From positions 4,832,001-4,896,000 of the forward strand of contig OZ251518.1 of the NCBI GenBank assembly GCA_965242965.1: 64,000 nt of DNA. Reading direction: 5' to 3'. The position numbers and the translations under genes were made by a program. The notes beneath the pieces are model-generated. The model saw nothing but the letters and a program-made list of their open reading frames with translations, did not search any database and was not told the DNA's origin. The DNA comes from Candidatus Poribacteria bacterium. Lineage in GTDB: Bacteria > Poribacteria > WGA-4E > WGA-3G. Of the stretch, positions 1 to 64,000 are shown piece after piece; the first letter of the stretch is position 1; every line of letters starts with the position of its first letter.

Positions 1-243
1 CACCCGAAACGACGTTTCCGCCGTATATCCGTCCCCTAACTGGTTTTGATAAACGTGCCGGTCCAAGTAGCGGATAACACTGACACTGATCTTCCCGTGG
101 AGGATTGCTGCAGGTGCCATCGGCACGAGTTCTCCTTTTACGTATTCGTATCCTTCAACATCGTTCTGGAGGAATTCCTCCACCGTCATTTTTTCGGGAA
201 CTGGAGGAGGCGGTTGTTGTGGGAAACCTGCTTGTGGATTCAT
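1..243 (-). CDS. Uma2/DUF820 family putative endonuclease, N-terminal part (runs off the window start)
   Basis: Not in the ORF track. Manual translation from ATG at 243: MNPQAGFPQQPPPPVPEKMTVEEFLQNDVEGYEYVKGELVPMAPAAILHGKISVSVIRYL..., matching the Uma2 'MTxEEF...YExxxGEL...H' pattern; AGAGGA RBS upstream. Confidence 0.8.
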   Translation of the reverse strand, partial: MNPQAGFPQQPPPPVPEKMTVEEFLQNDVEGYEYVKGELVPMAPAAILHGKISVSVIRYLDRHVYQNQLGDGYTAETSFRV

Positions 244-261
244 CTGCTTATTCCTCTCTGG

Positions 262-290
262 GTAGGCGCGGGGTTTCAAACCGCGCCTAC
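262..290. repeat. Palindromic GTAG...CTAC REP-like element (family D)
   Basis: GTAGGCGCGGGGTTTCAAACCGCGCCTAC; near-identical copy at ~43463-43489 and a degenerate one at ~62133-62160. Confidence 0.75.
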
Positions 291-300
291 CCAAACAAGA

Positions 301-1095
301 CTACCGGGTATTTTTGATGGCACCCCACGTCACCGCGAGTTTGCCATGGGGCTCAACGGCGAGTCCTGTATCAGACTTGAAGTTCTGATTGACTTCCGCT
401 TCGTCCAGCACCCTGTCATAGATGCTGAATTCGTCAATGATGCCTTCAAACACGCCGAATTCGCCATCGGCTCTGCCGTCTATCCCGATGAAGACGTGAT
501 TTTCAAAGTCTTCCTCAGGGAATAGCGCGAGATCCAGCACCGCCTCCGTGGTGGCTTTGCCATCGACGAAGAATTGGACTTTGCTGTCCGCCGGCATCCC
601 CGCAACAGCGATATAGTGCCATTTATTGTCGTCAATGGTGTTCCCGCCGTCTTCGGCATTGCCTACCCAGCCGGTGTCAAGGTTAAGGATACCATTGCGC
701 ACCCACAAGGTTTTCGGGCCCTTGTCATCAGTCCCAGGTCCGCCGGTTTTGGAGAAAATTACGCCGGGACCGGAACTCCCGGTTTTTATCCAAGCCGCCC
801 ACGTAAAATCGGCGTTGAAATCGAAGGTTTCTGGATTCTCGATTTCAATGAAATTGGCATCGTTTGCATCAAATTCAAGGGCATCGCCGATTTTCCCCGC
901 GACCTTTTTCAAATTACCGTTGATGGTGCCGGCGCGATTGCCGGTGCCATCTTTCACGGTTTTGTCCTGAATGTTGTGAGCATCAAAACTCCAATAGCCG
1001 ATGAGTCCATCCTCGACGAGCTGCGCGGGGAGGTTTGATGCGAGTGTTAAACTGATGGTGACCAGCACCAGCATACATAGAGCACTTTTAAGCAT
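301..1095 (-). CDS. Secreted LamG/concanavalin A-like domain protein
   Basis: Signal peptide; 'GYWSFD...GKIGDALEFD...WHYIAV...FEGIIDEFSIYDRVL' LamG_3 pattern; C-terminal AVEPHGKLAVTWGAIK motif. Confidence 0.9.
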   Translation of the reverse strand: MLKSALCMLVLVTISLTLASNLPAQLVEDGLIGYWSFDAHNIQDKTVKDGTGNRAGTINGNLKKVAGKIGDALEFDANDANFIEIENPETFDFNADFTWAAWIKTGSSGPGVIFSKTGGPGTDDKGPKTLWVRNGILNLDTGWVGNAEDGGNTIDDNKWHYIAVAGMPADSKVQFFVDGKATTEAVLDLALFPEEDFENHVFIGIDGRADGEFGVFEGIIDEFSIYDRVLDEAEVNQNFKSDTGLAVEPHGKLAVTWGAIKNTR

Positions 1096-1159
1096 AATAA
1101 ATCTCCTTTGATGGTAGTGTTGATACGAAACATATTTTCGTAGGTGCTACAAAAAAACG

Positions 1160-1730
1160 CTACCCCTCACCGTAGCGCGAGGGCCTGTCCCTCGCGATCG
1201 CAGCATGGCGGGGGACAGGCCCCCGCCCTACGAAAAAAACGCTCCCCCTCACCGTAGCGCGAGGGCCTGTCCCTCGCGATCGTGTTGAGACGAAACATAT
1301 TTCTATTGGCTTCACCGTAGCGCGAGGGCCTACCCTTCGCGATCGCAGCATGGCGGGGGACAGGCCCCCGCCCTACGATAAAAAAACGCTCCCCCTCACC
1401 GTAGCGCGAGGGCCCTCGGATGCCACACGCGCATCCGAGCGGGTTCCCCTCGCCAACGTTCGCGCGCCAAGCTCTGTAGGTCAGGATCGCCTGATCCTGA
1501 CCCGTTTGTGATCAGGCGATCACAAACTACAGCGGGGCAAACACACATCGTGACGCTGGAGATCGCGGGGGACAGGCCCCCGCGCTACGATAAAAAACGC
1601 TCCCCCCTCACCGTAGGGCGAGGGCCTGTCCCTCGCCATGCGTTTGGTTGGCAGACCGCCTCACACCTGTAGGTCAGGATCGCCTGATCCTGACCCGTTC
1701 GGGAGCGGGTGCTCCCGAACTACAGAGGCC
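1160..1730. repeat. Cluster of GTAG-headed REP-like palindromes (families A and B, nested variant)
   Basis: Multiple GTAGCGCGAGGGCCTGTCCCTCGCG and GTAGGTCAGGATCGCCTGATCCTGACC units in both orientations. Confidence 0.9.
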
Positions 1731-1800
1731 GAAACACACATCGTGTCGACACGAAACATATTTTCATAGGCGCGCTTGCAAAGCACACCTATCGCTTCGC

Positions 1801-1968
1801 CTAGCCTTTCACAATTGTCCTGAGAATCAGAAACGCGCCGCCAACGATAATAACGAAAAACGCTGCACCGATGACGAGCGAGAGAAGCACCATCACGACT
1901 TCAAAGACGATCAGGCAGATAAAAAAGAGAATGATAATGCAGAGAATCGCAAGTAAAATTATTCCCAT
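1801..1968 (-). CDS. Small hydrophobic membrane protein (55 aa)
   Basis: Not in the ORF track. ATG 1968 to TAG 1801: MGIILLAILCIIILFFICLIVFEVVMVLLSLVIGAAFFVIIVGGAFLILRTIVKG; AGAAGGGA RBS; starts 31 bp after the upstream gene. Confidence 0.7.
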   Translation of the reverse strand: MGIILLAILCIIILFFICLIVFEVVMVLLSLVIGAAFFVIIVGGAFLILRTIVKG

Positions 1969-1999
1969 TTCGAGAATCCCCTTCTGGTGGGCGCGTGTC

Positions 2000-2755
2000 T
2001 CAATAACGCGTCTTGAGTTCGCCCCAAACCGCCGGCAACTTACCTGCCGGCTGGACTGGCAGGATTACCTCTGGGTCGCAGTCGTCCGGCGTATCGCAAA
2101 TCGCCCAGTTGTCAAAAGAAACGACGGTGAGCGCGGGCGCGCCTCTGCTTGAGCCGCCGTTCAACCCAACTTGCCCACTCTCGGGCCTGACATTCCCGAA
2201 GTCCAGTTTGCTTTCCAGCAGCCACGCTTTGGGCTCAGGTTTCCCTTCTTCCCAGATTTTACCGGCGAATCCCTTGTCCGAAATCTCGGCTTTCATCCAA
2301 TACCACTCGCCGGTTTTTATCGAACCGAAAGGCGGTTCGGTGTCATTCTGCTTCCATGCGAGATGGTCATTTAGGAATTCCATGTTGTTGAGAAAATGGT
2401 GAATGAGGAATGCGTATCCGGAAGCGTCGCCCGGGTCAAGCCGAAAGCCGAGCCCGCAGCGCGCCAGGTCTCCATCACCCCAATCATCAACACGAATCAT
2501 GACGAGGCCGGTGTGCGGTTCTTCAAAACCACCGTTAAGCACGAGGTAAGTGTGGTCTCCTGGGGACTCATCGGTCTGGGTGATAACGCCCCCCTTTTCT
2601 ACCCAGTCGCCTTCGTGATTTTTGAATTCATACTTCGCGTCGATTTTCCCATCCTCAAAATCGTCGAGGTATAACACCTCGGCGTGAGTGCTGACACTCC
2701 AAGCGAAAAGGGTGAGGCACGCTAGCATGATAGCCGAAATTTTTATCGTAATCAT
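2000..2755 (-). CDS. Secreted hypothetical protein, probable beta-sandwich/ConA-like fold
   Basis: Signal peptide, 'LYLDDFEDG' start, 'VSFDNWAI' end, C-terminal PVQPAGKLPAVWGELK motif; GGAGGTG RBS. Confidence 0.85.
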   Translation of the reverse strand: MITIKISAIMLACLTLFAWSVSTHAEVLYLDDFEDGKIDAKYEFKNHEGDWVEKGGVITQTDESPGDHTYLVLNGGFEEPHTGLVMIRVDDWGDGDLARCGLGFRLDPGDASGYAFLIHHFLNNMEFLNDHLAWKQNDTEPPFGSIKTGEWYWMKAEISDKGFAGKIWEEGKPEPKAWLLESKLDFGNVRPESGQVGLNGGSSRGAPALTVVSFDNWAICDTPDDCDPEVILPVQPAGKLPAVWGELKTRY

Positions 2756-2919
2756 TAGTATTCACCTCCTATAGTTATCTCCCGTAGGAGAGACCTCCTG
2801 GTCTCGATGCCCTCTGGTAGGAGATCCCTCCCGGTCTCGATGCCCTTTGGTAGGAGATCCCTCCTGGTCTCGATGCAATAGAATCCGCCTCCCGAAGGAC
2901 GGTTCGCATCAGTCTACCT

Positions 2920-3399
2920 GAGGGTGTTTCATAAGTCCGTTATGGATGCCTCTTCAGGTCCTTTAGGTCCTTAATGTCTATAGAAAAACAGACATGCCAC
3001 TATTTTCAAGGTCCTTTAGGTCCTTAATCAAGCGGCAGCCAAGCGAGTCAAAGCACATTAAGGTCCTACAGACCTTAGAGTGCGCTGCGGTGCAGGATGC
3101 TATAGACATTAAGGTCTTCCAGACCTGAGGCATGGCGAGGGGGTTTCCCCCGCGATCTCTCCACCGCTGCGGAAAACGCCTGCAGCCCCGAGACCCCGGA
3201 TGTTTGCGGCTCAGACCGGGGCATGGCGAGGGACAGGCCCTCGCCCTACGGTGAAAGCGGCAATCAAGCATGGCGAGGGACAGGCCCTCGCCCTACGTGA
3301 AGAGGCGGCGTTTTTTCACCGCAGCGCGGGGCCCTCGGATGCCACACGCACATCCGAGCGGGTTTCACCGCGACGTTGAGCGATTTATGAAACCCTCTC
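2920..3399. mobile_element. MITE-like shell with REP cargo
   Basis: Left GAGGGTGTTTCATAA, right TTATGAAACCCTCTC (13/15 inverted match); interior AGGTCC-type and GTAG-type palindromes; no ORF. Confidence 0.55.
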
Positions 3400-3406
3400 A
3401 GTCTAC

Positions 3407-4246
3407 CTATTGCGCGCTTTTGAGTTTGCCCCAGGTCGTCGCCATTTTTCCGGCGGCATCGACATCCAATGCCCCTTCAATGCCCTCGCCGAGTTTTTGG
3501 ACATCATCATCGGAGAGTGCCACGTTGAAGACGACGACTTCGTCGATGATACCTTCCCATTGGCACCGCATGCCGCAGCCCGGGTCTGCACCGATGTAGA
3601 CTGCTTCGGGTGATGCCCACGGCGGTTCTTTGGCATCTTCGCTGTTTTGGAGTTTGCCGTTCACGTAAACGTGAAGTTGCGCGCCGTCCCAGACTCCGAC
3701 GAGATGCACCCACTCCTTCGCGGAGACTTCATCGCCGAGGACTTCTAGTTTTGCACCGTTGTTGCCGGCGCGGATGTGAAACGCGGCATTCGTGGTATTT
3801 TCGCCGTTCTCATGGGCACCCGTGCCGAGCAAAAACTGGGACCAGGTTGAACATCCGAGTCCTTTCCAGATGACGCACTTGCCCGTCGGGTCTGCCGCTG
3901 CGTAGACCCAGGCGTGGATAGAGAACCCTTCGGCTTCCTTGAAGTCCAGCGCGGCGAGCGTCTTCTCTTCGCCTTTAATGCCGAGTTTAACCCACGTATC
4001 TTGTCCGTTAAACTCTAAGCCGCCACCGAATTTGCCCTTGGCCCACTGCAGATCACCGACGAATTCGCCATCGGTTCCGTTTCCGGAGAGGTCTGTGACA
4101 GTTTTGCCTTTTCCTTCCTCAAACGTCCACATCCCGGCGATAGTTTTTTCGTCTAGGTTGGCACGACTCACCGTTGCTACCGCCAAACAGAGGGTGATGA
4201 CAGCGATGGCGGCGAGCACGCGATTCATATCGGTTTTGAAAAACAT
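3407..4246 (-). CDS. Secreted LamG-like domain protein
   Basis: Signal peptide; 'WTFEEGKG...GKFGGGLEFNG...WVHLVGVWDG...IIDEVVVFNVALS'; C-terminal DVDAAGKMATTWGKLK. Confidence 0.9.
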   Translation of the reverse strand: MFFKTDMNRVLAAIAVITLCLAVATVSRANLDEKTIAGMWTFEEGKGKTVTDLSGNGTDGEFVGDLQWAKGKFGGGLEFNGQDTWVKLGIKGEEKTLAALDFKEAEGFSIHAWVYAAADPTGKCVIWKGLGCSTWSQFLLGTGAHENGENTTNAAFHIRAGNNGAKLEVLGDEVSAKEWVHLVGVWDGAQLHVYVNGKLQNSEDAKEPPWASPEAVYIGADPGCGMRCQWEGIIDEVVVFNVALSDDDVQKLGEGIEGALDVDAAGKMATTWGKLKSAQ

Positions 4247-4321
4247 GCTTTCTCCTCTCGTGTATTGCGCGGGGAAGCGCGCGGTTGAAGCCGCGCCGCC
4301 CGCGTGCGTTTCAGGACGCTC

Positions 4322-5077
4322 TTATTTTTTCAGACTTCCCCATGTGACAGCGAGTTTCTGTTTCGCGTCTACGGCGAGGGTTGCCTCAAAACCATCGTTC
4401 ATCACAGTCTGGACATCGTCAGCATCCAAGACGGTGTTGAAGATAATGAACTCGTCGATGAGCCCTTCCCATTGCCGCTGGTTATCCCATGCGCCAATAA
4501 AAGCCGAGTCAAGGATACCGGGGTTCCCACCCCAGTCGTTTTCGACATCAAGTTCGCCGTTAATGAAAAAGCGGATTTTCTTTTCCTTCGCGCTGTAAGC
4601 GGTGGCAATATGCACCCATTCGTCCATCTGATCGCCGGCTAACTTATAGAGCGCGAACGTATCGTTTCCGCCGGGGTTACCGTTAATGGAGAACTCAACC
4701 CTTGTGTCAGGGTGAAGTTGATAGTGGATGTCGCCTGCCTTCCAGCCAGCGTTGTTGAAAAAGACGCGCCAGTCCGCTTCTCTCCCCGTGGATTTCACCC
4801 AGTGTGCGAAGGTGATTTCCTCAAATTCGCCAAGTGCCTGAGGGATGGTAACCCACTCATCTTTGCCGTTGAGTTCGATTGCTTGGCCGATTTTGCCATC
4901 AACAAATTTTCCACCTTCCAGTTCGCCGTCAAATCCGTTGCCGGAAATGTCGTCGGCATTGCCGTCAAAAACCCACGCTGCGGCAATCATATCCGCCGTG
5001 ATTTCGGCGAAACTGGGCATGCTGAAAGCCGCCATGAGCAGTAAACCGAGGGTTATGATGATAACTTTTGATTTCAA
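4322..5077 (-). CDS. Secreted LamG-like domain protein
   Basis: TTG start with GGAGG RBS; LamG motifs 'WVFDGNA...GKIGQAIELNG...WVHIATAY...LIDEFIIFN'; C-terminal AVDAKQKLAVTWGSLKK. Confidence 0.9.
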   Translation of the reverse strand: MKSKVIIITLGLLLMAAFSMPSFAEITADMIAAAWVFDGNADDISGNGFDGELEGGKFVDGKIGQAIELNGKDEWVTIPQALGEFEEITFAHWVKSTGREADWRVFFNNAGWKAGDIHYQLHPDTRVEFSINGNPGGNDTFALYKLAGDQMDEWVHIATAYSAKEKKIRFFINGELDVENDWGGNPGILDSAFIGAWDNQRQWEGLIDEFIIFNTVLDADDVQTVMNDGFEATLAVDAKQKLAVTWGSLKK

Positions 5078-5174
5078 CGATTTAGCCTCCTGTTAGTCCA
5101 ATTCAAGTTTGAGAAAATTATAGCATAAAACGTGACAAAATTCAAACAAAAAAGTGTCATATTTCCGGCAGGCA

Positions 5175-5741
5175 CGGTAGGATAGCCCTCTAGTCTCGAT
5201 TTTCCCGTAGCGCGGGGCCTGTCCCCCGCGATCGTTGGAGTGCGCGAGCGATGGCGAGGGACAGGCCCTCGCCCTACGATGAAGGGACGTTTTTTTCCGT
5301 AGCGCGGGGGCCTGTCCCCCGCGATGGCTCAAGAACCGTTTTTTTTCGTAGCGCGGGGGCCTGTCCCCCGCGATCGTTGGATTGTACTGGAACGATGGCG
5401 AGGGACAGGCCCTCGCCCTACGATGAGGGGTGGCGTTTTTTTTCGTAGCGCGGGGGCCTGTCCCCCGCGATCGCTATTGTCAAGATGCATCTTAGGTCCT
5501 TTAGGACCTACATGTCTATAGCAGCCCGTGTCGTTACATTTTCAAGGTCCTTTAGGTCCTTAATAAAAGACGCGCGGTGCGTCAAAACACATTAAGGTCC
5601 TACAGACCTTAGCGTTCTTTGCAGCCTGACGGGCTATAGACATTCAGGTCCTACGGACCTAAGAACCGCTTTTTCCCGTAGCGCGGGGGCCTGTCCCCCG
5701 CGATCGTTGGATTGCATCGAGACCAGGAGGTCTCTCCTACC
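5175..5741. repeat. REP-like cluster (GTAG families A and C plus AGGTCC/CTATAG module)
   Basis: Repeated GTAGCGCGGGGGCCTGTCCCCCGCG; AGGTCCTTTAGGACCT / AGGTCCTACAGACCT units at ~5494-5660. Confidence 0.85.
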
Positions 5742-7103
5742 TTAAAACGAACTGTCGCGCGTCGTTAAGGGACACCAGCGCGTCGTTACTAGGTAACGAA
5801 GCAACACCGATTTCGCCTCTGATGTGCCGATGCGGTGGAGCGCGTGCACTGCATCACCGCGGACATAACGGTTCGCGTCGAAAAGCACGTTTTGCAAACC
5901 CTCAACCGCCTCAGCTGCATGTTCCCCGATGCGCGCAAGTGCGAAGACCGCGTTGCGCCGCACGCCATCACGATTATCCGACAAGGCATCGATTAACTGC
6001 GGCACCGCCACCGAACCCCGTTGGCTCGTCGTGCCTAACGCCTCTATCGCGTGTGCCCTCACAGAAGTGGAGTCATCGGCGAGGATATCTACCAACGCTG
6101 GCGCGGCGGACTCCGCCTTCGTTCCCAAATCGCCGAGTGCCTCCGCCGCGTTGTCTCGGACATGCTCACGCGTGTCCGTTAACGCATCGCGCAACGCATT
6201 GACTGCCGGTGTCCCAACAGCATTGAGTGCGTAACAGGCGTTGCGGCGCATCGGTTCTGAGCCGTGGTGCAGGCATCCTATCAACGCGGGCAGTGCCTCC
6301 TCGCCAAAGTGGTTTCCGAGCGCGTAGGCGGCTTGCAACCCAGCCGATTCAGAATCGCTGTCCAACGCCGCAATTAACGTTGAAAGAGAATCAGAAGCCC
6401 GCGGGTGTGAATGCCCGTTCTCCTCACCGAGATGCCACTGCCAGAGATGCTGAAACATCTCCCCATGTTCTGCAGGAACGTTCGTCCATTCTGTCTCCTG
6501 ATTCGCCCACGTGGGCTCCTGCGGTTCGGACATCCGGGCATAGAGAAATTTCATCATATACCGCTTTTTGTCGCTCCGATTCGGCATCGCACGGTGCCAC
6601 AAATCGTAGTTAGCGAACGCCACCGTCCCCGCTTTCCCACAGATGGGCTGTTCAGGCGAGATATGCGCGCCTTCGCGCGTGCTATAATAGTGGCTCATCG
6701 GCACAACACCTGTCGGACCGAGGGCGACCGGCGTATCCTGCGGATAATAGAAGACGAGCAACCTGCGCGTATGGTGGGACCACCGCTTGCCGCCATCTTG
6801 ATGCATCCCCTGTCCCTTGCTACCGGGCGGATTGTAGTGCGGATGCCGATGCGGCTGCATGTAATAATCGGGCCCGAGCAAACTCGTCAGCGCGCCTTTG
6901 ACGTTCGCATCGTCTAGCACCTGCTGAATCTCTGGTAACCGCGGCACAAGATTGTTGCCGGGATTTCCCTCTCTATCGAAAACCGCGACTGTTTTTTCAT
7001 AGAGGGCATCGTGAAATTCCGCCGGCAGTGCAGTTGTGACGGTGACGTAGCCGTTCACAATGAATTCCTGCATCTGCGCGTCTGTTAAAAGGGGTTCTGC
7101 CAT
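5742..7103 (-). CDS. PhyH-family Fe(II)/2OG dioxygenase fused to HEAT/PBS-lyase repeats
   Basis: 'FIVNGY', HQD motif, 'GPTGVVPMSH', 'WHRA' distal His; C-terminal 'VRxxAxxALG' repeats. Confidence 0.9.
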   Translation of the reverse strand: MAEPLLTDAQMQEFIVNGYVTVTTALPAEFHDALYEKTVAVFDREGNPGNNLVPRLPEIQQVLDDANVKGALTSLLGPDYYMQPHRHPHYNPPGSKGQGMHQDGGKRWSHHTRRLLVFYYPQDTPVALGPTGVVPMSHYYSTREGAHISPEQPICGKAGTVAFANYDLWHRAMPNRSDKKRYMMKFLYARMSEPQEPTWANQETEWTNVPAEHGEMFQHLWQWHLGEENGHSHPRASDSLSTLIAALDSDSESAGLQAAYALGNHFGEEALPALIGCLHHGSEPMRRNACYALNAVGTPAVNALRDALTDTREHVRDNAAEALGDLGTKAESAAPALVDILADDSTSVRAHAIEALGTTSQRGSVAVPQLIDALSDNRDGVRRNAVFALARIGEHAAEAVEGLQNVLFDANRYVRGDAVHALHRIGTSEAKSVLLRYLVTTRWCPLTTRDSSF

Positions 7104-7209
7104 TTTTCATATCCTCCACGGAAATAATTCTCAGTTGCGACTATTATCGCATAATATCGCACAATTTGCAAGTTGTGCATCCCGGGCTTGATGCAAGCGC
7201 ATCGGGCCC

Positions 7210-7900
7210 ACCTCTGTAGGTCAGGATCGCCTGATCCTGACCCGTTTGTGATCAGGCGATCGCAAACTACAGATGTGGGGCGAATCGTTCGCGTGATCGG
7301 ACGATCGCGGGGGACAGGCCCCCGCGCTACGGTATCCAGAACGCTATCCCTTTACCGTAGGGCGAGGGCCTGTCCCTCGCCATCGTTCCGCGCGCCAGAC
7401 CCCCTCTTCTCTTCTCTGTAGTTCAAGAGCGCCTGCTCTTGAACCGTTCGGGAGCGCCTGCTCCCGAACTACAGAGGTGCGCGAATCGTCCGCGCGATCG
7501 AACGATCGCGGGGGACAGGCCCCCGCGCTACGGTTAAAAAAACGCTCTCGCGTTAACGAAAAAACGCCCGCGCGTTGCCGAACAAAAAACGCTCACATTA
7601 CCGTAGGGCGAGGGCCTGTCCCTCGCCATGCTGCGATCGCCAGACCCCCTCCCCTCTGTAGGTCAAGAGCACCTGCTCTTGACCCGTTCGGGAGCAGGCG
7701 CTCCCGAACTACAGAATGGGAACATCGAGACCGGGAGGTCTCTCCTACCAACAACGATCGCGAGGGACAGGCCCTCGCGCTACGGTGAAAATGACGTGTC
7801 TCCTTCTGTAGGTCAAGAGCGCCTGCTCTTGACCCGTTCGGGAGCAGGCGCTCCCGAACTACAGAATGGGAACATCGAGACCAGGAGGTCTCTCCTACAG
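7210..7900. repeat. REP-like cluster (families A, B, C)
   Basis: Inverted B pairs CTGTAG...CTACAG repeated four times, with A and C units. Confidence 0.9.
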
Positions 7901-7903
7901 CAC

Positions 7904-7950
7904 AAAAAAAAGCGCGGGTGGCAAAAAACCCATAGGGCCGCCACCCGCGC
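7904..7950 (-). terminator. Intrinsic terminator after the giant surface protein gene
   Basis: Minus strand GCGCGGGTGGC...GCCACCCGCGC stem followed by T8, about 25 nt after the stop. Confidence 0.75.
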
Positions 7951-7974
7951 ATAAACATATAACCAAACGGAAAT

Positions 7975-10900
7975 TTAATCCCGCAGCTTAACTGCACCGA
8001 ACGTCGTTAACATCCGATTGGAAGCCGAAACCGGACCCGGCAAAAACCGCGTCACTAACGGCACAGGCCCGCCGTCAAACGAAACTTCCTCGATCTGATA
8101 GAAATACTCGACACCCGGCTTTGCCGACGTATCTGTAAAGGTATACGCCTGACGTTCGCCTGTAGTGCCAGCACCGGCGATCAGCGCAGGATTCAATAAC
8201 TTAAATCCACTATCGCGCTTCTCACTCCGACGCAGGTTAAAGCCAGCGTTGTCGACCTCGGACTCTGTTGTCCAAGTCAACACAACCGAACCTGACTCCT
8301 CGCGCTTCACCGAGAAACTCGATAACTCAACGGGCAGCGGACCGCCGGCGCGATATCCCGGGGTGCCGATGTCCTCAGCATGTCCCCAGTGGAGCTCCTT
8401 GTTAGCCACGAAACGCTTGACGTTCGATGCCAACACCCAACCCCCGCGCGCCATGCCATCTTCCGCAACCGACGTGCCTTTCGTATAACGACGGATTAAC
8501 GAACTCCGAACGCCATCTTCCGGACTCACCGGTAATGCCCACGACGGCGCATCATCGGTGCGACGATTCCCATCCGTATTGCCGACCTCGTCTATCTTCG
8601 TCCCATTCCGATCCGAGAGCTTCAGATAGAAACCGACAGCACTCAGGAACGTATCCTGCGGCTTCTTGATACGCAGATTCTTATCGTGCAGCTTGAAGAG
8701 GTTGTAAACCCGATCCGCCGGTAACCGCGCCGACGATGACGCACGCGCATCACCCGATACAATCAGCAACGTCTGATTCGGCTGAATGATTTTCTCACCC
8801 AACGTCAACGTCACAATCGGTCTGCCGACGAGATCCTCCGATTTCACATTCTGGAGCTCCAATCTCCACCGATTCAGATTGATTGCCTCGGTTTTGGATT
8901 TGTTATACAACTCCACCCACTGCGGCAGTTTGCCACCACCCGAATCAAACATGACCTCGCTGATGGTGATACTCCCCTGCGGCGTGGATGCCTCCGTTTT
9001 CAACGCACCATTCGGATAGCCCGGCGTGCCAGCAGTCGCCGCGGACTTCGAGACAGCTCTGTCATAGCCGATACCCGTAAACGCCGCCTCCGCCCAAGCA
9101 TCCTTGTGGTAACCCACAATATCCGCTTTGGCGCGCTGCCAGACTTTGCCGGAACCAAGCGCATCTTCCGTATCGCCACCCGGTGCCTCACGCACTTGCA
9201 AGGGCCAGACATGCGTATCATAGTTCCCCGTCTGATCACGAATAAACGCATCCGTGCCACTGCCACCGCCACCGGCGACATCCACGAACGCCTCATTCAT
9301 GCCGAGTTTCTCCTTCGATTTCCGAAGAATCAACAGGAACTTCCCATCATCCGGCAACGAAAGCCCGGAATTGGCGTAATACAGATGCGATGAACCCTTG
9401 CTCTCCACCGCCGAGGTAGCGGCGTTATCACCACCGGCGAGAAGATTGCCATCTGCCGTCGGATCGCTGTTGGTTATTAGCAACAAACCATTCGCCGGGA
9501 CACTGACATCCGTAAACACGATCAGCGACGTATCCTTCTTCTCACCATTCTGCACGACGCTGAGCTCCCAGTCTTTCAAAGAGACTGCCGAACCCGTAAC
9601 ATTGCGGAACTCCAACCAGTCGTTGGAATCACCACTGCCATTGCCGAGCTCGTTGAAAACGACCGGCGAACGCGGCACACCCGAAGCATCCGCTTTTGTT
9701 TCCTCTTCTTCTGTCGGCGGCAAATACACGATACCTTGAATCTGAACGCTACGTTTTAGCGCAGTTGGCCGCGCGAACGCAGTCGTCAAGGAGACGCGCT
9801 TATTATCACCGACTGTAATCTGCGGAGAACCCGCAGCCGGCTGAGACGGCGCAGCAGTGGAAGCAGGAGGTGCCTCACCCGCCGCACGAGCCGGCGGATC
9901 ACTCCCTACAATACGGACAGACTCACTCACAAAGGTGGTGCCCTTCGGAATCGCAACACCCTCTTCGGATTTTAACGATACCTCCGAAGCAAAGTCAACC
10001 GCACCGACTTCATACTCAAACGTCACTCTCGTCGAATTCACGTCTTCCTCACGCGCCCACACGGCATGCCGCTCATTCGCCGGAACACGCTCGCCCAAGT
10101 AAATCGTAATATACGGCTTCGCTGTCCCCTCGTAAGTCACACCATCTTCCTCGAAGACAATCGAGAATTCCAAGGAATTGTTAGCACTGCCGAAGACAAC
10201 CGGCTCCGTTTCCGGCACACTCTCACCCGGACGATTCACCGGCACGGTGAGAGACAGCGTGGAACCTGCCGAAGCAACCGGGTTGCCCGGGATCGCCGCA
10301 TCTGTCAAACCTGCCGGATCTAGCGTTAAGGTGACATCACCACTCGCGCCCGCGGCTACGGTGACAGGCAGCGTCCACGTCTCCGATTCATAAGCCGTCG
10401 GCTCACCCGGACGCGTTGCGGTGCCGATAGTGACACCCGCGACATCCTCTTCTACGGAAATTTTGCTAGGCAGTGCGGCGGCACTCGCTTCACTCAACGG
10501 GCCGCTAAAGGTAATTTCCACGTTGAAATCACCGGTTACTGTCCCCGCCCCACCGGCACGGCGCATTTGCACCGTTCGCGGTGTCTGAGCAATAGGTGCC
10601 TCCAATCGCTGAGGCGGATGCAGAGGCTGATACGCCAAATTACCGTCCGCCTCGCGTAAGAAGTGTTGAAAGCTCAGACTTCTAATAGCGTAGGGCTCCG
10701 CGTCCCCAGGATTCTTAAGAGTTGCCCCTGGCCTGACTCCCCCGTGCTCTACTTGTTGAATCCCAGCCTCGCGCAACTTGTCTCTCGATTTTGAACCAGG
10801 CACCCAAACAAAGGACTGCTGTGGGAAGATATTGTTATCTACAGGCCGCCAGTGAAGCATTGCGCTTGAATCCTCGTCATAAGGAAGTCTTACGACACCC

Positions 10901-13020
10901 TCCAAGGCTTCCCTCGTAAAACGTTGGTTATCCCCAGGCGGAGAGATACTCAGCCTTACTTCATTAAGAGTCACTTCACCATCCCTGTCATCCGGTTGGA
11001 TAGGATAAGCGAACTCCACTGTTGTAGAATCCTCTGCCGCGTCATAAACCGCAGAAAGCCATTCTGCTTTGAGTTCTACGCTACGTAGTTCTCCGTCGTA
11101 AGTCACGAAGTCGTCGAAAACCACGAAGAGCTCCGGCTTTTTTAAATGCGATGTCGCGCTGTGAAACTCTGGCCCGGTAATCTCGCCATGGAATATTACC
11201 TGAAAAATAATATTCGACCCGGCACCATACGCGAAGGGTTCCGCCGCAAATCCATAAGACTTCACGATAACCGTATCGGTGAACCATGGGTGCTGGATTC
11301 GATCCGCCAACGTCCGAAGGACATCGAAATCCTCAGCGACGAATTCCCGATTGGTTAATTCCCATGGATTCCCGAATCCATTTCCATCGGGGTCCTTTAC
11401 AAAGAGCTGCTCTTTCTGCGGATGGAGAGTCAGCCACTTTAAATTCGTCAACCCTTCAAGGGGGCTAAGATCTGCAACACGGTTTTCGCGAAGATCTAGC
11501 CGCTCTAGCGCAGTCAATCCCGCAAGCGACGAGATATCCACATATTGACAATTGTGGAGATTTAACCACTTTAACTCCTTCAAATTTCCCAAGAAGCTAG
11601 GGGCCGCGGAAAGATCGTAGTCAAAAGAATAATGACCTTGGATACTCAACGATTTCAATTTCGTCAATCGCCCAATAATCTCATAGGGTTTCGCACCAAC
11701 AGTGTCAATGTCAATAGCATCATAGACTAACACCTCTAAGTTCGGGCAGTAGGTGTCCAGTCCAGTTAAATTCATGTAGTCGTAGCTACTGATATCCAGC
11801 GCGTAGACCTGCTTCAAAAGCTCTTCTGTCAAAGGCTCAGTCCGGACGAGATTCAGATAATAATTTCTGACGGTTGAGGAGGGTTCTCCAGCAAACCGGT
11901 TTGGAGAACCATCTATGTTAGCAGGACTCTCTCCTGACGCAGGACCAAAGAAGTCACGGAGATCTACAAATACTTCTGGAGTTGCCCCCCTTTGGCGGAA
12001 TTCTTCCACGGCCCTTATGATATCCCTATTGTTCAGGAGGAATGGGGTAAGAGCAGCTTTCAACACGCCTCTGAGATCGGAATCCGGGATGGCGGCAATT
12101 TTCCCTAGACTAGAGTAGAGGGTAACGCCTTCCGCCATGAGGACCTTAGCGACGACATCGTAAAATCCAGGATAATAGGATAAGATCTCACCAACATTGG
12201 TCACACCCGGATATAGTTCCCGAAATATCTGTGTCATAGGCCGCCTGTTCTCGAACGACTCACGATCGGGGAAATATCCCGTGAGCAGAGCATCCAGTTC
12301 CGACACGGTGGCCTGAACTCTGGCACCAAAATTATTGGCACCTAACAGCACCACATCTCCACTCCCCACCCCGCTGTTTCGCAAGAGCGGCGAGAAGTCC
12401 GAGATTTTGTTGTTGTTGATTGCCAAAATTTCCAGTGCCGTCATACTTTCCACGGCATTGATGTTGACGATTCCGTTGTGCGCGACGTTTAACACTCTCA
12501 GATTGGTGAAACCTGTCGCTAAAGGGTTCAATTTAGCGTTGGCATCAGAGGGACCCTCGAAATAGTCGTCGTCAGTATTAGGCGTATTATCATTCCCATT
12601 ATTTCTATTCAAGGTCTCCTCAAGCGAATTGTTCACCAAAATCAGCACTTCCAGTGTTGTTAAACCTGACAACGCAGAGATGTTAGTAATCTTGTTGTTG
12701 CCCAGGTCCAAGTGTTCCAGTGCCCCTGCGGCCCCTAGGCCGGCAAGATTTTCGATTTTTGCAGTATCGGCTTTCCCGTAACCGTTCGCATCAAGCCGGG
12801 TGAGTTGTGATAAATGCCCCGAGTCAATGCCAGCCGTTAGCACTCTATTGCTTACGCCTCCGACGTTTTCCGCATTAAGTGCAGCATTAATTGCCTGATG
12901 GAGGTTAGTATCGGTGAAGGTCAGCTGCGCAGCAACCTGCGGTGTGCTTACCCACATCACAACTCCGAGTATCAGGCAGCACAAGGCGGCGTTGATAATA
13001 AAGTTTTTATGAAGGTTCAT
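7975..13020 (-). CDS. Giant secreted protein: internalin-like LRRs, Ig-like region, two lamin-tail-like domains, PVELSSF domain
   Basis: Signal peptide; LRR 'LEHLDLGNNKITNISALSGLTTLEVLIL'; 'VVFNELG...DWLEFRN' and 'ITISEVM...QWVELYN' LTD-like motifs; 'LPVELSSF...WTTESEVDNAGFNL'. Start placed at ATG 13020 (GAGGA RBS); the ORF is open from 13032. Confidence 0.88.
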   Translation of the reverse strand: MNLHKNFIINAALCCLILGVVMWVSTPQVAAQLTFTDTNLHQAINAALNAENVGGVSNRVLTAGIDSGHLSQLTRLDANGYGKADTAKIENLAGLGAAGALEHLDLGNNKITNISALSGLTTLEVLILVNNSLEETLNRNNGNDNTPNTDDDYFEGPSDANAKLNPLATGFTNLRVLNVAHNGIVNINAVESMTALEILAINNNKISDFSPLLRNSGVGSGDVVLLGANNFGARVQATVSELDALLTGYFPDRESFENRRPMTQIFRELYPGVTNVGEILSYYPGFYDVVAKVLMAEGVTLYSSLGKIAAIPDSDLRGVLKAALTPFLLNNRDIIRAVEEFRQRGATPEVFVDLRDFFGPASGESPANIDGSPNRFAGEPSSTVRNYYLNLVRTEPLTEELLKQVYALDISSYDYMNLTGLDTYCPNLEVLVYDAIDIDTVGAKPYEIIGRLTKLKSLSIQGHYSFDYDLSAAPSFLGNLKELKWLNLHNCQYVDISSLAGLTALERLDLRENRVADLSPLEGLTNLKWLTLHPQKEQLFVKDPDGNGFGNPWELTNREFVAEDFDVLRTLADRIQHPWFTDTVIVKSYGFAAEPFAYGAGSNIIFQVIFHGEITGPEFHSATSHLKKPELFVVFDDFVTYDGELRSVELKAEWLSAVYDAAEDSTTVEFAYPIQPDDRDGEVTLNEVRLSISPPGDNQRFTREALEGVVRLPYDEDSSAMLHWRPVDNNIFPQQSFVWVPGSKSRDKLREAGIQQVEHGGVRPGATLKNPGDAEPYAIRSLSFQHFLREADGNLAYQPLHPPQRLEAPIAQTPRTVQMRRAGGAGTVTGDFNVEITFSGPLSEASAAALPSKISVEEDVAGVTIGTATRPGEPTAYESETWTLPVTVAAGASGDVTLTLDPAGLTDAAIPGNPVASAGSTLSLTVPVNRPGESVPETEPVVFGSANNSLEFSIVFEEDGVTYEGTAKPYITIYLGERVPANERHAVWAREEDVNSTRVTFEYEVGAVDFASEVSLKSEEGVAIPKGTTFVSESVRIVGSDPPARAAGEAPPASTAAPSQPAAGSPQITVGDNKRVSLTTAFARPTALKRSVQIQGIVYLPPTEEEETKADASGVPRSPVVFNELGNGSGDSNDWLEFRNVTGSAVSLKDWELSVVQNGEKKDTSLIVFTDVSVPANGLLLITNSDPTADGNLLAGGDNAATSAVESKGSSHLYYANSGLSLPDDGKFLLILRKSKEKLGMNEAFVDVAGGGGSGTDAFIRDQTGNYDTHVWPLQVREAPGGDTEDALGSGKVWQRAKADIVGYHKDAWAEAAFTGIGYDRAVSKSAATAGTPGYPNGALKTEASTPQGSITISEVMFDSGGGKLPQWVELYNKSKTEAINLNRWRLELQNVKSEDLVGRPIVTLTLGEKIIQPNQTLLIVSGDARASSSARLPADRVYNLFKLHDKNLRIKKPQDTFLSAVGFYLKLSDRNGTKIDEVGNTDGNRRTDDAPSWALPVSPEDGVRSSLIRRYTKGTSVAEDGMARGGWVLASNVKRFVANKELHWGHAEDIGTPGYRAGGPLPVELSSFSVKREESGSVVLTWTTESEVDNAGFNLRRSEKRDSGFKLLNPALIAGAGTTGERQAYTFTDTSAKPGVEYFYQIEEVSFDGGPVPLVTRFLPGPVSASNRMLTTFGAVKLRD

Positions 13021-13160
13021 TGCTTTCCTCATTTAAACGAGTTTCGCGCTCTCTTGTGAGTTTCCTCTTGGCATTGAGAGCGGTTTGAATTGAAGCGCGC
13101 TGTTTTTCGCGCGATACGTGCCGCTGCCACGTTGGCAAGCGGATTTCTACAATATACTCA

Positions 13161-13190
13161 ATTATACCACAAATTGCATGCATTTGTCAA
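13161..13190 (-). promoter_or_regulatory. sigma70-type promoter
   Basis: Minus strand TTGACA-18 nt-TATAAT with TG extended -10. Confidence 0.7.
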
Positions 13191-13359
13191 ATTAAAAATG
13201 CGTTGAATTGTGATATAGTGTCTATTTTATCAAATTTCAGCAATTTTTGTCAAGTTTTTTTTGATTTTTTTGTTAATTTGTCAAATTTTTTGGTTTTTGG
13301 GGGTGGTTGTTTTTAGGTTTTGCGTTTTTGCGCGTTATGGTGGAAAATGGCGCGGGTTA

Positions 13360-13850
13360 CCGTAGGGCTTGGGCCCTCGCATGCCACACGCGCATGCGAG
13401 AGGGTTTCCCTCGCCGTCGTTCAGGCACCCTAGACCCTCTCTCTTCTCCCTTCTGTAGGTCAAGAGCGCCTGCTCTTGACCCGTTCGGGAGCAGGCGCTC
13501 CCGAACTACAGATGGTGGGGGGAATCGTCCGCGTAATTTGAGGATCGCGGGGGACAGGCCCCCGCGCTACGGTGGAAAAACGGGTCTGGTGCGCGGAACG
13601 CTCGCGGGGGACAGGCCCCCGCGCTACGGTAAAAAAACGGGTCTGGTGCGCGGAACGCTCGCGGGGGACAGGCCCCCGCGCTACGGTTATCCGGGCCGTC
13701 TTCGCGTTAACGAATAAAAAACGCCACCCTTACCGTAGGGCGAGGGCCTGTCCCTCGCCATCGTTCATGCCCCAGATCCCTCCCCTCTTCTCTGTAGGTC
13801 AGGATCGCCTGATCCTGACCCGTTTGTGATCAGGCGATCACAAACTACAG
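13360..13850. repeat. REP-like cluster
   Basis: A, B and nested units; the last B unit supplies the stop codon of the adjacent CDS. Confidence 0.88.
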
Positions 13851-14378
13851 AACCTCGCTATCTAATGTATTTTTCATACGTTCATTTTCAGCGCGCAAGG
13901 CATCAATCTCGGATTGCTTTTCCGCTAACTCCTCTTGCTGTGCGCCGAGTTTTTCGTCGCCTTCCTTGCGTTTATCCCATTGCTGTTTGAGGAGTGCGAG
14001 GAGCATCGTCAGGAGGCCTGTTACCAAGGCGACTAGCAAGAATTGCACGAAGGAGAGCTGCCGAGTGATGCCGCGGATTTCTGCCGAGGTCTTCTCTTCC
14101 GATGCCGTGACCGTGAGGTTAATGTATTCCTTGAGGTCCGCTTCGGTCTTGATGAGTCTCGTTGTCAACGCTGCGATGTCGGTTTTCATGACAGCGATGT
14201 CGGTTTTCATGACGGCAATATCCGCCTTCACGGTGACGAGTTCCTCATTTATTTTGTCCACTTTGGCTGTCAGTCGTGCGAACCCGGTGAGCAGGGTTTG
14301 CGCCTCTTCCCGGGTTAGTTGTCCAAACGCTGGAGATGCAATCAGCATCCCGATGAGTAAACATAAAATCCATTTCAT
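13845..14378 (-). CDS. Coiled-coil membrane protein, paralog 1
   Basis: Signal peptide MKWILCLLIGMLIASPAFG, (T/A)DIAVMK heptads, TM helix FVQFLLVALVTGLLTMLLALL, C-terminal coiled coil; GGAGG RBS. Confidence 0.85.
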   Translation of the reverse strand: MKWILCLLIGMLIASPAFGQLTREEAQTLLTGFARLTAKVDKINEELVTVKADIAVMKTDIAVMKTDIAALTTRLIKTEADLKEYINLTVTASEEKTSAEIRGITRQLSFVQFLLVALVTGLLTMLLALLKQQWDKRKEGDEKLGAQQEELAEKQSEIDALRAENERMKNTLDSEVL

Positions 14379-14399
14379 TTTGATTTCCTCCGTTGTTGT

Positions 14400-14466
14400 G
14401 ACATCGTCAAAAGTGACGATGTCTTGGTTATGATTTATTTTAACAGAAGTGTAGGTTTTTTGTCAA
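14400..14466 (-). promoter_or_regulatory. Promoter plus leader inverted repeat, conserved before all three paralogs
   Basis: TTGACA-18-TAAAAT (14466-14437) and GACATCGTCA-AAAG-TGACGATGTC (14400-14423); near-copies at ~15326-15390 and ~16280-16344. Confidence 0.65.
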
Positions 14467-14499
14467 GGTTATTTTGGTTTCGGAAAAAATAACGCCCGG

Positions 14500-14750
14500 G
14501 TTACCGTAGGGCGAGGGCCTGTCCCTCGCCATCGTTCATGCACCCTAGACCCTCCCCTCTTCTCTGTAGGTCAGGATCGCCTGATCCTGACCCGTTTGTG
14601 ATCAGGCGATCACAAACTACAGAGGGGGGGGAATCGTTCGCGCAATCCAACGCTCGCGGGGGACAGGCCCCCGCGCTACGGTTATCCGGGCCGTCTCCCT
14701 TTACCGTAGGGCGAGGGCCTGTCCCTCGCCATCGTTCATGCACCAGACCC
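14500..14750. repeat. REP-like cluster between paralogs 1 and 2
   Basis: A-B-B-A-A arrangement, near-identical to 15450-15700. Confidence 0.88.
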
Positions 14751-14751
14751 G

Positions 14752-15303
14752 CTATCCGTGTTCGCGCTCGACCTCATTTTCAAGTCTGCCGCCACTGGGC
14801 GAGACAAGGCCTGATGTATTTTTGATGCGATCAACTTCAGCGCGCAAGGCATCAATTTCGGATTGCTTTTCCGCTAACTCTTTTTGCTGCTCCGTTAACT
14901 CCTCTTGCTGTGCGCCGAGTTTTTCGTCGCCTTCCTTCCGTTTATCCCATTGCTGTTTGAGCAGCGCGAGCAGCACCGTCAAGAGCCCTGTTACCAAGGC
15001 GACTAGCAAGAGTTGCACGAAGGAGAGCTGCCGAGTGACACCGCGGATTTCTGCCGAGGTCTTCTCTTCCGATGCCGTGATGTCATTTTTCATGACGGCG
15101 ATGTCGGTTTTCATGACGGCGATGTCGGCTTTCATGACGGCGATGTCAGTTTTCACCGTGACGAGTTCCTCATTTATTTTGTCCACTTTGGCTGTCAGTT
15201 GTGCGAACCCGGTGAGCAGGGTTTGCGCCTCGTCCCGGGTTAGTTGTCCAACCGCTGGAGATGCAATCAGCATCCCGATGAGTAACCCTAAAATCCATTT
15301 CAT
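14752..15303 (-). CDS. Coiled-coil membrane protein, paralog 2
   Basis: Start reassigned to MKWILG at 15303 by homology and AGGAGG RBS. Confidence 0.85.
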   Translation of the reverse strand: MKWILGLLIGMLIASPAVGQLTRDEAQTLLTGFAQLTAKVDKINEELVTVKTDIAVMKADIAVMKTDIAVMKNDITASEEKTSAEIRGVTRQLSFVQLLLVALVTGLLTVLLALLKQQWDKRKEGDEKLGAQQEELTEQQKELAEKQSEIDALRAEVDRIKNTSGLVSPSGGRLENEVEREHG

Positions 15304-15449
15304 TTTGAATGTCCTCCTTTGTTGTGGCATCGTCAAAAGACGATGTCTTGGTTATGATTTATTTTAACAGAAGTATAGGTTTTTTGTCAAGGTTATTTTG
15401 GTTTCGGAAAAAATAACGCCCGCGCGTTAACGAACAAAAAACGCCCGGG

Positions 15450-15700
15450 TTACCGTAGGGCGAGGGCCTGTCCCTCGCCATCGTTCATGCACCCTAGACC
15501 CTCTCTCTCTCTCTGTAGGTCAGGATCGCCTGATCCTGACCCGTTTGTGATCAGGCGATCACAAACTACAGAGGGGGGGAATCGTTCGCGCAATCCAACG
15601 CTCGCGGGGGACAGGCCCCCGCGCTACGGTTGTCCGGGCCGTCTCTCCTCCATCGTAGGGCGAGGGCCTGTCCCTCGCCATCGTTCATGCACCAGATCCG
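15450..15700. repeat. REP-like cluster between paralogs 2 and 3
   Basis: Same unit order and similar linkers as 14500-14750. Confidence 0.88.
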
Positions 15701-16258
15701 CTATCCGTGTTCGCGCTCGCCCTCATTTTCAAGCCTGCCGCCACTGGGCGTGACAAGGCCTGATGTATTTTTGATGCGTTCAACTTCGGCGCGCAAGGCA
15801 TCAATTTCGGATTGCTTTTCCGCTAACGCTTTTTGCTGTGCGCCGAGTTTTTCGTCGCCTTCCTTTCGTTTATCCCATTGCTGTTTGAGGAGTGCGAGGA
15901 GCATCGTCAAGAGCCCTGTTACCAAGGCGACTAGCAAGAATTGCACGAAAGAGAGTTGTCGAGTGATGCCGCGGATTTCTGCCGAGGTCTTCTCTTCCGA
16001 TGCCGTGACTCTGGAGTCAACGTATTCCTTGAGTTCGGTTTTGGTGTCGCGGAGTTCCGTTTTCAACACCGCGATGTCGTTTTTCATGACAGCGATGTCG
16101 GTTTCCACCGTGGCGAGTTTTTCATTTATTTTGTCCAGTTTGGCGAGGATGCGCGCGTCGGATGCTGCGGCAATCTGTTCGACCTCTGCGCGTGTCACTT
16201 GCGCCATTGCGGGGGATGCAATCAGCATCCCGATGAGTAACCCTAAAATCCATTTCAT
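15701..16258 (-). CDS. Coiled-coil membrane protein, paralog 3
   Basis: Same signal peptide, TM and tail; divergent N-terminal head (QVTRAEVEQIAAASDARILAKL). Confidence 0.85.
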   Translation of the reverse strand: MKWILGLLIGMLIASPAMAQVTRAEVEQIAAASDARILAKLDKINEKLATVETDIAVMKNDIAVLKTELRDTKTELKEYVDSRVTASEEKTSAEIRGITRQLSFVQFLLVALVTGLLTMLLALLKQQWDKRKEGDEKLGAQQKALAEKQSEIDALRAEVERIKNTSGLVTPSGGRLENEGEREHG

Positions 16259-16582
16259 TTGAATGTTCTCCTTTGTTGTGACATCGCCAAAAGACGATGT
16301 GTTGGTTATGATTTATTTTAACAGAAGTGTAGTTTTTTTGTCAAGAGGTTTTTTTGTGCCGACGACGATCGCGAGGGACAGGCCCTCGCGCTACGGTGAA
16401 AAAAACGTCTCCCGCGTTGACAAAAAACGCCCGCGTTCACGAACAAAAAACGCCTCCCCTTACCGTAGGGCGAGGGACAGGCCCTCGCCATGCTGCGATC
16501 GCCGCGGAGACATCGCGATAAAAATCAAGACCGGGAGGGCTCTCCTACGAGAACGGTGATGAAGAGAATCAGTTTTTTCACT

Positions 16583-16611
16583 TTGACTTTCTGTGCAATG
16601 TTTGCTATAAT
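16583..16611 (+). promoter_or_regulatory. sigma70-type promoter
   Basis: TTGACT-17-TATAAT upstream of AGGAGG RBS and ATG 16646. Confidence 0.7.
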
Positions 16612-16645
16612 TTCAACCACAAGAAACTAGGAGGAGGCGTGTCAA

Positions 16646-18118
16646 ATGAACACGAATGCAGTGCAACTGACCGGACAAGAAATGCAGGATTTCATCATCA
16701 ACGGCTACGTCAAGGTGAAAACCGATTTCCCACCCAGTTTTCACGAGGACATCTATAACAAATTGGAGAAGATGTTCGCGCAAACCGGCAACTTGGGCAA
16801 CAATGTTCTCCCGCTCATCCCTGAAATTCAGGCGGTGTTCGACCATCCCGTCGTTCACGGCGCAATGCAGGGAGTGCTAGGCACCAATTATGTCATGCAT
16901 CCGCACCGATACTGCCACTACAATCAAGTGGGCAGCGAGGGACAGGTATTTCATAAAGATACCTACGAAGGAGACGAGCAGGTGCGCCGGCACCGGTGCC
17001 GCTGGACGATGGCGTTCTATTATCCGCAGGACGTTACGGCGGACATGGGGCCGACAGCCGTTTTGCCGGGTTCGCAGTATTACGATACCGATGAGAGCGC
17101 GCACGCGCAACCTGAACTCGCACTCTGTGGCGAAGCCGGCACGGTGACGATTGTCCACTATGATATTTGGCATCGCGCCATGCCGAATCAGAGCCACAAA
17201 AAGCGGTATATGTTGAAGTTCCTCTTTTCGCGCTTGGACGAACCGGCGACGCGCGCTGAACCGACATGGCATAACCAGAAACCAGCATGGGAATCCGACA
17301 GCAACGGCGCAGTGTCCGCCCTATTGCATCGAGACCGGGAGGTCTCTCCTACATGGGAATCCGACAGCAACGGCGCAGCATCACCCCTGTGGGAATCGCT
17401 CTGGGATTGGTATCAAGGGAAACCCAACGGGACTTCAAACGGTGCATCACCTGCGGAAGTGAGCACGCTGATTCAGACATTGGCAAGCGAAGATGAGCGC
17501 GCGTGCCTAAACGCCGCCTATCGCTTGGGACGAGTTGGCGAAGCCGCAGTACCGGCTTTGAAACAGGCGTTATATGGCAGTTGCCCAAATACGCGCGGGT
17601 ATGCGGAATATGCCCTCAGCAACATCGGCACTCCTGCCGTCCCGACGCTGATTGACGCATTAACTGCCGATGCCGAATTCGTCCGCGCAAGCGCGGCTTA
17701 TGCGTTAGCCGATATGGGGAAAACCGCACGAGAGGCGGTGCCTGCATTGACGCGCGCCGCACAAGATAGCAGTCAATGGGTGCGGCGGCATGCAATGGAA
17801 GGGTTAGGGCTCATCGGACAGCAGGGCACAGTGGAAACGGAACTCTCGGAAGCGGTGCAGGGATTGACAATCGGGTTGCGCGATGATTTCTATTGGGTTC
17901 GCGACAACGCCGCTCGCGCGCTTGCAAAGTTAGGCGCGCTGGCGGAACCGGCAATCCCTGCGCTCGTTGAAAGATTAGATGATGAAAACCGATATGTCCG
18001 ATTCCACGCCGCGCTGGCTTTAAAGCGAATTAATACACCGCCGGCGCAGGACGCGTTATTCGGGCATCTGTTCGCATCGCGCTGGTGCGCGCTGACAACA
18101 AACGAGCGGCCGTATTAG
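16646..18118 (+). CDS. PhyH-family dioxygenase fused to HEAT repeats (paralog of 5742-7103)
   Basis: HKD motif, 'GPTAVLPGS', 'WHRAMPN'; HEAT repeats; shared C-terminal RWCxLTT. Confidence 0.9.
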   Translation: MNTNAVQLTGQEMQDFIINGYVKVKTDFPPSFHEDIYNKLEKMFAQTGNLGNNVLPLIPEIQAVFDHPVVHGAMQGVLGTNYVMHPHRYCHYNQVGSEGQVFHKDTYEGDEQVRRHRCRWTMAFYYPQDVTADMGPTAVLPGSQYYDTDESAHAQPELALCGEAGTVTIVHYDIWHRAMPNQSHKKRYMLKFLFSRLDEPATRAEPTWHNQKPAWESDSNGAVSALLHRDREVSPTWESDSNGAASPLWESLWDWYQGKPNGTSNGASPAEVSTLIQTLASEDERACLNAAYRLGRVGEAAVPALKQALYGSCPNTRGYAEYALSNIGTPAVPTLIDALTADAEFVRASAAYALADMGKTAREAVPALTRAAQDSSQWVRRHAMEGLGLIGQQGTVETELSEAVQGLTIGLRDDFYWVRDNAARALAKLGALAEPAIPALVERLDDENRYVRFHAALALKRINTPPAQDALFGHLFASRWCALTTNERPY

Positions 18119-18119
18119 T

Positions 18120-19015
18120 GTGAGGGTTTCATATCTTGATGGCTTCCCGGTAGGAGAGACCTCCCGGTCTCGATATCGTCATCGCAATCCAACGATCGCG
18201 GGGGAAACCCGCTCGCATGCGCGTGTGGCATGCGAGGGCCCCCGCGCTACGGTGAAAAAACGCCTCCCGCGTTGCCGAACAAAAAACGCCCGGGTTACCG
18301 TAGGGCGAGGGCCTGTCCCTCGCCATCGTTCCGCGCACCAGACCCCCTCTTCTCTTCTGTAGGGCAAGAGCGCCGGCTCCTGACCCGTTTCGGGAGCGGG
18401 CGCTCCCGAACTACAGAGGGGAAACACACATCGGGACGCTGGAGATCGCGGGGGACAGGCCCCCGCGCTACGGTTATCCGGGCCGTCTCCCTTCATCGTA
18501 GGGCTTGGGCCCTCGCATGCCACACGCGCATCCGAGCGGGTTCCCCTCGCCATCGTTCCGCGCACCAGACCCCCCCCTCTTCTCTTCTGTAGGTCAAGAG
18601 CACCTGCTCTTGACCCGTTCGGGAGCAGGCGCTCCCGAACTACAGAGGGGGGAGAATCGTTCGCGTCATTTGACGATCGCGGGGGACAGGCCCCCGCGCT
18701 ACGGTGAAAAAACGTCTCCCGCATTGCCGAACAAAAAACGCCCGGGTTACCGTAGGGCGAGGGCCTGTCCCTCGCCAGCGTTCGCACTAGAGAAAACGTC
18801 TTTTAAGGGCCTAAAGGCCCTAAAGAGGGCATCGTAATGAGAGAGATCGCGGGGGACAGGCCCCCGCGCTACGGTGAAAAAAAACGCCTCCCTTCATCGT
18901 AGGGCGAGGGCCCTCGGATGCCACACGCGCATGCGAGCGGGTTTCCCTCGCCATGCTGCGATCGCCGCGGAGACATCGCGATAAAAATCAAGACCGGGAG
19001 GGCTCGCCTACCGGG
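18120..19015. repeat. REP-like cluster
   Basis: A, B, C and nested units; begins with a TIR-like GAGGGTTTCATAT. Confidence 0.88.
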
Positions 19016-19025
19016 AAGACATCGA

Positions 19026-19253
19026 CTAAACGTGTGAAGGTTCAGACGCTTCCTCTAACGAAGCATCTTGTTGCGCCACCTTCACATTCTGTGTCGGATA
19101 TAGCCGCCGCGTGGAAACAGGAGCCTGACGCAGCTTCGGACGAGGCCGGAACTGAGGCACCGGCTCCGGCGGCTCATAACTCGCATGGACTGGCCGCTGC
19201 GCCACCGGATGTTCCTGAACGGCTGTTGGAGTATCAACGGGTTGCTCTTTCAT
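19026..19253 (-). CDS. Small Pro/Gln-rich hypothetical protein (75 aa)
   Basis: ATG at 19253 overlaps the TGA of the upstream gene (ATGA coupling); no recognisable motif. Confidence 0.45.
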   Translation of the reverse strand: MKEQPVDTPTAVQEHPVAQRPVHASYEPPEPVPQFRPRPKLRQAPVSTRRLYPTQNVKVAQQDASLEEASEPSHV

Positions 19254-19804
19254 AGAATCATGTCTCCCATCTGTTGATTCAATTTCCTCTGCACCTTCAT
19301 CCGTCGCCGGCGCGTCAGAAGCAGATCGTCCTTCAACATTTGCGAACCGACGAGGAGCCATTCGCGATACAACTCAAACGTGCTTTTGAACTGTTCAAGT
19401 GGGAAATCCGGATCGATCTCCATTTCATAGATGAACCGTTCCAAATTGAGACGGAGGCTCTTGAAATACTGCGCGTTGTGGCTCAGGATTTCCATCCGAT
19501 CCGAGATTTTGAGGATAACGTGTAAGAGGCTTAAAAAGGCCGCAGTGCCTGCCACTGCCAACCAGATAATCTTTCCGATATCGGGACCGGCGACTTCTTC
19601 TACCGGGGTGCCCCAGACTGCCCATCCGAGCATCACAGAGGCAATCGTAGTGAGCGTCACCATGCTTTTGATGAAGCTATCGATCGGCCGCCAAGCGCGG
19701 ATAACGGAGGTGATCAGTCCTTCCGCATACGCCACACGATAGAAGGTCTCCGCCGCTGTCCGCCAGAGGAGCTCTTTCTGATATTCTTCAACAGTTTCGT
19801 CCAT
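19250..19804 (-). CDS. Two-TM protein resembling SLATT-family effectors
   Basis: Two hydrophobic helices followed by 'ISDRMEILSHNAQYFKSLRLNLERF'; architecture typical of SLATT domains. Family call by pattern only. Confidence 0.65.
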   Translation of the reverse strand: MDETVEEYQKELLWRTAAETFYRVAYAEGLITSVIRAWRPIDSFIKSMVTLTTIASVMLGWAVWGTPVEEVAGPDIGKIIWLAVAGTAAFLSLLHVILKISDRMEILSHNAQYFKSLRLNLERFIYEMEIDPDFPLEQFKSTFELYREWLLVGSQMLKDDLLLTRRRRMKVQRKLNQQMGDMIL

Positions 19805-19976
19805 AATGGACCGCCTTTCAAGGTTTTAGTTTCGCCTGACGATGCAGGCTTTCATTATGATATTAACGAAAGAAATGGGAATTAGGTAACAGAATTGGTA
19901 GGGATGAGTCAAAAAAAGTGCCCGGAAGTTTGGTAGGACGAGGGACAAACCCTCGTCCTACAAACGGTAGCGTGCG

Positions 19977-20639
19977 TTACATTGAAAAATCGCCGACGAA
20001 AACGTTATTCACCGCGCCGCCTTGGTGCCACGTCACGGAGAGTTGCGTGTCTCGATAGCGATAGACTTCCGATTTGCCGACGATGGCGTTCTGCACCGGT
20101 GCCAGCGGTTCATACCAGATCTGGTGTGGTTGCGTGCATGCCGCGCACGGATAGCGATTCGCAGAGAGCGCGAGCACCTCGCCCACCTCGCCGACGGTGA
20201 CATCAAATCGCGTGCCTTCCTTAGCGAAGGATAGCTCCGCTGCTTGCATCGCAACGATATCACCCAAGACCTGAGTCTGTTTTGTCTCCAACATGTCTCG
20301 GAGGGCAGCGCGCTGTGCCGCTGTCGTCTCCGTGTCCACGTATAGCACACTTTTGCGGGTTTCGGTATCGATTGCCAAGTTCTTTTTCGCAGTGACGATG
20401 GCGATGACGGTTAATCCATCAAGCGATACGTCGTTCCATGTCCCGCTATGAATGTTCCAGACGAGGGTAGCTTCTTTACCGCCGTCCACAAATTCTGCGC
20501 CGAAGTGGCACGCGCCGGTGTAGACGCTGGCGGAGCGTGCCTCAATGTATTCGCCTTGGACGCTTGGCAGCTGTGTTGCGAATGCCACGCCTGCTGCGAG
20601 GACAAGCGCGAGCGTCGTCCAAACTAAAACGGTTTTCAT
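19977..20639 (-). CDS. Secreted DUF1326-like protein
   Basis: Signal peptide; 'GEYIEARSASVYTGACH', 'W.I..G.W..V.LDGL.V', 'YVD...T..QR.AL'. Confidence 0.75.
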   Translation of the reverse strand: MKTVLVWTTLALVLAAGVAFATQLPSVQGEYIEARSASVYTGACHFGAEFVDGGKEATLVWNIHSGTWNDVSLDGLTVIAIVTAKKNLAIDTETRKSVLYVDTETTAAQRAALRDMLETKQTQVLGDIVAMQAAELSFAKEGTRFDVTVGEVGEVLALSANRYPCAACTQPHQIWYEPLAPVQNAIVGKSEVYRYRDTQLSVTWHQGGAVNNVFVGDFSM

Positions 20640-20754
20640 CTCTTTTGCCTCCTACTGAAATCGTAATTCTAATGATAAATTTATTATACCCGGTTTGTGT
20701 AAAAAAAGCAAGAACTTTTTTTACGCTTGGCTGCCAAATTAGGTTGATTCGTCG

Positions 20755-21395
20755 TGATACGGAAGTGCCGTTTTTCCCGTAGCGCGGGGGCCTGTCCCCC
20801 GCGATCGTTGGAGCGCACGGAAGTGCCGTTTTTTCCCGTAGCGCGGGGGCCTGTCCCCCGCGATCGCCAGCGTCACGATGTGTTTTCCTTCTCTGTAGTT
20901 TGTGATCGCCTGATCACAAACGGGTCAAGAGCAGGCGCTCTTGACCTACAGGGCCTGGCGCACGAACGATGGCGAGGGACAGGCCCTCGCCCTACGGTAA
21001 GGGGTGGCGTTTTTTTCACCGTAGCGCGGGGGCCCTCGGATGCCACACGCGCATCCGAGAGGGTTTCCCCCGCGAGTTTTTGATAGACCGGAGCATGGCG
21101 AGGGACAGGCCCTCGCCCTACGGTGAGGGAGTGCAGTTTTTTCACCGTAGCGCGGGGGCCTGTCCCCCGCGAGCGTCGGAGTGCACGGAAGTGGCGTTTT
21201 TTCCCGTAGCGCGGGGGCCTGTCCCCCGCGATCGCCAGCGTCACGATGTGTGTTTCCACCTCTGTAGTTTGTGATCGCCTGATCACAAACAGGTCAAGAG
21301 CAGGCGCTCTTGACCTACAGGGCCTGGCGCACGAACGATGGCGAGGGAAACCCGCTCGCATGCGCGGGTGGCATCCGAGGGCCCTCGCCCTACGA
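20755..21395. repeat. REP-like cluster with internal segmental duplication
   Basis: 20778-20990 is repeated at about 21147-21350. Confidence 0.88.
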
Positions 21396-21437
21396 TGAAG
21401 GGGGACCTTCTGCCGCCGCGGCCTCAGTTAATGCGGA

Positions 21438-22268
21438 TTATTCGCGGAGCAATCCGTGAAGCGTGCCGCCCAAAATCTGCGCCTGGTCTGCCGCCGGAAT
21501 GAACGCGCAATGCGTGCGGAACGCCTCCAGCGAATGTTGATACGTCATAAACGAACGCACCACCGGATAATCTGAACCCCAACAGAGCCGCTCGGGACCG
21601 AAATGCTCATAGAGCGCACGGACAATATCGTGCGTATCCGCATACGGATACTCCCACGAAATCTGCGAAACGTAAGCGAACCCCGACATCTTCACGTGAA
21701 TATTCGGCACTTTTGCGGAGGCAAGCACCTCCTGAAATCGGGTTTCATCGCCAACCCGCGCACCTGCCATGTGATGACACAGAAACGGAACAGTCGGAAA
21801 CTGCGCCGCTAATTTTCGCAAAGGCGCGTGCTGCGCACTGTTCATCGCTATGCTGGCAATCAACCCCAAGTCTGCCGTAGTCTGGAAGAACCGTTGTCCC
21901 TCTGCTGAAAAGAACCAACTCCCATCGTCGTCGCCGCGGAGATAGTGCGTATAGCCTTTGAGCGAATAGGTTTCGGCGGCAGTTTTGAGCCGCGCCGCCG
22001 CACCCGGGGTGTGATAGGTATCTGTCCAAGAGCAATCGACATCCGCAAACTGGATGAGCCGTTCCGGATAGCGTTGGACGCACTGCGCTACATAGTCGTT
22101 GTTATCGGCGTTCCTGTCGATGCGCGCGCAAATCAGCACCGCTCTGTCTACGTTGTGCAAATCCATTTCGTGGAGGAGTTGTTCAACCCTACCCCGACTC
22201 TCATCATCGGGGACAGGCGGTTGATAGGGCCACCGGGGCCATGCATGTGTATGTGAGTCAATTATCAT
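21438..22268 (-). CDS. Amidohydrolase family protein (Amidohydro_2)
   Basis: 'IIDSHTH' start and 'WGSDYP' motif. Confidence 0.9.
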   Translation of the reverse strand: MIIDSHTHAWPRWPYQPPVPDDESRGRVEQLLHEMDLHNVDRAVLICARIDRNADNNDYVAQCVQRYPERLIQFADVDCSWTDTYHTPGAAARLKTAAETYSLKGYTHYLRGDDDGSWFFSAEGQRFFQTTADLGLIASIAMNSAQHAPLRKLAAQFPTVPFLCHHMAGARVGDETRFQEVLASAKVPNIHVKMSGFAYVSQISWEYPYADTHDIVRALYEHFGPERLCWGSDYPVVRSFMTYQHSLEAFRTHCAFIPAADQAQILGGTLHGLLRE

Positions 22269-23835
22269 TTTTGCCTCCTAATCCGAGCATCAATGCGCCC
22301 AACTCTGACATATTTGTCTCTTCCGGCTTCACAATCCCGACGAACTGCCCATCAAACATCACCGCGATTCTGTCGCTGAGGTGGAGCAGCTCTTCCAATT
22401 CGGAGGAGACGAGCAGAACGGCTTTGTCGCGGTTGCGCGCTTGCATGAGGCGCGTATGGACAAATTTCGCGGCGTGAATGTCCAACCCGCGTGTCGGATG
22501 CGCGGCGATGATGAGTTCCGGCGAACGTTCGCCGCCACCTGTCAATTCCCGTGCAACCACCACTTTCTGCTGATTCCCACCGGAGAGCGTCCTGATGGGA
22601 TGCGCGATATCCCCAACTCGAATATCATATTTCGCCAGCGCGTTCTCGGCGAAGCGTTGGATAGTTTGATGCTGTAGCATCCCGTGACGGCTAAATAGTT
22701 TTCTTTTATGCCGTCCAATGATGAAATTTGCGTCAATCCGGTCATTGAGGCTGATGCCGTGCCGGTGTCTATCGGCAGGCAGGTGCGCCACGCCTTTTTC
22801 GCGGACTAACGCCGGATCGGCGCGTATCGTTTCTCCGTTTAAGGTGATGGTGCCCTCCTGAATTTGGCGGAGCCCTGTCAACACCTCAACGAGTTCAGTC
22901 TGTCCGTTCCCCTCCACACCTGCTATCCCGACAATCTCACCGCGATGGACTTCAAGGTTAATCTTGCGGAGAAGCGCGTTCCCCCCCTTGCGCTGATTGC
23001 CCACCGTTACATTTTCCAAGCGGAGCAGCGGAAACGGTGTGTTGTCGGCGGCGGAGGCACGGCGAGGGATAGGTAACCCGCGCCCTACACTATCGGGTGG
23101 GACAGCCTCACCGAGCATCAGTTCTGCTAGTTGCGCGGCACCTGTCTCGGTAGTCGGGAAAGATGCCACCGTTTTTCCGCGCCGCATCACTGTGACGGTA
23201 TCCGCTATCGCCATCACCTCGTCAAGTTTATGCGTGATAATGACGAGGCTTTTCCCCTCCTGTTTGAGGCCGTGCATACACCGGAAAAGCCCCTCAACCT
23301 CTTGTGGTGCGAGCACGGCCGTCGGCTCATCCATAATCAGGATTTCCGCGCCGTGGTAGAGTGCCTTCAAAATCTCGGTGTGCTGTTGCGCGCCGAGCGG
23401 CATCAATTCAACCGGCGTATGCAACGGAAACCCCTGAAAACCGAGTTGGGCGGCGAGTGCCGTTATTTCCGCTTCCGCCTGCCGATAGTTAAGGAAGGTG
23501 CTGAAGATGCGCGGCTCCTTCGCGAGGATAATGTTCTGCATCGCGGTGAAGACAGGGATAAGCGTGAAGTGCTGCTGTATCATCCCTAACCCGTGGCGCA
23601 GGGCTCGCCGAGTGGAAGAGGTCTCGACAAGGTGTCCGTTAACAGAAATCTCGCCTGCATCAGGCTGATAAAGTCCATAGAGAATCTTCATCAACGTGGA
23701 TTTGCCTGCGCCGTTTTCGCCGACGATGGCGTGGATTTCGCCGCGACATAGCGTGAAATCTACGGCGGCGTTCGCCTGCACGTGTCCGAAGGATTTGCTG
23801 ATGCCGCGCATTTCAATGATGGATTCATGTTTCAC
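22258..23835 (-). CDS. ABC transporter ATP-binding protein, nucleoside/sugar (CUT2) type, two ABC domains
   Basis: GENGAGKSTL, DEPTAVL, LSGGNQQK, PTRGLD motifs. Confidence 0.95.
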   Translation of the reverse strand: MKHESIIEMRGISKSFGHVQANAAVDFTLCRGEIHAIVGENGAGKSTLMKILYGLYQPDAGEISVNGHLVETSSTRRALRHGLGMIQQHFTLIPVFTAMQNIILAKEPRIFSTFLNYRQAEAEITALAAQLGFQGFPLHTPVELMPLGAQQHTEILKALYHGAEILIMDEPTAVLAPQEVEGLFRCMHGLKQEGKSLVIITHKLDEVMAIADTVTVMRRGKTVASFPTTETGAAQLAELMLGEAVPPDSVGRGLPIPRRASAADNTPFPLLRLENVTVGNQRKGGNALLRKINLEVHRGEIVGIAGVEGNGQTELVEVLTGLRQIQEGTITLNGETIRADPALVREKGVAHLPADRHRHGISLNDRIDANFIIGRHKRKLFSRHGMLQHQTIQRFAENALAKYDIRVGDIAHPIRTLSGGNQQKVVVARELTGGGERSPELIIAAHPTRGLDIHAAKFVHTRLMQARNRDKAVLLVSSELEELLHLSDRIAVMFDGQFVGIVKPEETNMSELGALMLGLGGKNDN

Positions 23836-23863
23836 TTTTTCATCTCAAAGCCTGAGCCCCAAC

Positions 23864-24140
23864 CGTAGCGCGAGGGCCTGTCCCTCGCGAACCTTGAGGA
23901 ACCTGTAGTTCGGGCTCGCCTGAGCCCGAACCGTAGCGCGAGGGCCTGTCCCTCGCGAACGAGACCAGGAGGTCTCGCCTACACCGTAGCGCGAGGGCCT
24001 GTCCCTCGCGAACCCCGGAAGTCTCTCCTACACCGTAGCGCGAGGGCCTGTCCCTCGCGAACGTTCTCAGTAGGAGAGACCTCCCGGTCTCGATTTTTCG
24101 GTAGGATACCGTAGCGCGAGGGCCTGTCCCTCGCGAACGT
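23864..24140. repeat. Direct array of family A REP units between ABC operon genes
   Basis: Five co-oriented GTAGCGCGAGGGCCTGTCCCTCGCG units plus B and C units. Confidence 0.88.
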
Positions 24141-24177
24141 TCTCAGCTCAATCTTGCATCGCGGGGAACAGCCCACC

Positions 24178-25194
24178 CTATTTCTCTTCTCGCTTATAGG
24201 GCACGACGATGTCACCAGCGATGATTTGCGCCTTAAACGCCTCTACTTTTTCCAAAATCTCATCGGAGAGGAGCGCGCGGTTGTCGTCATCAACGGTATA
24301 TTCCACGCCGTCTTCCTTCAACCCGTAATCCTTTTGTCCACCGGTGAAAGTGCCTTCGTGAACGCTTTTTATCGTCTCATAAACCGAAATCTCCACCCCT
24401 TTAATAATGCTGGTGAGGACGAGCCCCGGTGCGAGATGGTTGCCGTTTGAATCCACCCAGATAATCCATTTTTTGAGTGACTTCGCTGCCTCAAGGATAC
24501 CCAAACCGCTTGCACCGGCGGCGGCGATGATGACATCCGCACCCTTGTTATACTGCGCGATTGCCAACTCCTTGCCTTTGGCCGGGTCATCGAACGCTTG
24601 CGGCGTGACACCGACATAGTCAACCAGCAACTGCACATCGGGATTGGCAGCCTGCCGCCCAGCATCGAAACCGATTTCAAAAGCCTCCAGCAGTGGAATC
24701 TTCATCCCGCCGATAAAGCCGATCTTCTTCGTCTCCGTTTTGAGCGAGGCGATGACACCGGCGAGGAACGTCCCTTCCTGCGCACGGTAGGTGAGCGAAG
24801 CGACGTTCGGCATATCAACTACCTCGTCAATCAGCGCGAATTTGACGTTCGGAAACTCACCTGACACCCGGTGAATCGGGTCGCGGAACCGGAACCCAAC
24901 GCCAATGATGATGTCATACTTGAGTTTAGCGAGTCGACGGAGTGCCAATTCGGTGTCGGTGCTCTGCCCCGGGTTCACCTCAGTCAACTTCAGGTTGAAT
25001 GCGTCAGACGCTTTTTTTGCGCCGGCGTAGGCGGCATCGTTAAAGGAAAGATCGCCGCGCCCGCGGACATCGTAAATTAAGCCTATTTTCACGGCGGCGG
25101 AGGCGGTTTCGGTTGCCACCATCGCGAAACAGGCGAGAATAAGTGTTATGGCTAACCAACTGTTTTGGCAACTGTTTTGGCATCTGTTTTTCAT
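24178..25194 (-). CDS. BMP family ABC substrate-binding protein
   Basis: 'GDLSFNDAAYAG', 'IGFIGG', 'GADVI..AAG.SG.G', 'GLKEDGV'; start at MKNRC with AAGGAG RBS. Confidence 0.92.
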   Translation of the reverse strand: MKNRCQNSCQNSWLAITLILACFAMVATETASAAVKIGLIYDVRGRGDLSFNDAAYAGAKKASDAFNLKLTEVNPGQSTDTELALRRLAKLKYDIIIGVGFRFRDPIHRVSGEFPNVKFALIDEVVDMPNVASLTYRAQEGTFLAGVIASLKTETKKIGFIGGMKIPLLEAFEIGFDAGRQAANPDVQLLVDYVGVTPQAFDDPAKGKELAIAQYNKGADVIIAAAGASGLGILEAAKSLKKWIIWVDSNGNHLAPGLVLTSIIKGVEISVYETIKSVHEGTFTGGQKDYGLKEDGVEYTVDDDNRALLSDEILEKVEAFKAQIIAGDIVVPYKREEK

Positions 25195-25457
25195 GATGAT
25201 ACTCCTTGAAAATCTGTTTTTATACGAACGACGCAAATCCAAATGCCAAGTAGACGCGCTTTGTAAAATTGCGCGTGTAAGATGGCGCGTTTACAAACAG
25301 TGCCTACCGGCAGGAAGAAATTGAATTATGGCCGTCACGTTTTATCCCGCTTGCGCGGGCGCATGAATAGTATATCACATTGCTTTTTTCTTTGCTAGTA
25401 GAATTTTTTTTACCATCCAGAATCCATCCCGCCGGTGCTGGAGACCACGGTGCTATA

Positions 25458-26300
25458 CCGTAGGGCGAGGGCCTGTCCCTCGCCGTGCTTCGGGTACGCG
25501 AGTGCGCATCCCCTCTGTAGGGCAAGAGCGCCTGCTCTTGACCCGTTCGGGAGCAGGCGCTCCCGAACTACAGTCTCCGGGGCACGCGAACGATCGCGGG
25601 GGACAGGCCCCCGCGCTACGATTTGCAAGGCCGTTTCCCTTTACCGTAGGGCGAGGGCCTGTCCCTCGCCATGCCTCGGTCGAGAGGGAAACGGTTGGGC
25701 GGCGTGCGTTTTTCGCGCAGATCGAACGATAGCGGTAAAAAAACGTGCCGTTTACCGTAGGGCGAGGGCCTGTCCCTCGCCGGGCCTCGATCGGGGGAAC
25801 GGCTTTGGTTCGCGTGCGTTTTTCGCGCAGGTCGGACGATCGCGGGGGACAGGCCCCCGCGCTACGGTAGATGAAGCGGCATTCCTTTACCGTAGGGCGA
25901 GGGCCTGTCCCTCGCCGGGCCTCGGTCGGGGGAACGGCTTTGGCTGGCGTGCGTTTTTCGCGCAGGTCGGACGATCTCGGTGAAAAAACGTGCCGCATAC
26001 CGTAGGGCGAGGGCCTGTCCCTCGCCATGCAGCGATCGAGAGGAAAACGGGTCGGCGTGCATTTTTCGCGCAGGTCGGACGATCGCGGGGGACAGGCCCC
26101 CGCGCTACGGTGAAAAAACGTGCCGCTGACCGTAGGGCGATGGACAGGCCCTCGCCATGCCTCGATCGTGGAAAAGGCCTTAGTCGGCGTGCATTTTTCG
26201 CGCAGATCGAACGATCGCGGGGGACAGGCCCCCGCGCTACGGGCCCGGAAGGGATTCTCCTCGCCATGCGCCGTTCGGGATCAGGCGCTCCCGAACTACA
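25458..26300. repeat. REP-like cluster with repeated linkers
   Basis: Inverted A pairs around a repeated GTGC(G/A)TTTTTCGCGCAG linker (five copies). Confidence 0.88.
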
Positions 26301-26308
26301 GTCTTCTG

Positions 26309-26400
26309 CTCCTAATCCTGTGAAATCTTGTAAATCGTGTAAATCCTGCTCCTAATCGTGATAATCCTGAAAATCCTGCTCATCTCTTGCTAATCCTGTG
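26309..26400. repeat. Degenerate 9-bp tandem repeat (AATCCTG-type)
   Basis: TAATCCTGT GAAATCTTGT AAATCGTGT AAATCCTGC ... TAATCCTGA AAATCCTGC. Confidence 0.7.
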
Positions 26401-26412
26401 CGAACGATTTTC

Positions 26413-26441
26413 TTGACAAAAAAAACAATTCACGTTAAAAT
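26413..26441 (+). promoter_or_regulatory. sigma70-type promoter of the rsmD operon
   Basis: TTGACA-17-TAAAAT. Confidence 0.7.
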
Positions 26442-26526
26442 TAACAATTAACGTCGAAACCACAAATGAGGTTAATCCTCCCCGGTAGGAGAAACCCCGG
26501 TCTCGATGCCTTCTCGGTGACAAAAA

Positions 26527-27090
26527 ATGCGAATTATCGCCGGTAAATTCAGAGGCAGACGCTTAGCCGCACCCAAAGGAAATGCCGTGCGGCCGACAGC
26601 AGATAGAGTCAAAGAATCAGTGTTTAGCATTCTCCGCGAACAAGTTATTGACGCGAATTTCCTTGACTTGTGCGCCGGGACAGGCAGCATCGGCATTGAG
26701 GCACTGAGCCGCGGCGCGAAACACGTCACGTTTGTAGAACGCGAGCCGCAATGCATCCGCATCATTGAACGCAATCTAGCGGCGTGCCAGTTAACGCGCC
26801 AGCACCGACAAGTGCAGTTGCTCCGTTGCAACATCGCGAGAGGCATTTCGCAACGACTTCAGTCGCGCGCGCCGTTTGACGTTATCTACTTCGATCCGCC
26901 GTATCGTGCCGGGCTTTATAGAGACTGCCTAGCGTTGCTTGCCAATGCGAATATGCTTGATGCCGAGGGCGCACTGCTCGTTGAACATTCAAAACAGACG
27001 TGTCTGCCCCTCACCGTCGGCGAGTTGACGCAGTATCGGCAGGCACATTACGGCGATACGCGCGTATCGTTTTATCAGACGCGAGGATAA
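26527..27090 (+). CDS. rsmD: 16S rRNA m2G966 methyltransferase
   Basis: MRIIAG..RG, RPT.DRVKESVF, LDLCAGTG, EALSRGA, DPPY. Confidence 0.95.
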   Translation: MRIIAGKFRGRRLAAPKGNAVRPTADRVKESVFSILREQVIDANFLDLCAGTGSIGIEALSRGAKHVTFVEREPQCIRIIERNLAACQLTRQHRQVQLLRCNIARGISQRLQSRAPFDVIYFDPPYRAGLYRDCLALLANANMLDAEGALLVEHSKQTCLPLTVGELTQYRQAHYGDTRVSFYQTRG

Positions 27091-27093
27091 ATC

Positions 27094-27813
27094 ATGCAAA
27101 TCCTGAATCTCCAATCTGGAACGCCTTTTCAGATGGGCAAAGGCAAAAACTGGCGCGTCGTGCATCCCGACATGGGCTCCACGCAGTTAACCCTCAACCA
27201 CGGGTTTCACGCGCCCGGACAAGAATTTACGCAGCACTACCACGATGCCTCCGAGGACGCAATTGTCGTCTTGGAGGGTGGCGGCGCGATACGTCAGGGT
27301 AGCGTCTACACGCCGATTGCCGCCGGTGATGTCATTTTCGTCCCTGCTGGGGAGATACATGGGACGGTAAACACCACCGAGAAGATGGCGCGCCTTATCA
27401 GTTTTCAGGCTCCACCGGATATGGCACTCTACCGGGGTGAACGCGATACGCCAAACGAAATTCCCACCCCGCAACAGGGACATCGGAGTAACGTGCAGGT
27501 GATTCGCATGGCACAAAGCGGTCCCGTGTTCGGCAAAACACTGGAGTGGAGAAGTGTTGTGTCGCCGCAAAAAGGCTCCGTGCATCTTTCACTAGACTGG
27601 CTGCGGCTTGGCATCGGCGAAGAATTCGCGCACGAACCGCGAGAAACCGAGGCGATTTATGTCCTAACGGCGGGGCGCGCGGAAGTCCAAACGGAAAACG
27701 AATGCCGGACGCTCCACTCACACGATGTGATTTTCCTCAGTCCAAAAGACACCGTCACCCTGCGTCACATCGGTGACGCGCCGACAACACTTATTCATTG
27801 CTGGGCAGTTTAA
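27094..27813 (+). CDS. Bicupin domain protein
   Basis: 'HYH...E...VLEG.G...GDVIFVPAGEIH' and a degenerate second cupin. Confidence 0.85.
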   Translation: MQILNLQSGTPFQMGKGKNWRVVHPDMGSTQLTLNHGFHAPGQEFTQHYHDASEDAIVVLEGGGAIRQGSVYTPIAAGDVIFVPAGEIHGTVNTTEKMARLISFQAPPDMALYRGERDTPNEIPTPQQGHRSNVQVIRMAQSGPVFGKTLEWRSVVSPQKGSVHLSLDWLRLGIGEEFAHEPRETEAIYVLTAGRAEVQTENECRTLHSHDVIFLSPKDTVTLRHIGDAPTTLIHCWAV

Positions 27814-27850
27814 GCCAGCACAGCGCGAAACGCGAAACGGAATAACAAAC

Positions 27851-30322
27851 ATGATAGCAGTTTCACGGCAGGGTAACCTCGCCGTTATCAATCACGAGAA
27901 GTTTCAGATTCATTTCAACCTTGCCAGAGGCACATGGGATTACATCGATGAAACCGGGCAGACGATTATCAAGAATGGGCGGACCCAGATAACGCTCCAA
28001 GATGGGAGCACGGTATCAACAGAAGACGCTGGCACTCGCAAATTTATCTCCGAACCCATGCGTTTGCACAGTGAGTCTTTAGAGCCTTCCTCAAACGGTT
28101 CCGCCGAAACAACCGAGAACGTTGCCTCGCGGCAGCGCGCTACCGAAACGCGCCAATACGAAGTCCTGTTTTCTCACGAACCTACTGAAAAGGGGATTCG
28201 GCTCAACACCTATCTCTACTGCTTCCCCGATGAATCGCACATCGTGCTGAAGGTAGGCATCGAAAATCTCGGCCGCGCGCCCGTTGCACTTGACAGCGTC
28301 ACGCTGCTCGGCATTTCTACTAACCGCGGCGCGGTGCAGCTCGGGGGGCAGCCGTCCGGGTATCATCTTTTCATCAACACGCCGCCTACATTCGGCGGCG
28401 GCGGTATCCAACGCCTCTATGATGGGTTTCAACGCGATGAAAACCGTGCGAATCCGCCGTGTCAGTGCGGCATCCTTCACGATACCGACAGTCGACGGGC
28501 CCTCGTGTTCGGCTTCCTGACAACAGAGAAGTGGTGGCCCCAAGTCCAAGTCGGACATCAGGTGATAGGTAAGGAGTCACCCGGCATCAACCGTTGGAGC
28601 CTCTATCACCAATGCGAACGGCACCGGTGCAAGAAGGGGGAAGAGGTGACTTCGGAGTCTGTCTATCTCAATTTCGTTGATGGAGCCGAAGCGGCGTATC
28701 GCCACTATACCGAGTTAGTAGCAGCGCAAAACGGCGCGCAAACCACGAAGCAGCTTGTAAGTGGATGGAATCTCCTTGATTCGGAAGCGGCGGAGCCCGA
28801 AGTGGAGGCGGCGAACACCTACTTGGAACAGACTGCTCTGCTCGCTGAAAGCCCGCTCTTTCGTCCGCAGTATCCCGGCGGTATCACCTATCTTCAAGTT
28901 GACGCGACGCATGAAGATGTTGAGACAGACGTTGAAGAAATGGTGAGTCACATTCGCGCCAGAGGGTTCAAAGCGGCCATCCGCATAAATCCCTTCAGTG
29001 TCGCGCGCGATTCTGCGTTACTACGGAAGCACCCCGATAGCTGCTTACAAAAGCGAAAGACAAGTTCTCGCGATAAGGAACGGGAGGATGTCGTGTTGTT
29101 AGACGTTTCGCATCCCAAGGCGCAAGCACACATTCACCAGCAGTTCCAACAGTTGATTGCGGAATGGGGATGCGAGTTAATTCAGGCAGATTTTTCCGCG
29201 TATACTACGCTGCTGACTTCGCCACACAATATGACGTGGCACGATAAGTCACTGACTTCTGTGCAGCTCTATCGGCTAGCTGTCCAAGTGGTTAAAAATG
29301 CTGTCGCCGAGGCGGCTGCGGCGCGACAGACAGAAGTGCAGACAGAAGGACAGACAGAAGTGTTGCTGGCGGGGCACAATCTGATTGCTGCGCCTTGTAT
29401 CGGCAGTTTCGTCATGAATTCTCCGGTGGCTTCCGGAGGGCATCATGGGACTGACACGGTAAATTGGCATCATCAGAACGGCACAAAGCACCGCGTGAGT
29501 CAAACCGCGCTGCATCACAGTGAGCATAACACGTTGTGGAACCACGTTTTCGGCGAACTGAAGGTTGACGAACCGCGGCCTATCAACGAGGCAATCGTTG
29601 AGATAACCGCCGCCGCTTTCGCAGGGAGTGCCGTTTTCTGTGCAGATTCTCTCCTGACGCTCAAACCGAACCGGGCAGCACTCTTGGCGAAACTCTTCCC
29701 ACTTATTGGCACCGCCGCGAAACCTGTCGCGCTCTACGACGAACCTTTCCCCCGAATTTGGAGTCTTTCTGTATCGCGCAATCCCTCTGTTCAGGGAGAA
29801 CTGGACAAGGCTGCCGCTGAAAAGTGGTATCTGGTTGCTGTTTTTAATTGGCGGGACCACGAGGACGATGCCGATTTTGAATTAAACGCGCTGGGGATAC
29901 CGGCATCTCAAAAGGACTACCTCGTCCACGATTTTTGGATGCGTCAGTACCTCGGCACCGTATCCGAAAGCGTCACCTTGCTGAACATACCCTCGCGTTC
30001 GGTGAAACTGCTCTGCTTACGGGAAGAACAGGACGTGCCGCAGTTGCTGTCCACGGACATACACTGGACGCAAGGAAGCGTTGAGATTCTATCCGCGGGA
30101 TGGGACAGCAAAAGCGAGAGTTATCTGCTGGTGTGCAAACCACCCCGGCAAGCGAAAGGCACGTGCTTCATTCATGTGCCTGAGGATTACCTGCCGATAG
30201 GCATGTCCGCTTACGGAAGTGAGTATCACTATCAGTGGGAGGCACCTATCTGCCAGGTCACGTTTGGGCCGACGGAGCAGTTAATTCACGCGAATGTCCG
30301 GTTTGCGAGGACTTCAGGATGA
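27851..30322 (+). CDS. Alpha-galactosidase-like (GH36/GH27 clan D) protein, divergent
   Basis: 'SGWN', 'LQVD', 'GFKAAIRINPF', 'LDVSHP.A', 'G.ELIQADF', 'AVFNW', 'HDFW...YLG'; start at MIAVSR. Confidence 0.7.
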   Translation: MIAVSRQGNLAVINHEKFQIHFNLARGTWDYIDETGQTIIKNGRTQITLQDGSTVSTEDAGTRKFISEPMRLHSESLEPSSNGSAETTENVASRQRATETRQYEVLFSHEPTEKGIRLNTYLYCFPDESHIVLKVGIENLGRAPVALDSVTLLGISTNRGAVQLGGQPSGYHLFINTPPTFGGGGIQRLYDGFQRDENRANPPCQCGILHDTDSRRALVFGFLTTEKWWPQVQVGHQVIGKESPGINRWSLYHQCERHRCKKGEEVTSESVYLNFVDGAEAAYRHYTELVAAQNGAQTTKQLVSGWNLLDSEAAEPEVEAANTYLEQTALLAESPLFRPQYPGGITYLQVDATHEDVETDVEEMVSHIRARGFKAAIRINPFSVARDSALLRKHPDSCLQKRKTSSRDKEREDVVLLDVSHPKAQAHIHQQFQQLIAEWGCELIQADFSAYTTLLTSPHNMTWHDKSLTSVQLYRLAVQVVKNAVAEAAAARQTEVQTEGQTEVLLAGHNLIAAPCIGSFVMNSPVASGGHHGTDTVNWHHQNGTKHRVSQTALHHSEHNTLWNHVFGELKVDEPRPINEAIVEITAAAFAGSAVFCADSLLTLKPNRAALLAKLFPLIGTAAKPVALYDEPFPRIWSLSVSRNPSVQGELDKAAAEKWYLVAVFNWRDHEDDADFELNALGIPASQKDYLVHDFWMRQYLGTVSESVTLLNIPSRSVKLLCLREEQDVPQLLSTDIHWTQGSVEILSAGWDSKSESYLLVCKPPRQAKGTCFIHVPEDYLPIGMSAYGSEYHYQWEAPICQVTFGPTEQLIHANVRFARTSG

Positions 30323-30981
30323 GCACGATTCACCTGCAAATGGAGACTCTCAAAACACGCGCGAGCGTCTGCACGGATTGCAGTTTATCGGAAACCCGTG
30401 CGAATGTCGTCTTCGGGAGCGGCGATGCCGAAGCAAAACTCGCCATCGTCGCTGAAGGCCCCTCCGCCGCCGATAACCAGACGACGTTTCCGTTTTCGGG
30501 GCCCGCCGGCGAATTGCTTGATGAAGTGCTCGCTGCGAACGGTTTGACGCGCGGGAATATCTGGCTGACGAACATCATCAAATGCCGCGCAGCAGGCATG
30601 AGAGAAGGCGTGCTGAAAAACCGCCCGCCGAAATCAGCAGAAATCAAGGCGTGTGCCAAATGGCTTGATGCCGAAATGCGTCTCGTTCAACCTGCCGTAA
30701 TTTTATGCATGGGCAGTCCCGCCGCTAAGACGCTCATTCATCGGCAATTCCGCATCACGACGGAGCGCGGTATCTGGTTTAAGGATACGCAATACGCGCC
30801 GTTCGCGATGGCGACGTTTAACCCGGCTTACGTCCTCCGCCAAGAAGGTGAGACTTTCACTGCCACGCGGCAAATTTTGATTGACGACATTGCCGAAGCA
30901 CTGCGACGTTGCAATATGACTTCGCGATCGACGCGCGAGGTTCGCGAGATGGATGAACCGCCGCAGTTAACACTTTTCTAA
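30319..30981 (+). CDS. Uracil-DNA glycosylase family 4 (Fe-S)
   Basis: CxxCxL..TR..VVFGSG, AEGP, PF.G.AG.LL, TNIIKCR, NRPP..E...C; ATGA overlap with the upstream stop. Confidence 0.92.
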   Translation: MSTIHLQMETLKTRASVCTDCSLSETRANVVFGSGDAEAKLAIVAEGPSAADNQTTFPFSGPAGELLDEVLAANGLTRGNIWLTNIIKCRAAGMREGVLKNRPPKSAEIKACAKWLDAEMRLVQPAVILCMGSPAAKTLIHRQFRITTERGIWFKDTQYAPFAMATFNPAYVLRQEGETFTATRQILIDDIAEALRRCNMTSRSTREVREMDEPPQLTLF

Positions 30982-30993
30982 TTTAATTGAATC

Positions 30994-33900
30994 ATGGAGT
31001 CTTCGCCAACCTCGAACGCCTTGCGAATGACAAAAACACTCCAAAATCTCCTCAACCGCTACGTGCAGGACATTGAGGCGACAAGAACGAGCCCGATGGC
31101 AACGGCGGAACTTTCCTTGCACGCGCCGTTGAAAACGTTCCTTGACGCAACAACGGTAGCACTGGACAGGCAGCACATCGCCTTCACGCATGAACCGCGA
31201 GCCGCCCATGCCATCGGACGGCCCGATTTCGTCGCGCGGGAAGGGCTGTTCCCTGTCGGCTATATTGAGGCGGAGGCATACGGCACCGACTTAGACGCGC
31301 TCACCGGGCACGCCAAAACCCAGAATCAGCGGTTCATTGACAACCTTGACAACTTCGTCCTCACCAATTTCGTTGAATTTCGGTTGTATACCGATGGTGC
31401 TTTGCGCGCAACCGCCTTTTCTTCCGAAGCAGAGGCACTCGGAAGTTTGCTGGAACGGTTCCTGAGCGCGCAGCCGATACCGCTCACAACGCCGGAGGCA
31501 CTCGCGCAATACCTCGCGCGCCGCACACGGGAACTTCAGACACAAATTATGACAGTGCTTCGCGATGCGCAGAACGATATCTCGCAGATGTTCTCCGCGT
31601 TTCAAAAACTGCTGCTCTCAACGTTGACACCGGAAGATTTTGCTGACATGTATGCACAGACACTAGCGTATGGCCTCTTCGCGGCGCGATGCACGCTGCC
31701 GAATGCGATGAACTTCTCGCGAAGCACCGCTGCCGACGCGCTGCCGCGTTCTAACCCCTTCCTCCGAAACCTCTTTTATCAGGTAGCATCGCCCAACTTG
31801 GATAGCAATCTCACGTGGATTTTGGACGACATCATCAACCTGCTGCGCAATGTCTCCTCTGAAATGCTTCACACGGTTTTCGATGTGGAAGTGGAAACGG
31901 ACAAGGCGCGCGAGGCACAGGCACTTGCACCCCATCCCCAGGCACAATTTACGAAAGACGCGGTTATCCATTTCTACGAGACATTTCTCGCCGAATATGA
32001 TGCGCAACGCCGAGTGGACAGGGGTGTCTATTACACACCGCCGCAAGCCATTGCCTACATCGTCCGTTCTGTCGATGCACTGCTCAAAACGAAACTGCAT
32101 AAACCGGACGGCCTCGCCGATGACGAGGCACTCATCCTCGACCCGGGTACTGGCACCGGCGGCTTCCTTTTGGCGGTGCTGAGCCACATCCGGCAACACG
32201 TCACCGAGACTTATGGCAGCGGTATCTGGCAGCAGTATGTGCAGGGAAACCTTGTCCAACGGCTCGCGGGATTTGAAATTTTAGTCGCACCCTATACCAT
32301 CGCGCACCTCAAGTTGAGTCTCTTTCTGCAGGCGAACGGGTGGATACAGCAAGAAAGCGACAGGCTCAGCATCTATCTTACTAACACGTTGGAGGAACCG
32401 GTTGAGAAAGAGCGGTTCGCGTTCACGGGCTTCATCTCGGATGAGGCGAACGCCGCGGTTTGGATGAAGAGGGATGCACCCGTGCTGGCTGTCATCGGGA
32501 ATCCGCCTTATCCCCGAAATTCGGCAACGCCAAGCCGCGATGAGAAAGGGAATCTTACCTTCATCGGAAGGCTCATGGAGGACTACAAACGGATAGATGG
32601 AAAACCGATGGGACGCGAGAATTTCCAACCGCTTCAAGCGGACTATGTGAAGTTCATTCGGTGGGGACAATGGCGGATTGACACGAGCGGCTTAGGCATT
32701 GTCGGCTACATCGTAAATAATAGTTTCCTGGAAGGAACTATTTTCCGGGGCATGCGGCAGAGTTTGCTCAATAGTTTCAGTGAGATTTACCTGCTCAACC
32801 TGCACGGCAGCACCCGAAAGGCAGAGGCAGTGCCGGATGGGAAAAAAGATGAAAACGTCTTTGACATCCAACAAGGCATCGCTATTCTGTTATGCGTCAA
32901 AAAACCGGATAACGTTGATGAAACTACCCTCCACTATGCCGATTTATGGGGCACCCGCGAGGAAAAATACCGAATTCTATCGGAGAGCGATGTCCAAAAC
33001 ACCGCATGGCGCGAACTCCGGCCGACATCACCCCTCTACCTTTTCGCGCCGCAAGAGACAGAACGCCGCGAGGAATATGAACACGGATGGGCACTCACCG
33101 ACATCTTCCAAGTGAAGTCAACCGGCATTTGCACGGGCCGCGATAAGGTGACGCTCCACCGCACCGAGGCAGCACTCCGTGCCACAGTGAACGATTTTGT
33201 CAACCTCTCTGACACCGAAGTGAGGGAGAAATACCGATTGTCACGCGATACGAGTGACTGGGCAATCGCGGCTGCTCAGGCTGATCTACGCGCGCATCCA
33301 GATATGGAGCAACACATCACCCGCATGCGCTACCGGCCGTTTGATATCCGTTATACCTACTACACCGGAAAGTCCCGCGGCTTCCATTCCAGCCCGCGCC
33401 GAGCGATAATGCGGCACCTCCGTGACGGCGACAACATCGCGTTGTCTACCACGCGCATTATCACGAGCCCCGCATGGCAGCACGTATTAGTAACCGATTG
33501 TGTGACTGAAAACTGTCATATTTCAAATAGGGCAAGCGAATCGGGACATGTCTTCCCGCTGTATCTCTACCCAGTTCCGACGGAGTTGGAATTATCAACG
33601 GAACGTTCCCTGAATTTCAAACCCGCTTTTCTCAAGGCACTTTCCGAGAAACTGGGACTTTCGCAGACAGAGTCGTTTGGGCTGCCAGCTGGGGTTTCCC
33701 CGGAGGACATCCTCGGTTATCTCTACGCCGTTTTGCATAGTCCTGCTTATCGCACACGCTATTACGCTTTTCTGAAATACGACTTTCCGCGCGTCCCGTT
33801 AACGGACGATGTCCATCTATTCCGAAAACTGGCAGGGCTTGGGCGTGCCTTAATCGACATGCACCTCGGAAGAAATCTGCCAACGACACCGAAGCATCGT

Positions 33901-34167
33901 TTTGAAGGGGAGGGGGATGCGGTTGTCGCAAAGTATGGCTACCGCAACGGTAAGATTTGGGTGAACCAGAACCAGCATTTCACCCATGTGCCAGCAGCCG
34001 TTTGGGAATTTGAAATCGGTGCCTATCCGGTGTGTGAAAAGTGGCTGAAAGAGCGGCGAGGTTCGGCGTTGAGTCACACGGAGATTCAGGAGTATCAACG
34101 CATTTTGGCTGCAGTGGCGGAAACGCTTCGGTTTGTTGAAGAAATTGAGGCACTGCCTGTCGTCTAG
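30994..34167 (+). CDS. Single-chain restriction-modification enzyme: N6-adenine MTase with type ISP-like C-terminal specificity domain, no helicase
   Basis: GVYYTP, LDPGTGTGGF, GNPPY, 'YRPFD', 'DFPRVP', 'W.FEIG.Y.V..KWLK.R'; N-terminal PD...IEAE nuclease-like motif. Confidence 0.9.
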   Translation: MESSPTSNALRMTKTLQNLLNRYVQDIEATRTSPMATAELSLHAPLKTFLDATTVALDRQHIAFTHEPRAAHAIGRPDFVAREGLFPVGYIEAEAYGTDLDALTGHAKTQNQRFIDNLDNFVLTNFVEFRLYTDGALRATAFSSEAEALGSLLERFLSAQPIPLTTPEALAQYLARRTRELQTQIMTVLRDAQNDISQMFSAFQKLLLSTLTPEDFADMYAQTLAYGLFAARCTLPNAMNFSRSTAADALPRSNPFLRNLFYQVASPNLDSNLTWILDDIINLLRNVSSEMLHTVFDVEVETDKAREAQALAPHPQAQFTKDAVIHFYETFLAEYDAQRRVDRGVYYTPPQAIAYIVRSVDALLKTKLHKPDGLADDEALILDPGTGTGGFLLAVLSHIRQHVTETYGSGIWQQYVQGNLVQRLAGFEILVAPYTIAHLKLSLFLQANGWIQQESDRLSIYLTNTLEEPVEKERFAFTGFISDEANAAVWMKRDAPVLAVIGNPPYPRNSATPSRDEKGNLTFIGRLMEDYKRIDGKPMGRENFQPLQADYVKFIRWGQWRIDTSGLGIVGYIVNNSFLEGTIFRGMRQSLLNSFSEIYLLNLHGSTRKAEAVPDGKKDENVFDIQQGIAILLCVKKPDNVDETTLHYADLWGTREEKYRILSESDVQNTAWRELRPTSPLYLFAPQETERREEYEHGWALTDIFQVKSTGICTGRDKVTLHRTEAALRATVNDFVNLSDTEVREKYRLSRDTSDWAIAAAQADLRAHPDMEQHITRMRYRPFDIRYTYYTGKSRGFHSSPRRAIMRHLRDGDNIALSTTRIITSPAWQHVLVTDCVTENCHISNRASESGHVFPLYLYPVPTELELSTERSLNFKPAFLKALSEKLGLSQTESFGLPAGVSPEDILGYLYAVLHSPAYRTRYYAFLKYDFPRVPLTDDVHLFRKLAGLGRALIDMHLGRNLPTTPKHRFEGEGDAVVAKYGYRNGKIWVNQNQHFTHVPAAVWEFEIGAYPVCEKWLKERRGSALSHTEIQEYQRILAAVAETLRFVEEIEALPVV

Positions 34168-34248
34168 TCTAGCGCGAAGCACTGCCTCTCGCAAGCCTTC
34201 AACGAAGGATAGTGCTTGACAAACTTCGCGAAATCTTGTATTTTTAAT

Positions 34249-34898
34249 GAGAGTGTTTCATAAATCCATTATTTTTAATGAGGGTGTTTCATAAATCCAT
34301 GTAGGAGAGACCTCCCGGTCTCGATGCAATAGGACGGTGCCTACCGGGACCGCTGCGGCAGAAAGCCCCCTTTCATCGTAGGGCGAGGGCCTGTCCCTCG
34401 CCAACGTCGGCGCACTCCAACGATCGCGGGGGACAGGCCCCCGCACTACGGGAAAAAAAACGGCACTTCATCGTAGGGCGGTTGCCTGTCCCTCGCCAAC
34501 GTCGGCGCACTCCAACGCGCGCGGGGGACAGGCCCCCGCGCTACGGGAAAAAAACGGTACTTCACCGTAGGGCGAGGGCCTGTCCCTCGCCAACGTTCGC
34601 GCTACGGAAAAAACGTTTCTTGTTCTCTTAGGTCTTAGGGCCTAAAACGTCCCCTCTTGCCGATGGACAACGCGGGGGACAGGCCCCCGCGCTACGGGAA
34701 AATCAAGACCAGGAGGGCGCGCCTACGGTATTGCATCGAGACCGGGAGGTCTCGCCTACGGGGACATCGCGCGCATCGAGACCGGGACGGCGCACCGACA
34801 GGAAGAATCGAGACCGGGAGGTCTCGCCTACCAAGAGGGCTCGGTAGTCGCCAGTCCCAAGGGGAATAAATACCGAAACGGATTCAGGAAACACTCTC
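34249..34898. mobile_element. MITE-like shell with REP cargo
   Basis: Left GAGAGTGTTTCATAA duplicated as a 31-bp tandem; right AAATACCGAAACGGATTCAGGAAACACTCTC. Confidence 0.55.
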
Positions 34899-34933
34899 AA
34901 TTAAAGAAATCCAATACTATAAATCGGAGAAAA

Positions 34934-35917
34934 ATGTCATCTCAAAAACAGACCGCGGTTGACGCAGTCTTAAAAGCCGCAAAACTATGCCAAAAGGTGC
35001 AGGCAGATATGGTGCCAACAGATGCCATCCAAAAAACCGACCGGAGTCCTGTCACCGTAGCGGACTTCGGTTCGCAAGCACTCATCTGTAAGGCCATCGG
35101 TGATGCGTTACCAGAAGCCGTTATCGTGGCGGAAGAGGATGCGGAATCGCTCAAGACAAACCCGCCGCTTTTGGAACGCGTCGTCGCTTACGTTAATAAT
35201 TTTGACGCAGATGCCTCGACTGAAAACGTCTGCGCGTGGATTGATAGAGGAACAGGCGAGGTTGGAAACACTTTTTGGACGCTCGATCCGATTGATGGCA
35301 CCAAAGGCTTCCTCCGCCGGGACCAGTACGCGATTGCGTTGGCGCAGGTTATCAATGGCGAAGTAACGCTTGGCGTTCTGGCGTGCCCAAATCTGCCGCA
35401 TCGGTTGAATGACACCGTAGTTCCTAGCGATGTCTCAAATGCGCGCGGGTGTCTCTTTGTCGCCGTCCGGGGAGAAGGAACAGCGATGTATTCGCTTACC
35501 GGCACCTTTTTAGGACAGGCGCGCGTTTCGGCGGATGCACACTGCATGGCAGAGAGTTTTGAATCTTCACACGGTGACAGCGAGGCGCATGCGAAAATAG
35601 CAAACCAACTCGGCATCACCGCGCCGCCGGTGCAGATGGACAGCCAAGCGAAATACGGTATCCTTGCCCGCGGCGAAGCGTCTGTCTATCTCCGTCTCCC
35701 GAATCCAGCGTCGCCAGATTACCGCGAATGCATTTGGGACCACGCCGCGGGGCTCATCGTCGTTGAAGAAGCCGGCGGCACGGTGACAGACGCAAACGGC
35801 GCGCCGCTGAATTTTCTCACCGGCAGACGAATGGTTGACAATCGCGGCATCGTCGCGACAAACGGGAAACTGCATCAACGAGTTTTAGATGCCGTTCCAC
35901 GAGTGTCCAAAACGTAG
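34934..35917 (+). CDS. 3'(2'),5'-bisphosphate nucleotidase, HAL2/SAL1-like (inositol monophosphatase family)
   Basis: K.D.SPVTVADFGSQA, AEED, W.LDPIDGTKGFLR, DSQAKY, IWDHAAG, EAGG.VTD. Confidence 0.93.
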   Translation: MSSQKQTAVDAVLKAAKLCQKVQADMVPTDAIQKTDRSPVTVADFGSQALICKAIGDALPEAVIVAEEDAESLKTNPPLLERVVAYVNNFDADASTENVCAWIDRGTGEVGNTFWTLDPIDGTKGFLRRDQYAIALAQVINGEVTLGVLACPNLPHRLNDTVVPSDVSNARGCLFVAVRGEGTAMYSLTGTFLGQARVSADAHCMAESFESSHGDSEAHAKIANQLGITAPPVQMDSQAKYGILARGEASVYLRLPNPASPDYRECIWDHAAGLIVVEEAGGTVTDANGAPLNFLTGRRMVDNRGIVATNGKLHQRVLDAVPRVSKT

Positions 35918-36226
35918 CGCGGGGCTTGTTCCCCGTAATTGTTCAACCTGCGACTCGCGCGTAGCGCGGGGGCCTGTCCCCCGCGAGTGTTCGACCTGCG
36001 ACGCGCCCGTAGCGCGGGGGCCTGTCCCCCGCGAGTGTTCAACCCGCGACCAGCCCGTAGCGCGGGGGCCTGTCCCCCGCGAGTGTTCAACCTGCGATTC
36101 GCCCGTAGCGCGGGGGCCTGTCCCCCGCGAGTGTTAAAACCGCAACTCGCCCGTAGCACGGGGATCTGTCCCCCGCGAGTGTTCAACCCGCGACCAGCCC
36201 GTAGCGCGGGGGCCTGTCCCCCGCGA
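35914..36226 (+). repeat. Seven-copy tandem array, 48-bp period, one REP per unit
   Basis: GTAG at 35914, 35961, 36009, 36057, 36105, 36153, 36201. Confidence 0.92.
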
Positions 36227-36253
36227 TGGTTCACTTATCATACAGGAGAATTT

Positions 36254-37219
36254 ATGAAAGCTGGGCAAATTGTGGCACCACGTCACATCGAGATTATTGA
36301 CATCGAAAAACCGAACTTAGCCGATTATCCTGATGGCACGGTGATGATTCAGACGCAACATAGTGCTATCTGCGGCAGTGATATGCCGTGGTTTGAACTG
36401 GAGCACCCCTCGGAAAACTACCCGCTTCAGCCGGGGCTTTCCATTCACGAGGCAATCGGCGTTGTCACCGATAGCCGCTCGGAGAAGTTCAAGGCAGGCG
36501 ACGAGGTGCTCGCGCTCCCGCGCCACATCGGCGGGCTATCCGAATACTTCCTATCGCACGAAAGCGTCACGATGCCACTGGTAGACTTTGAACGGAAAGA
36601 CTGCATCCTGATGGCGCAACCGCTTGGAACAGTCGTGTGGGCATGCCGGAAGTTGGGCAATCTGCTTAATCTGGATACCGTAGTCATAGGACAAGGCCCG
36701 ATGGGGCTCCTTTTTACGCACATGCTGAGCAACCTCGGCGCGCGAACAGTGATTACCACGGATCTGGTTGATTTCCGGCTTGAGGTATCCAAACAGATGC
36801 GTGCTACGCACACGATTAACGCCGCCACTGAAAACCCGCGCGCGGCCGTTGAGGAACTCACCGAGGGGAGAATGGCAGACCTGGTTATTGAGGTAGTCGG
36901 GCATCAGACAGAAACTATCAACCTGTGCCTGCAACTCCTAAAAAGAGATGGCACGCTCCTCGCGTTCGGGGTGCCAGATGACGAGATTTACGATTTCCAT
37001 TTCGCCGAATTCTTCCGGAAAAATATCCGATTTATCGGTTCGGTCGGACCCGAGGCACTGAATGATTTCCCGTTAGCGATGGATATGATTGCGCAGGGCC
37101 GCTTTGATGTCTCACCGATGATTACGCACCATCTGCCGTTTACCGAGGCGCATCGCGGGTTCGAGATGTCCCTAAACAAAAAGGACGAGGCGATTAAAAT
37201 CGTCTTTGATTATGAATGA
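36254..37219 (+). CDS. Zinc-binding (MDR) dehydrogenase
   Basis: ICGSD, HE..G, G.GPMGL; start at MKAGQI with AGGAG RBS. The ORF-track extension is the repeat array. Confidence 0.9.
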   Translation: MKAGQIVAPRHIEIIDIEKPNLADYPDGTVMIQTQHSAICGSDMPWFELEHPSENYPLQPGLSIHEAIGVVTDSRSEKFKAGDEVLALPRHIGGLSEYFLSHESVTMPLVDFERKDCILMAQPLGTVVWACRKLGNLLNLDTVVIGQGPMGLLFTHMLSNLGARTVITTDLVDFRLEVSKQMRATHTINAATENPRAAVEELTEGRMADLVIEVVGHQTETINLCLQLLKRDGTLLAFGVPDDEIYDFHFAEFFRKNIRFIGSVGPEALNDFPLAMDMIAQGRFDVSPMITHHLPFTEAHRGFEMSLNKKDEAIKIVFDYE

Positions 37220-37412
37220 ATTGATAAAAGCGCAGTAAGACTTGACAGCGTAAGGCGGGGGCATTTCCTCCGTTTTCACAAACATCAGGACGAACGTAGG
37301 GCGGGGGCCTGTCCCCCGCCATGCTTGGAAGTCACCACAATAACAATACCAGAACCGTAAGACTTGACAACGTCAAGTCGGCCTGGCTTTGCAAGGTGAC
37401 AGTCGATTAACT

Positions 37413-37578
37413 GAGGGTATTTCATAAATCGCTATCACTCCTGTAGTTCAGGAGCACCTGCTCCTGAACCGTTCGAGATCAGGCGATCTCGAACTACAGA
37501 GGTGGGGCCGATGCCTGCCGGTATTCGCCCGCCCTCCAAGGCGGGATAAATACCGAAACGGAATTATGAAACACCCTC
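37413..37578. mobile_element. Minimal MITE-like shell (166 bp) with one inverted REP pair
   Basis: GAGGGTATTTCATAA ... AAATACCGAAACGGAATTATGAAACACCCTC (14/15 inverted match). Confidence 0.65.
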
Positions 37579-37587
37579 GATTAAATG

Positions 37588-38646
37588 CTAGGAACTACGA
37601 AGAGGCAATTCAACGGTGCGTCCCTCACGGCTAGCCTGATAGATGGCAAGGATAATCTCAACGGCTTTGCGTCCTTCGCGGCCATCAACGAGATGTGATG
37701 CGTCGGTTTCAAGCCCGAGGATTAGGTTTTCCATCTGTCGGCGATGGTTGGCATGATTAATAGCCCTCGGGTCGGATGCTCCGCCGCCGGTGTCTGTCTT
37801 TTGCGCGAAATTCTTCCGAATCTCCGCGTCTTCCGGCAGCTCGGGGTCAAATTCCCATTTGACGATGTCCTCTTCCTCTAAGATGACAGTGCCGTGTGTG
37901 CCGGAGATTTCGGTTTTCTTGAGCAGTCCGGGGTAGGCAGCGGTTGTGCCTTCAATGACACCGAGCGCGCCGTTTTCAAACCGTAGCGCGGCGACAGCGG
38001 CATCTTCAACCTCAATGCGTTCGTGTGCTAGCGTATCGGTAAACGCCTGCACCGCTTTGACAGGCCCCATGAAATATTGGAGCAAATCGATGGCATGGAT
38101 GGATTGATTCATGAGCGCGCCTCCGCCGTCAAGATGCCAAGTACCGCGCCAGCCGCCGCTATCGTAGTAATCTTGCGAACGATACCACTTGATATAGGCA
38201 TCGCCCAAGGTAAGTTTACCGAACCGGCCGCTCTCAATCGTCGATTTGACAAGTTGCGTGCTTTCAGTGAACCGGGAATTGAAAATAGCGCACAGCCGAA
38301 CACCGGCTGCATCGCAGGCGTTGATGATTGCGTCGCACCGCGGCAAGGTAATTTCCAGCGGTTTTTCGACGATGACATGTTTCCCTGCCTCGGCAGCGGC
38401 GACGGCGGGTTCAAGATGCGCACCACTCGGCGTGCAAACGCAGACAATATCCAGGTCAGCGCGTTTGAGCATCTCCGTGTAATCGGCGTAGCTGCCGACG
38501 TTGTATCTATCAGTGAGCCGCTTCGCATTGTCGGCATTTCGGGAACTGACAGCGACGAGTTGTCCGTGTGCTAATTCAGCAATGGCCGCGGCGTGAAAAT
38601 CGGCAATCATGCCGCAGCCAATGATACCAAAACCGTAAGTCTTCAT
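37588..38646 (-). CDS. Gfo/Idh/MocA family oxidoreductase
   Basis: GIIGCG.IA, AGKHVIVEKP, GGGALMNQSIH..D. Confidence 0.95.
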   Translation of the reverse strand: MKTYGFGIIGCGMIADFHAAAIAELAHGQLVAVSSRNADNAKRLTDRYNVGSYADYTEMLKRADLDIVCVCTPSGAHLEPAVAAAEAGKHVIVEKPLEITLPRCDAIINACDAAGVRLCAIFNSRFTESTQLVKSTIESGRFGKLTLGDAYIKWYRSQDYYDSGGWRGTWHLDGGGALMNQSIHAIDLLQYFMGPVKAVQAFTDTLAHERIEVEDAAVAALRFENGALGVIEGTTAAYPGLLKKTEISGTHGTVILEEEDIVKWEFDPELPEDAEIRKNFAQKTDTGGGASDPRAINHANHRRQMENLILGLETDASHLVDGREGRKAVEIILAIYQASREGRTVELPLRSS

Positions 38647-38733
38647 TTTTTGTTGTTCCTATCGGTTGTTTGACATTGTCTTGTTTGAACGGACAGATGT
38701 CTTTCTCTGTCCGTGCTAGGTAAATTAACGCTT

Positions 38734-39366
38734 ATGTCCTCTGAAAAAAAACAGACACCAGCCGGGAATCACCCCCCGGCAGAAAATCAAGAATCGGGAA
38801 ATAAAACTTTCAGAATCGTTGTGATGTCCTTTTGCCTTGCGGTGACGCTGTTGTTTCTGTGGGTATGGCATCACCAGACGCAATTCAACGATTATTATCG
38901 GAAAGCGAGTTTCTTAATGCGCAACGGCGATACCGCTGCGGCGATTGAAGCGTATCAAAAAGCGATTGCGAATAAAAACCGCACGCTATTCTTCACGAAA
39001 GAGCCGTCTGCACATAATAACCTTGGGCAGGCGTATCTGCAGGCGGGCCAATTTGCGAGTGCCGTGGCGAGTTTCAAAACAGCCATTGAAATCGCCCCGG
39101 GGGTTGCGGAAGGCTACGTCAATCTGACGACAGCGTATCTGCGGCAGAATCTCCTCGCCGATGCGCGTCAGTTGTGCCTCCGCGCGCTTGAGATGTTTCC
39201 GGAGGTTGCGTTGCTCCACTACAATCTCGCGTGCGCGTATGCGCTGGAGGCTGATGTGCCGAAAGCGGTGGCTTCACTCACACGCGCAGTGGAGTTGAAC
39301 CCGACACTCAAATCCCTTGCGCAGGAGGAATCTGCGCTGAAAGCGATTGTCCCGCTGCTTCGCTGA
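38734..39366 (+). CDS. Membrane-anchored TPR protein
   Basis: N-terminal TM helix; 'AHNNLGQAY', 'HYNLACAYA' TPR units. Confidence 0.85.
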   Translation: MSSEKKQTPAGNHPPAENQESGNKTFRIVVMSFCLAVTLLFLWVWHHQTQFNDYYRKASFLMRNGDTAAAIEAYQKAIANKNRTLFFTKEPSAHNNLGQAYLQAGQFASAVASFKTAIEIAPGVAEGYVNLTTAYLRQNLLADARQLCLRALEMFPEVALLHYNLACAYALEADVPKAVASLTRAVELNPTLKSLAQEESALKAIVPLLR

Positions 39367-39375
39367 TAATTTTCC

Positions 39376-39618
39376 CTAGCCTTGGAGATAACCGGCATTG
39401 GACAAAACTTGTGCTAGATTCCCGGCTTTACCACAATGCCCTATCAGCACCTGCAAATTCCTGCCGCGAAAAAACAGACTGAGTTGTCTCCTTCGCTTTG
39501 GATTTGTCCAGTTAATGCCCCTGCCGTGAAACAGAACGGGCACGTAGGCGATTTTCAAAGGTGTTGGCGTTGGAACAATGCTTGCAGCGAATTCCAAACT
39601 GTTTTCCAATTTTTCGAT
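39376..39618 (-). pseudogene. C-terminal fragment of the interrupted PD-(D/E)xK nuclease
   Basis: IEKLENSLEFAASIVP...YVPVLFHGRG...; no credible start of its own; joins in frame to the 40370-40642 fragment. Confidence 0.6.
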
Positions 39619-39692
39619 ACACGGTCGCACCCTTCCAGTAATAGCCTGTCGGTAGCATGGTATGTCTCCTGTTAGAGGTTGTCCCGGTATTG

Positions 39693-40343
39693 TTATGTTC
39701 CGGGGAATGTAGGTTCGGGTAATGTTTCCAGATACTTATCGATTTCCTTGATAATCGGAAGCATTGGAATGGAAATCTCTTCCCACATTTCGTATTTGGT
39801 GAAGTTTTCAAACGAGTATCGTCTACCGTAGATGCCATGTCCATCAGCAAACAAATCATCGAAGGTTTCGAGTAGCGACCGAAAACTCCATTTTTGTAAC
39901 ACGGGTGGAACCTCAATCTCTACCGATAATGTGCCGTTTTCACCAATTTCGATATTGTCAGGGTCGTATCCTCCACCAGTTATTTCCAATGGACCTCGTG
40001 AGGATCTGAAGATTTGGTCCAGTCTGTTTTGGACCTCTTTTTTCAGAGTGTCATAAAGAGGTACGAGTTTATGGTCCCTCTGGAATGTGTACCAACCGTT
40101 GGTTCTTATTTGAAGAGCTTTGAGTTTTAACTCAACGCCCAGTCCACAGTTTGTGAGCATTACGGTCGAATATCCTATACGGGCTGAGTCGGTTGACGCT
40201 TGGTCCCGCAGTGTTTTGGAAATTTCCGCAATCTCGATAAAACAGGTAGCGTCCTGTTCTAGTTTGAGTAGTTGATTACGGGTTTCCAGATGGAGTTTAC
40301 TATTCCTATTTCTGGGTTTACGCCTTTTTGAAGGTTTACTCAT
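39693..40343 (-). CDS. HEPN-like domain protein
   Basis: 'GLGVELKLKAL...HKLVPLYDTL...RRYSFE' fits the HEPN 'EL.LKA...H.L..L...RY' pattern; visibly more AT-rich than neighbours; GGAG RBS. Confidence 0.65.
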   Translation of the reverse strand: MSKPSKRRKPRNRNSKLHLETRNQLLKLEQDATCFIEIAEISKTLRDQASTDSARIGYSTVMLTNCGLGVELKLKALQIRTNGWYTFQRDHKLVPLYDTLKKEVQNRLDQIFRSSRGPLEITGGGYDPDNIEIGENGTLSVEIEVPPVLQKWSFRSLLETFDDLFADGHGIYGRRYSFENFTKYEMWEEISIPMLPIIKEIDKYLETLPEPTFPGT

Positions 40344-40369
40344 GAAATCTCCGTAGGTGTTGATGCATT

Positions 40370-40642
40370 AACTTCCGATTCTCTTGCTTTGCCGCTCTTC
40401 AGTTCAATTGGAGCGGCTACCAAGTTGTGCGCGGTAGTATCCGCATAGAAGTAGAAGAGGAGCCGGTCACACCGCTTTTTATCCGGGGCACGCACGTCAA
40501 ATTCACGCTCAACATTCACCACGATTCGAGCAGTGGGGATACCGTTCATGTAAACCGTGCATCCTTCGCCGCTGCACGAATGGATAAGGTTGTTTCTATC
40601 CACCCGCGTCCGGATTTCGTCAAGAACCTTGCTTACGTTCAA
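40370..40642 (-). pseudogene. N-terminal fragment of a PD-(D/E)xK-like nuclease
   Basis: 'KRCDRLLF...PIELKSG' motif; the frame runs into the insert and stops at 40340; probable TTG start overlapping the ATPase end. Confidence 0.6.
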
Positions 40643-41804
40643 ATTGACTGCCGCCTTTCGTTTCTTCCAGCCGGTTTTGGAGCCCTGCCGCCCGGTTGTA
40701 GAGTCCTTCAGCCACATCCAAGTATTCCGGCGGTTCTATCCCATCTACGGAGTTATACTTGATTTCTTCCACCGGACTTCCCTTTTGGAACAGCCACACG
40801 CCGACTTCTCTCTTTTTCAGAAATCCCTGCGGTTCGCTTACCTTTTCGCCCAAACCAGCGAGTTCGCCTTCGCGAATCAGATTGCCAATCTGCTGGAGGA
40901 ACCACACACTATGCGTTGTCACAACCACGCGGACTCCCGCGCGGACTAAGCGCGCAAACGTGAATGCCAATTGACTCTGAGCCGCAGGATGCAGGTGCGC
41001 CTCTGGCTCTTCAATAATGAGGAGATCGCCCGGACGCACTGCATTCCGCAACAACAGCACAAGAGGCGCGAATTCCACTACCGCGGACGAGGTATGAGCC
41101 ATACGCAAAGCCGATGCTTCCGTTGGTTCCTCCTGCTGCAGGCGGAAACCTCTCGCGGGACGATACCGCAATCCGGTATCCTCCTCATTGATAGGAGAAA
41201 TTATTTCTATTGCCCCACCGAGTATCTCTGTTTCTAATGCCTTGGCGATGCGATGCATTTCTGCCTCGGCACCGTTATGGGTTTTCTTGAAACCCCCGTT
41301 TTGCTTGAGGAAACCGGTTGGTGTTTGCATCAGGCTGCGGCGGTTGGCAGACAGATAATACGTCCAACTCTGCCTGCGCTCCTCCTTAGTGCGAAAAAGT
41401 CCGGCCCCTGCCTTGGTAAGTTTGTAGTTAACGGTGCCACTAGACATGGAAGTTGACATGTTGAGTGCCCAGCAGATTCGATTTTTCTGGCGGACCTTGA
41501 AGGCAAGTTTCATTCTCGCGCGGGGGTTGCCGGTGCGGCGTTTCAACTCTGAAACCGAGTCAATCCCGAAACAATTTTTCAACTCGGTCCGTAGAATTTT
41601 AGAAAGATCTTCTTCACCGTTGAGCAGACTCGCGTCAGCACGGTGTAGCGCGCAGATAAGCCGCGAGAGATACGTCTTGCCGGTGTTGCTCTCACCGACG
41701 AAGATGGTTAACGGCCGAAGGGTTAGCTCTGCTTTCTCAATCGGACCGAAGTTCTGCGCCACGATTTGGATATTTGAGGGTTTTGTATCGTTGATGTTGT
41801 GCAT
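40620..41804 (-). CDS. ABC-type AAA ATPase (AAA_15/AAA_21-like)
   Basis: NFGPI, GESNTGKT Walker A, IIEEPEAHLHP Walker B, TTHS; start at MHNIN with AAGGAG RBS. Confidence 0.9.
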   Translation of the reverse strand: MHNINDTKPSNIQIVAQNFGPIEKAELTLRPLTIFVGESNTGKTYLSRLICALHRADASLLNGEEDLSKILRTELKNCFGIDSVSELKRRTGNPRARMKLAFKVRQKNRICWALNMSTSMSSGTVNYKLTKAGAGLFRTKEERRQSWTYYLSANRRSLMQTPTGFLKQNGGFKKTHNGAEAEMHRIAKALETEILGGAIEIISPINEEDTGLRYRPARGFRLQQEEPTEASALRMAHTSSAVVEFAPLVLLLRNAVRPGDLLIIEEPEAHLHPAAQSQLAFTFARLVRAGVRVVVTTHSVWFLQQIGNLIREGELAGLGEKVSEPQGFLKKREVGVWLFQKGSPVEEIKYNSVDGIEPPEYLDVAEGLYNRAAGLQNRLEETKGGSQFERKQGS

Positions 41805-41830
41805 TGCTGGCTCCTTAACCTTAATTATAC

Positions 41831-42512
41831 GAGGGTGTTTCATATTTCGATGCAATACCGTAGGAGAGCCCTCGGTGCTTGATTTCCGGTAGGAGAGACC
41901 TCCTGGTCTCGATGTGCCCGTAGCGCGGGGGCCTGTCCCCCGCGATCTCCATCGGCAAGTTATGTTTTTAGGTCCTTTAGGACTACATGTCTATAGCAGC
42001 ACGTGTCGTCCCGTTTTCAAAGTCCCTTAGGACCTTAATAAAACAACGCGCCGCATGTCAAAACCTATTAAGGACCTAAAGGACCTTAGTGTTCTTTGTG
42101 GGTGCGCGTGCTATAGACATTCAGGTCCTACGGACCTGAAGAGAACAAGAGACGTTTTTTCGTTCGCCCCTCTCTGTAGTTTGTGATCGCCCGATCGCAA
42201 ACAGGTCAGGATCAGGCGATCCTGACCTACAGGGCCTGGCACACGAGCGATGGCGAGGGACAGGCCCTCGCCCTACGGTGAAGTGCCATTTTTTTTTCCG
42301 TAGCGCGGGGGCCTGTCCCCCGCGAGCTTTGGATTGCGCGGACAATGGCGAGGGGCAGGCCCTCGCCCTACGGTGAAAGGGGGGCTTTCTCCCGCCGCGG
42401 CCCCGGGAGGCGCGCCGCCCTGTTGCATCGAGACCGGGAGGTCTCTCCTACCGGAAGAAATCGAGACCAGGAGGGCTCTCCTACGGTATTGCATTGAAAT
42501 ATGACCCCCCTC
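41831..42512. mobile_element. MITE-like shell with ~43-bp imperfect TIRs and a 13-bp flanking direct repeat
   Basis: Left GAGGGTGTTTCATATTTCGATGCAATACCGTAGGAGAGCCCTC, with its inverse at 42471-42512; ACCTTAATTATAC at 41818-41830 and 42513-42525. Confidence 0.7.
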
Positions 42513-42608
42513 ACCTTAATTATACACCTTTTCGGCGAGAAATTGCAACCGAACCCAAATTGATTTCAAAGGGTGTGGCGAGAGCGGGGCTCTCGCCTGA
42601 CAGATTCC

Positions 42609-43400
42609 CTACCGCTTCAAATCGCCCCACGTCGTTGCAAGTTTACCGCGCACGGAAACGACGAGCGTCTCGTTGATAATCTGCTGGATATCTGCCGCCG
42701 CAAGCGCATAGTTGGCAAGCATCATCTCATCAAGAAGACCTTGGAAAAAACGCGGGCAACACCCGTTATTTTCACCGCCAAAACGCAAAGCTCTGTCCGG
42801 CATGCTGCGACCGGGGCCCTTCTGTGCGATAGGCTTCCCACTAGGCTCACCGTTGAGATAGAACTGCGCCTCACTCCCATCCCATACCAGCGCGACGTGC
42901 GTCCACGCTTTGGCTTTCACCTTACCGTCAGAAATGTGGTAACCCGGCGCAGTGGTATCGTAGAAATAGTAGGCGAGCTGCCCCGCGCCCGGTTCAATCT
43001 GCAAGTAATAGGTATTTTTGTAGAAGATAGTGAACTTGTTTTCCTGTCCGCCCGCGGGGAGTTCGTCAGGATAAATCCACGCCATCATCGTGATGGCTTC
43101 GTCAATGTCCACCTCATCGGAGTGAGGCACTTCCACAAAAGCGGCTTTGCCGACAGAACCTGCCATCTGCAAGGCGGTTCCAGAGATGCCTTCAGCCCAC
43201 TTGACATCGCCGTTGAGTTCGCCGACTAACGCAGCTGTTGCATCCTGTGTCTCTTTCCCTTTGCCTTCATCGAAGTGCCAGACGTATATCTGTTCCCCTA
43301 ATTGCTTGACGTTGCCTTTTCCACCCGCCGCTAAACCGAACTGGCAGATGGATAAACTCATCACGGAGACGATGAGCATTTGCGTTAGATAGGTTTTCAT
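42609..43400 (-). CDS. Secreted LamG-like domain protein
   Basis: Start at MKTYLT (AGGAGG RBS); 'WHFDEGKG...ITMMAWIYP...WTHVALVWDG...FQGLLDE'; C-terminal VSVRGKLATTWGDLKR. Confidence 0.9.
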   Translation of the reverse strand: MKTYLTQMLIVSVMSLSICQFGLAAGGKGNVKQLGEQIYVWHFDEGKGKETQDATAALVGELNGDVKWAEGISGTALQMAGSVGKAAFVEVPHSDEVDIDEAITMMAWIYPDELPAGGQENKFTIFYKNTYYLQIEPGAGQLAYYFYDTTAPGYHISDGKVKAKAWTHVALVWDGSEAQFYLNGEPSGKPIAQKGPGRSMPDRALRFGGENNGCCPRFFQGLLDEMMLANYALAAADIQQIINETLVVSVRGKLATTWGDLKR

Positions 43401-43511
43401 GCGTGTCCTCCTTTTGAGACGAGAGGGCTCTCCTACAATCGGGACAGGCACTAGGCAGATGGGTAGGCGCGGTTTCAAACCGCGCCTACGGAATTCGTGC
43501 TGTTGAGTGCC

Positions 43512-44279
43512 TTACCGTTTCAAATCGCCCCACGTTATCGCCAACTTGCCACCGGGGGATACGGCAAAGTAAACGCCTTTGTCCAAATCTTGATTAATCT
43601 CCTCGGCGGTGAGGGCGCGGTTGTAGATGGCAACTTCGTCAACATAACCAACCATGCCGGGAAGGTTTGTCTGCGCCTTGCCGATACGGAAAACTACCTC
43701 GATGCTGTTAATCTTACCGTTCGGCGGCTTGAATTCGACATCTAACTCGCCATCAATATATTGACGAATCATGTCACCGTCGTAGGTAGAAGCGACGTGA
43801 TGCCATTCCTCTAACGCCGGCTTGATAGTCTGCTTGTTTCGCGAACCTTGCCAGCCACCGATGTTAATCCATGTCTCAATCTGCGGCGCGCCTGTAAATT
43901 CCGCACTCCATTGGAGACAATAGCCGCCGACGTTCGCCGCGCTCCTACGTCCCATCAGATTGGAATCTCCCTGCGATTCTTCAGGGAAAAACCACGCTTG
44001 AATCGTCAGTTCATCGGTGATGTCTAATTCCGGCACCGCCGCTACTTCGACAAATGTTTCAGAATCTTCGAGATAGACGCAACCGCCGATTTTGCCGTCT
44101 TTTGACAAAACCGCGCCTTCAAGGGTGCCCTCAAGGTTATTCCCACTGACATCTTTGACGGTGCCGCCAGCATCGTCGTCAAACGGGAAGTAGAGCATGA
44201 GTGCCTTGTCATCGTTGAGTGCCCACGCGCTGGCAACGCTTAAGGCAACGATGAGGAAAACCGTGATAGCTGATTTCAT
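43512..44279 (-). CDS. Secreted LamG-like domain protein
   Basis: Start at MKSAIT; 'LYFPFDD...WHHVASTYDG...VDEVAIYNRALT'; C-terminal AVSPGGKLAITWGDLKR. Confidence 0.9.
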   Translation of the reverse strand: MKSAITVFLIVALSVASAWALNDDKALMLYFPFDDDAGGTVKDVSGNNLEGTLEGAVLSKDGKIGGCVYLEDSETFVEVAAVPELDITDELTIQAWFFPEESQGDSNLMGRRSAANVGGYCLQWSAEFTGAPQIETWINIGGWQGSRNKQTIKPALEEWHHVASTYDGDMIRQYIDGELDVEFKPPNGKINSIEVVFRIGKAQTNLPGMVGYVDEVAIYNRALTAEEINQDLDKGVYFAVSPGGKLAITWGDLKR

Positions 44280-44300
44280 GATGTGTCCTCTTAGTTGAGC

Positions 44301-44650
44301 ATGGCGGGGGACAGGCCCCCGCCCTACGTTCATCGGGATGTTTGCGATGGCGGAGGACAAGTCCCCGCGCGCCGTTCATCGGGATGTTTGCGATGGCGGA
44401 GGACAAGTCCCCGCGCGCCATTCATCGGGATGTTTGTGATGGCGGGGGAACAGGCCCCGCGCGCCATTCATCGGGATGTTTGCGATGGCGGAGGACAAAC
44501 CCCCGCGTGCCGTTCATCGAGATGTTTGTGATGGCGGAGGACAAACCCCCGCGCGCCGTTCATCGGGATGTTTGCGATGGCGGAGGACAAACCCCCGCGC
44601 GCCATTCATCGGGATTTTTGCGAGAGCGGGGGAACAGGCCCCCGCGCTAC
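44301..44650 (-). repeat. Eight-copy tandem array, 46-bp period, REP-derived
   Basis: Units start at 44301, 44347, 44393, 44439, 44485, 44531, 44577, 44623. Confidence 0.9.
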
Positions 44651-46285
44651 CTAAAATGTGGAAATCTGGATTTCCTTCGCCGTGATAAACTCCAACAACG
44701 CCGGAACACCCTCCTGCGTTTTTTGGATACCACGCTGGAGTGCAGGCACAATCTCATCTGGGGTTTCAACGCGCTCGCCGTAACCACCGAACGCCTTCGC
44801 CATGTCCGCATAGTTGCCGGAGATATCGGTGCTGCGATACTTTTCGGTAGACACCGGCATAATCGGAATCTCAATAGCCATCGAAAAATTGTTGAAAAGC
44901 ACGGACAAAATCGGGATGCGCTCCCGCACTGCTGTCTCGAAATCCATGCCTGTAAAACCGATGGCGGCATCTCCCCAAACGTTGATACAGAGTTTGTCTG
45001 GCTTGGCGAGTTTCGCACCCATCGCCAAACCGAGGCCGTAACCGAGCTGCGTCGTCTTACCCCAACCGATGTATGAGAGCGGCGCAACAGACTGCCAGAA
45101 CGGTGACAGCTGATCTCGGGGGCTCCCCGCATCGTGCGTGATAATCGTGTTTGCGACATCCACGGTATGCAGCATGTCCCAGATGACGCGATACGGTGTC
45201 ATCGGCACAGCATCGGAGGTGAGTTTCGGCATCCACTGCTCCAACCATTCCGCCTTAATCGCCTTAATATCTTCGGTTACCGCCGCCGTGCGGCTTTCCG
45301 ACGCGCCACCGGAACGTTCGCGAACGGCTCCTACCAATCCCTCTAAAATTAAACCTGCATCGCCGATGAGGGGAATTTCAACCGGGACATCTTTGTTAAT
45401 ATCCGCCGGATCCAACGTCGCATGAATGACGCGTTTCCCATCCGGAATCCTGACTCCGAAGCCGGTCCGGGTAAAACTACAGCCGATACCCAAAATCAGG
45501 TCACTCTTTTGGAGGTAGTCATGCACCGGTTTTGGAATAGCACGTCCGCCAGAACCGAGTGCCAACGGATGCTCTTCCGGAAAAGCACTTTTTCCACCGA
45601 GGCTTGTTGTTACCGGCGCGGCGAGGAGTTCCGCCAATTCCTTCAGCGAGTTCCATGCCTGCGCGTAATGGACACCTTGCCCGGCATAGATGATAGGACA
45701 CTCTGCTGCCAATAGGGCATCTGCTGCCGCGGCAATAGATGCACTGTCGGGGCCGTAGCGTGTAGTTGGCACTGGCGTTGGAGCGAATGAGTCAGGGATT
45801 TCCTCACCTAACAAGTCTGATGGGAATTCAACGAGTGCTGGCCGCGGCCTGCCGTTTCGTGCTTGTGTGAAGGCGCGCCGCAATGCCTCCGGCACCGCCT
45901 CCGGCACCGTCACCTGCTCACAAGATTTCGTGACGTGCCGGTAGTTCAAGGCGGAATTGAAGTTCGGTTGAATCTGTGTCAATCCCCGCGAATAGCCCAT
46001 CGGTAGCACGACAATCGGTGCGGAGTCGCCGTATGCCTGCGCGACACCGCCGAACGCGTTTTCGGAGCCGGGGCCGCTCTGCATGCAGAACACCCCGATC
46101 TGCTGTCCGGAAGTCATTCGGCTCATCGCGTCCGCCATGTGCAGGCCGATGCGTTCCTGTCGGACGATGATGGGACGGATGTCAAGTTTCGCCGCCGCCT
46201 CAATTATCGGATTCACGGGATAGGCGAAGAGATACTCTACACCCTCCGCTTTCAGGACTTTCGCAACCGCATCAACAACTTTCAT
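44651..46285 (-). CDS. Thiamine pyrophosphate-requiring enzyme (acetolactate synthase-like family)
   Basis: RQER...HMAD, GPG..N, GDAA...NN TPP-binding motif. Confidence 0.92.
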   Translation of the reverse strand: MKVVDAVAKVLKAEGVEYLFAYPVNPIIEAAAKLDIRPIIVRQERIGLHMADAMSRMTSGQQIGVFCMQSGPGSENAFGGVAQAYGDSAPIVVLPMGYSRGLTQIQPNFNSALNYRHVTKSCEQVTVPEAVPEALRRAFTQARNGRPRPALVEFPSDLLGEEIPDSFAPTPVPTTRYGPDSASIAAAADALLAAECPIIYAGQGVHYAQAWNSLKELAELLAAPVTTSLGGKSAFPEEHPLALGSGGRAIPKPVHDYLQKSDLILGIGCSFTRTGFGVRIPDGKRVIHATLDPADINKDVPVEIPLIGDAGLILEGLVGAVRERSGGASESRTAAVTEDIKAIKAEWLEQWMPKLTSDAVPMTPYRVIWDMLHTVDVANTIITHDAGSPRDQLSPFWQSVAPLSYIGWGKTTQLGYGLGLAMGAKLAKPDKLCINVWGDAAIGFTGMDFETAVRERIPILSVLFNNFSMAIEIPIMPVSTEKYRSTDISGNYADMAKAFGGYGERVETPDEIVPALQRGIQKTQEGVPALLEFITAKEIQISTF

Positions 46286-46304
46286 GTGTTTCTCCTTCTT
46301 TTTT

Positions 46305-46530
46305 TCGTAACGCGAGGGCCTGTCCCCCGCGGAGTGCAGTCATGCTTTTTTACCGTAGCGCGAGGGCCTGTCCCTCGCGATCGCTCGCTCACCGTCGCGC
46401 GAGGGCCTGTCCCTCGCGATTGCTCACTCACCGTAGCGCGAGGGCCTGTCCCTCGCGATCGCTCGCTCACCGTCGCGCGAGGGCCTGTCCCTCGCGTGCT
46501 TTCCGGTAGGCGAGCCCTCCCGGTCTCGTA
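46305..46530. repeat. Short tandem REP array (~39-bp period)
   Basis: Repeated CCGT(A/C)GCGCGAGGGCCTGTCCCTCGCGAT. Confidence 0.85.
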
Positions 46531-46548
46531 TACGCGGGCCTATCCCTA

Positions 46549-47355
46549 TTACGGACTAATCGGCTCACCCGCATCCATGACGATTGGAAAATGATCTCCC
46601 GCCAATTTATCGCCGTTATTGACGGTGACAAAGGGTTTCATGACGTGATTGCCACTTTCATCGTAAAGGGTATCACTTGTCATGTAATGCACGGCGATGG
46701 CGCGCCGCGGACTCCCGCTCGTATTGTCGTGAGAACCGTGCCACGTCAACGCATGATGGTAATGGACATGTCCCTTCGGTACCGGGCAGAGTGCCACTTC
46801 CAACGCATGCTCCTCAAAACGTTCCGGCATCGAGTCAATGTCCTTAACGCCGTGCAAAAACGGAATCTGGTTTCCCCAGTGGTAGGAGCCGGGCACCATG
46901 CGCATGCACCCGTTGCTTTCATCGACATCGTCCAGCGCGACCCAGGCGGTAACCTGACTCGTTTTCGGCGTGAGGATGGGCCAATACGGCGAGTCCTGAT
47001 GCCACATGTTAACGCCGCCGACTTCCGGCGGTTTATATTGCACCTGGTCATGCCAGACGCGCAGTTCCGTCGCCGCTGTCAATTGCCCGATTTCCTCAAC
47101 GATGCGCGGGTTGTAAATAAGCCGATGGTAGGCGGGGCTCGCCTCCCAAATGTTGACGATTTGCCAGACGGGGCTCTCTGCCTTCCCGCCGAGGTTCGCG
47201 ATGCGGACAGGCTGCGGGATATCCGTCTTTTCGTAATCATCAATCACGCGCGCCAATTCGCCGCGCAATTCATCGATCTGCTCGTCAGTTAACACGCGAT
47301 TTCCGAGTAGGAAACCTTTCTTTTGGAATGCTGCCACTTGTGCTTGGCTGAGCAT
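46549..47355 (-). CDS. PhyH-family dioxygenase
   Basis: WHQD..YW, W.ALDD....NGCM..VPGS, HGS..N.S..PRR. Confidence 0.93.
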   Translation of the reverse strand: MLSQAQVAAFQKKGFLLGNRVLTDEQIDELRGELARVIDDYEKTDIPQPVRIANLGGKAESPVWQIVNIWEASPAYHRLIYNPRIVEEIGQLTAATELRVWHDQVQYKPPEVGGVNMWHQDSPYWPILTPKTSQVTAWVALDDVDESNGCMRMVPGSYHWGNQIPFLHGVKDIDSMPERFEEHALEVALCPVPKGHVHYHHALTWHGSHDNTSGSPRRAIAVHYMTSDTLYDESGNHVMKPFVTVNNGDKLAGDHFPIVMDAGEPISP

Positions 47356-47412
47356 ATTCTCCTCCTATTTTGTCCCGAGTCGCTGTTTGAAACCGCGACT
47401 CGGGGGTTGATA

Positions 47413-48450
47413 TTACCCCACTATCCGATTTCTGAGTGCAATCCATTCTTCATCGGAGAGTTTCGGGGGCCAGGCGATGCGTTCGCCGATGAGTGCCGAA
47501 CGATACGCCGCCATAATCAGGTCGAATCCGAGCATCGCGCTTTCTAGCCTGTTGCGGTGCGGCTGAGTGTCGTCATCAAGCCATGTGGCGATGGCTTGCG
47601 TAAACGCCTTCTGTCCGAATTTGTCGTCTTCGCCGAAGTGCGTCATCTCAACGAACGGCTGCGCCATGCCGTTGAGATGATAGCCCCACGAACCGTTCTC
47701 TCGCCACCACATCCGGCCGTTTGTTCCCCAGAAATCGAGGTTGCATCTCGGGTTACTGCCCGGAAAATCGACGGTGCCGAACGCTTTGCGCGCTGATTCA
47801 AAAAAGACGCGCGTGCCGTTTTCAAAAGTATAGATAGCGTTCAGATTCTCCGGGCAATTCCGATTGGGGATGTGGTAGGTATCCGCTCCCTCAACGCTTC
47901 CCCACACGTGCGTAATCGGAATGTCTTGCAGGGCGAAAAGCACGACATCCATCAAGTGCGTATCCATATCGGTAATGTCGCCTTCGGTGCATGCACGGAT
48001 AAAGTGCATGTCGCCGAGGCTGTCTTCGGCAAAGAATTCCAGCAGTTTTTCGGCGAAAGGTAGATACCGACGTTGATGATTGACGATAATTTTCAACCCC
48101 GTTTTCTCGTGTGCAGCGGCGAGGGCGGCCGCTTCCTTTGGCCGTAGCGCGAGCGGTTTTTCAATCACTAACGCCTTGACACCGGCTGCAGCAGCGGGTT
48201 CCACCCAGATATGCCGCGGCACCGTCGGTTCAGTCACGGCGTGGACAATGTCGGGCTGTTCCGCTTGCAGCATCTCAGTGTAGTCGGTATATCCGTTGAC
48301 GTTCAACTCAGCGGCAGCCGTTTTCAGCCGTTCTTCGTCAATTTCGCAGATACCGGTCACTTTCATATTGTCAATGCCGGCGTAGCATCGTGCGTGGTGG
48401 ACACCGCGTCTGCCGCCAACAATTGCTGTCCGATATGTGGTGGTTTCCAT
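47413..48450 (-). CDS. Gfo/Idh/MocA family oxidoreductase
   Basis: IEKP, VNHQRR, THLMD; start at METTTY with GAGGAGG RBS. Confidence 0.88.
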   Translation of the reverse strand: METTTYRTAIVGGRRGVHHARCYAGIDNMKVTGICEIDEERLKTAAAELNVNGYTDYTEMLQAEQPDIVHAVTEPTVPRHIWVEPAAAAGVKALVIEKPLALRPKEAAALAAAHEKTGLKIIVNHQRRYLPFAEKLLEFFAEDSLGDMHFIRACTEGDITDMDTHLMDVVLFALQDIPITHVWGSVEGADTYHIPNRNCPENLNAIYTFENGTRVFFESARKAFGTVDFPGSNPRCNLDFWGTNGRMWWRENGSWGYHLNGMAQPFVEMTHFGEDDKFGQKAFTQAIATWLDDDTQPHRNRLESAMLGFDLIMAAYRSALIGERIAWPPKLSDEEWIALRNRIVG

Positions 48451-48558
48451 AACGCGCCTCCTCTCCTGATCAGGATATTTACAAATTATAGCACGTTTCT
48501 GATTTTGTGTCAAGTGGTTATTTTTTTGTTCTCCGATGCATCTTATTCGCTAGAAATG

Positions 48559-48720
48559 AGCAGGATTTACAAGATTACGCAAGATTAGCAAGATTAGCAA
48601 TCTGATAGACAGGCCGGTGGCGGCATATCCAAGCGTGCTAGGACTATCAAAAAACTAATCCTGAAAATCTTGAAAAATCGTGATAATCCTGCTCGGATTT
48701 ACACGATTCGCAAGATTAGA
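48559..48720. repeat. 9-bp degenerate repeats in inverted arrangement
   Basis: CAGGATTTA CAAGATTAC GCAAGATTA GCAAGATTA ... AATCCTGAA AATCTTGAA AAATCGTGA TAATCCTGC. Confidence 0.7.
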
Positions 48721-48731
48721 GTTTTTGTTTA

Positions 48732-49050
48732 CCGTAGGGCGAGGGCCTGTCCCTCGCCATGTGACGATGATAAGGGAGGTTTCTGGCTCACCGAACGATC
48801 GCGGGGGACAGGCCCCCGCGCTACGGTGGCCGCAGCGTTTCTCGGCTAGCCAAACCGCGCCGCCGGAACGTAGGGCGAGGGCCTGTCCCTCGCCATGTGA
48901 CGATGATAAGGGAGGTTTCTGGCTCACCGAACGATCGCGGGGGACAGGCCCCCGCGCTACGGTGAAAGCAGCGTTTCTCGTTAGGGACAGGCCCCCGCGC
49001 TACGGTGGCCGCAGCGGTTTTCGTTAGGGACAGGCCCCCGCGCTACGGTG
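48732..49050. repeat. REP-like cluster with internal duplications
   Basis: Two near-identical inverted A pairs sharing the linker GTGACGATGATAAGGGAGGTTTCTGGCTCACCGAAC. Confidence 0.88.
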
Positions 49051-49081
49051 AAAGCAGCGTTTCTCGTTTCACACATTATTC

Positions 49082-49110
49082 TTGCAAAATTCGCGCGCTT
49101 GTGATAGAAT
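49082..49110 (+). promoter_or_regulatory. sigma70-type promoter
   Basis: TTGCAA-17-TAGAAT with TG extension, before an AGGAGG RBS. Confidence 0.6.
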
Positions 49111-49131
49111 TCGCGGAAAAGGAGGGCGACT

Positions 49132-50259
49132 ATGAAAATTGATAAAATCGAATCGTTTTTGATGGGAAACGGGTATGTGCTCCGCATCCACACAGATACC
49201 GGCATCAGCGGTGTCGGGCAAACAGCATGCTGGGGCTACCCAGAAGCAGTTGAAAAAATCGTCAACACCTTTGAGAAATATCTCATCGGACAGAACCCGA
49301 TGCGGATTGAACACCACTGGCAATATCTCTATCGGATGGGGCCGTTTCGGGGCACCGCACTGAGCGGTGCTATTAGCGCAGTGGACATCGCATTATGGGA
49401 TATCAAGGGCAAACATTTCGGCGTGCCGATCTGGGAATTGCTAGGCGGTAACTGCCGAGATAAAATTCGGCTGCACCTGCTCGGCGGCGGAAATACGCCT
49501 GAGACGATGTTTGATGCCGCAAAAGCAGCCGTTGAAGAAGGATTCACCGCGCTGAAGTTCGACCCGCTCGTCGGCGGTTTTCAGGATATGGCCGTGGACA
49601 GACTCGTCAAAACCGCTCGCGACTTAGTTGCCGCGGCGCGCGAAGGCGGCGGACCAGATCTGGATCTCATCGTTGAGGTGCATCGCAAACTTACACCGAT
49701 GAACAGCATCGTGTTAGAATCGGCGTTGGCACCGTTTAACCTCTATTTCGTCGAAGACCCGATTCAGATCGACACGATTAAGACGCAGGCGGAACTAGCG
49801 AAACGGATGACGAGCCCTGTCGGCAACGGCGAACGGTTTACAACTATCTGGGAATTCCGGGAACTGCTGGAAGCCGGCGGACCGCAGTATGTCCGGCCCG
49901 ATCTCGGACTCGCGGGTGGTATAACGCATTGCAAGAAGATTGCGGCGATTGCGGAAGCGTATCACAGCGCGGTAGTTACGCATAACTTCCTCGGCCCGCT
50001 CATCACGGCGGCATCGTTGCACTTGGATGCCAGCATCCCGAATTTCATCACGCAGGAATACACGAAGGCGGACGAATCTTCGGACTTCGCTGTCTTCAAA
50101 GTGGCGTATCAGCGCGAGGGCGGCTATATCCCCATTCCAGTGGCACCGGGTTTGGGCATCGAATTGGATGACAGTCTGATCGCGGAGACTCCCTATCGCC
50201 CGATGAACACCGGCACAACGCCGTTGCGGGAAGACGGTTCGGTTGCCTATGCGGTGTAG
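49132..50259 (+). CDS. Mandelate racemase/galactonate dehydratase-like enolase-superfamily enzyme
   Basis: SAVDIALWDIKGK, KFD, EVH, EDP, GER, RPD....GGIT, PGLGIE. Confidence 0.9.
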   Translation: MKIDKIESFLMGNGYVLRIHTDTGISGVGQTACWGYPEAVEKIVNTFEKYLIGQNPMRIEHHWQYLYRMGPFRGTALSGAISAVDIALWDIKGKHFGVPIWELLGGNCRDKIRLHLLGGGNTPETMFDAAKAAVEEGFTALKFDPLVGGFQDMAVDRLVKTARDLVAAAREGGGPDLDLIVEVHRKLTPMNSIVLESALAPFNLYFVEDPIQIDTIKTQAELAKRMTSPVGNGERFTTIWEFRELLEAGGPQYVRPDLGLAGGITHCKKIAAIAEAYHSAVVTHNFLGPLITAASLHLDASIPNFITQEYTKADESSDFAVFKVAYQREGGYIPIPVAPGLGIELDDSLIAETPYRPMNTGTTPLREDGSVAYAV

Positions 50260-50271
50260 CGCAAGATTTCA

Positions 50272-50475
50272 CCGTAGCGCAGGGGCCTGTCCCCTGCGAA
50301 CATCCGGTATATCAAGGAACGCTCCCGCACCGTAGCGCAGGGGCCTGTCCCCTGCGAACGCATCGAGACCAGGAGGGCTCTCCTACCACCGTAGCGCAGG
50401 GGCCTGTCCCCTGCGAGTGCATCGAGACCAGGAGGGCTCTCCTACCACCGTAGCGCAGGGGCCTGTCCCCTGCGA
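50272..50475 (+). repeat. Array of a local REP variant GTAGCGCAGGGGCCTGTCCCCTGCG
   Basis: Four identical variant copies, the last three separated by C units. Confidence 0.88.
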
Positions 50476-50503
50476 GTGTCCAAACCCACAAGGAGAACCA
50501 AAA

Positions 50504-51304
50504 ATGAACGCCGACGAAAAATATCTCTTTGACTTGAACGGCTATCTTGTGATTGAAAATGTGCTAACACCCGAAGAGGTGGCACTCGCGAACGAAGCAA
50601 TCGATAAGCACAGCCACCTCGCACGCATCCGTCCTCCCGATCAGACGCTTGATGGAGGTTCACCGGAGTTGCGTGGCACAGAAGGACGCGGCGAATTAGG
50701 CGGCATGCTCGGCTGGGAAGAACCGTGGTGCAATCCGTTCCGGCACATGCTGGCGCATCCGACGTTGGTGCCCTATCTCAACGTGATTTTAGGGCAGGGT
50801 TTCCGCATGGATCATCAGATGTTTCTGATTTCGATGGACAAAGGCGCGGAAGGCTTCATTTTCCACGGTTCATCGGGACCCGGCTTCGATCCGAATCAGT
50901 ATTACATCTTTCGAGATGGACAGATGCACAACGGGTTGACCGTGGTGACGTTTCAGTTAACCGATGTGCCGCCGGGGACAGGTGGCCTCATCGTTATCCC
51001 TGGCAGTCACAAGAGCAACTACCCTTGTCCGCGGGAAATGCGTCTTTATCAGAAGCACCAGGAGCATATCCGGCAGATTGTCTGCAACGCGGGCGATGTC
51101 GTGATTTTCACGGAAGCGGTGACACACGGGACGCTGCCGTGGACGGCAGAGCATCCGCGTCGCTCCATTTTGACGCGCTACACCGCCGGTAACATGGCGT
51201 ATGTGCCGGCGTATCCGGTACCGGAATGGGCGAATGAACGGCAGCGGGCAGTCATGGAGCCGCCATATCATTCCCGTTTGAATCGTCCATTTTTGGAGGA
51301 ATAA
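50504..51304 (+). CDS. PhyH-family dioxygenase
   Basis: YLFDLNGY, GG..VIPGSHKSN, AGDV.IFTEA.THG; start at MNADEK with AAGGAG RBS. Confidence 0.88.
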   Translation: MNADEKYLFDLNGYLVIENVLTPEEVALANEAIDKHSHLARIRPPDQTLDGGSPELRGTEGRGELGGMLGWEEPWCNPFRHMLAHPTLVPYLNVILGQGFRMDHQMFLISMDKGAEGFIFHGSSGPGFDPNQYYIFRDGQMHNGLTVVTFQLTDVPPGTGGLIVIPGSHKSNYPCPREMRLYQKHQEHIRQIVCNAGDVVIFTEAVTHGTLPWTAEHPRRSILTRYTAGNMAYVPAYPVPEWANERQRAVMEPPYHSRLNRPFLEE

Positions 51305-51345
51305 TACCGCTCAAATGCAGGGAAATTAGCGAAGGAGAACCCGAT

Positions 51346-52392
51346 ATGTCTACTTCACTCAGCGCGCTCTTAGGGCTCATTTTTCTGGGGCTTGCCAACG
51401 CATCCGTTTTTTTGATGTTCAAGTTGTGGGGTTATCCGTTTGACAAGGCGACGCGCACCAGCGAGGCACCGCCATCGCTGATGCGCCTGCACCGGGTTAT
51501 CGGCTATGCGTATGCGATTCTCTACGTTTTTATGATGTGGCACATGGTGCCGCGCCTGTGGAATTACCAGGTCGAATTGCCGCCGCGCACCGTCGCGCAT
51601 CTGATGCTCGGCATTACTATCGGCGTGCTGATCCTCGTCAAAATTGCCATTTTGCGGTTCTTCCGACATTTTGAGGAATCGATGCCGTATCTCGGCACAG
51701 CACTGCTACTCTGCACATATCTGCTAATCGGGTTATCGGTGCCGTTTACTTTCCGGGAAGCCGCGCTTCGGACGCAAACGGGTGCGTTTAGTGAGGCGGG
51801 CATCGCGCGCACGCGTCAGCTGCTTGAAACCGCGGGGTTACCACCGGAAGCACCGCTTAACGAGCTCGCTTCAAAGCGGAAGTTGCGGGAAGGGCAAAGG
51901 GTGCTACAAACCAAGTGTGTTATCTGCCATGATCTGCGCACGATTCTCGCCAAGCCGCGCACGCCGCCGGATTGGACGCGCCTCGTCAACCGCATGGCGA
52001 TGAAGCCTGTCATCGGGGAGCCGATTCATCTCGAAGAGGAGTGGACTGTCTCCGCCTATCTCATCGCGATTACGCCGGACATCCAGACCTCGGTGAAGCA
52101 ACAGCGGCAAGAACAGATGCAGGCTGATGAAGCGAAGGCAGCGGCGCAAACCGCCGCGCTCGTGATGGCAACTGAGGATACGGATACCTACGATGCCGCC
52201 GAGGCGAAAGTGTTGTTTGAGGACAAGTGTTCGCAGTGTCATCCGATTACCGATGTTGAGGATTACCCGCCGCGATCTGAAGAGGAGACGACGGAGGTAA
52301 TTACGCGGATGATAGAGCATGGGCTCTATTTAGAAGAGGCGGAAATTGAGCAGATCGCGCGGTATATTAATGAGAATTATTTGGCGGAATAA
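51346..52392 (+). CDS. Four-TM membrane domain fused to two c-type cytochrome (CxxCH) domains
   Basis: TM helices with His (LHRVIGY, AHLMLG); CVICH and CSQCH, each followed by an RM motif. Confidence 0.85.
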   Translation: MSTSLSALLGLIFLGLANASVFLMFKLWGYPFDKATRTSEAPPSLMRLHRVIGYAYAILYVFMMWHMVPRLWNYQVELPPRTVAHLMLGITIGVLILVKIAILRFFRHFEESMPYLGTALLLCTYLLIGLSVPFTFREAALRTQTGAFSEAGIARTRQLLETAGLPPEAPLNELASKRKLREGQRVLQTKCVICHDLRTILAKPRTPPDWTRLVNRMAMKPVIGEPIHLEEEWTVSAYLIAITPDIQTSVKQQRQEQMQADEAKAAAQTAALVMATEDTDTYDAAEAKVLFEDKCSQCHPITDVEDYPPRSEEETTEVITRMIEHGLYLEEAEIEQIARYINENYLAE

Positions 52393-52431
52393 TTCGTTTT
52401 GCGTTATCGTAGAATAATTTGTTTTGTATTA

Positions 52432-52765
52432 CCGTAGGGCGAGGGCCTGTCCCTCGCCATGCTGCGGTAATCGAGCGATCGCGGGGGACAGGCCCCCGCG
52501 CTACGGTAGCCTGAGCGGCCCGTTTTATCGTAGGGCGAGGGCCTGTCCCTCGCCATGCAACGATCGCGGGGGACAGGCCCCCGCGCTACGGTATCCAAAA
52601 CCGCCCCTTCTGTAGGTCAAGAGCGCCTGCTCTTGACCCGATGGCGATCAGGCGATCGCAAACTACAGAGGGGAAGCGCGCCATGCAACGATCGCGAGGG
52701 ACAGGCCCTCGCGCTACGGGCCAGGAAGAAAAAAAGCGCGGGGGACAGGCCCCCGCGCTACGGTG
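52432..52765. repeat. REP-like cluster between convergent genes
   Basis: A and B units. Confidence 0.88.
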
Positions 52766-52774
52766 ACATTGCGT

Positions 52775-55700
52775 TTACTCCTGCTGCTTGACCTCACCGA
52801 ACGTCGTCAGCATCCGATTCGACGCAGAAACAGGACCCGGCAACAACCGCGTCACTAACGTCGCCGGCTTACCATCAAACGCAACTTCTTCGATCTGATA
52901 ATAATATTCAATACCCGGCTTCGCCGACGTATCGGTAAACGTGTAGGTTTGACGTTCACCCGTCGTGCCGGCACCGGCGATTAAGGCAGGATTCAAGAGC
53001 GTGAAACCGCTATCGCGCTTTTCGCTGCGGCGCAAGTTAAAGCCCGCGTTGTCCACTTCCGACTCGGTTGTCCATGTCAAAACGACAGCACCGGTTTCAT
53101 TGCGCGTCATTGAGAAACTGGATAACTCCACCGGCAAGGCACCGCCTTCACGATGCCCCGGCGTGCCGATGTCATCGGCATGGCCGTAGTGGAGAGACTC
53201 ATCAAACGGCTTGATGCGCGCTGCCAACACCCAACTCGCACGCTTTCGTCCGGGCAGCGCAACACCTTTATCGTAACGCCGAATGATGGAACTCCGCGAA
53301 CCTTCCTCAAAACTCAGCGGTAATGCCCAGGCCGGGGCATCGTCCGAACGCCGATCGCTGTCCCTATTCCCGACTTCGTCGACGAGATTCCCGTTCCTAT
53401 CGGAGAGTTGCAGGTAGAATCCTTCGGTACTCAAGAAGGTATCCCGCGCACGCTTGATGCGCAGATTCTTATCATGCAGGGCCAACAGGTCGTAGACCCT
53501 GTCCGCTGGCAGATACGAATCCGACGAGGCACGCGCCGGGCCCGCGACGATGAGCAACGTTTGATTCGGTTGAATCACTTTCTCTCCTAACGTCAACGTG
53601 ACAATCGGGCGGCCGACTAAATCTTCAGAATCCACGTTCTGAATCTCCAACTCCCAACGGTTGAGATTGATAGCATCCGTTTTGGAGTTGTTGTAGAGTT
53701 CAATCCATTGCGGCAGTGTGCGCCCGCCGGAATCCACCATGATTTCGCTGAAGGTGATGCTGCCTTTCGGCGTGGCAGACCCAGGTTTTACTGCACCATT
53801 CGGATAGCCCGGTGTGCCTGCGGTTGCAGCCGACTCCGAGACCTTCCTATCATAACCGAGTCCTGTGAACGCCGATTCTGCCCAGGCATCTTTATGATAC
53901 CCGACGATATCCGCCTTGGCGCGCTGCCAGACTTTGCCCGAGCCGAGGGCATCTTCGGTGTCACCACCGGGAGCCTGCAACACTTGCAGGGGCCAGACAT
54001 GCGTGTCATAATCGCCTGTCTGCTCACGGACAAACGCATCCGTGTCACTGCCGCCGCCACCGGCGACATCGACGAACGCTTCGTTCAAGCCGCGTTTATC
54101 CTTCGCGTTGCGGAGAATCAAGAGGAATTTTCCATCATCTGGCAGGGACAACCCGGCGTTGACGAGATACAGGTGCGGCGAGCCTTTCTTCTCTACATCA
54201 GCAGTGCTGATGTCATCACCACCGGCAAGAGACGTTTTATCCGGTGACGTATTCACAAGCAGCAACAGCCCGTTTGCTGGCACACTCACATCTTCCACAA
54301 AAGCAATCAGGGACGTATCTTCCTTCTTCCCATCTTGCACGATGCTGAGCTCCCAGTCTTTTAACGAGACTGCATCACCGGTGACATTGCGAAGTTCTAG
54401 CCAGTCATCAGCATCGCCGCTACCGTTGCCGAGTTCGTTGAAAACAACGGGACTGCGAGGCACATCAGAGGTCGGCGACTTCGGATCTGACGTTTCCGGA
54501 AGGTAAATCACCGGCACCACTGGTGTATCCGAGACTACCGGCGAAACTTCACGGCCAGACGTATCTTCCAACGGCGATGGATCTGCCGCCAGCACCGTTT
54601 TTGGCGCAGTGCCAGATGCCGCCGCAGGCTCCGCTGTCCCAACCTGCCGCTCAGACGGTGCAGTCAGTGGTCCTGACAGCAACATCGTCTTGTCCGGGAC
54701 GAGGATCTTGACAGAGGGGACACGCACTGCCTCTGCCACCGTGTCCGTTGCTGCTACCGTATACGCGAATGTCACTTTCGTCGAATTCGTGTCTTCGGCG
54801 CGTTGCCATGTTGCATGCCGGGCATTTGCCGGCACCTCTTCGCCGAGATAAAGCGTCACATACGGCGGGTTTTCCCCTTCATAACGCAGATTCTGCCTGT
54901 CATACGTCACCTCAACCTCAATCTTATCGCCGGCGGTATAGGCACCGGCGGGAGGCGCGACAATCTCCGGCGTTTCCACTACGCGCAACGGATTATCCAC
55001 TGACACCGTCAACACATTCGATGCCAGACTGGCGTTGCCGGCGATATCCTGTGTGGCACCTGCCGGCAATGAGATGGCGACATTCCCCTGAAAACCGAGG
55101 GCAGGCGTAATCGTCGCTTTGTAGACGAGGAACAACGCACTGTTCTTCGCACTACCGGGCGGATAGTGCAATGCATCATAGGTGCGGAGAGGACTAGGAT
55201 CAAACTCACCTGGCCACCTCCGGATATAGTGCTGCCTCTTCCAATCGTTCGCGTTATAATCGCGAAGGGTCTCAGTCCAGTGCCCGGGAGGGGGCCACTG
55301 CTCGCTAGAACGATGATCGAGCCCCACATACGTCAACTCAACCTGCCATGCCTCACGCGTGACACCGGTGCCGGTAATGCTGACATCCGCGGGTTCAAAA
55401 CTCTCACCCACTTCGTCTGCTAGGACAGTCTTTATATGGTAATTGGTGTCAAACCGGTTGAAAAAACGGAATTCCACATCAAACGCCGCTGTCTGCGTTT
55501 CGCTTTCCGTAACATCACGATCGAAATCTGTCACGGGTGCCTCGGTATACGCAGCATCCAAGTTGGCGACTGCATTCCGTTTATCATCGGTGTGCGTTTC
55601 GCCGTTCTTTATCAGCCCAGGAACCCACACTGTCGTCGGGAGGGTATCTACGAGGAAAAGCGGCATTTTAGAGGTCTCATCGCCCAGGCGCGCTCGGACA

Positions 55701-57109
55701 GCTGCATCGCCAGACCAGAGGATGTGGTTGTAATGAAATCGTTCTGCTTTGCCGCCATAAGTCCATCCCTCGGTGTTGGTTTCGCCGATAAAATACGCCA
55801 CCAGCGCGGATTGGGTGTCTACCCCACCGCCAGTGAACCGGTTTCCCGAAGAATCGATTATCCGCCTCGCGTTCGCGTCCCTGTAGTTATGCGCAAAAGC
55901 GGAGTAAAGCTGGAGATCGCTGAATCTGTAGTCTCCCGCCTCCACCGTATACGCAAAGACGAGCGTATTGCTCCCTGAACCGGAATGATAGTCTGCACGT
56001 TTACCGCCGAGCGTGCTGCCACCTAATGCCAGCGTCGGTGGATCTCCAAGGTCCACCGTCACCTCCTCATTAAACTTCACGGAGATATAGATGGTGTCGC
56101 CTTCGCCATAGTAATAGACCTGCCGACTCTCGGCGAGTGCAGGCTTGGAGTAGCCATCTTCGCCCACGTGAGGATAAAGCGACGTGTAATCGTCGCCCCG
56201 TTGAAGATCATGCGCGATGGAGTCAAGGCGAATCTCGTGCAAGCGTGACTTCCCACCCCGGGGGGCGTGAGGTATATCCTCGCCACTACTGTTGACGAAC
56301 CGAACCGGATGGTCCTTCCATGCGGCTAACTCCGGCGCGATAGCCTCTATCTTGGGGTAGTAGATGGTGGTGCCTGCTGGGAGAGTCAGACTGCTAGCAG
56401 AAGTCCAAGAAGAACCCCCAGCCTGATCACCAAGATATCCCGCCTGAAAGGGAGTGTTACCAGGCGTGAACCACTCGCCACCAGAGTCCCGGTCACCAGG
56501 CCTCACCCTATAGAGGTAGAGCATGGTGAATTTGGCAAAGTTGATTTCGCCCTGAGGTAAATTTAACTCTTGATCCGAAAAGTTGTGGTTAAGGTAGTGA
56601 CGCGAGTAAAAATAACTACCATCAGCGGTGTTTTTTATGCCGCCATCACCCCAATCCGCTATATCAAGGCTCGTCCCCCAGTGGACGCGATGCACTGGGC
56701 CTACCCGAATCGCAATCCCGAGGATATCACCCGCGACAAGAGTAGTCGTTTCCGCGTTTGAAGCGTCTATGCGAGTGGCCCCCTCAGGGTTGCCATCGGC
56801 ATCGATTGGAACGTAGCCATCAACTACACCCTCTCTCGCATGAGCGGGAATGGGCGTAGTGTAGCCGCTATCAGGCCAGGCGTAGGCAAAACCCGTTGGT
56901 GGCCAAACACCAGAGTCTGTTTGACGGTGATAGGGACTAGCACCGTTTGACTTAGCCTTAAGCGCGCTCTCCGGAACGTGGTAAATCCGTAGCCATTCAA
57001 TTGAGGGAGCTGCCTCGGCTCCCTTTGGGAGAGCGAGCCCGAAGACAACCCCGGCAAGCATCAGGAAAACGAAGAATCTCGCGTAGGAAAACAGCGATTT
57101 CCTTGTCAT
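52775..57109 (-). CDS. Giant secreted protein: unique N-terminus, Ig-like region, two lamin-tail-like domains, PVELSSF domain (paralog of 7975-13020)
   Basis: Signal peptide from MTRKSLF (GGAGG RBS); C-terminal ~560 aa closely similar to the other giant protein. Confidence 0.88.
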   Translation of the reverse strand: MTRKSLFSYARFFVFLMLAGVVFGLALPKGAEAAPSIEWLRIYHVPESALKAKSNGASPYHRQTDSGVWPPTGFAYAWPDSGYTTPIPAHAREGVVDGYVPIDADGNPEGATRIDASNAETTTLVAGDILGIAIRVGPVHRVHWGTSLDIADWGDGGIKNTADGSYFYSRHYLNHNFSDQELNLPQGEINFAKFTMLYLYRVRPGDRDSGGEWFTPGNTPFQAGYLGDQAGGSSWTSASSLTLPAGTTIYYPKIEAIAPELAAWKDHPVRFVNSSGEDIPHAPRGGKSRLHEIRLDSIAHDLQRGDDYTSLYPHVGEDGYSKPALAESRQVYYYGEGDTIYISVKFNEEVTVDLGDPPTLALGGSTLGGKRADYHSGSGSNTLVFAYTVEAGDYRFSDLQLYSAFAHNYRDANARRIIDSSGNRFTGGGVDTQSALVAYFIGETNTEGWTYGGKAERFHYNHILWSGDAAVRARLGDETSKMPLFLVDTLPTTVWVPGLIKNGETHTDDKRNAVANLDAAYTEAPVTDFDRDVTESETQTAAFDVEFRFFNRFDTNYHIKTVLADEVGESFEPADVSITGTGVTREAWQVELTYVGLDHRSSEQWPPPGHWTETLRDYNANDWKRQHYIRRWPGEFDPSPLRTYDALHYPPGSAKNSALFLVYKATITPALGFQGNVAISLPAGATQDIAGNASLASNVLTVSVDNPLRVVETPEIVAPPAGAYTAGDKIEVEVTYDRQNLRYEGENPPYVTLYLGEEVPANARHATWQRAEDTNSTKVTFAYTVAATDTVAEAVRVPSVKILVPDKTMLLSGPLTAPSERQVGTAEPAAASGTAPKTVLAADPSPLEDTSGREVSPVVSDTPVVPVIYLPETSDPKSPTSDVPRSPVVFNELGNGSGDADDWLELRNVTGDAVSLKDWELSIVQDGKKEDTSLIAFVEDVSVPANGLLLLVNTSPDKTSLAGGDDISTADVEKKGSPHLYLVNAGLSLPDDGKFLLILRNAKDKRGLNEAFVDVAGGGGSDTDAFVREQTGDYDTHVWPLQVLQAPGGDTEDALGSGKVWQRAKADIVGYHKDAWAESAFTGLGYDRKVSESAATAGTPGYPNGAVKPGSATPKGSITFSEIMVDSGGRTLPQWIELYNNSKTDAINLNRWELEIQNVDSEDLVGRPIVTLTLGEKVIQPNQTLLIVAGPARASSDSYLPADRVYDLLALHDKNLRIKRARDTFLSTEGFYLQLSDRNGNLVDEVGNRDSDRRSDDAPAWALPLSFEEGSRSSIIRRYDKGVALPGRKRASWVLAARIKPFDESLHYGHADDIGTPGHREGGALPVELSSFSMTRNETGAVVLTWTTESEVDNAGFNLRRSEKRDSGFTLLNPALIAGAGTTGERQTYTFTDTSAKPGIEYYYQIEEVAFDGKPATLVTRLLPGPVSASNRMLTTFGEVKQQE

Positions 57110-57299
57110 AATAACATTTCCTCCATGGAAAATAGTGTGAATAGGGGACCTCCGCGCCGAAATAGCGAAAAGTTCCCCCATGATATTAAGAGAGAGAACA
57201 GCGGCGGCACTGCCGTGCTATCCTTTGTTTCGTTGGAAAGGTAGGAGAGACCTCCCGGTCTCGACACTACCGGCACAACTGCCGTGCTGTCCCTTGTTT

Positions 57300-57790
57300 C
57301 GTTGGAATGCCTCTTCCGAATTGAGAAGGAAGAGGGTCGCGTTCTCGGAGAAAACAGGGTAACCGTGGGCTGGCGCCCACGGTTATCCTGCCCCTTAATA
57401 CCCCTATTGGGGAGTGAATTTTCCCCGGAACAACGCTGGTAGACTTCGGTGTTGCATCGGGTGATGCAACGCGAAAAGCCCCGTGGCAGGCGCGGACTCG
57501 CGAAGGCGAGCGCGTGCCACGAGGCAAAAGAAAATAGGCGCGTGCAAAGCACGCGGGTTTTGGGTTGGGATTCAGATGAGATATTCCCCCAGCTCGCCTT
57601 CCTGCCGAGAATGTCAGAGGTTAACAGCCGTTTAGAAAGGGGGGGGGTAAATCGGGTTAAATGCAGTTTTAATGTCAACGCAAACGGCGAACGTGTTTCG
57701 GACGCGCGGCCGTAGCGGCTGCACCACCGAGGTCAGCGGGCTATGTGCGCGGCTCAGTGTTGCCGCGGGTCTGGAAGCGCGTTGAGAGTT
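57300..57790. ncRNA. Candidate structured RNA or long leader, unassigned
   Basis: Several non-REP hairpins, e.g. CAGGGTAACCGTGGGC-TG-GCGCCCACGGTTATCCTG, GTTGCATC-GGGT-GATGCAAC, CGCGTGC-AAA-GCACGCG; no family recognised. Confidence 0.35.
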
Positions 57791-57855
57791 TACGTTTACC
57801 ATTTTTTCCTGAAAATCAGTTTGACGTTGTCATGAATTGCATTTGACTTGTTTTA

Positions 57856-57884
57856 ATTATACCACATTTTTCTGCGTTTGTCAA
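57856..57884 (-). promoter_or_regulatory. Consensus sigma70 promoter
   Basis: Minus strand TTGACA-17-TATAAT with TG extension; flanks resemble the promoter at 13161-13190. Confidence 0.75.
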
Positions 57885-57974
57885 ATTAAAATGTGATTTT
57901 AATGTTTTTTAACGTTTTTTTTAAGGTTTTGGTTGCAAAAAAACGGTCTTTTTCATCGTATCTCTCTCGATTAC

Positions 57975-58892
57975 CGTAGCGCGAGGGCCTGTCCCTCGCG
58001 TTTTCCCGATTACCGTTCCCGCCAACCGTAGCGCGAGGGCCTGTCCCTCGCGATCGCTCGATCCCCGGAGCATTTTCCCGACTCCCGTAGCGCGCGGGCC
58101 TGTCCCTCGCGAACGTTCATCGCATCCCGGGCACGGCGGGGGACAGGCCCCCGCCCTACGGTGACCGAGCACGGCCGTCTGTAGGTCAAGAGCGCCTGCT
58201 CTTGACCCGATGGCGATCAGGCGATCGCAAACTACAGACGGGGAGCGAGCGGGCCTGTTCCCCGCCATGCATCAAACCGTCCCCCGATTCCCGTAGCGCG
58301 AGGGCCTGTCTCTCGCGAACGCTCGATCCCCGGAGCATTTTCCCGACTCCCGTAGCGCGAGGGCCTGTCCCTCGCGAACGTTCATCACACCACAGGCACG
58401 GCGGGGGACAGGCCCCCGCCCTACGGTGACCGAGCACGGCCGTCTGTAGGTCAAGAGCGCCAGATCTTGACCCGATGGCGATCAGGCGATCGCAAACTAC
58501 AGAAGGGGAACGCGCGGATTTATCCCGCGCGTGCATCAAACCATGCCCCGCTTACCGTAGCGCGAGGGCCTGTCCCTCGCGATCGTTCATCGCAACACAG
58601 GCACGGCGGGGGACAGGCCCCCGCCCTACGGTAAATAGTGGCTCCTTCTGTAGGTCAAGATCGCCAGATCTTGACCCGATGGCGATCAGGCGATCGCAAA
58701 CTACAGAGGGGAGCGCGCGGATTTATCCCGCGCGTGCATCAAACCATGCCCCGATTCCCGTAGCGCGAGGGCCTGTCCCTCGCGATCGCTCGATCCCCGG
58801 AGCATTTTCCCGACTCCCGTAGCGCGAGGGCCTGTCCCTCGCGAACTTTCATCGCACCACAGGCATGGCGGGGGACAGGCCCCCGCCCTACG
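57975..58892. repeat. REP-like cluster built from repeated multi-REP modules
   Basis: Linker GCTCGATCCCCGGAGCATTTTCCCGACTCCC occurs three times; three B pairs. Confidence 0.88.
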
Positions 58893-58914
58893 ATAACAAG
58901 GGGGTTCATTCACC

Positions 58915-59847
58915 TCAACGCCCCCGGAGATTCACAAGATAAATCCCCGCCGCCACCAACACCGAACCGACCAACAGACTCAACGTCAATTCATCGCCCA
59001 TCAGCAGATGGCTCAATAACACACCTGCCAGCGGCGTGGCGAAAAAAAGCACCACCAATTTGCTCGCGCTGTAACGTTCTAAAATCGTCGTCCATGCGAG
59101 ATAGCAGGCACCGGCGATAACCCAGCCCTGATAAAAGAGCGCGGCGACTCCCGGCGTAGTCCATTGGTAAGTTGCGCCGCGCTCTAACAGCAGACTCAGT
59201 GCTAAAAAGCACGGCAACCCTAGCGTCAACATCCAAACGAGCAGCCGATACGGATGAATCGACTGGACCATCCGTTTGGTAACGACGACGCGGAGCCCCA
59301 GAAACCCGCCGCTAACCAGCACTATCAGATCCCCGATTAAAGCCGTGCTGGCGAGTATGCCTTCCGATGCAGTAAACCCGGCTTGTAGGTTAGGCGCGAC
59401 CGTGGTGACGACACCGATGAAGGCGACAGTGATGCCGACCGTTTTTGGCACGGTGAGCCGTTCACTCGGTATCCACAAATGCGCGAACAGTGCCGTGAAA
59501 AAGGGATACGCGTTAATGAAAATCGTTGAACGCGACGCAGTTGTGAGGTGCGTGCCAACGTTCAGGGTGATAACCTGCAGCAAAAAAATGGACGCAAGCA
59601 CGAACAGTTTCGGCAATTCACCGCGGCGCGGTTTCACGGAGATGCCACGGTAAAATGCCCAGCCTCCAACGGCGATTAACCCTAATCCGAAGCGGAGGAA
59701 TGCGAGTCCTAACGGGGGGACATCTTGTAGGCTGATTTTGATTGAGAGCGAATTCCCACCCCAGAGGACAGCGAGAACCAGCGAGAGGACGATGATTTTG
59801 CCGGTCGGCTCCTCGCTTCTGATGTAAGGTTGTGCCGTTTTTTTCAT
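58915..59847 (-). CDS. DMT/EamA family transporter
   Basis: About 10 TM helices; 'LWG....IK..L...PP..LA.LRF' and two EamA repeats. Confidence 0.92.
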   Translation of the reverse strand: MKKTAQPYIRSEEPTGKIIVLSLVLAVLWGGNSLSIKISLQDVPPLGLAFLRFGLGLIAVGGWAFYRGISVKPRRGELPKLFVLASIFLLQVITLNVGTHLTTASRSTIFINAYPFFTALFAHLWIPSERLTVPKTVGITVAFIGVVTTVAPNLQAGFTASEGILASTALIGDLIVLVSGGFLGLRVVVTKRMVQSIHPYRLLVWMLTLGLPCFLALSLLLERGATYQWTTPGVAALFYQGWVIAGACYLAWTTILERYSASKLVVLFFATPLAGVLLSHLLMGDELTLSLLVGSVLVAAGIYLVNLRGR

Positions 59848-59886
59848 AGTTATTTCGCGTAAATAGGCGATAACGGATCTGAGCCC

Positions 59887-60222
59887 GTAGGGCGGGGGCT
59901 TGTCCCCCGCCGTGCCTGTGTTGCGATGAACGATCGCGAGGGACAGGCCCTCGCGATACGGTGTCTGAGCGGGCTCCCTTTAACCGTAGGGCGGGGGCCT
60001 GTCCCCCGCCATGCAGCGATCGCGAGGGACAGGCCCTCGCGCTACGGTGATGAAAACGGTGCTTGGCCCCTCGCCATTCCCGATGCCTCGCGAGGGACAG
60101 GCCCTCGCGCTACGGTGATGATAACGGTGCTGAGCGCGTCGCCGTCTCCGATGCCTCGCGAGGGACAGGCCCTCGCGCTACGGTAAGCGGGAGATTGCGA
60201 GGGACAGGCCCTCGCCCTACGG
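59887..60222. repeat. REP-like cluster
   Basis: Seven family A units. Confidence 0.85.
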
Positions 60223-60243
60223 TGATGAAAACGGCCCTGATGC

Positions 60244-61047
60244 CTAATCGTAAGCACCCGGGCGATGGTTCCCCATCAGCCGTTGTTGGCGTTCGTTTGC
60301 CTGCTCCAGAATGGCTTCATCAAATTGAAACCGGTTTAGATACGGCGGGAATTTCTGGGTTATCATCCGATTCGCGTAATGCACCTGCAACAGATACCGG
60401 TTCTGGTCACTGTGATTCGCTGTGCCTCGGTGCCAGACTTCGCTGCGGAAAATCACCACGTCGCCGGCGTTGCAGAGGATACTCTGCTCCTTCGCACCCT
60501 TCCACTCCGTCTCGCCCTCGGGTCTTCTGCCTGAAAGGTGGCTGCCCGGGACGAACTTCGTCGGCCCCAATTCTTCGTAAAGATTATCGAGGTAGTAGTG
60601 CGCGGTGGTGATGAAAATCGGCACCTTGACCCGTTTATCCTGCAAAACGTCTGCAGGCAGCGGGATAGGCAGCCAATCTGTGTGCAAACCCTGGTCTGGG
60701 CGGCCGGGTCCTGTCACCCACGCGGTCATCCCGATAACGTGGCAATCATCGCCGTGGACTGCCTCTGCCAATTCAATGACAGGCGACATGTCAAGGTAGT
60801 GCAAGAAAACCGGGTCGCGATTGAAGGCGTTGTTGATATGTTTATTAAGAAACCCTTCGCCGTTCTGTGGGACGCTGTGCCGGTCGAAACTTTCGGGGAT
60901 AGCCGTGAGTCTATCCATTGCCGCGCGAAGTTCCGCGAGTTGTTCGGCGTTGATAACCTGCGGCAGGTAAGCGTAGCCGTCCTCTTCCATCGCTGTCACC
61001 TGCTGTTCTAATGCGGTGTAGGCGGTAAGCGGTAAGGCTTGAGACAT
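60244..61047 (-). CDS. PhyH-family dioxygenase
   Basis: EDGY, LHTD, GPT.FVPGSH, AGDV..F...VWH.G..N; start at MSQALP (GGAGG RBS); ORF open from 61062. Confidence 0.92.
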   Translation of the reverse strand: MSQALPLTAYTALEQQVTAMEEDGYAYLPQVINAEQLAELRAAMDRLTAIPESFDRHSVPQNGEGFLNKHINNAFNRDPVFLHYLDMSPVIELAEAVHGDDCHVIGMTAWVTGPGRPDQGLHTDWLPIPLPADVLQDKRVKVPIFITTAHYYLDNLYEELGPTKFVPGSHLSGRRPEGETEWKGAKEQSILCNAGDVVIFRSEVWHRGTANHSDQNRYLLQVHYANRMITQKFPPYLNRFQFDEAILEQANERQQRLMGNHRPGAYD

Positions 61048-61128
61048 TGACGTTTCCTCCATCGTTGCAGGCAGCGTGAGGTGCTGCCTTCTTTTTTAAT
61101 CCAAGCACAAATGAAATCCTATTTATTT

Positions 61129-61750
61129 CAGGGTGTTTCATAAATCGTTCAACGTTGCGGTGACATGCCCCGCGCTATGGGCGGAGAAAACCCCCTTTCA
61201 CCGTAGGGCGAGGGCCTGTCCCTCGCCATGCCTCGCGCACTCCAACGATCGCGGGGGACAGGCCCCCGCGCTATGGGCGGAGAAAATCCCCCTTCACCGT
61301 AGGGCGAGGGCCTGTCCCTCGCCATGCGTTTGGCTGGCAAACTGCATTACCTCTGTAGGTCAGGATCGCCTGATCCTGACCTGTTTGTGATCAGGCGATC
61401 ACAAACTACAGAATGGGAAACACACATCGGGACGATGAATCTCGCGGGGGAAACCCGCTCGCGCACTCCAACGATCGCGGGGGACAGGCCCCCGCGCTAC
61501 GATAAAAAAAACGGTTCTTGAGCCATCGCGGGGGACAGGCCCCCGCGCTACGATAAAAACGCCGCCCCTCACCGTAGGGCGAGGGCCTGTCCCTCGCCAT
61601 CGTTTTGCTGTCAGACCGCCTCACCTCTGTAGGTCAAGATCGCCTGATCTTGACCCGTTCGGGATCAGGCGATCCCGAACTACAAAGGTGGGCCTGATGC
61701 GCGACACCCCCCAGGGGAGAAATACCGAAACGGATTTATGAAACATCCAC
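61129..61750. mobile_element. MITE-like shell with REP cargo
   Basis: CAGGGTGTTTCATAAATC ... AAATACCGAAACGGATTTATGAAACATCCAC. Confidence 0.55.
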
Positions 61751-61876
61751 ATTTATTTTAACAGTTTTGCAAACAGAGGTCAACGTTTTTATTGAAGGTT
61801 ACGTTAAAAAGTGTATCCAAGTAGGTGTTAAAAGTGAAGAGACGAAAACCCGTATGACTACGAGAGGAGTAAAAAA

Positions 61877-62131
61877 ATGAAAAATAGAAACCTGAAACCC
61901 AAGAATGCCGTGAAAAATACGGCTATCCGGGTGCCTGGAGAGGTCGTGGAATCTTTGCCGGGTAACCTGTTCCGTGTGAAGTTGGAAAACGAGTATAAGG
62001 CTGTGGCGTATCTGGCTGGCAAGTTGGTGCGGCACAGAATCTGGGTTCTCCCCGGTGATCAGGTGACGGTGGAACTTTCGCCGTATGACCTGACACGCGG
62101 GCGTATCATCTGGCGGAACCCTGGCGCGTAG
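61877..62131 (+). CDS. infA: Translation initiation factor IF-1
   Basis: G.V.E.LP...FRVKLEN....A.L.GK....I.VLPGD.V.VELSPYDLTRGRI. Confidence 0.95.
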   Translation: MKNRNLKPKNAVKNTAIRVPGEVVESLPGNLFRVKLENEYKAVAYLAGKLVRHRIWVLPGDQVTVELSPYDLTRGRIIWRNPGA

Positions 62132-62187
62132 GGTAAGGCGGCGCGGTTTGCAACCGCGCGATAAACCCGCATCAGACGAGGGACTGC

Positions 62188-63177
62188 ATGGAAGGCATTG
62201 TCATCAAATCGCGGGGCGGCGCATACGAGGTGCAGGTTGGCAAGAACTGCTATACCTGCACACTGCGTCACCACCTCATTGAAGCAGAAAAGCGGCGGCT
62301 TGAGGAGACGAAAGAGATGCCGTTCGTCGAACTCGTCGCCGTCGGCGACCGGGTTCGCGTTTCGGCTTCTACCTCCGCAGCAGATGGGGGTTACATTGAG
62401 GAATGCCTCCCACGCGAAACGCAATTCGGTCGGACGCGCATGGACGGTTGGCGGCAAGTGATTGTCGCCAACCTGGAAATGCTACTCATTATCTTCGCCG
62501 CGCGCCATCCGACGCTGAAATTACGGATGCTTGACCGGTTTCTCGTCACCGCGGAGGCATCGGGAATCGAACCGGTAGTCTGTATCAACAAACTCGATCT
62601 GGCGAAATTGGAGAATGTGCAACGCGAACTGAAATTATATGAAGAATTAGGTTATACGGTGGTTTATACTAGCATCGTGACCGGCTTCGGCGTTGATAAG
62701 TTGCGCGACGTGATGCGGGATAAAATCTCGGCGATTGTCGGTTCATCGGGTGTGGGCAAATCGTCACTGCTCAATGCACTGCAACCGGGACTTCAGTTGC
62801 GCATCGGCGAGGTAGACGAACGTATCCACAAAGGACGGCATACGACGACAGAAGTCATGTTACTGCCGCTAGAATTCGGCGGTTTCGTTGCCGATACGCC
62901 GGGCATCCGCACCCTCGGCTTGTTGGAGATTGACGAGGAACAGGGAGTAGACATCTATTTCCCGGAGATGCGTCCGTATATCCCCGAGTGCAAGTTCGCG
63001 GCGTGCACGCACCAGCACGAACCGGCGTGCGCCGTCAAACATGCCGTTGAAACCGGTGACATCGCGGCGATGCGATATGAGAGTTATCTCCGCATCTCTG
63101 GATTTAAGGAGGGAAGATATGAACGAACCTCAGAACGAAAACGGGCATTCCGAAAAGAGCGGCGACGAATACGCTGA
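62188..63177 (+). CDS. rsgA: Ribosome small subunit-dependent GTPase A
   Basis: NKLD, GSSGVGKSS, GRHTTT, DTPG, C.F..C.H..EP.C. Confidence 0.96.
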   Translation: MEGIVIKSRGGAYEVQVGKNCYTCTLRHHLIEAEKRRLEETKEMPFVELVAVGDRVRVSASTSAADGGYIEECLPRETQFGRTRMDGWRQVIVANLEMLLIIFAARHPTLKLRMLDRFLVTAEASGIEPVVCINKLDLAKLENVQRELKLYEELGYTVVYTSIVTGFGVDKLRDVMRDKISAIVGSSGVGKSSLLNALQPGLQLRIGEVDERIHKGRHTTTEVMLLPLEFGGFVADTPGIRTLGLLEIDEEQGVDIYFPEMRPYIPECKFAACTHQHEPACAVKHAVETGDIAAMRYESYLRISGFKEGRYERTSERKRAFRKERRRIR

Positions 63178-63949
63178 GGTGAAGAAGTGGGATGCAGCCG
63201 TTCAGAACATGCATCGCTTCATCGAAAGAAGCGAGCGGAAACTCGTCTATTTTCAAAATCGGGTGAAAAGAGCGCAGTATATGGAGCGGCCGAATCAGCG
63301 GAAAATCCGCGCCGCGAGCGCGCAAATCGGCGTGCATGCCGCACAATTGGAGAGCCTGCGCAGTGAATTGCGAGAATTAGAACGCCGCCGGGACGGCGGC
63401 ATCCGGCTCCTTCCCACCGAACAAAGCGAACTCCGACGCATTTGGAATTGGATTAACCGCCCGGGACTCCGCGAAATCTTATACCCAACGCGCGTGCCGT
63501 TTGATACGTTTTTGGAAGACTGGCACCGCTGGATAACTGAAGGACGCACTCACGCCTACTCAATCCATGTCCGCCGGACAAAAGTCCTCATCGGGTTTCT
63601 GCTGCTCTGTCAGGAGGGAGATACCGCCGTTGTGGAACTTGTTGTTATTCGGCCAGATTACCGTGCCCGCGGCTACGGCACCGACGTGATGCGTGACGCG
63701 GTCCGCTTGGCGTTTGAAGAATTGCACGCGACGCACCTCACGGTGGAGGTGCCTGCGGACAACGATGCCGCGCTCACTAGTTTTGAGAAGACGGGGCTCC
63801 GCTACCTCAGTTACACTGATGAGGCTGTCCCGCGCTTTACGATGGGCATTGACAGGGGTGAGTGGGAGAGCGGTGTCTCTCCAGACCAGGGTGCGCCGCC
63901 GCCACGTCTCACCGCGCCTCTTCAGGAATTGATGGATTTGGGGTTGTAA
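63119..63949 (+). CDS. GNAT (RimJ/RimL-like) acetyltransferase with N-terminal coiled coil
   Basis: 'RPDYRARGYGT', 'N.AA...FEK.G'; start at MNEPQN overlaps the rsgA end. Confidence 0.75.
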   Translation: MNEPQNENGHSEKSGDEYAEVKKWDAAVQNMHRFIERSERKLVYFQNRVKRAQYMERPNQRKIRAASAQIGVHAAQLESLRSELRELERRRDGGIRLLPTEQSELRRIWNWINRPGLREILYPTRVPFDTFLEDWHRWITEGRTHAYSIHVRRTKVLIGFLLLCQEGDTAVVELVVIRPDYRARGYGTDVMRDAVRLAFEELHATHLTVEVPADNDAALTSFEKTGLRYLSYTDEAVPRFTMGIDRGEWESGVSPDQGAPPPRLTAPLQELMDLGL

Positions 63950-64000
63950 GGTAGGTTTGTCACCGCGCAATCAGGGATGAATACGTGTCGTGCCCTTCCG

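Follow-up and report, generated by a model that had tools for sequence, protein, structure and literature searches.

The window, that is the whole 64,000-nucleotide stretch of Candidatus Poribacteria DNA analysed here, which spans C1:4832001-4896000, encodes eight exported proteins that end in closely similar short tails (Table 1). The original prediction, made from the letters alone, had proposed one C-terminal motif shared by eight proteins with N-terminal signal peptides and different folds. All eight tails were recovered in place, on the minus strand and 1–3 residues ahead of the stop; in positional order 3, 3, 3, 1, 3, 1, 1 and 3 residues follow the conserved Lys. The N-termini of all eight proteins consist of a basic, a hydrophobic and then an AxA-type segment, judged by eye and by hydropathy, and are thus signal-peptide-like. 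A Pfam scan of the window carriers located LamG (PF13385) in the proteins at 301, 3407, 4322, 42609 and 43512. The protein at 2000 has no family, the giant at 7975 combines LRR and LTD, and the giant at 52775 has LTD and Big_12 but no LRR. In none of the eight window proteins is the tail region matched by a model of Pfam or NCBIfam.

Table 1 Tail-bearing genes and associated features, in coordinates of the window
Feature	Position	Strand	Remarks
LamG protein, exported, 264 aa	301..1095	-	tail at 301-363
Tail LAVEPHGKLAVTWGAIK + NTR + stop	301..363	-	
Exported protein, no Pfam family, 251 aa	2000..2755	-	tail at 2000-2062
Tail LPVQPAGKLPAVWGELK + TRY + stop	2000..2062	-	
LamG protein, exported, 279 aa	3407..4246	-	tail at 3407-3469
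LamG protein, exported, 251 aa	4322..5077	-	tail at 4322-4378
Giant LRR + lamin-tail-domain (LTD) protein, exported, 1685 aa	7975..13032	-	F-variant tail at 7975-8037
Pre-tail domain, ~100 aa, of 1685-aa giant	8038..8337	-	common to 37 giant tail proteins
LamG protein, exported, 289 aa in the longest ORF, start probably 26 codons further in	42609..43478	-	tail at 42609-42665
LamG protein, exported, 282 aa in the longest ORF, start probably 27 codons further in	43512..44360	-	tail at 43512-43568
Giant LTD + Ig-like protein, exported, 1444 aa	52775..57109	-	F-variant tail at 52775-52837
Pre-tail domain of 1444-aa giant	52838..53137	-	same as 8038-8337

The tail is a 17-residue unit, x-[PAS]-V-[ESD]-[PA]-x-x-K-L-x-T-T-[WF]-G-x-[LVI]-K, followed by 1–9 mostly basic residues. 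Its recurrence is not a matter of chance. All 112,986 stop-to-stop frames of the genome that reach 30 aa or more were scanned with a matrix seeded with the eight window tails. At a score of 14 or above, 146 matches are no more than 10 residues away from a stop, four lie elsewhere, and in frames of at least 100 aa there are no matches with scores between 12 and 20. Two of the four non-terminal matches sit 11 and 23 residues short of the stop; the other two are 96 residues from the end and abut a type IX CTD. The tail is never internal except before a CTD. Among the 146 terminal copies the Val is conserved in 143, Trp or Phe in 144, Gly or Ala in 140 and the final Lys in 143 (Arg in 3); this Lys is never the last residue, at least one and at most nine others always following it. 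The 146 terminal copies, the matches at 11 and 23 residues and ten variants in which one residue is inserted or the spacer diverges (of 12 matches to a pattern, two were judged false by eye) make up a set of 158 stand-alone tails. Three more divergent tails, seen among homologues, were left out of this set. The 158 tails fall into 30 single-linkage families, the largest of which have 57, 37 and 16 members.

By a heuristic rule, 153 of the 158 tail proteins have an N-terminal hydrophobic segment; the same rule picks out 33 of 38 CTD genes and 1120 of 3382 others. A stricter heuristic requiring ATG returns 134/158 tail proteins and 923/3420 others. Signal-peptide co-occurrence and terminal position were among the checks put forward with the original prediction, and both come out in its favour. 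None of the 158 proteins has a Tat motif. A microcompartment encapsulation peptide was also considered and was dropped because the tail carriers have signal peptides. No transmembrane segment was found in the last 45 residues of the 158 proteins, where 19-residue hydropathy reaches a maximum of 1.49 (mean 0.36), in agreement with the view that the tail is not a sortase or exosortase type of signal.

The tail is present in all 121 Poribacteria genomes searched (eight families), with 17 to at least 67 scored matches per genome from 42 to 362 candidates. A profile search of 1.84 billion proteins gave 617 matches at E 0.001, and 144 of the best 150 lie within 8 residues of the end. The tail is a real, phylum-wide and uncatalogued feature. 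We found no description of it in the open-access main texts searched, which include the Haft preprint on sorting signals.

Shorter relatives are found beyond Poribacteria. A scan of metagenomes with the pattern T-[ST]-W-G-x-[ILV]-K-x-L-[YF]-x-stop matched at least 122 stretches. From 79 loci among the matches listed, 77 open reading frames were read, spanning G+C contents of 0.36–0.76 and many having signal-peptide-like starts; the flanks of these listed loci hold 13 further tails. Positions outside the pattern are also conserved, with [TV] in 57, [PA] in 52 and [VT] in 55 of 74 of the matches listed. The short relative has the same x-[PA]-V element as the long tail, placed five residues nearer the Trp, and a profile comparison of the two gives a partly circular match of 95.6% over 18 columns. 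Two of the ten short-tail clusters that were looked up are named Ca. Eisenbacteria, a lineage in which SprA is also annotated, on records other than those with the short tail. The tag had been called lineage-specific; this needs amending, in that it spans the phylum and has a shorter relative in Ca. Eisenbacteria.

The proteins that carry the tail are diverse. In 28 representatives from beyond the window the Pfam families detected are PD40, CBM4_9, CBM9, F5/8, NPCBM, HmuY, DUF4960, 3-keto-disaccharide hydrolase and LamG, and 16 of the 28 have no Pfam family. Dockerin (PF00404) gave no match on the stand-alone tail proteins scanned. Two LamG proteins, C1:4344269 with a tail and C1:2330138 (925 aa, with WD40, cohesin and CTD), share 86% identity across 218 residues before they part ways at the conserved Val of the tail. 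A LamG copy in an internal position has no tail. Thirty-four further proteins share domains with tail proteins but were not counted as tailed; a CTD forms the end of 13 of them, dockerin-like repeats that of three and divergent tails that of another three. The ~100-residue domain that precedes the tail does so in 37 of 37 giants. Its only other copy is in a 7081-aa paralogue outside the window, which has dockerin-like repeats and a CTD where the giants have the tail. This domain may also precede CTDs in Bacteroidota. In a search for relatives of it beyond the phylum, the 120 matches listed are 56–95% identical, and the two named ones among them are from Poribacteria; Atlas matches scored 0.84 and serve as leads. 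The tail is a swappable module that begins at the end of the passenger domain and not a strand of the LamG fold, one of the two readings by which the original prediction could have failed.

The tail and the type IX CTD meet in fused proteins. The genome has 41 CTD matches to TIGR04183, and two of its ~41 CTD proteins are fusions in which the tail lies ahead of the CTD. When these two were used to query five genomes, 30 loci were obtained and 27 complete CTD starts could be read, giving 14 fusions from 5/5 genomes of five families. None of the eight window proteins is matched by TIGR04183 or PF18962, and the fused forms match through their CTD only. In 15 of the 16 fusions a Lys or Arg is conserved six residues ahead of the NYPNPF start of the CTD; of the 35 ordinary CTDs that this genome encodes, 17 have Lys at the equivalent place. 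The register of the Lys before the CTD is fixed, and a stand-alone tail therefore resembles a fusion that ends just short of its CTD. Leu replaces Trp in 10/16 fusions as opposed to 2/146 stand-alone tails, an excess that is biased because the query itself carried Leu. AlphaFold modelling of tail plus CTD (16 sequences) left the tail unpacked (pLDDT ~50) and the CTD folded (~89); the nearest structures to the modelled CTD are FlgD, then PorU, PorZ and a translocon-bound chain, with E values from 4e-4 to 1e-2. A single-sequence fold of one fusion gave a pLDDT of 42, too low for use. The tag is not independent of the type IX CTD, the tail being the very segment that precedes the CTD in the fused forms. 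It may have arisen from, or be a free-standing form of, this linker.

The PorU site of P. gingivalis is given as T/E/D/N then G/A/S (PMC10202324), and PorU cleavage is elsewhere described as sequence-independent (PMC4804311). Such a pair of residues occurs before the Val in 6/157 tails and 8/77 shorter relatives. The last 22 residues of a CTD are described as sufficient for secretion of GFP (PMC10202324); short signals are therefore conceivable. Two points weigh against a signal without a CTD: to our knowledge, every known type IX cargo has a folded CTD, and the short piece known to suffice is the far end of that domain and not the linker.

A pair of genes for the haem-binding protein HmuY sets the tail against a lipid anchor. 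At C1:1565146-1568763 two HmuY genes come after a gene for a TonB-dependent receptor. HmuY matches are found in 56 of the 121 Poribacteria genomes, and the best 30 loci of this 56-genome set were compared. A lipoprotein-type copy without a tail is present at 30/30 loci (27 by rule, three by eye), and a signal-peptidase-I copy, present at 23 of the 30, has the tail in 23/23 cases (in 22 of which no Cys is flagged). The loci are related to one another and possibly stem from one duplication. More generally, the tail is nearly missing from lipoprotein-like genes, with three weak cases among the 158. HmuY of P. gingivalis is described as a surface-exposed lipoprotein of which a soluble form is released as well (PMC2873494). 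In the periplasm a soluble protein requires no added tag; the simplest reading of these gene pairs is therefore that the tail would take the unlipidated HmuY copy outside or anchor it. The tailed copy could also have a periplasmic role.

No machinery for the tag had been evident in the window. This remains the case, but candidate type IX components are encoded elsewhere in the genome. A SprA match of 2232 aa (E 7e-47) scores 159.5 bits, below the cut-off of 200. There are ~14 PorV/PorQ-like barrels, four of them above cut-off, and the PorV family reaches 211 bits (cut-off 90). Three PorU-like C25 peptidases score 408, 371 and 347 bits, just below the cut-off of 420, and all three have the catalytic dyad of His and Cys as well as a CTD of their own. 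SprA, the PorV family and C25 are each found in 41/41 Poribacteria genomes, with at least two C25 matches in 40/41; co-occurrence inside the phylum cannot discriminate, because every genome has the tail. GldK/PorK has no full-length match in this genome, the GldK model giving partial matches at 76 places, and TIGR03519 (PorP/SprF) has zero matches here and zero in the control genomes. We did not observe pairing of tail genes with barrel genes, apart from one divergent neighbour, nor was any gene family dedicated to tail-gene neighbourhoods found around 121 tail loci (91 close same-strand neighbours). Complex prediction with a PorV barrel, one C25 domain and the tail gave a score of 0.00, but the controls did not fold either and the result carries no weight here. 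Kamke et al. 2014 (PMC3909097) reported CTDs in Poribacteria without structural type IX genes and left the pathway open; such genes, for SprA, the PorV family and PorU-like peptidases, are now found in 41/41 genomes. Tables S8–S9 of the same study may list tail proteins.

We infer that the tail acts as a secretion or anchoring tag. The favoured reading, as a short, CTD-less type IX export or anchoring signal, we hold at about even odds (0.5). A tailed protein would cross the inner membrane by Sec export and its tail would then be bound by a type IX component, either a PorV-family barrel or a PorU-like peptidase. The protein would pass the outer membrane through SprA and be attached to, or released from, the cell surface. 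The Trp may supply the binding that the CTD supplies in fused forms, and the near-invariant Lys (143/146) may be where a C25 enzyme of the gingipain family cleaves or transpeptidates the protein. Cleavage at this residue is suggested because the Lys is invariant and never terminal, and gingipains are Arg/Lys-specific. A bolder extension is doubtful in our estimate: in Poribacteria and other uncultured phyla the main cargo signal of the type IX system would be a 12–17-residue 'TWG' peptide with its own Lys-specific sortase, a PorU paralogue. The peptide would be a processing element that has come away from the CTD, and also the commonest address (~160 vs ~41 CTD proteins).

Other readings compete with that of a type IX signal. 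The tail may be a docking peptide, a dockerin-like handle for a surface scaffold or carrier (maybe itself type IX cargo), that is neither cut nor read by the translocon. It sits in the slot where other proteins have dockerin-like repeats before the CTD, it is retained in fusions that already have a CTD, and its conserved Trp lies on a basic amphipathic stretch. Cohesin and dockerin proteins are encoded in the genome, as is a 2581-aa Ig-repeat protein with a CTD-like domain near its N-terminus, the gene of which adjoins that of a PorV-like barrel. Stand-alone tail proteins would still need an outer-membrane route, however, a scaffold with repeated receptor domains was not found, and the tail is always terminal or before a CTD and never internal; we regard docking as unlikely. 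Slightly less likely again is an envelope anchor that involves no export, in which the basic amphipathic tail binds lipid, LPS or peptidoglycan in place of a lipid anchor and keeps soluble proteins on one face of the periplasm or in vesicles. The mean net charge of the tail (+2.8), a hydrophobic moment that peaks near 110 degrees, the alternation with lipidation on HmuY, the rarity of lipoprotein-like carriers and the 16 tail proteins that are TolB-like propellers all fit such an anchor. Yet the tail has only a short hydrophobic face, tied to particular residues (V 143, K 143 and W/F 144 of 146), which is more like protein recognition, and lipid or wall binding does not account for the fixed register to the CTD. 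The passengers, LRR/LTD giants and glycan-binding modules common to CTD proteins, also speak against such an anchor.

Two further explanations leave the type IX system aside altogether. Short C-terminal signals without a transmembrane segment exist for other exporters, and the tail could be read by a non-type-IX exporter, a subtilase or a quality-control protease, the CTD fusions then being secondary. Tail proteins outnumber CTD proteins by ~4:1 and the tails do not follow the PorU-type site, both of which speak for a separate route or tail-specific protease; we judge it improbable, given that no candidate gene accompanies the tail genes and that the register before the CTD is fixed across five families. 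It is hardly credible that the tail has no function of its own and is the structural end of LamG, spread by duplication or recombination. Its concentration in one LamG-centred cluster (57/158) and one cluster of giants (37) would agree with such spread, but the internal LamG copy lacks the tail, many non-LamG folds have it and it is kept in 121/121 genomes.

If the type IX reading is true, a single unrecognised surface route would serve ~160 genes, among them those for the majority of the lectin-like and LRR proteins put forward as mediators of sponge symbiosis. A peptide-sized signal would revise the view that cargo requires a folded CTD. It would also allow surface proteins to be annotated by rule in several uncultured phyla and, if reconstituted, provide a very small display tag.

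The tail is a member neither of the CTD families nor of the tripartite sorting signals, and it would work most like a CTD. The LPXTG/sortase, PEP-CTERM/exosortase, GlyGly-CTERM and MYXO-CTERM signals are likewise C-terminal, present in many copies and joined to a signal peptide, with signature residues and a basic end. They differ in having a hydrophobic transmembrane segment between motif and basic cluster, which the tail is without and which is given as one of the defining parts of tripartite signals (bioRxiv 10.1101/2023.06.07.544157). In this genome dockerin (PF00404) resembles the tail in being a small module placed between a passenger and its CTD; it has paired EF-hand loops, whereas the tail is far shorter, without EF-hand repeats and not known to have a cognate receptor. 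Type B (TIGR04131) and type C CTDs, which use PorP/SprF shuttles, are folded domains, unlike the tail. The CTD types are described as different signals that serve a single translocon through barrels of their own (PMC12618676), and the ~14 PorV/PorQ-like barrels encoded here could divide such work. The type A CTD (TIGR04183, PF18962; FlgD_ig PF13860), served by a PorV shuttle and a PorU sortase, is a seven-stranded Ig domain of 70–90 residues, in contrast to the 17 residues and lack of a predicted fold of the tail, and the tail does not conform to the P. gingivalis PorU-site motif that goes with it. The type A CTD is nevertheless, like the tail, C-terminal, on Sec-exported proteins of many folds; it has the same passengers, the tail abuts it in the fusions, and SprA, PorV-family and PorU-like genes are present in the same genomes.

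Matches to C25 peptidases, the family of the PorU-like enzymes of type IX secretion, number at least two per genome in 40 of 41 genomes, and three in most genomes of the family to which the Poribacteria genome studied here (G000) belongs; its own three are listed in the table. We note that some Poribacteria SprA proteins (P0457, P0453 and related) carry a LysM domain. A PorV-like barrel gene adjoins that of the very long Ig-repeat protein at locus L151, which is a candidate surface receptor or scaffold.

In the two giant tail-family genes that appear split, the tail sits on the downstream piece, which has no signal peptide. The tandem paralogues in the window each have a signal peptide, repeats of a DIAVMK unit forming a coiled coil, and a second hydrophobic stretch, and they end in a charged coiled coil; Pfam gave no convincing family for them. 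A REP-like intergenic repeat contains the 16-base word GAGGGCCTGTCCCTCG, which, with its reverse complement counted too, occurs 57 times in the window and about 2150 times genome-wide. The repeat produces many spurious ORFs.

Features located in the genome (G000, contig C1), the window and a metagenome locus
Feature	Location	Strand	Remark
Ig-repeat protein, 2581 aa	C1:2978789-2988009 (L151)		CTD-like FlgD_ig domain near N-terminus
PorV/PorQ-like barrel fused to SPOR domain	C1:897908-899683 (L156)		
PorV/PorQ-like barrel fused to lytic transglycosylase domain	C1:4400691-4402541 (L158)		
PorU-like C25 peptidases (three)	C1:92233, 2333983, 3236303		catalytic dyad in 3/3
Giant tail-family genes (two)	C1:5231199-5235984 and 4467807-4470227		each apparently split into two frames
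Three tandem paralogues, 177-194 aa	window 13845-16258	-	sequence features
Metagenome protein	L235:1504-2262	-	ends in two tandem short tails
Cohesin and dockerin modules (in CTD proteins)	C1:1822356-1823030, 2676625-2677476 and others		

The cohesin and dockerin modules borne by proteins with the type IX C-terminal domain (CTD) suggest that Poribacteria build a cellulosome-like complex on their surface.
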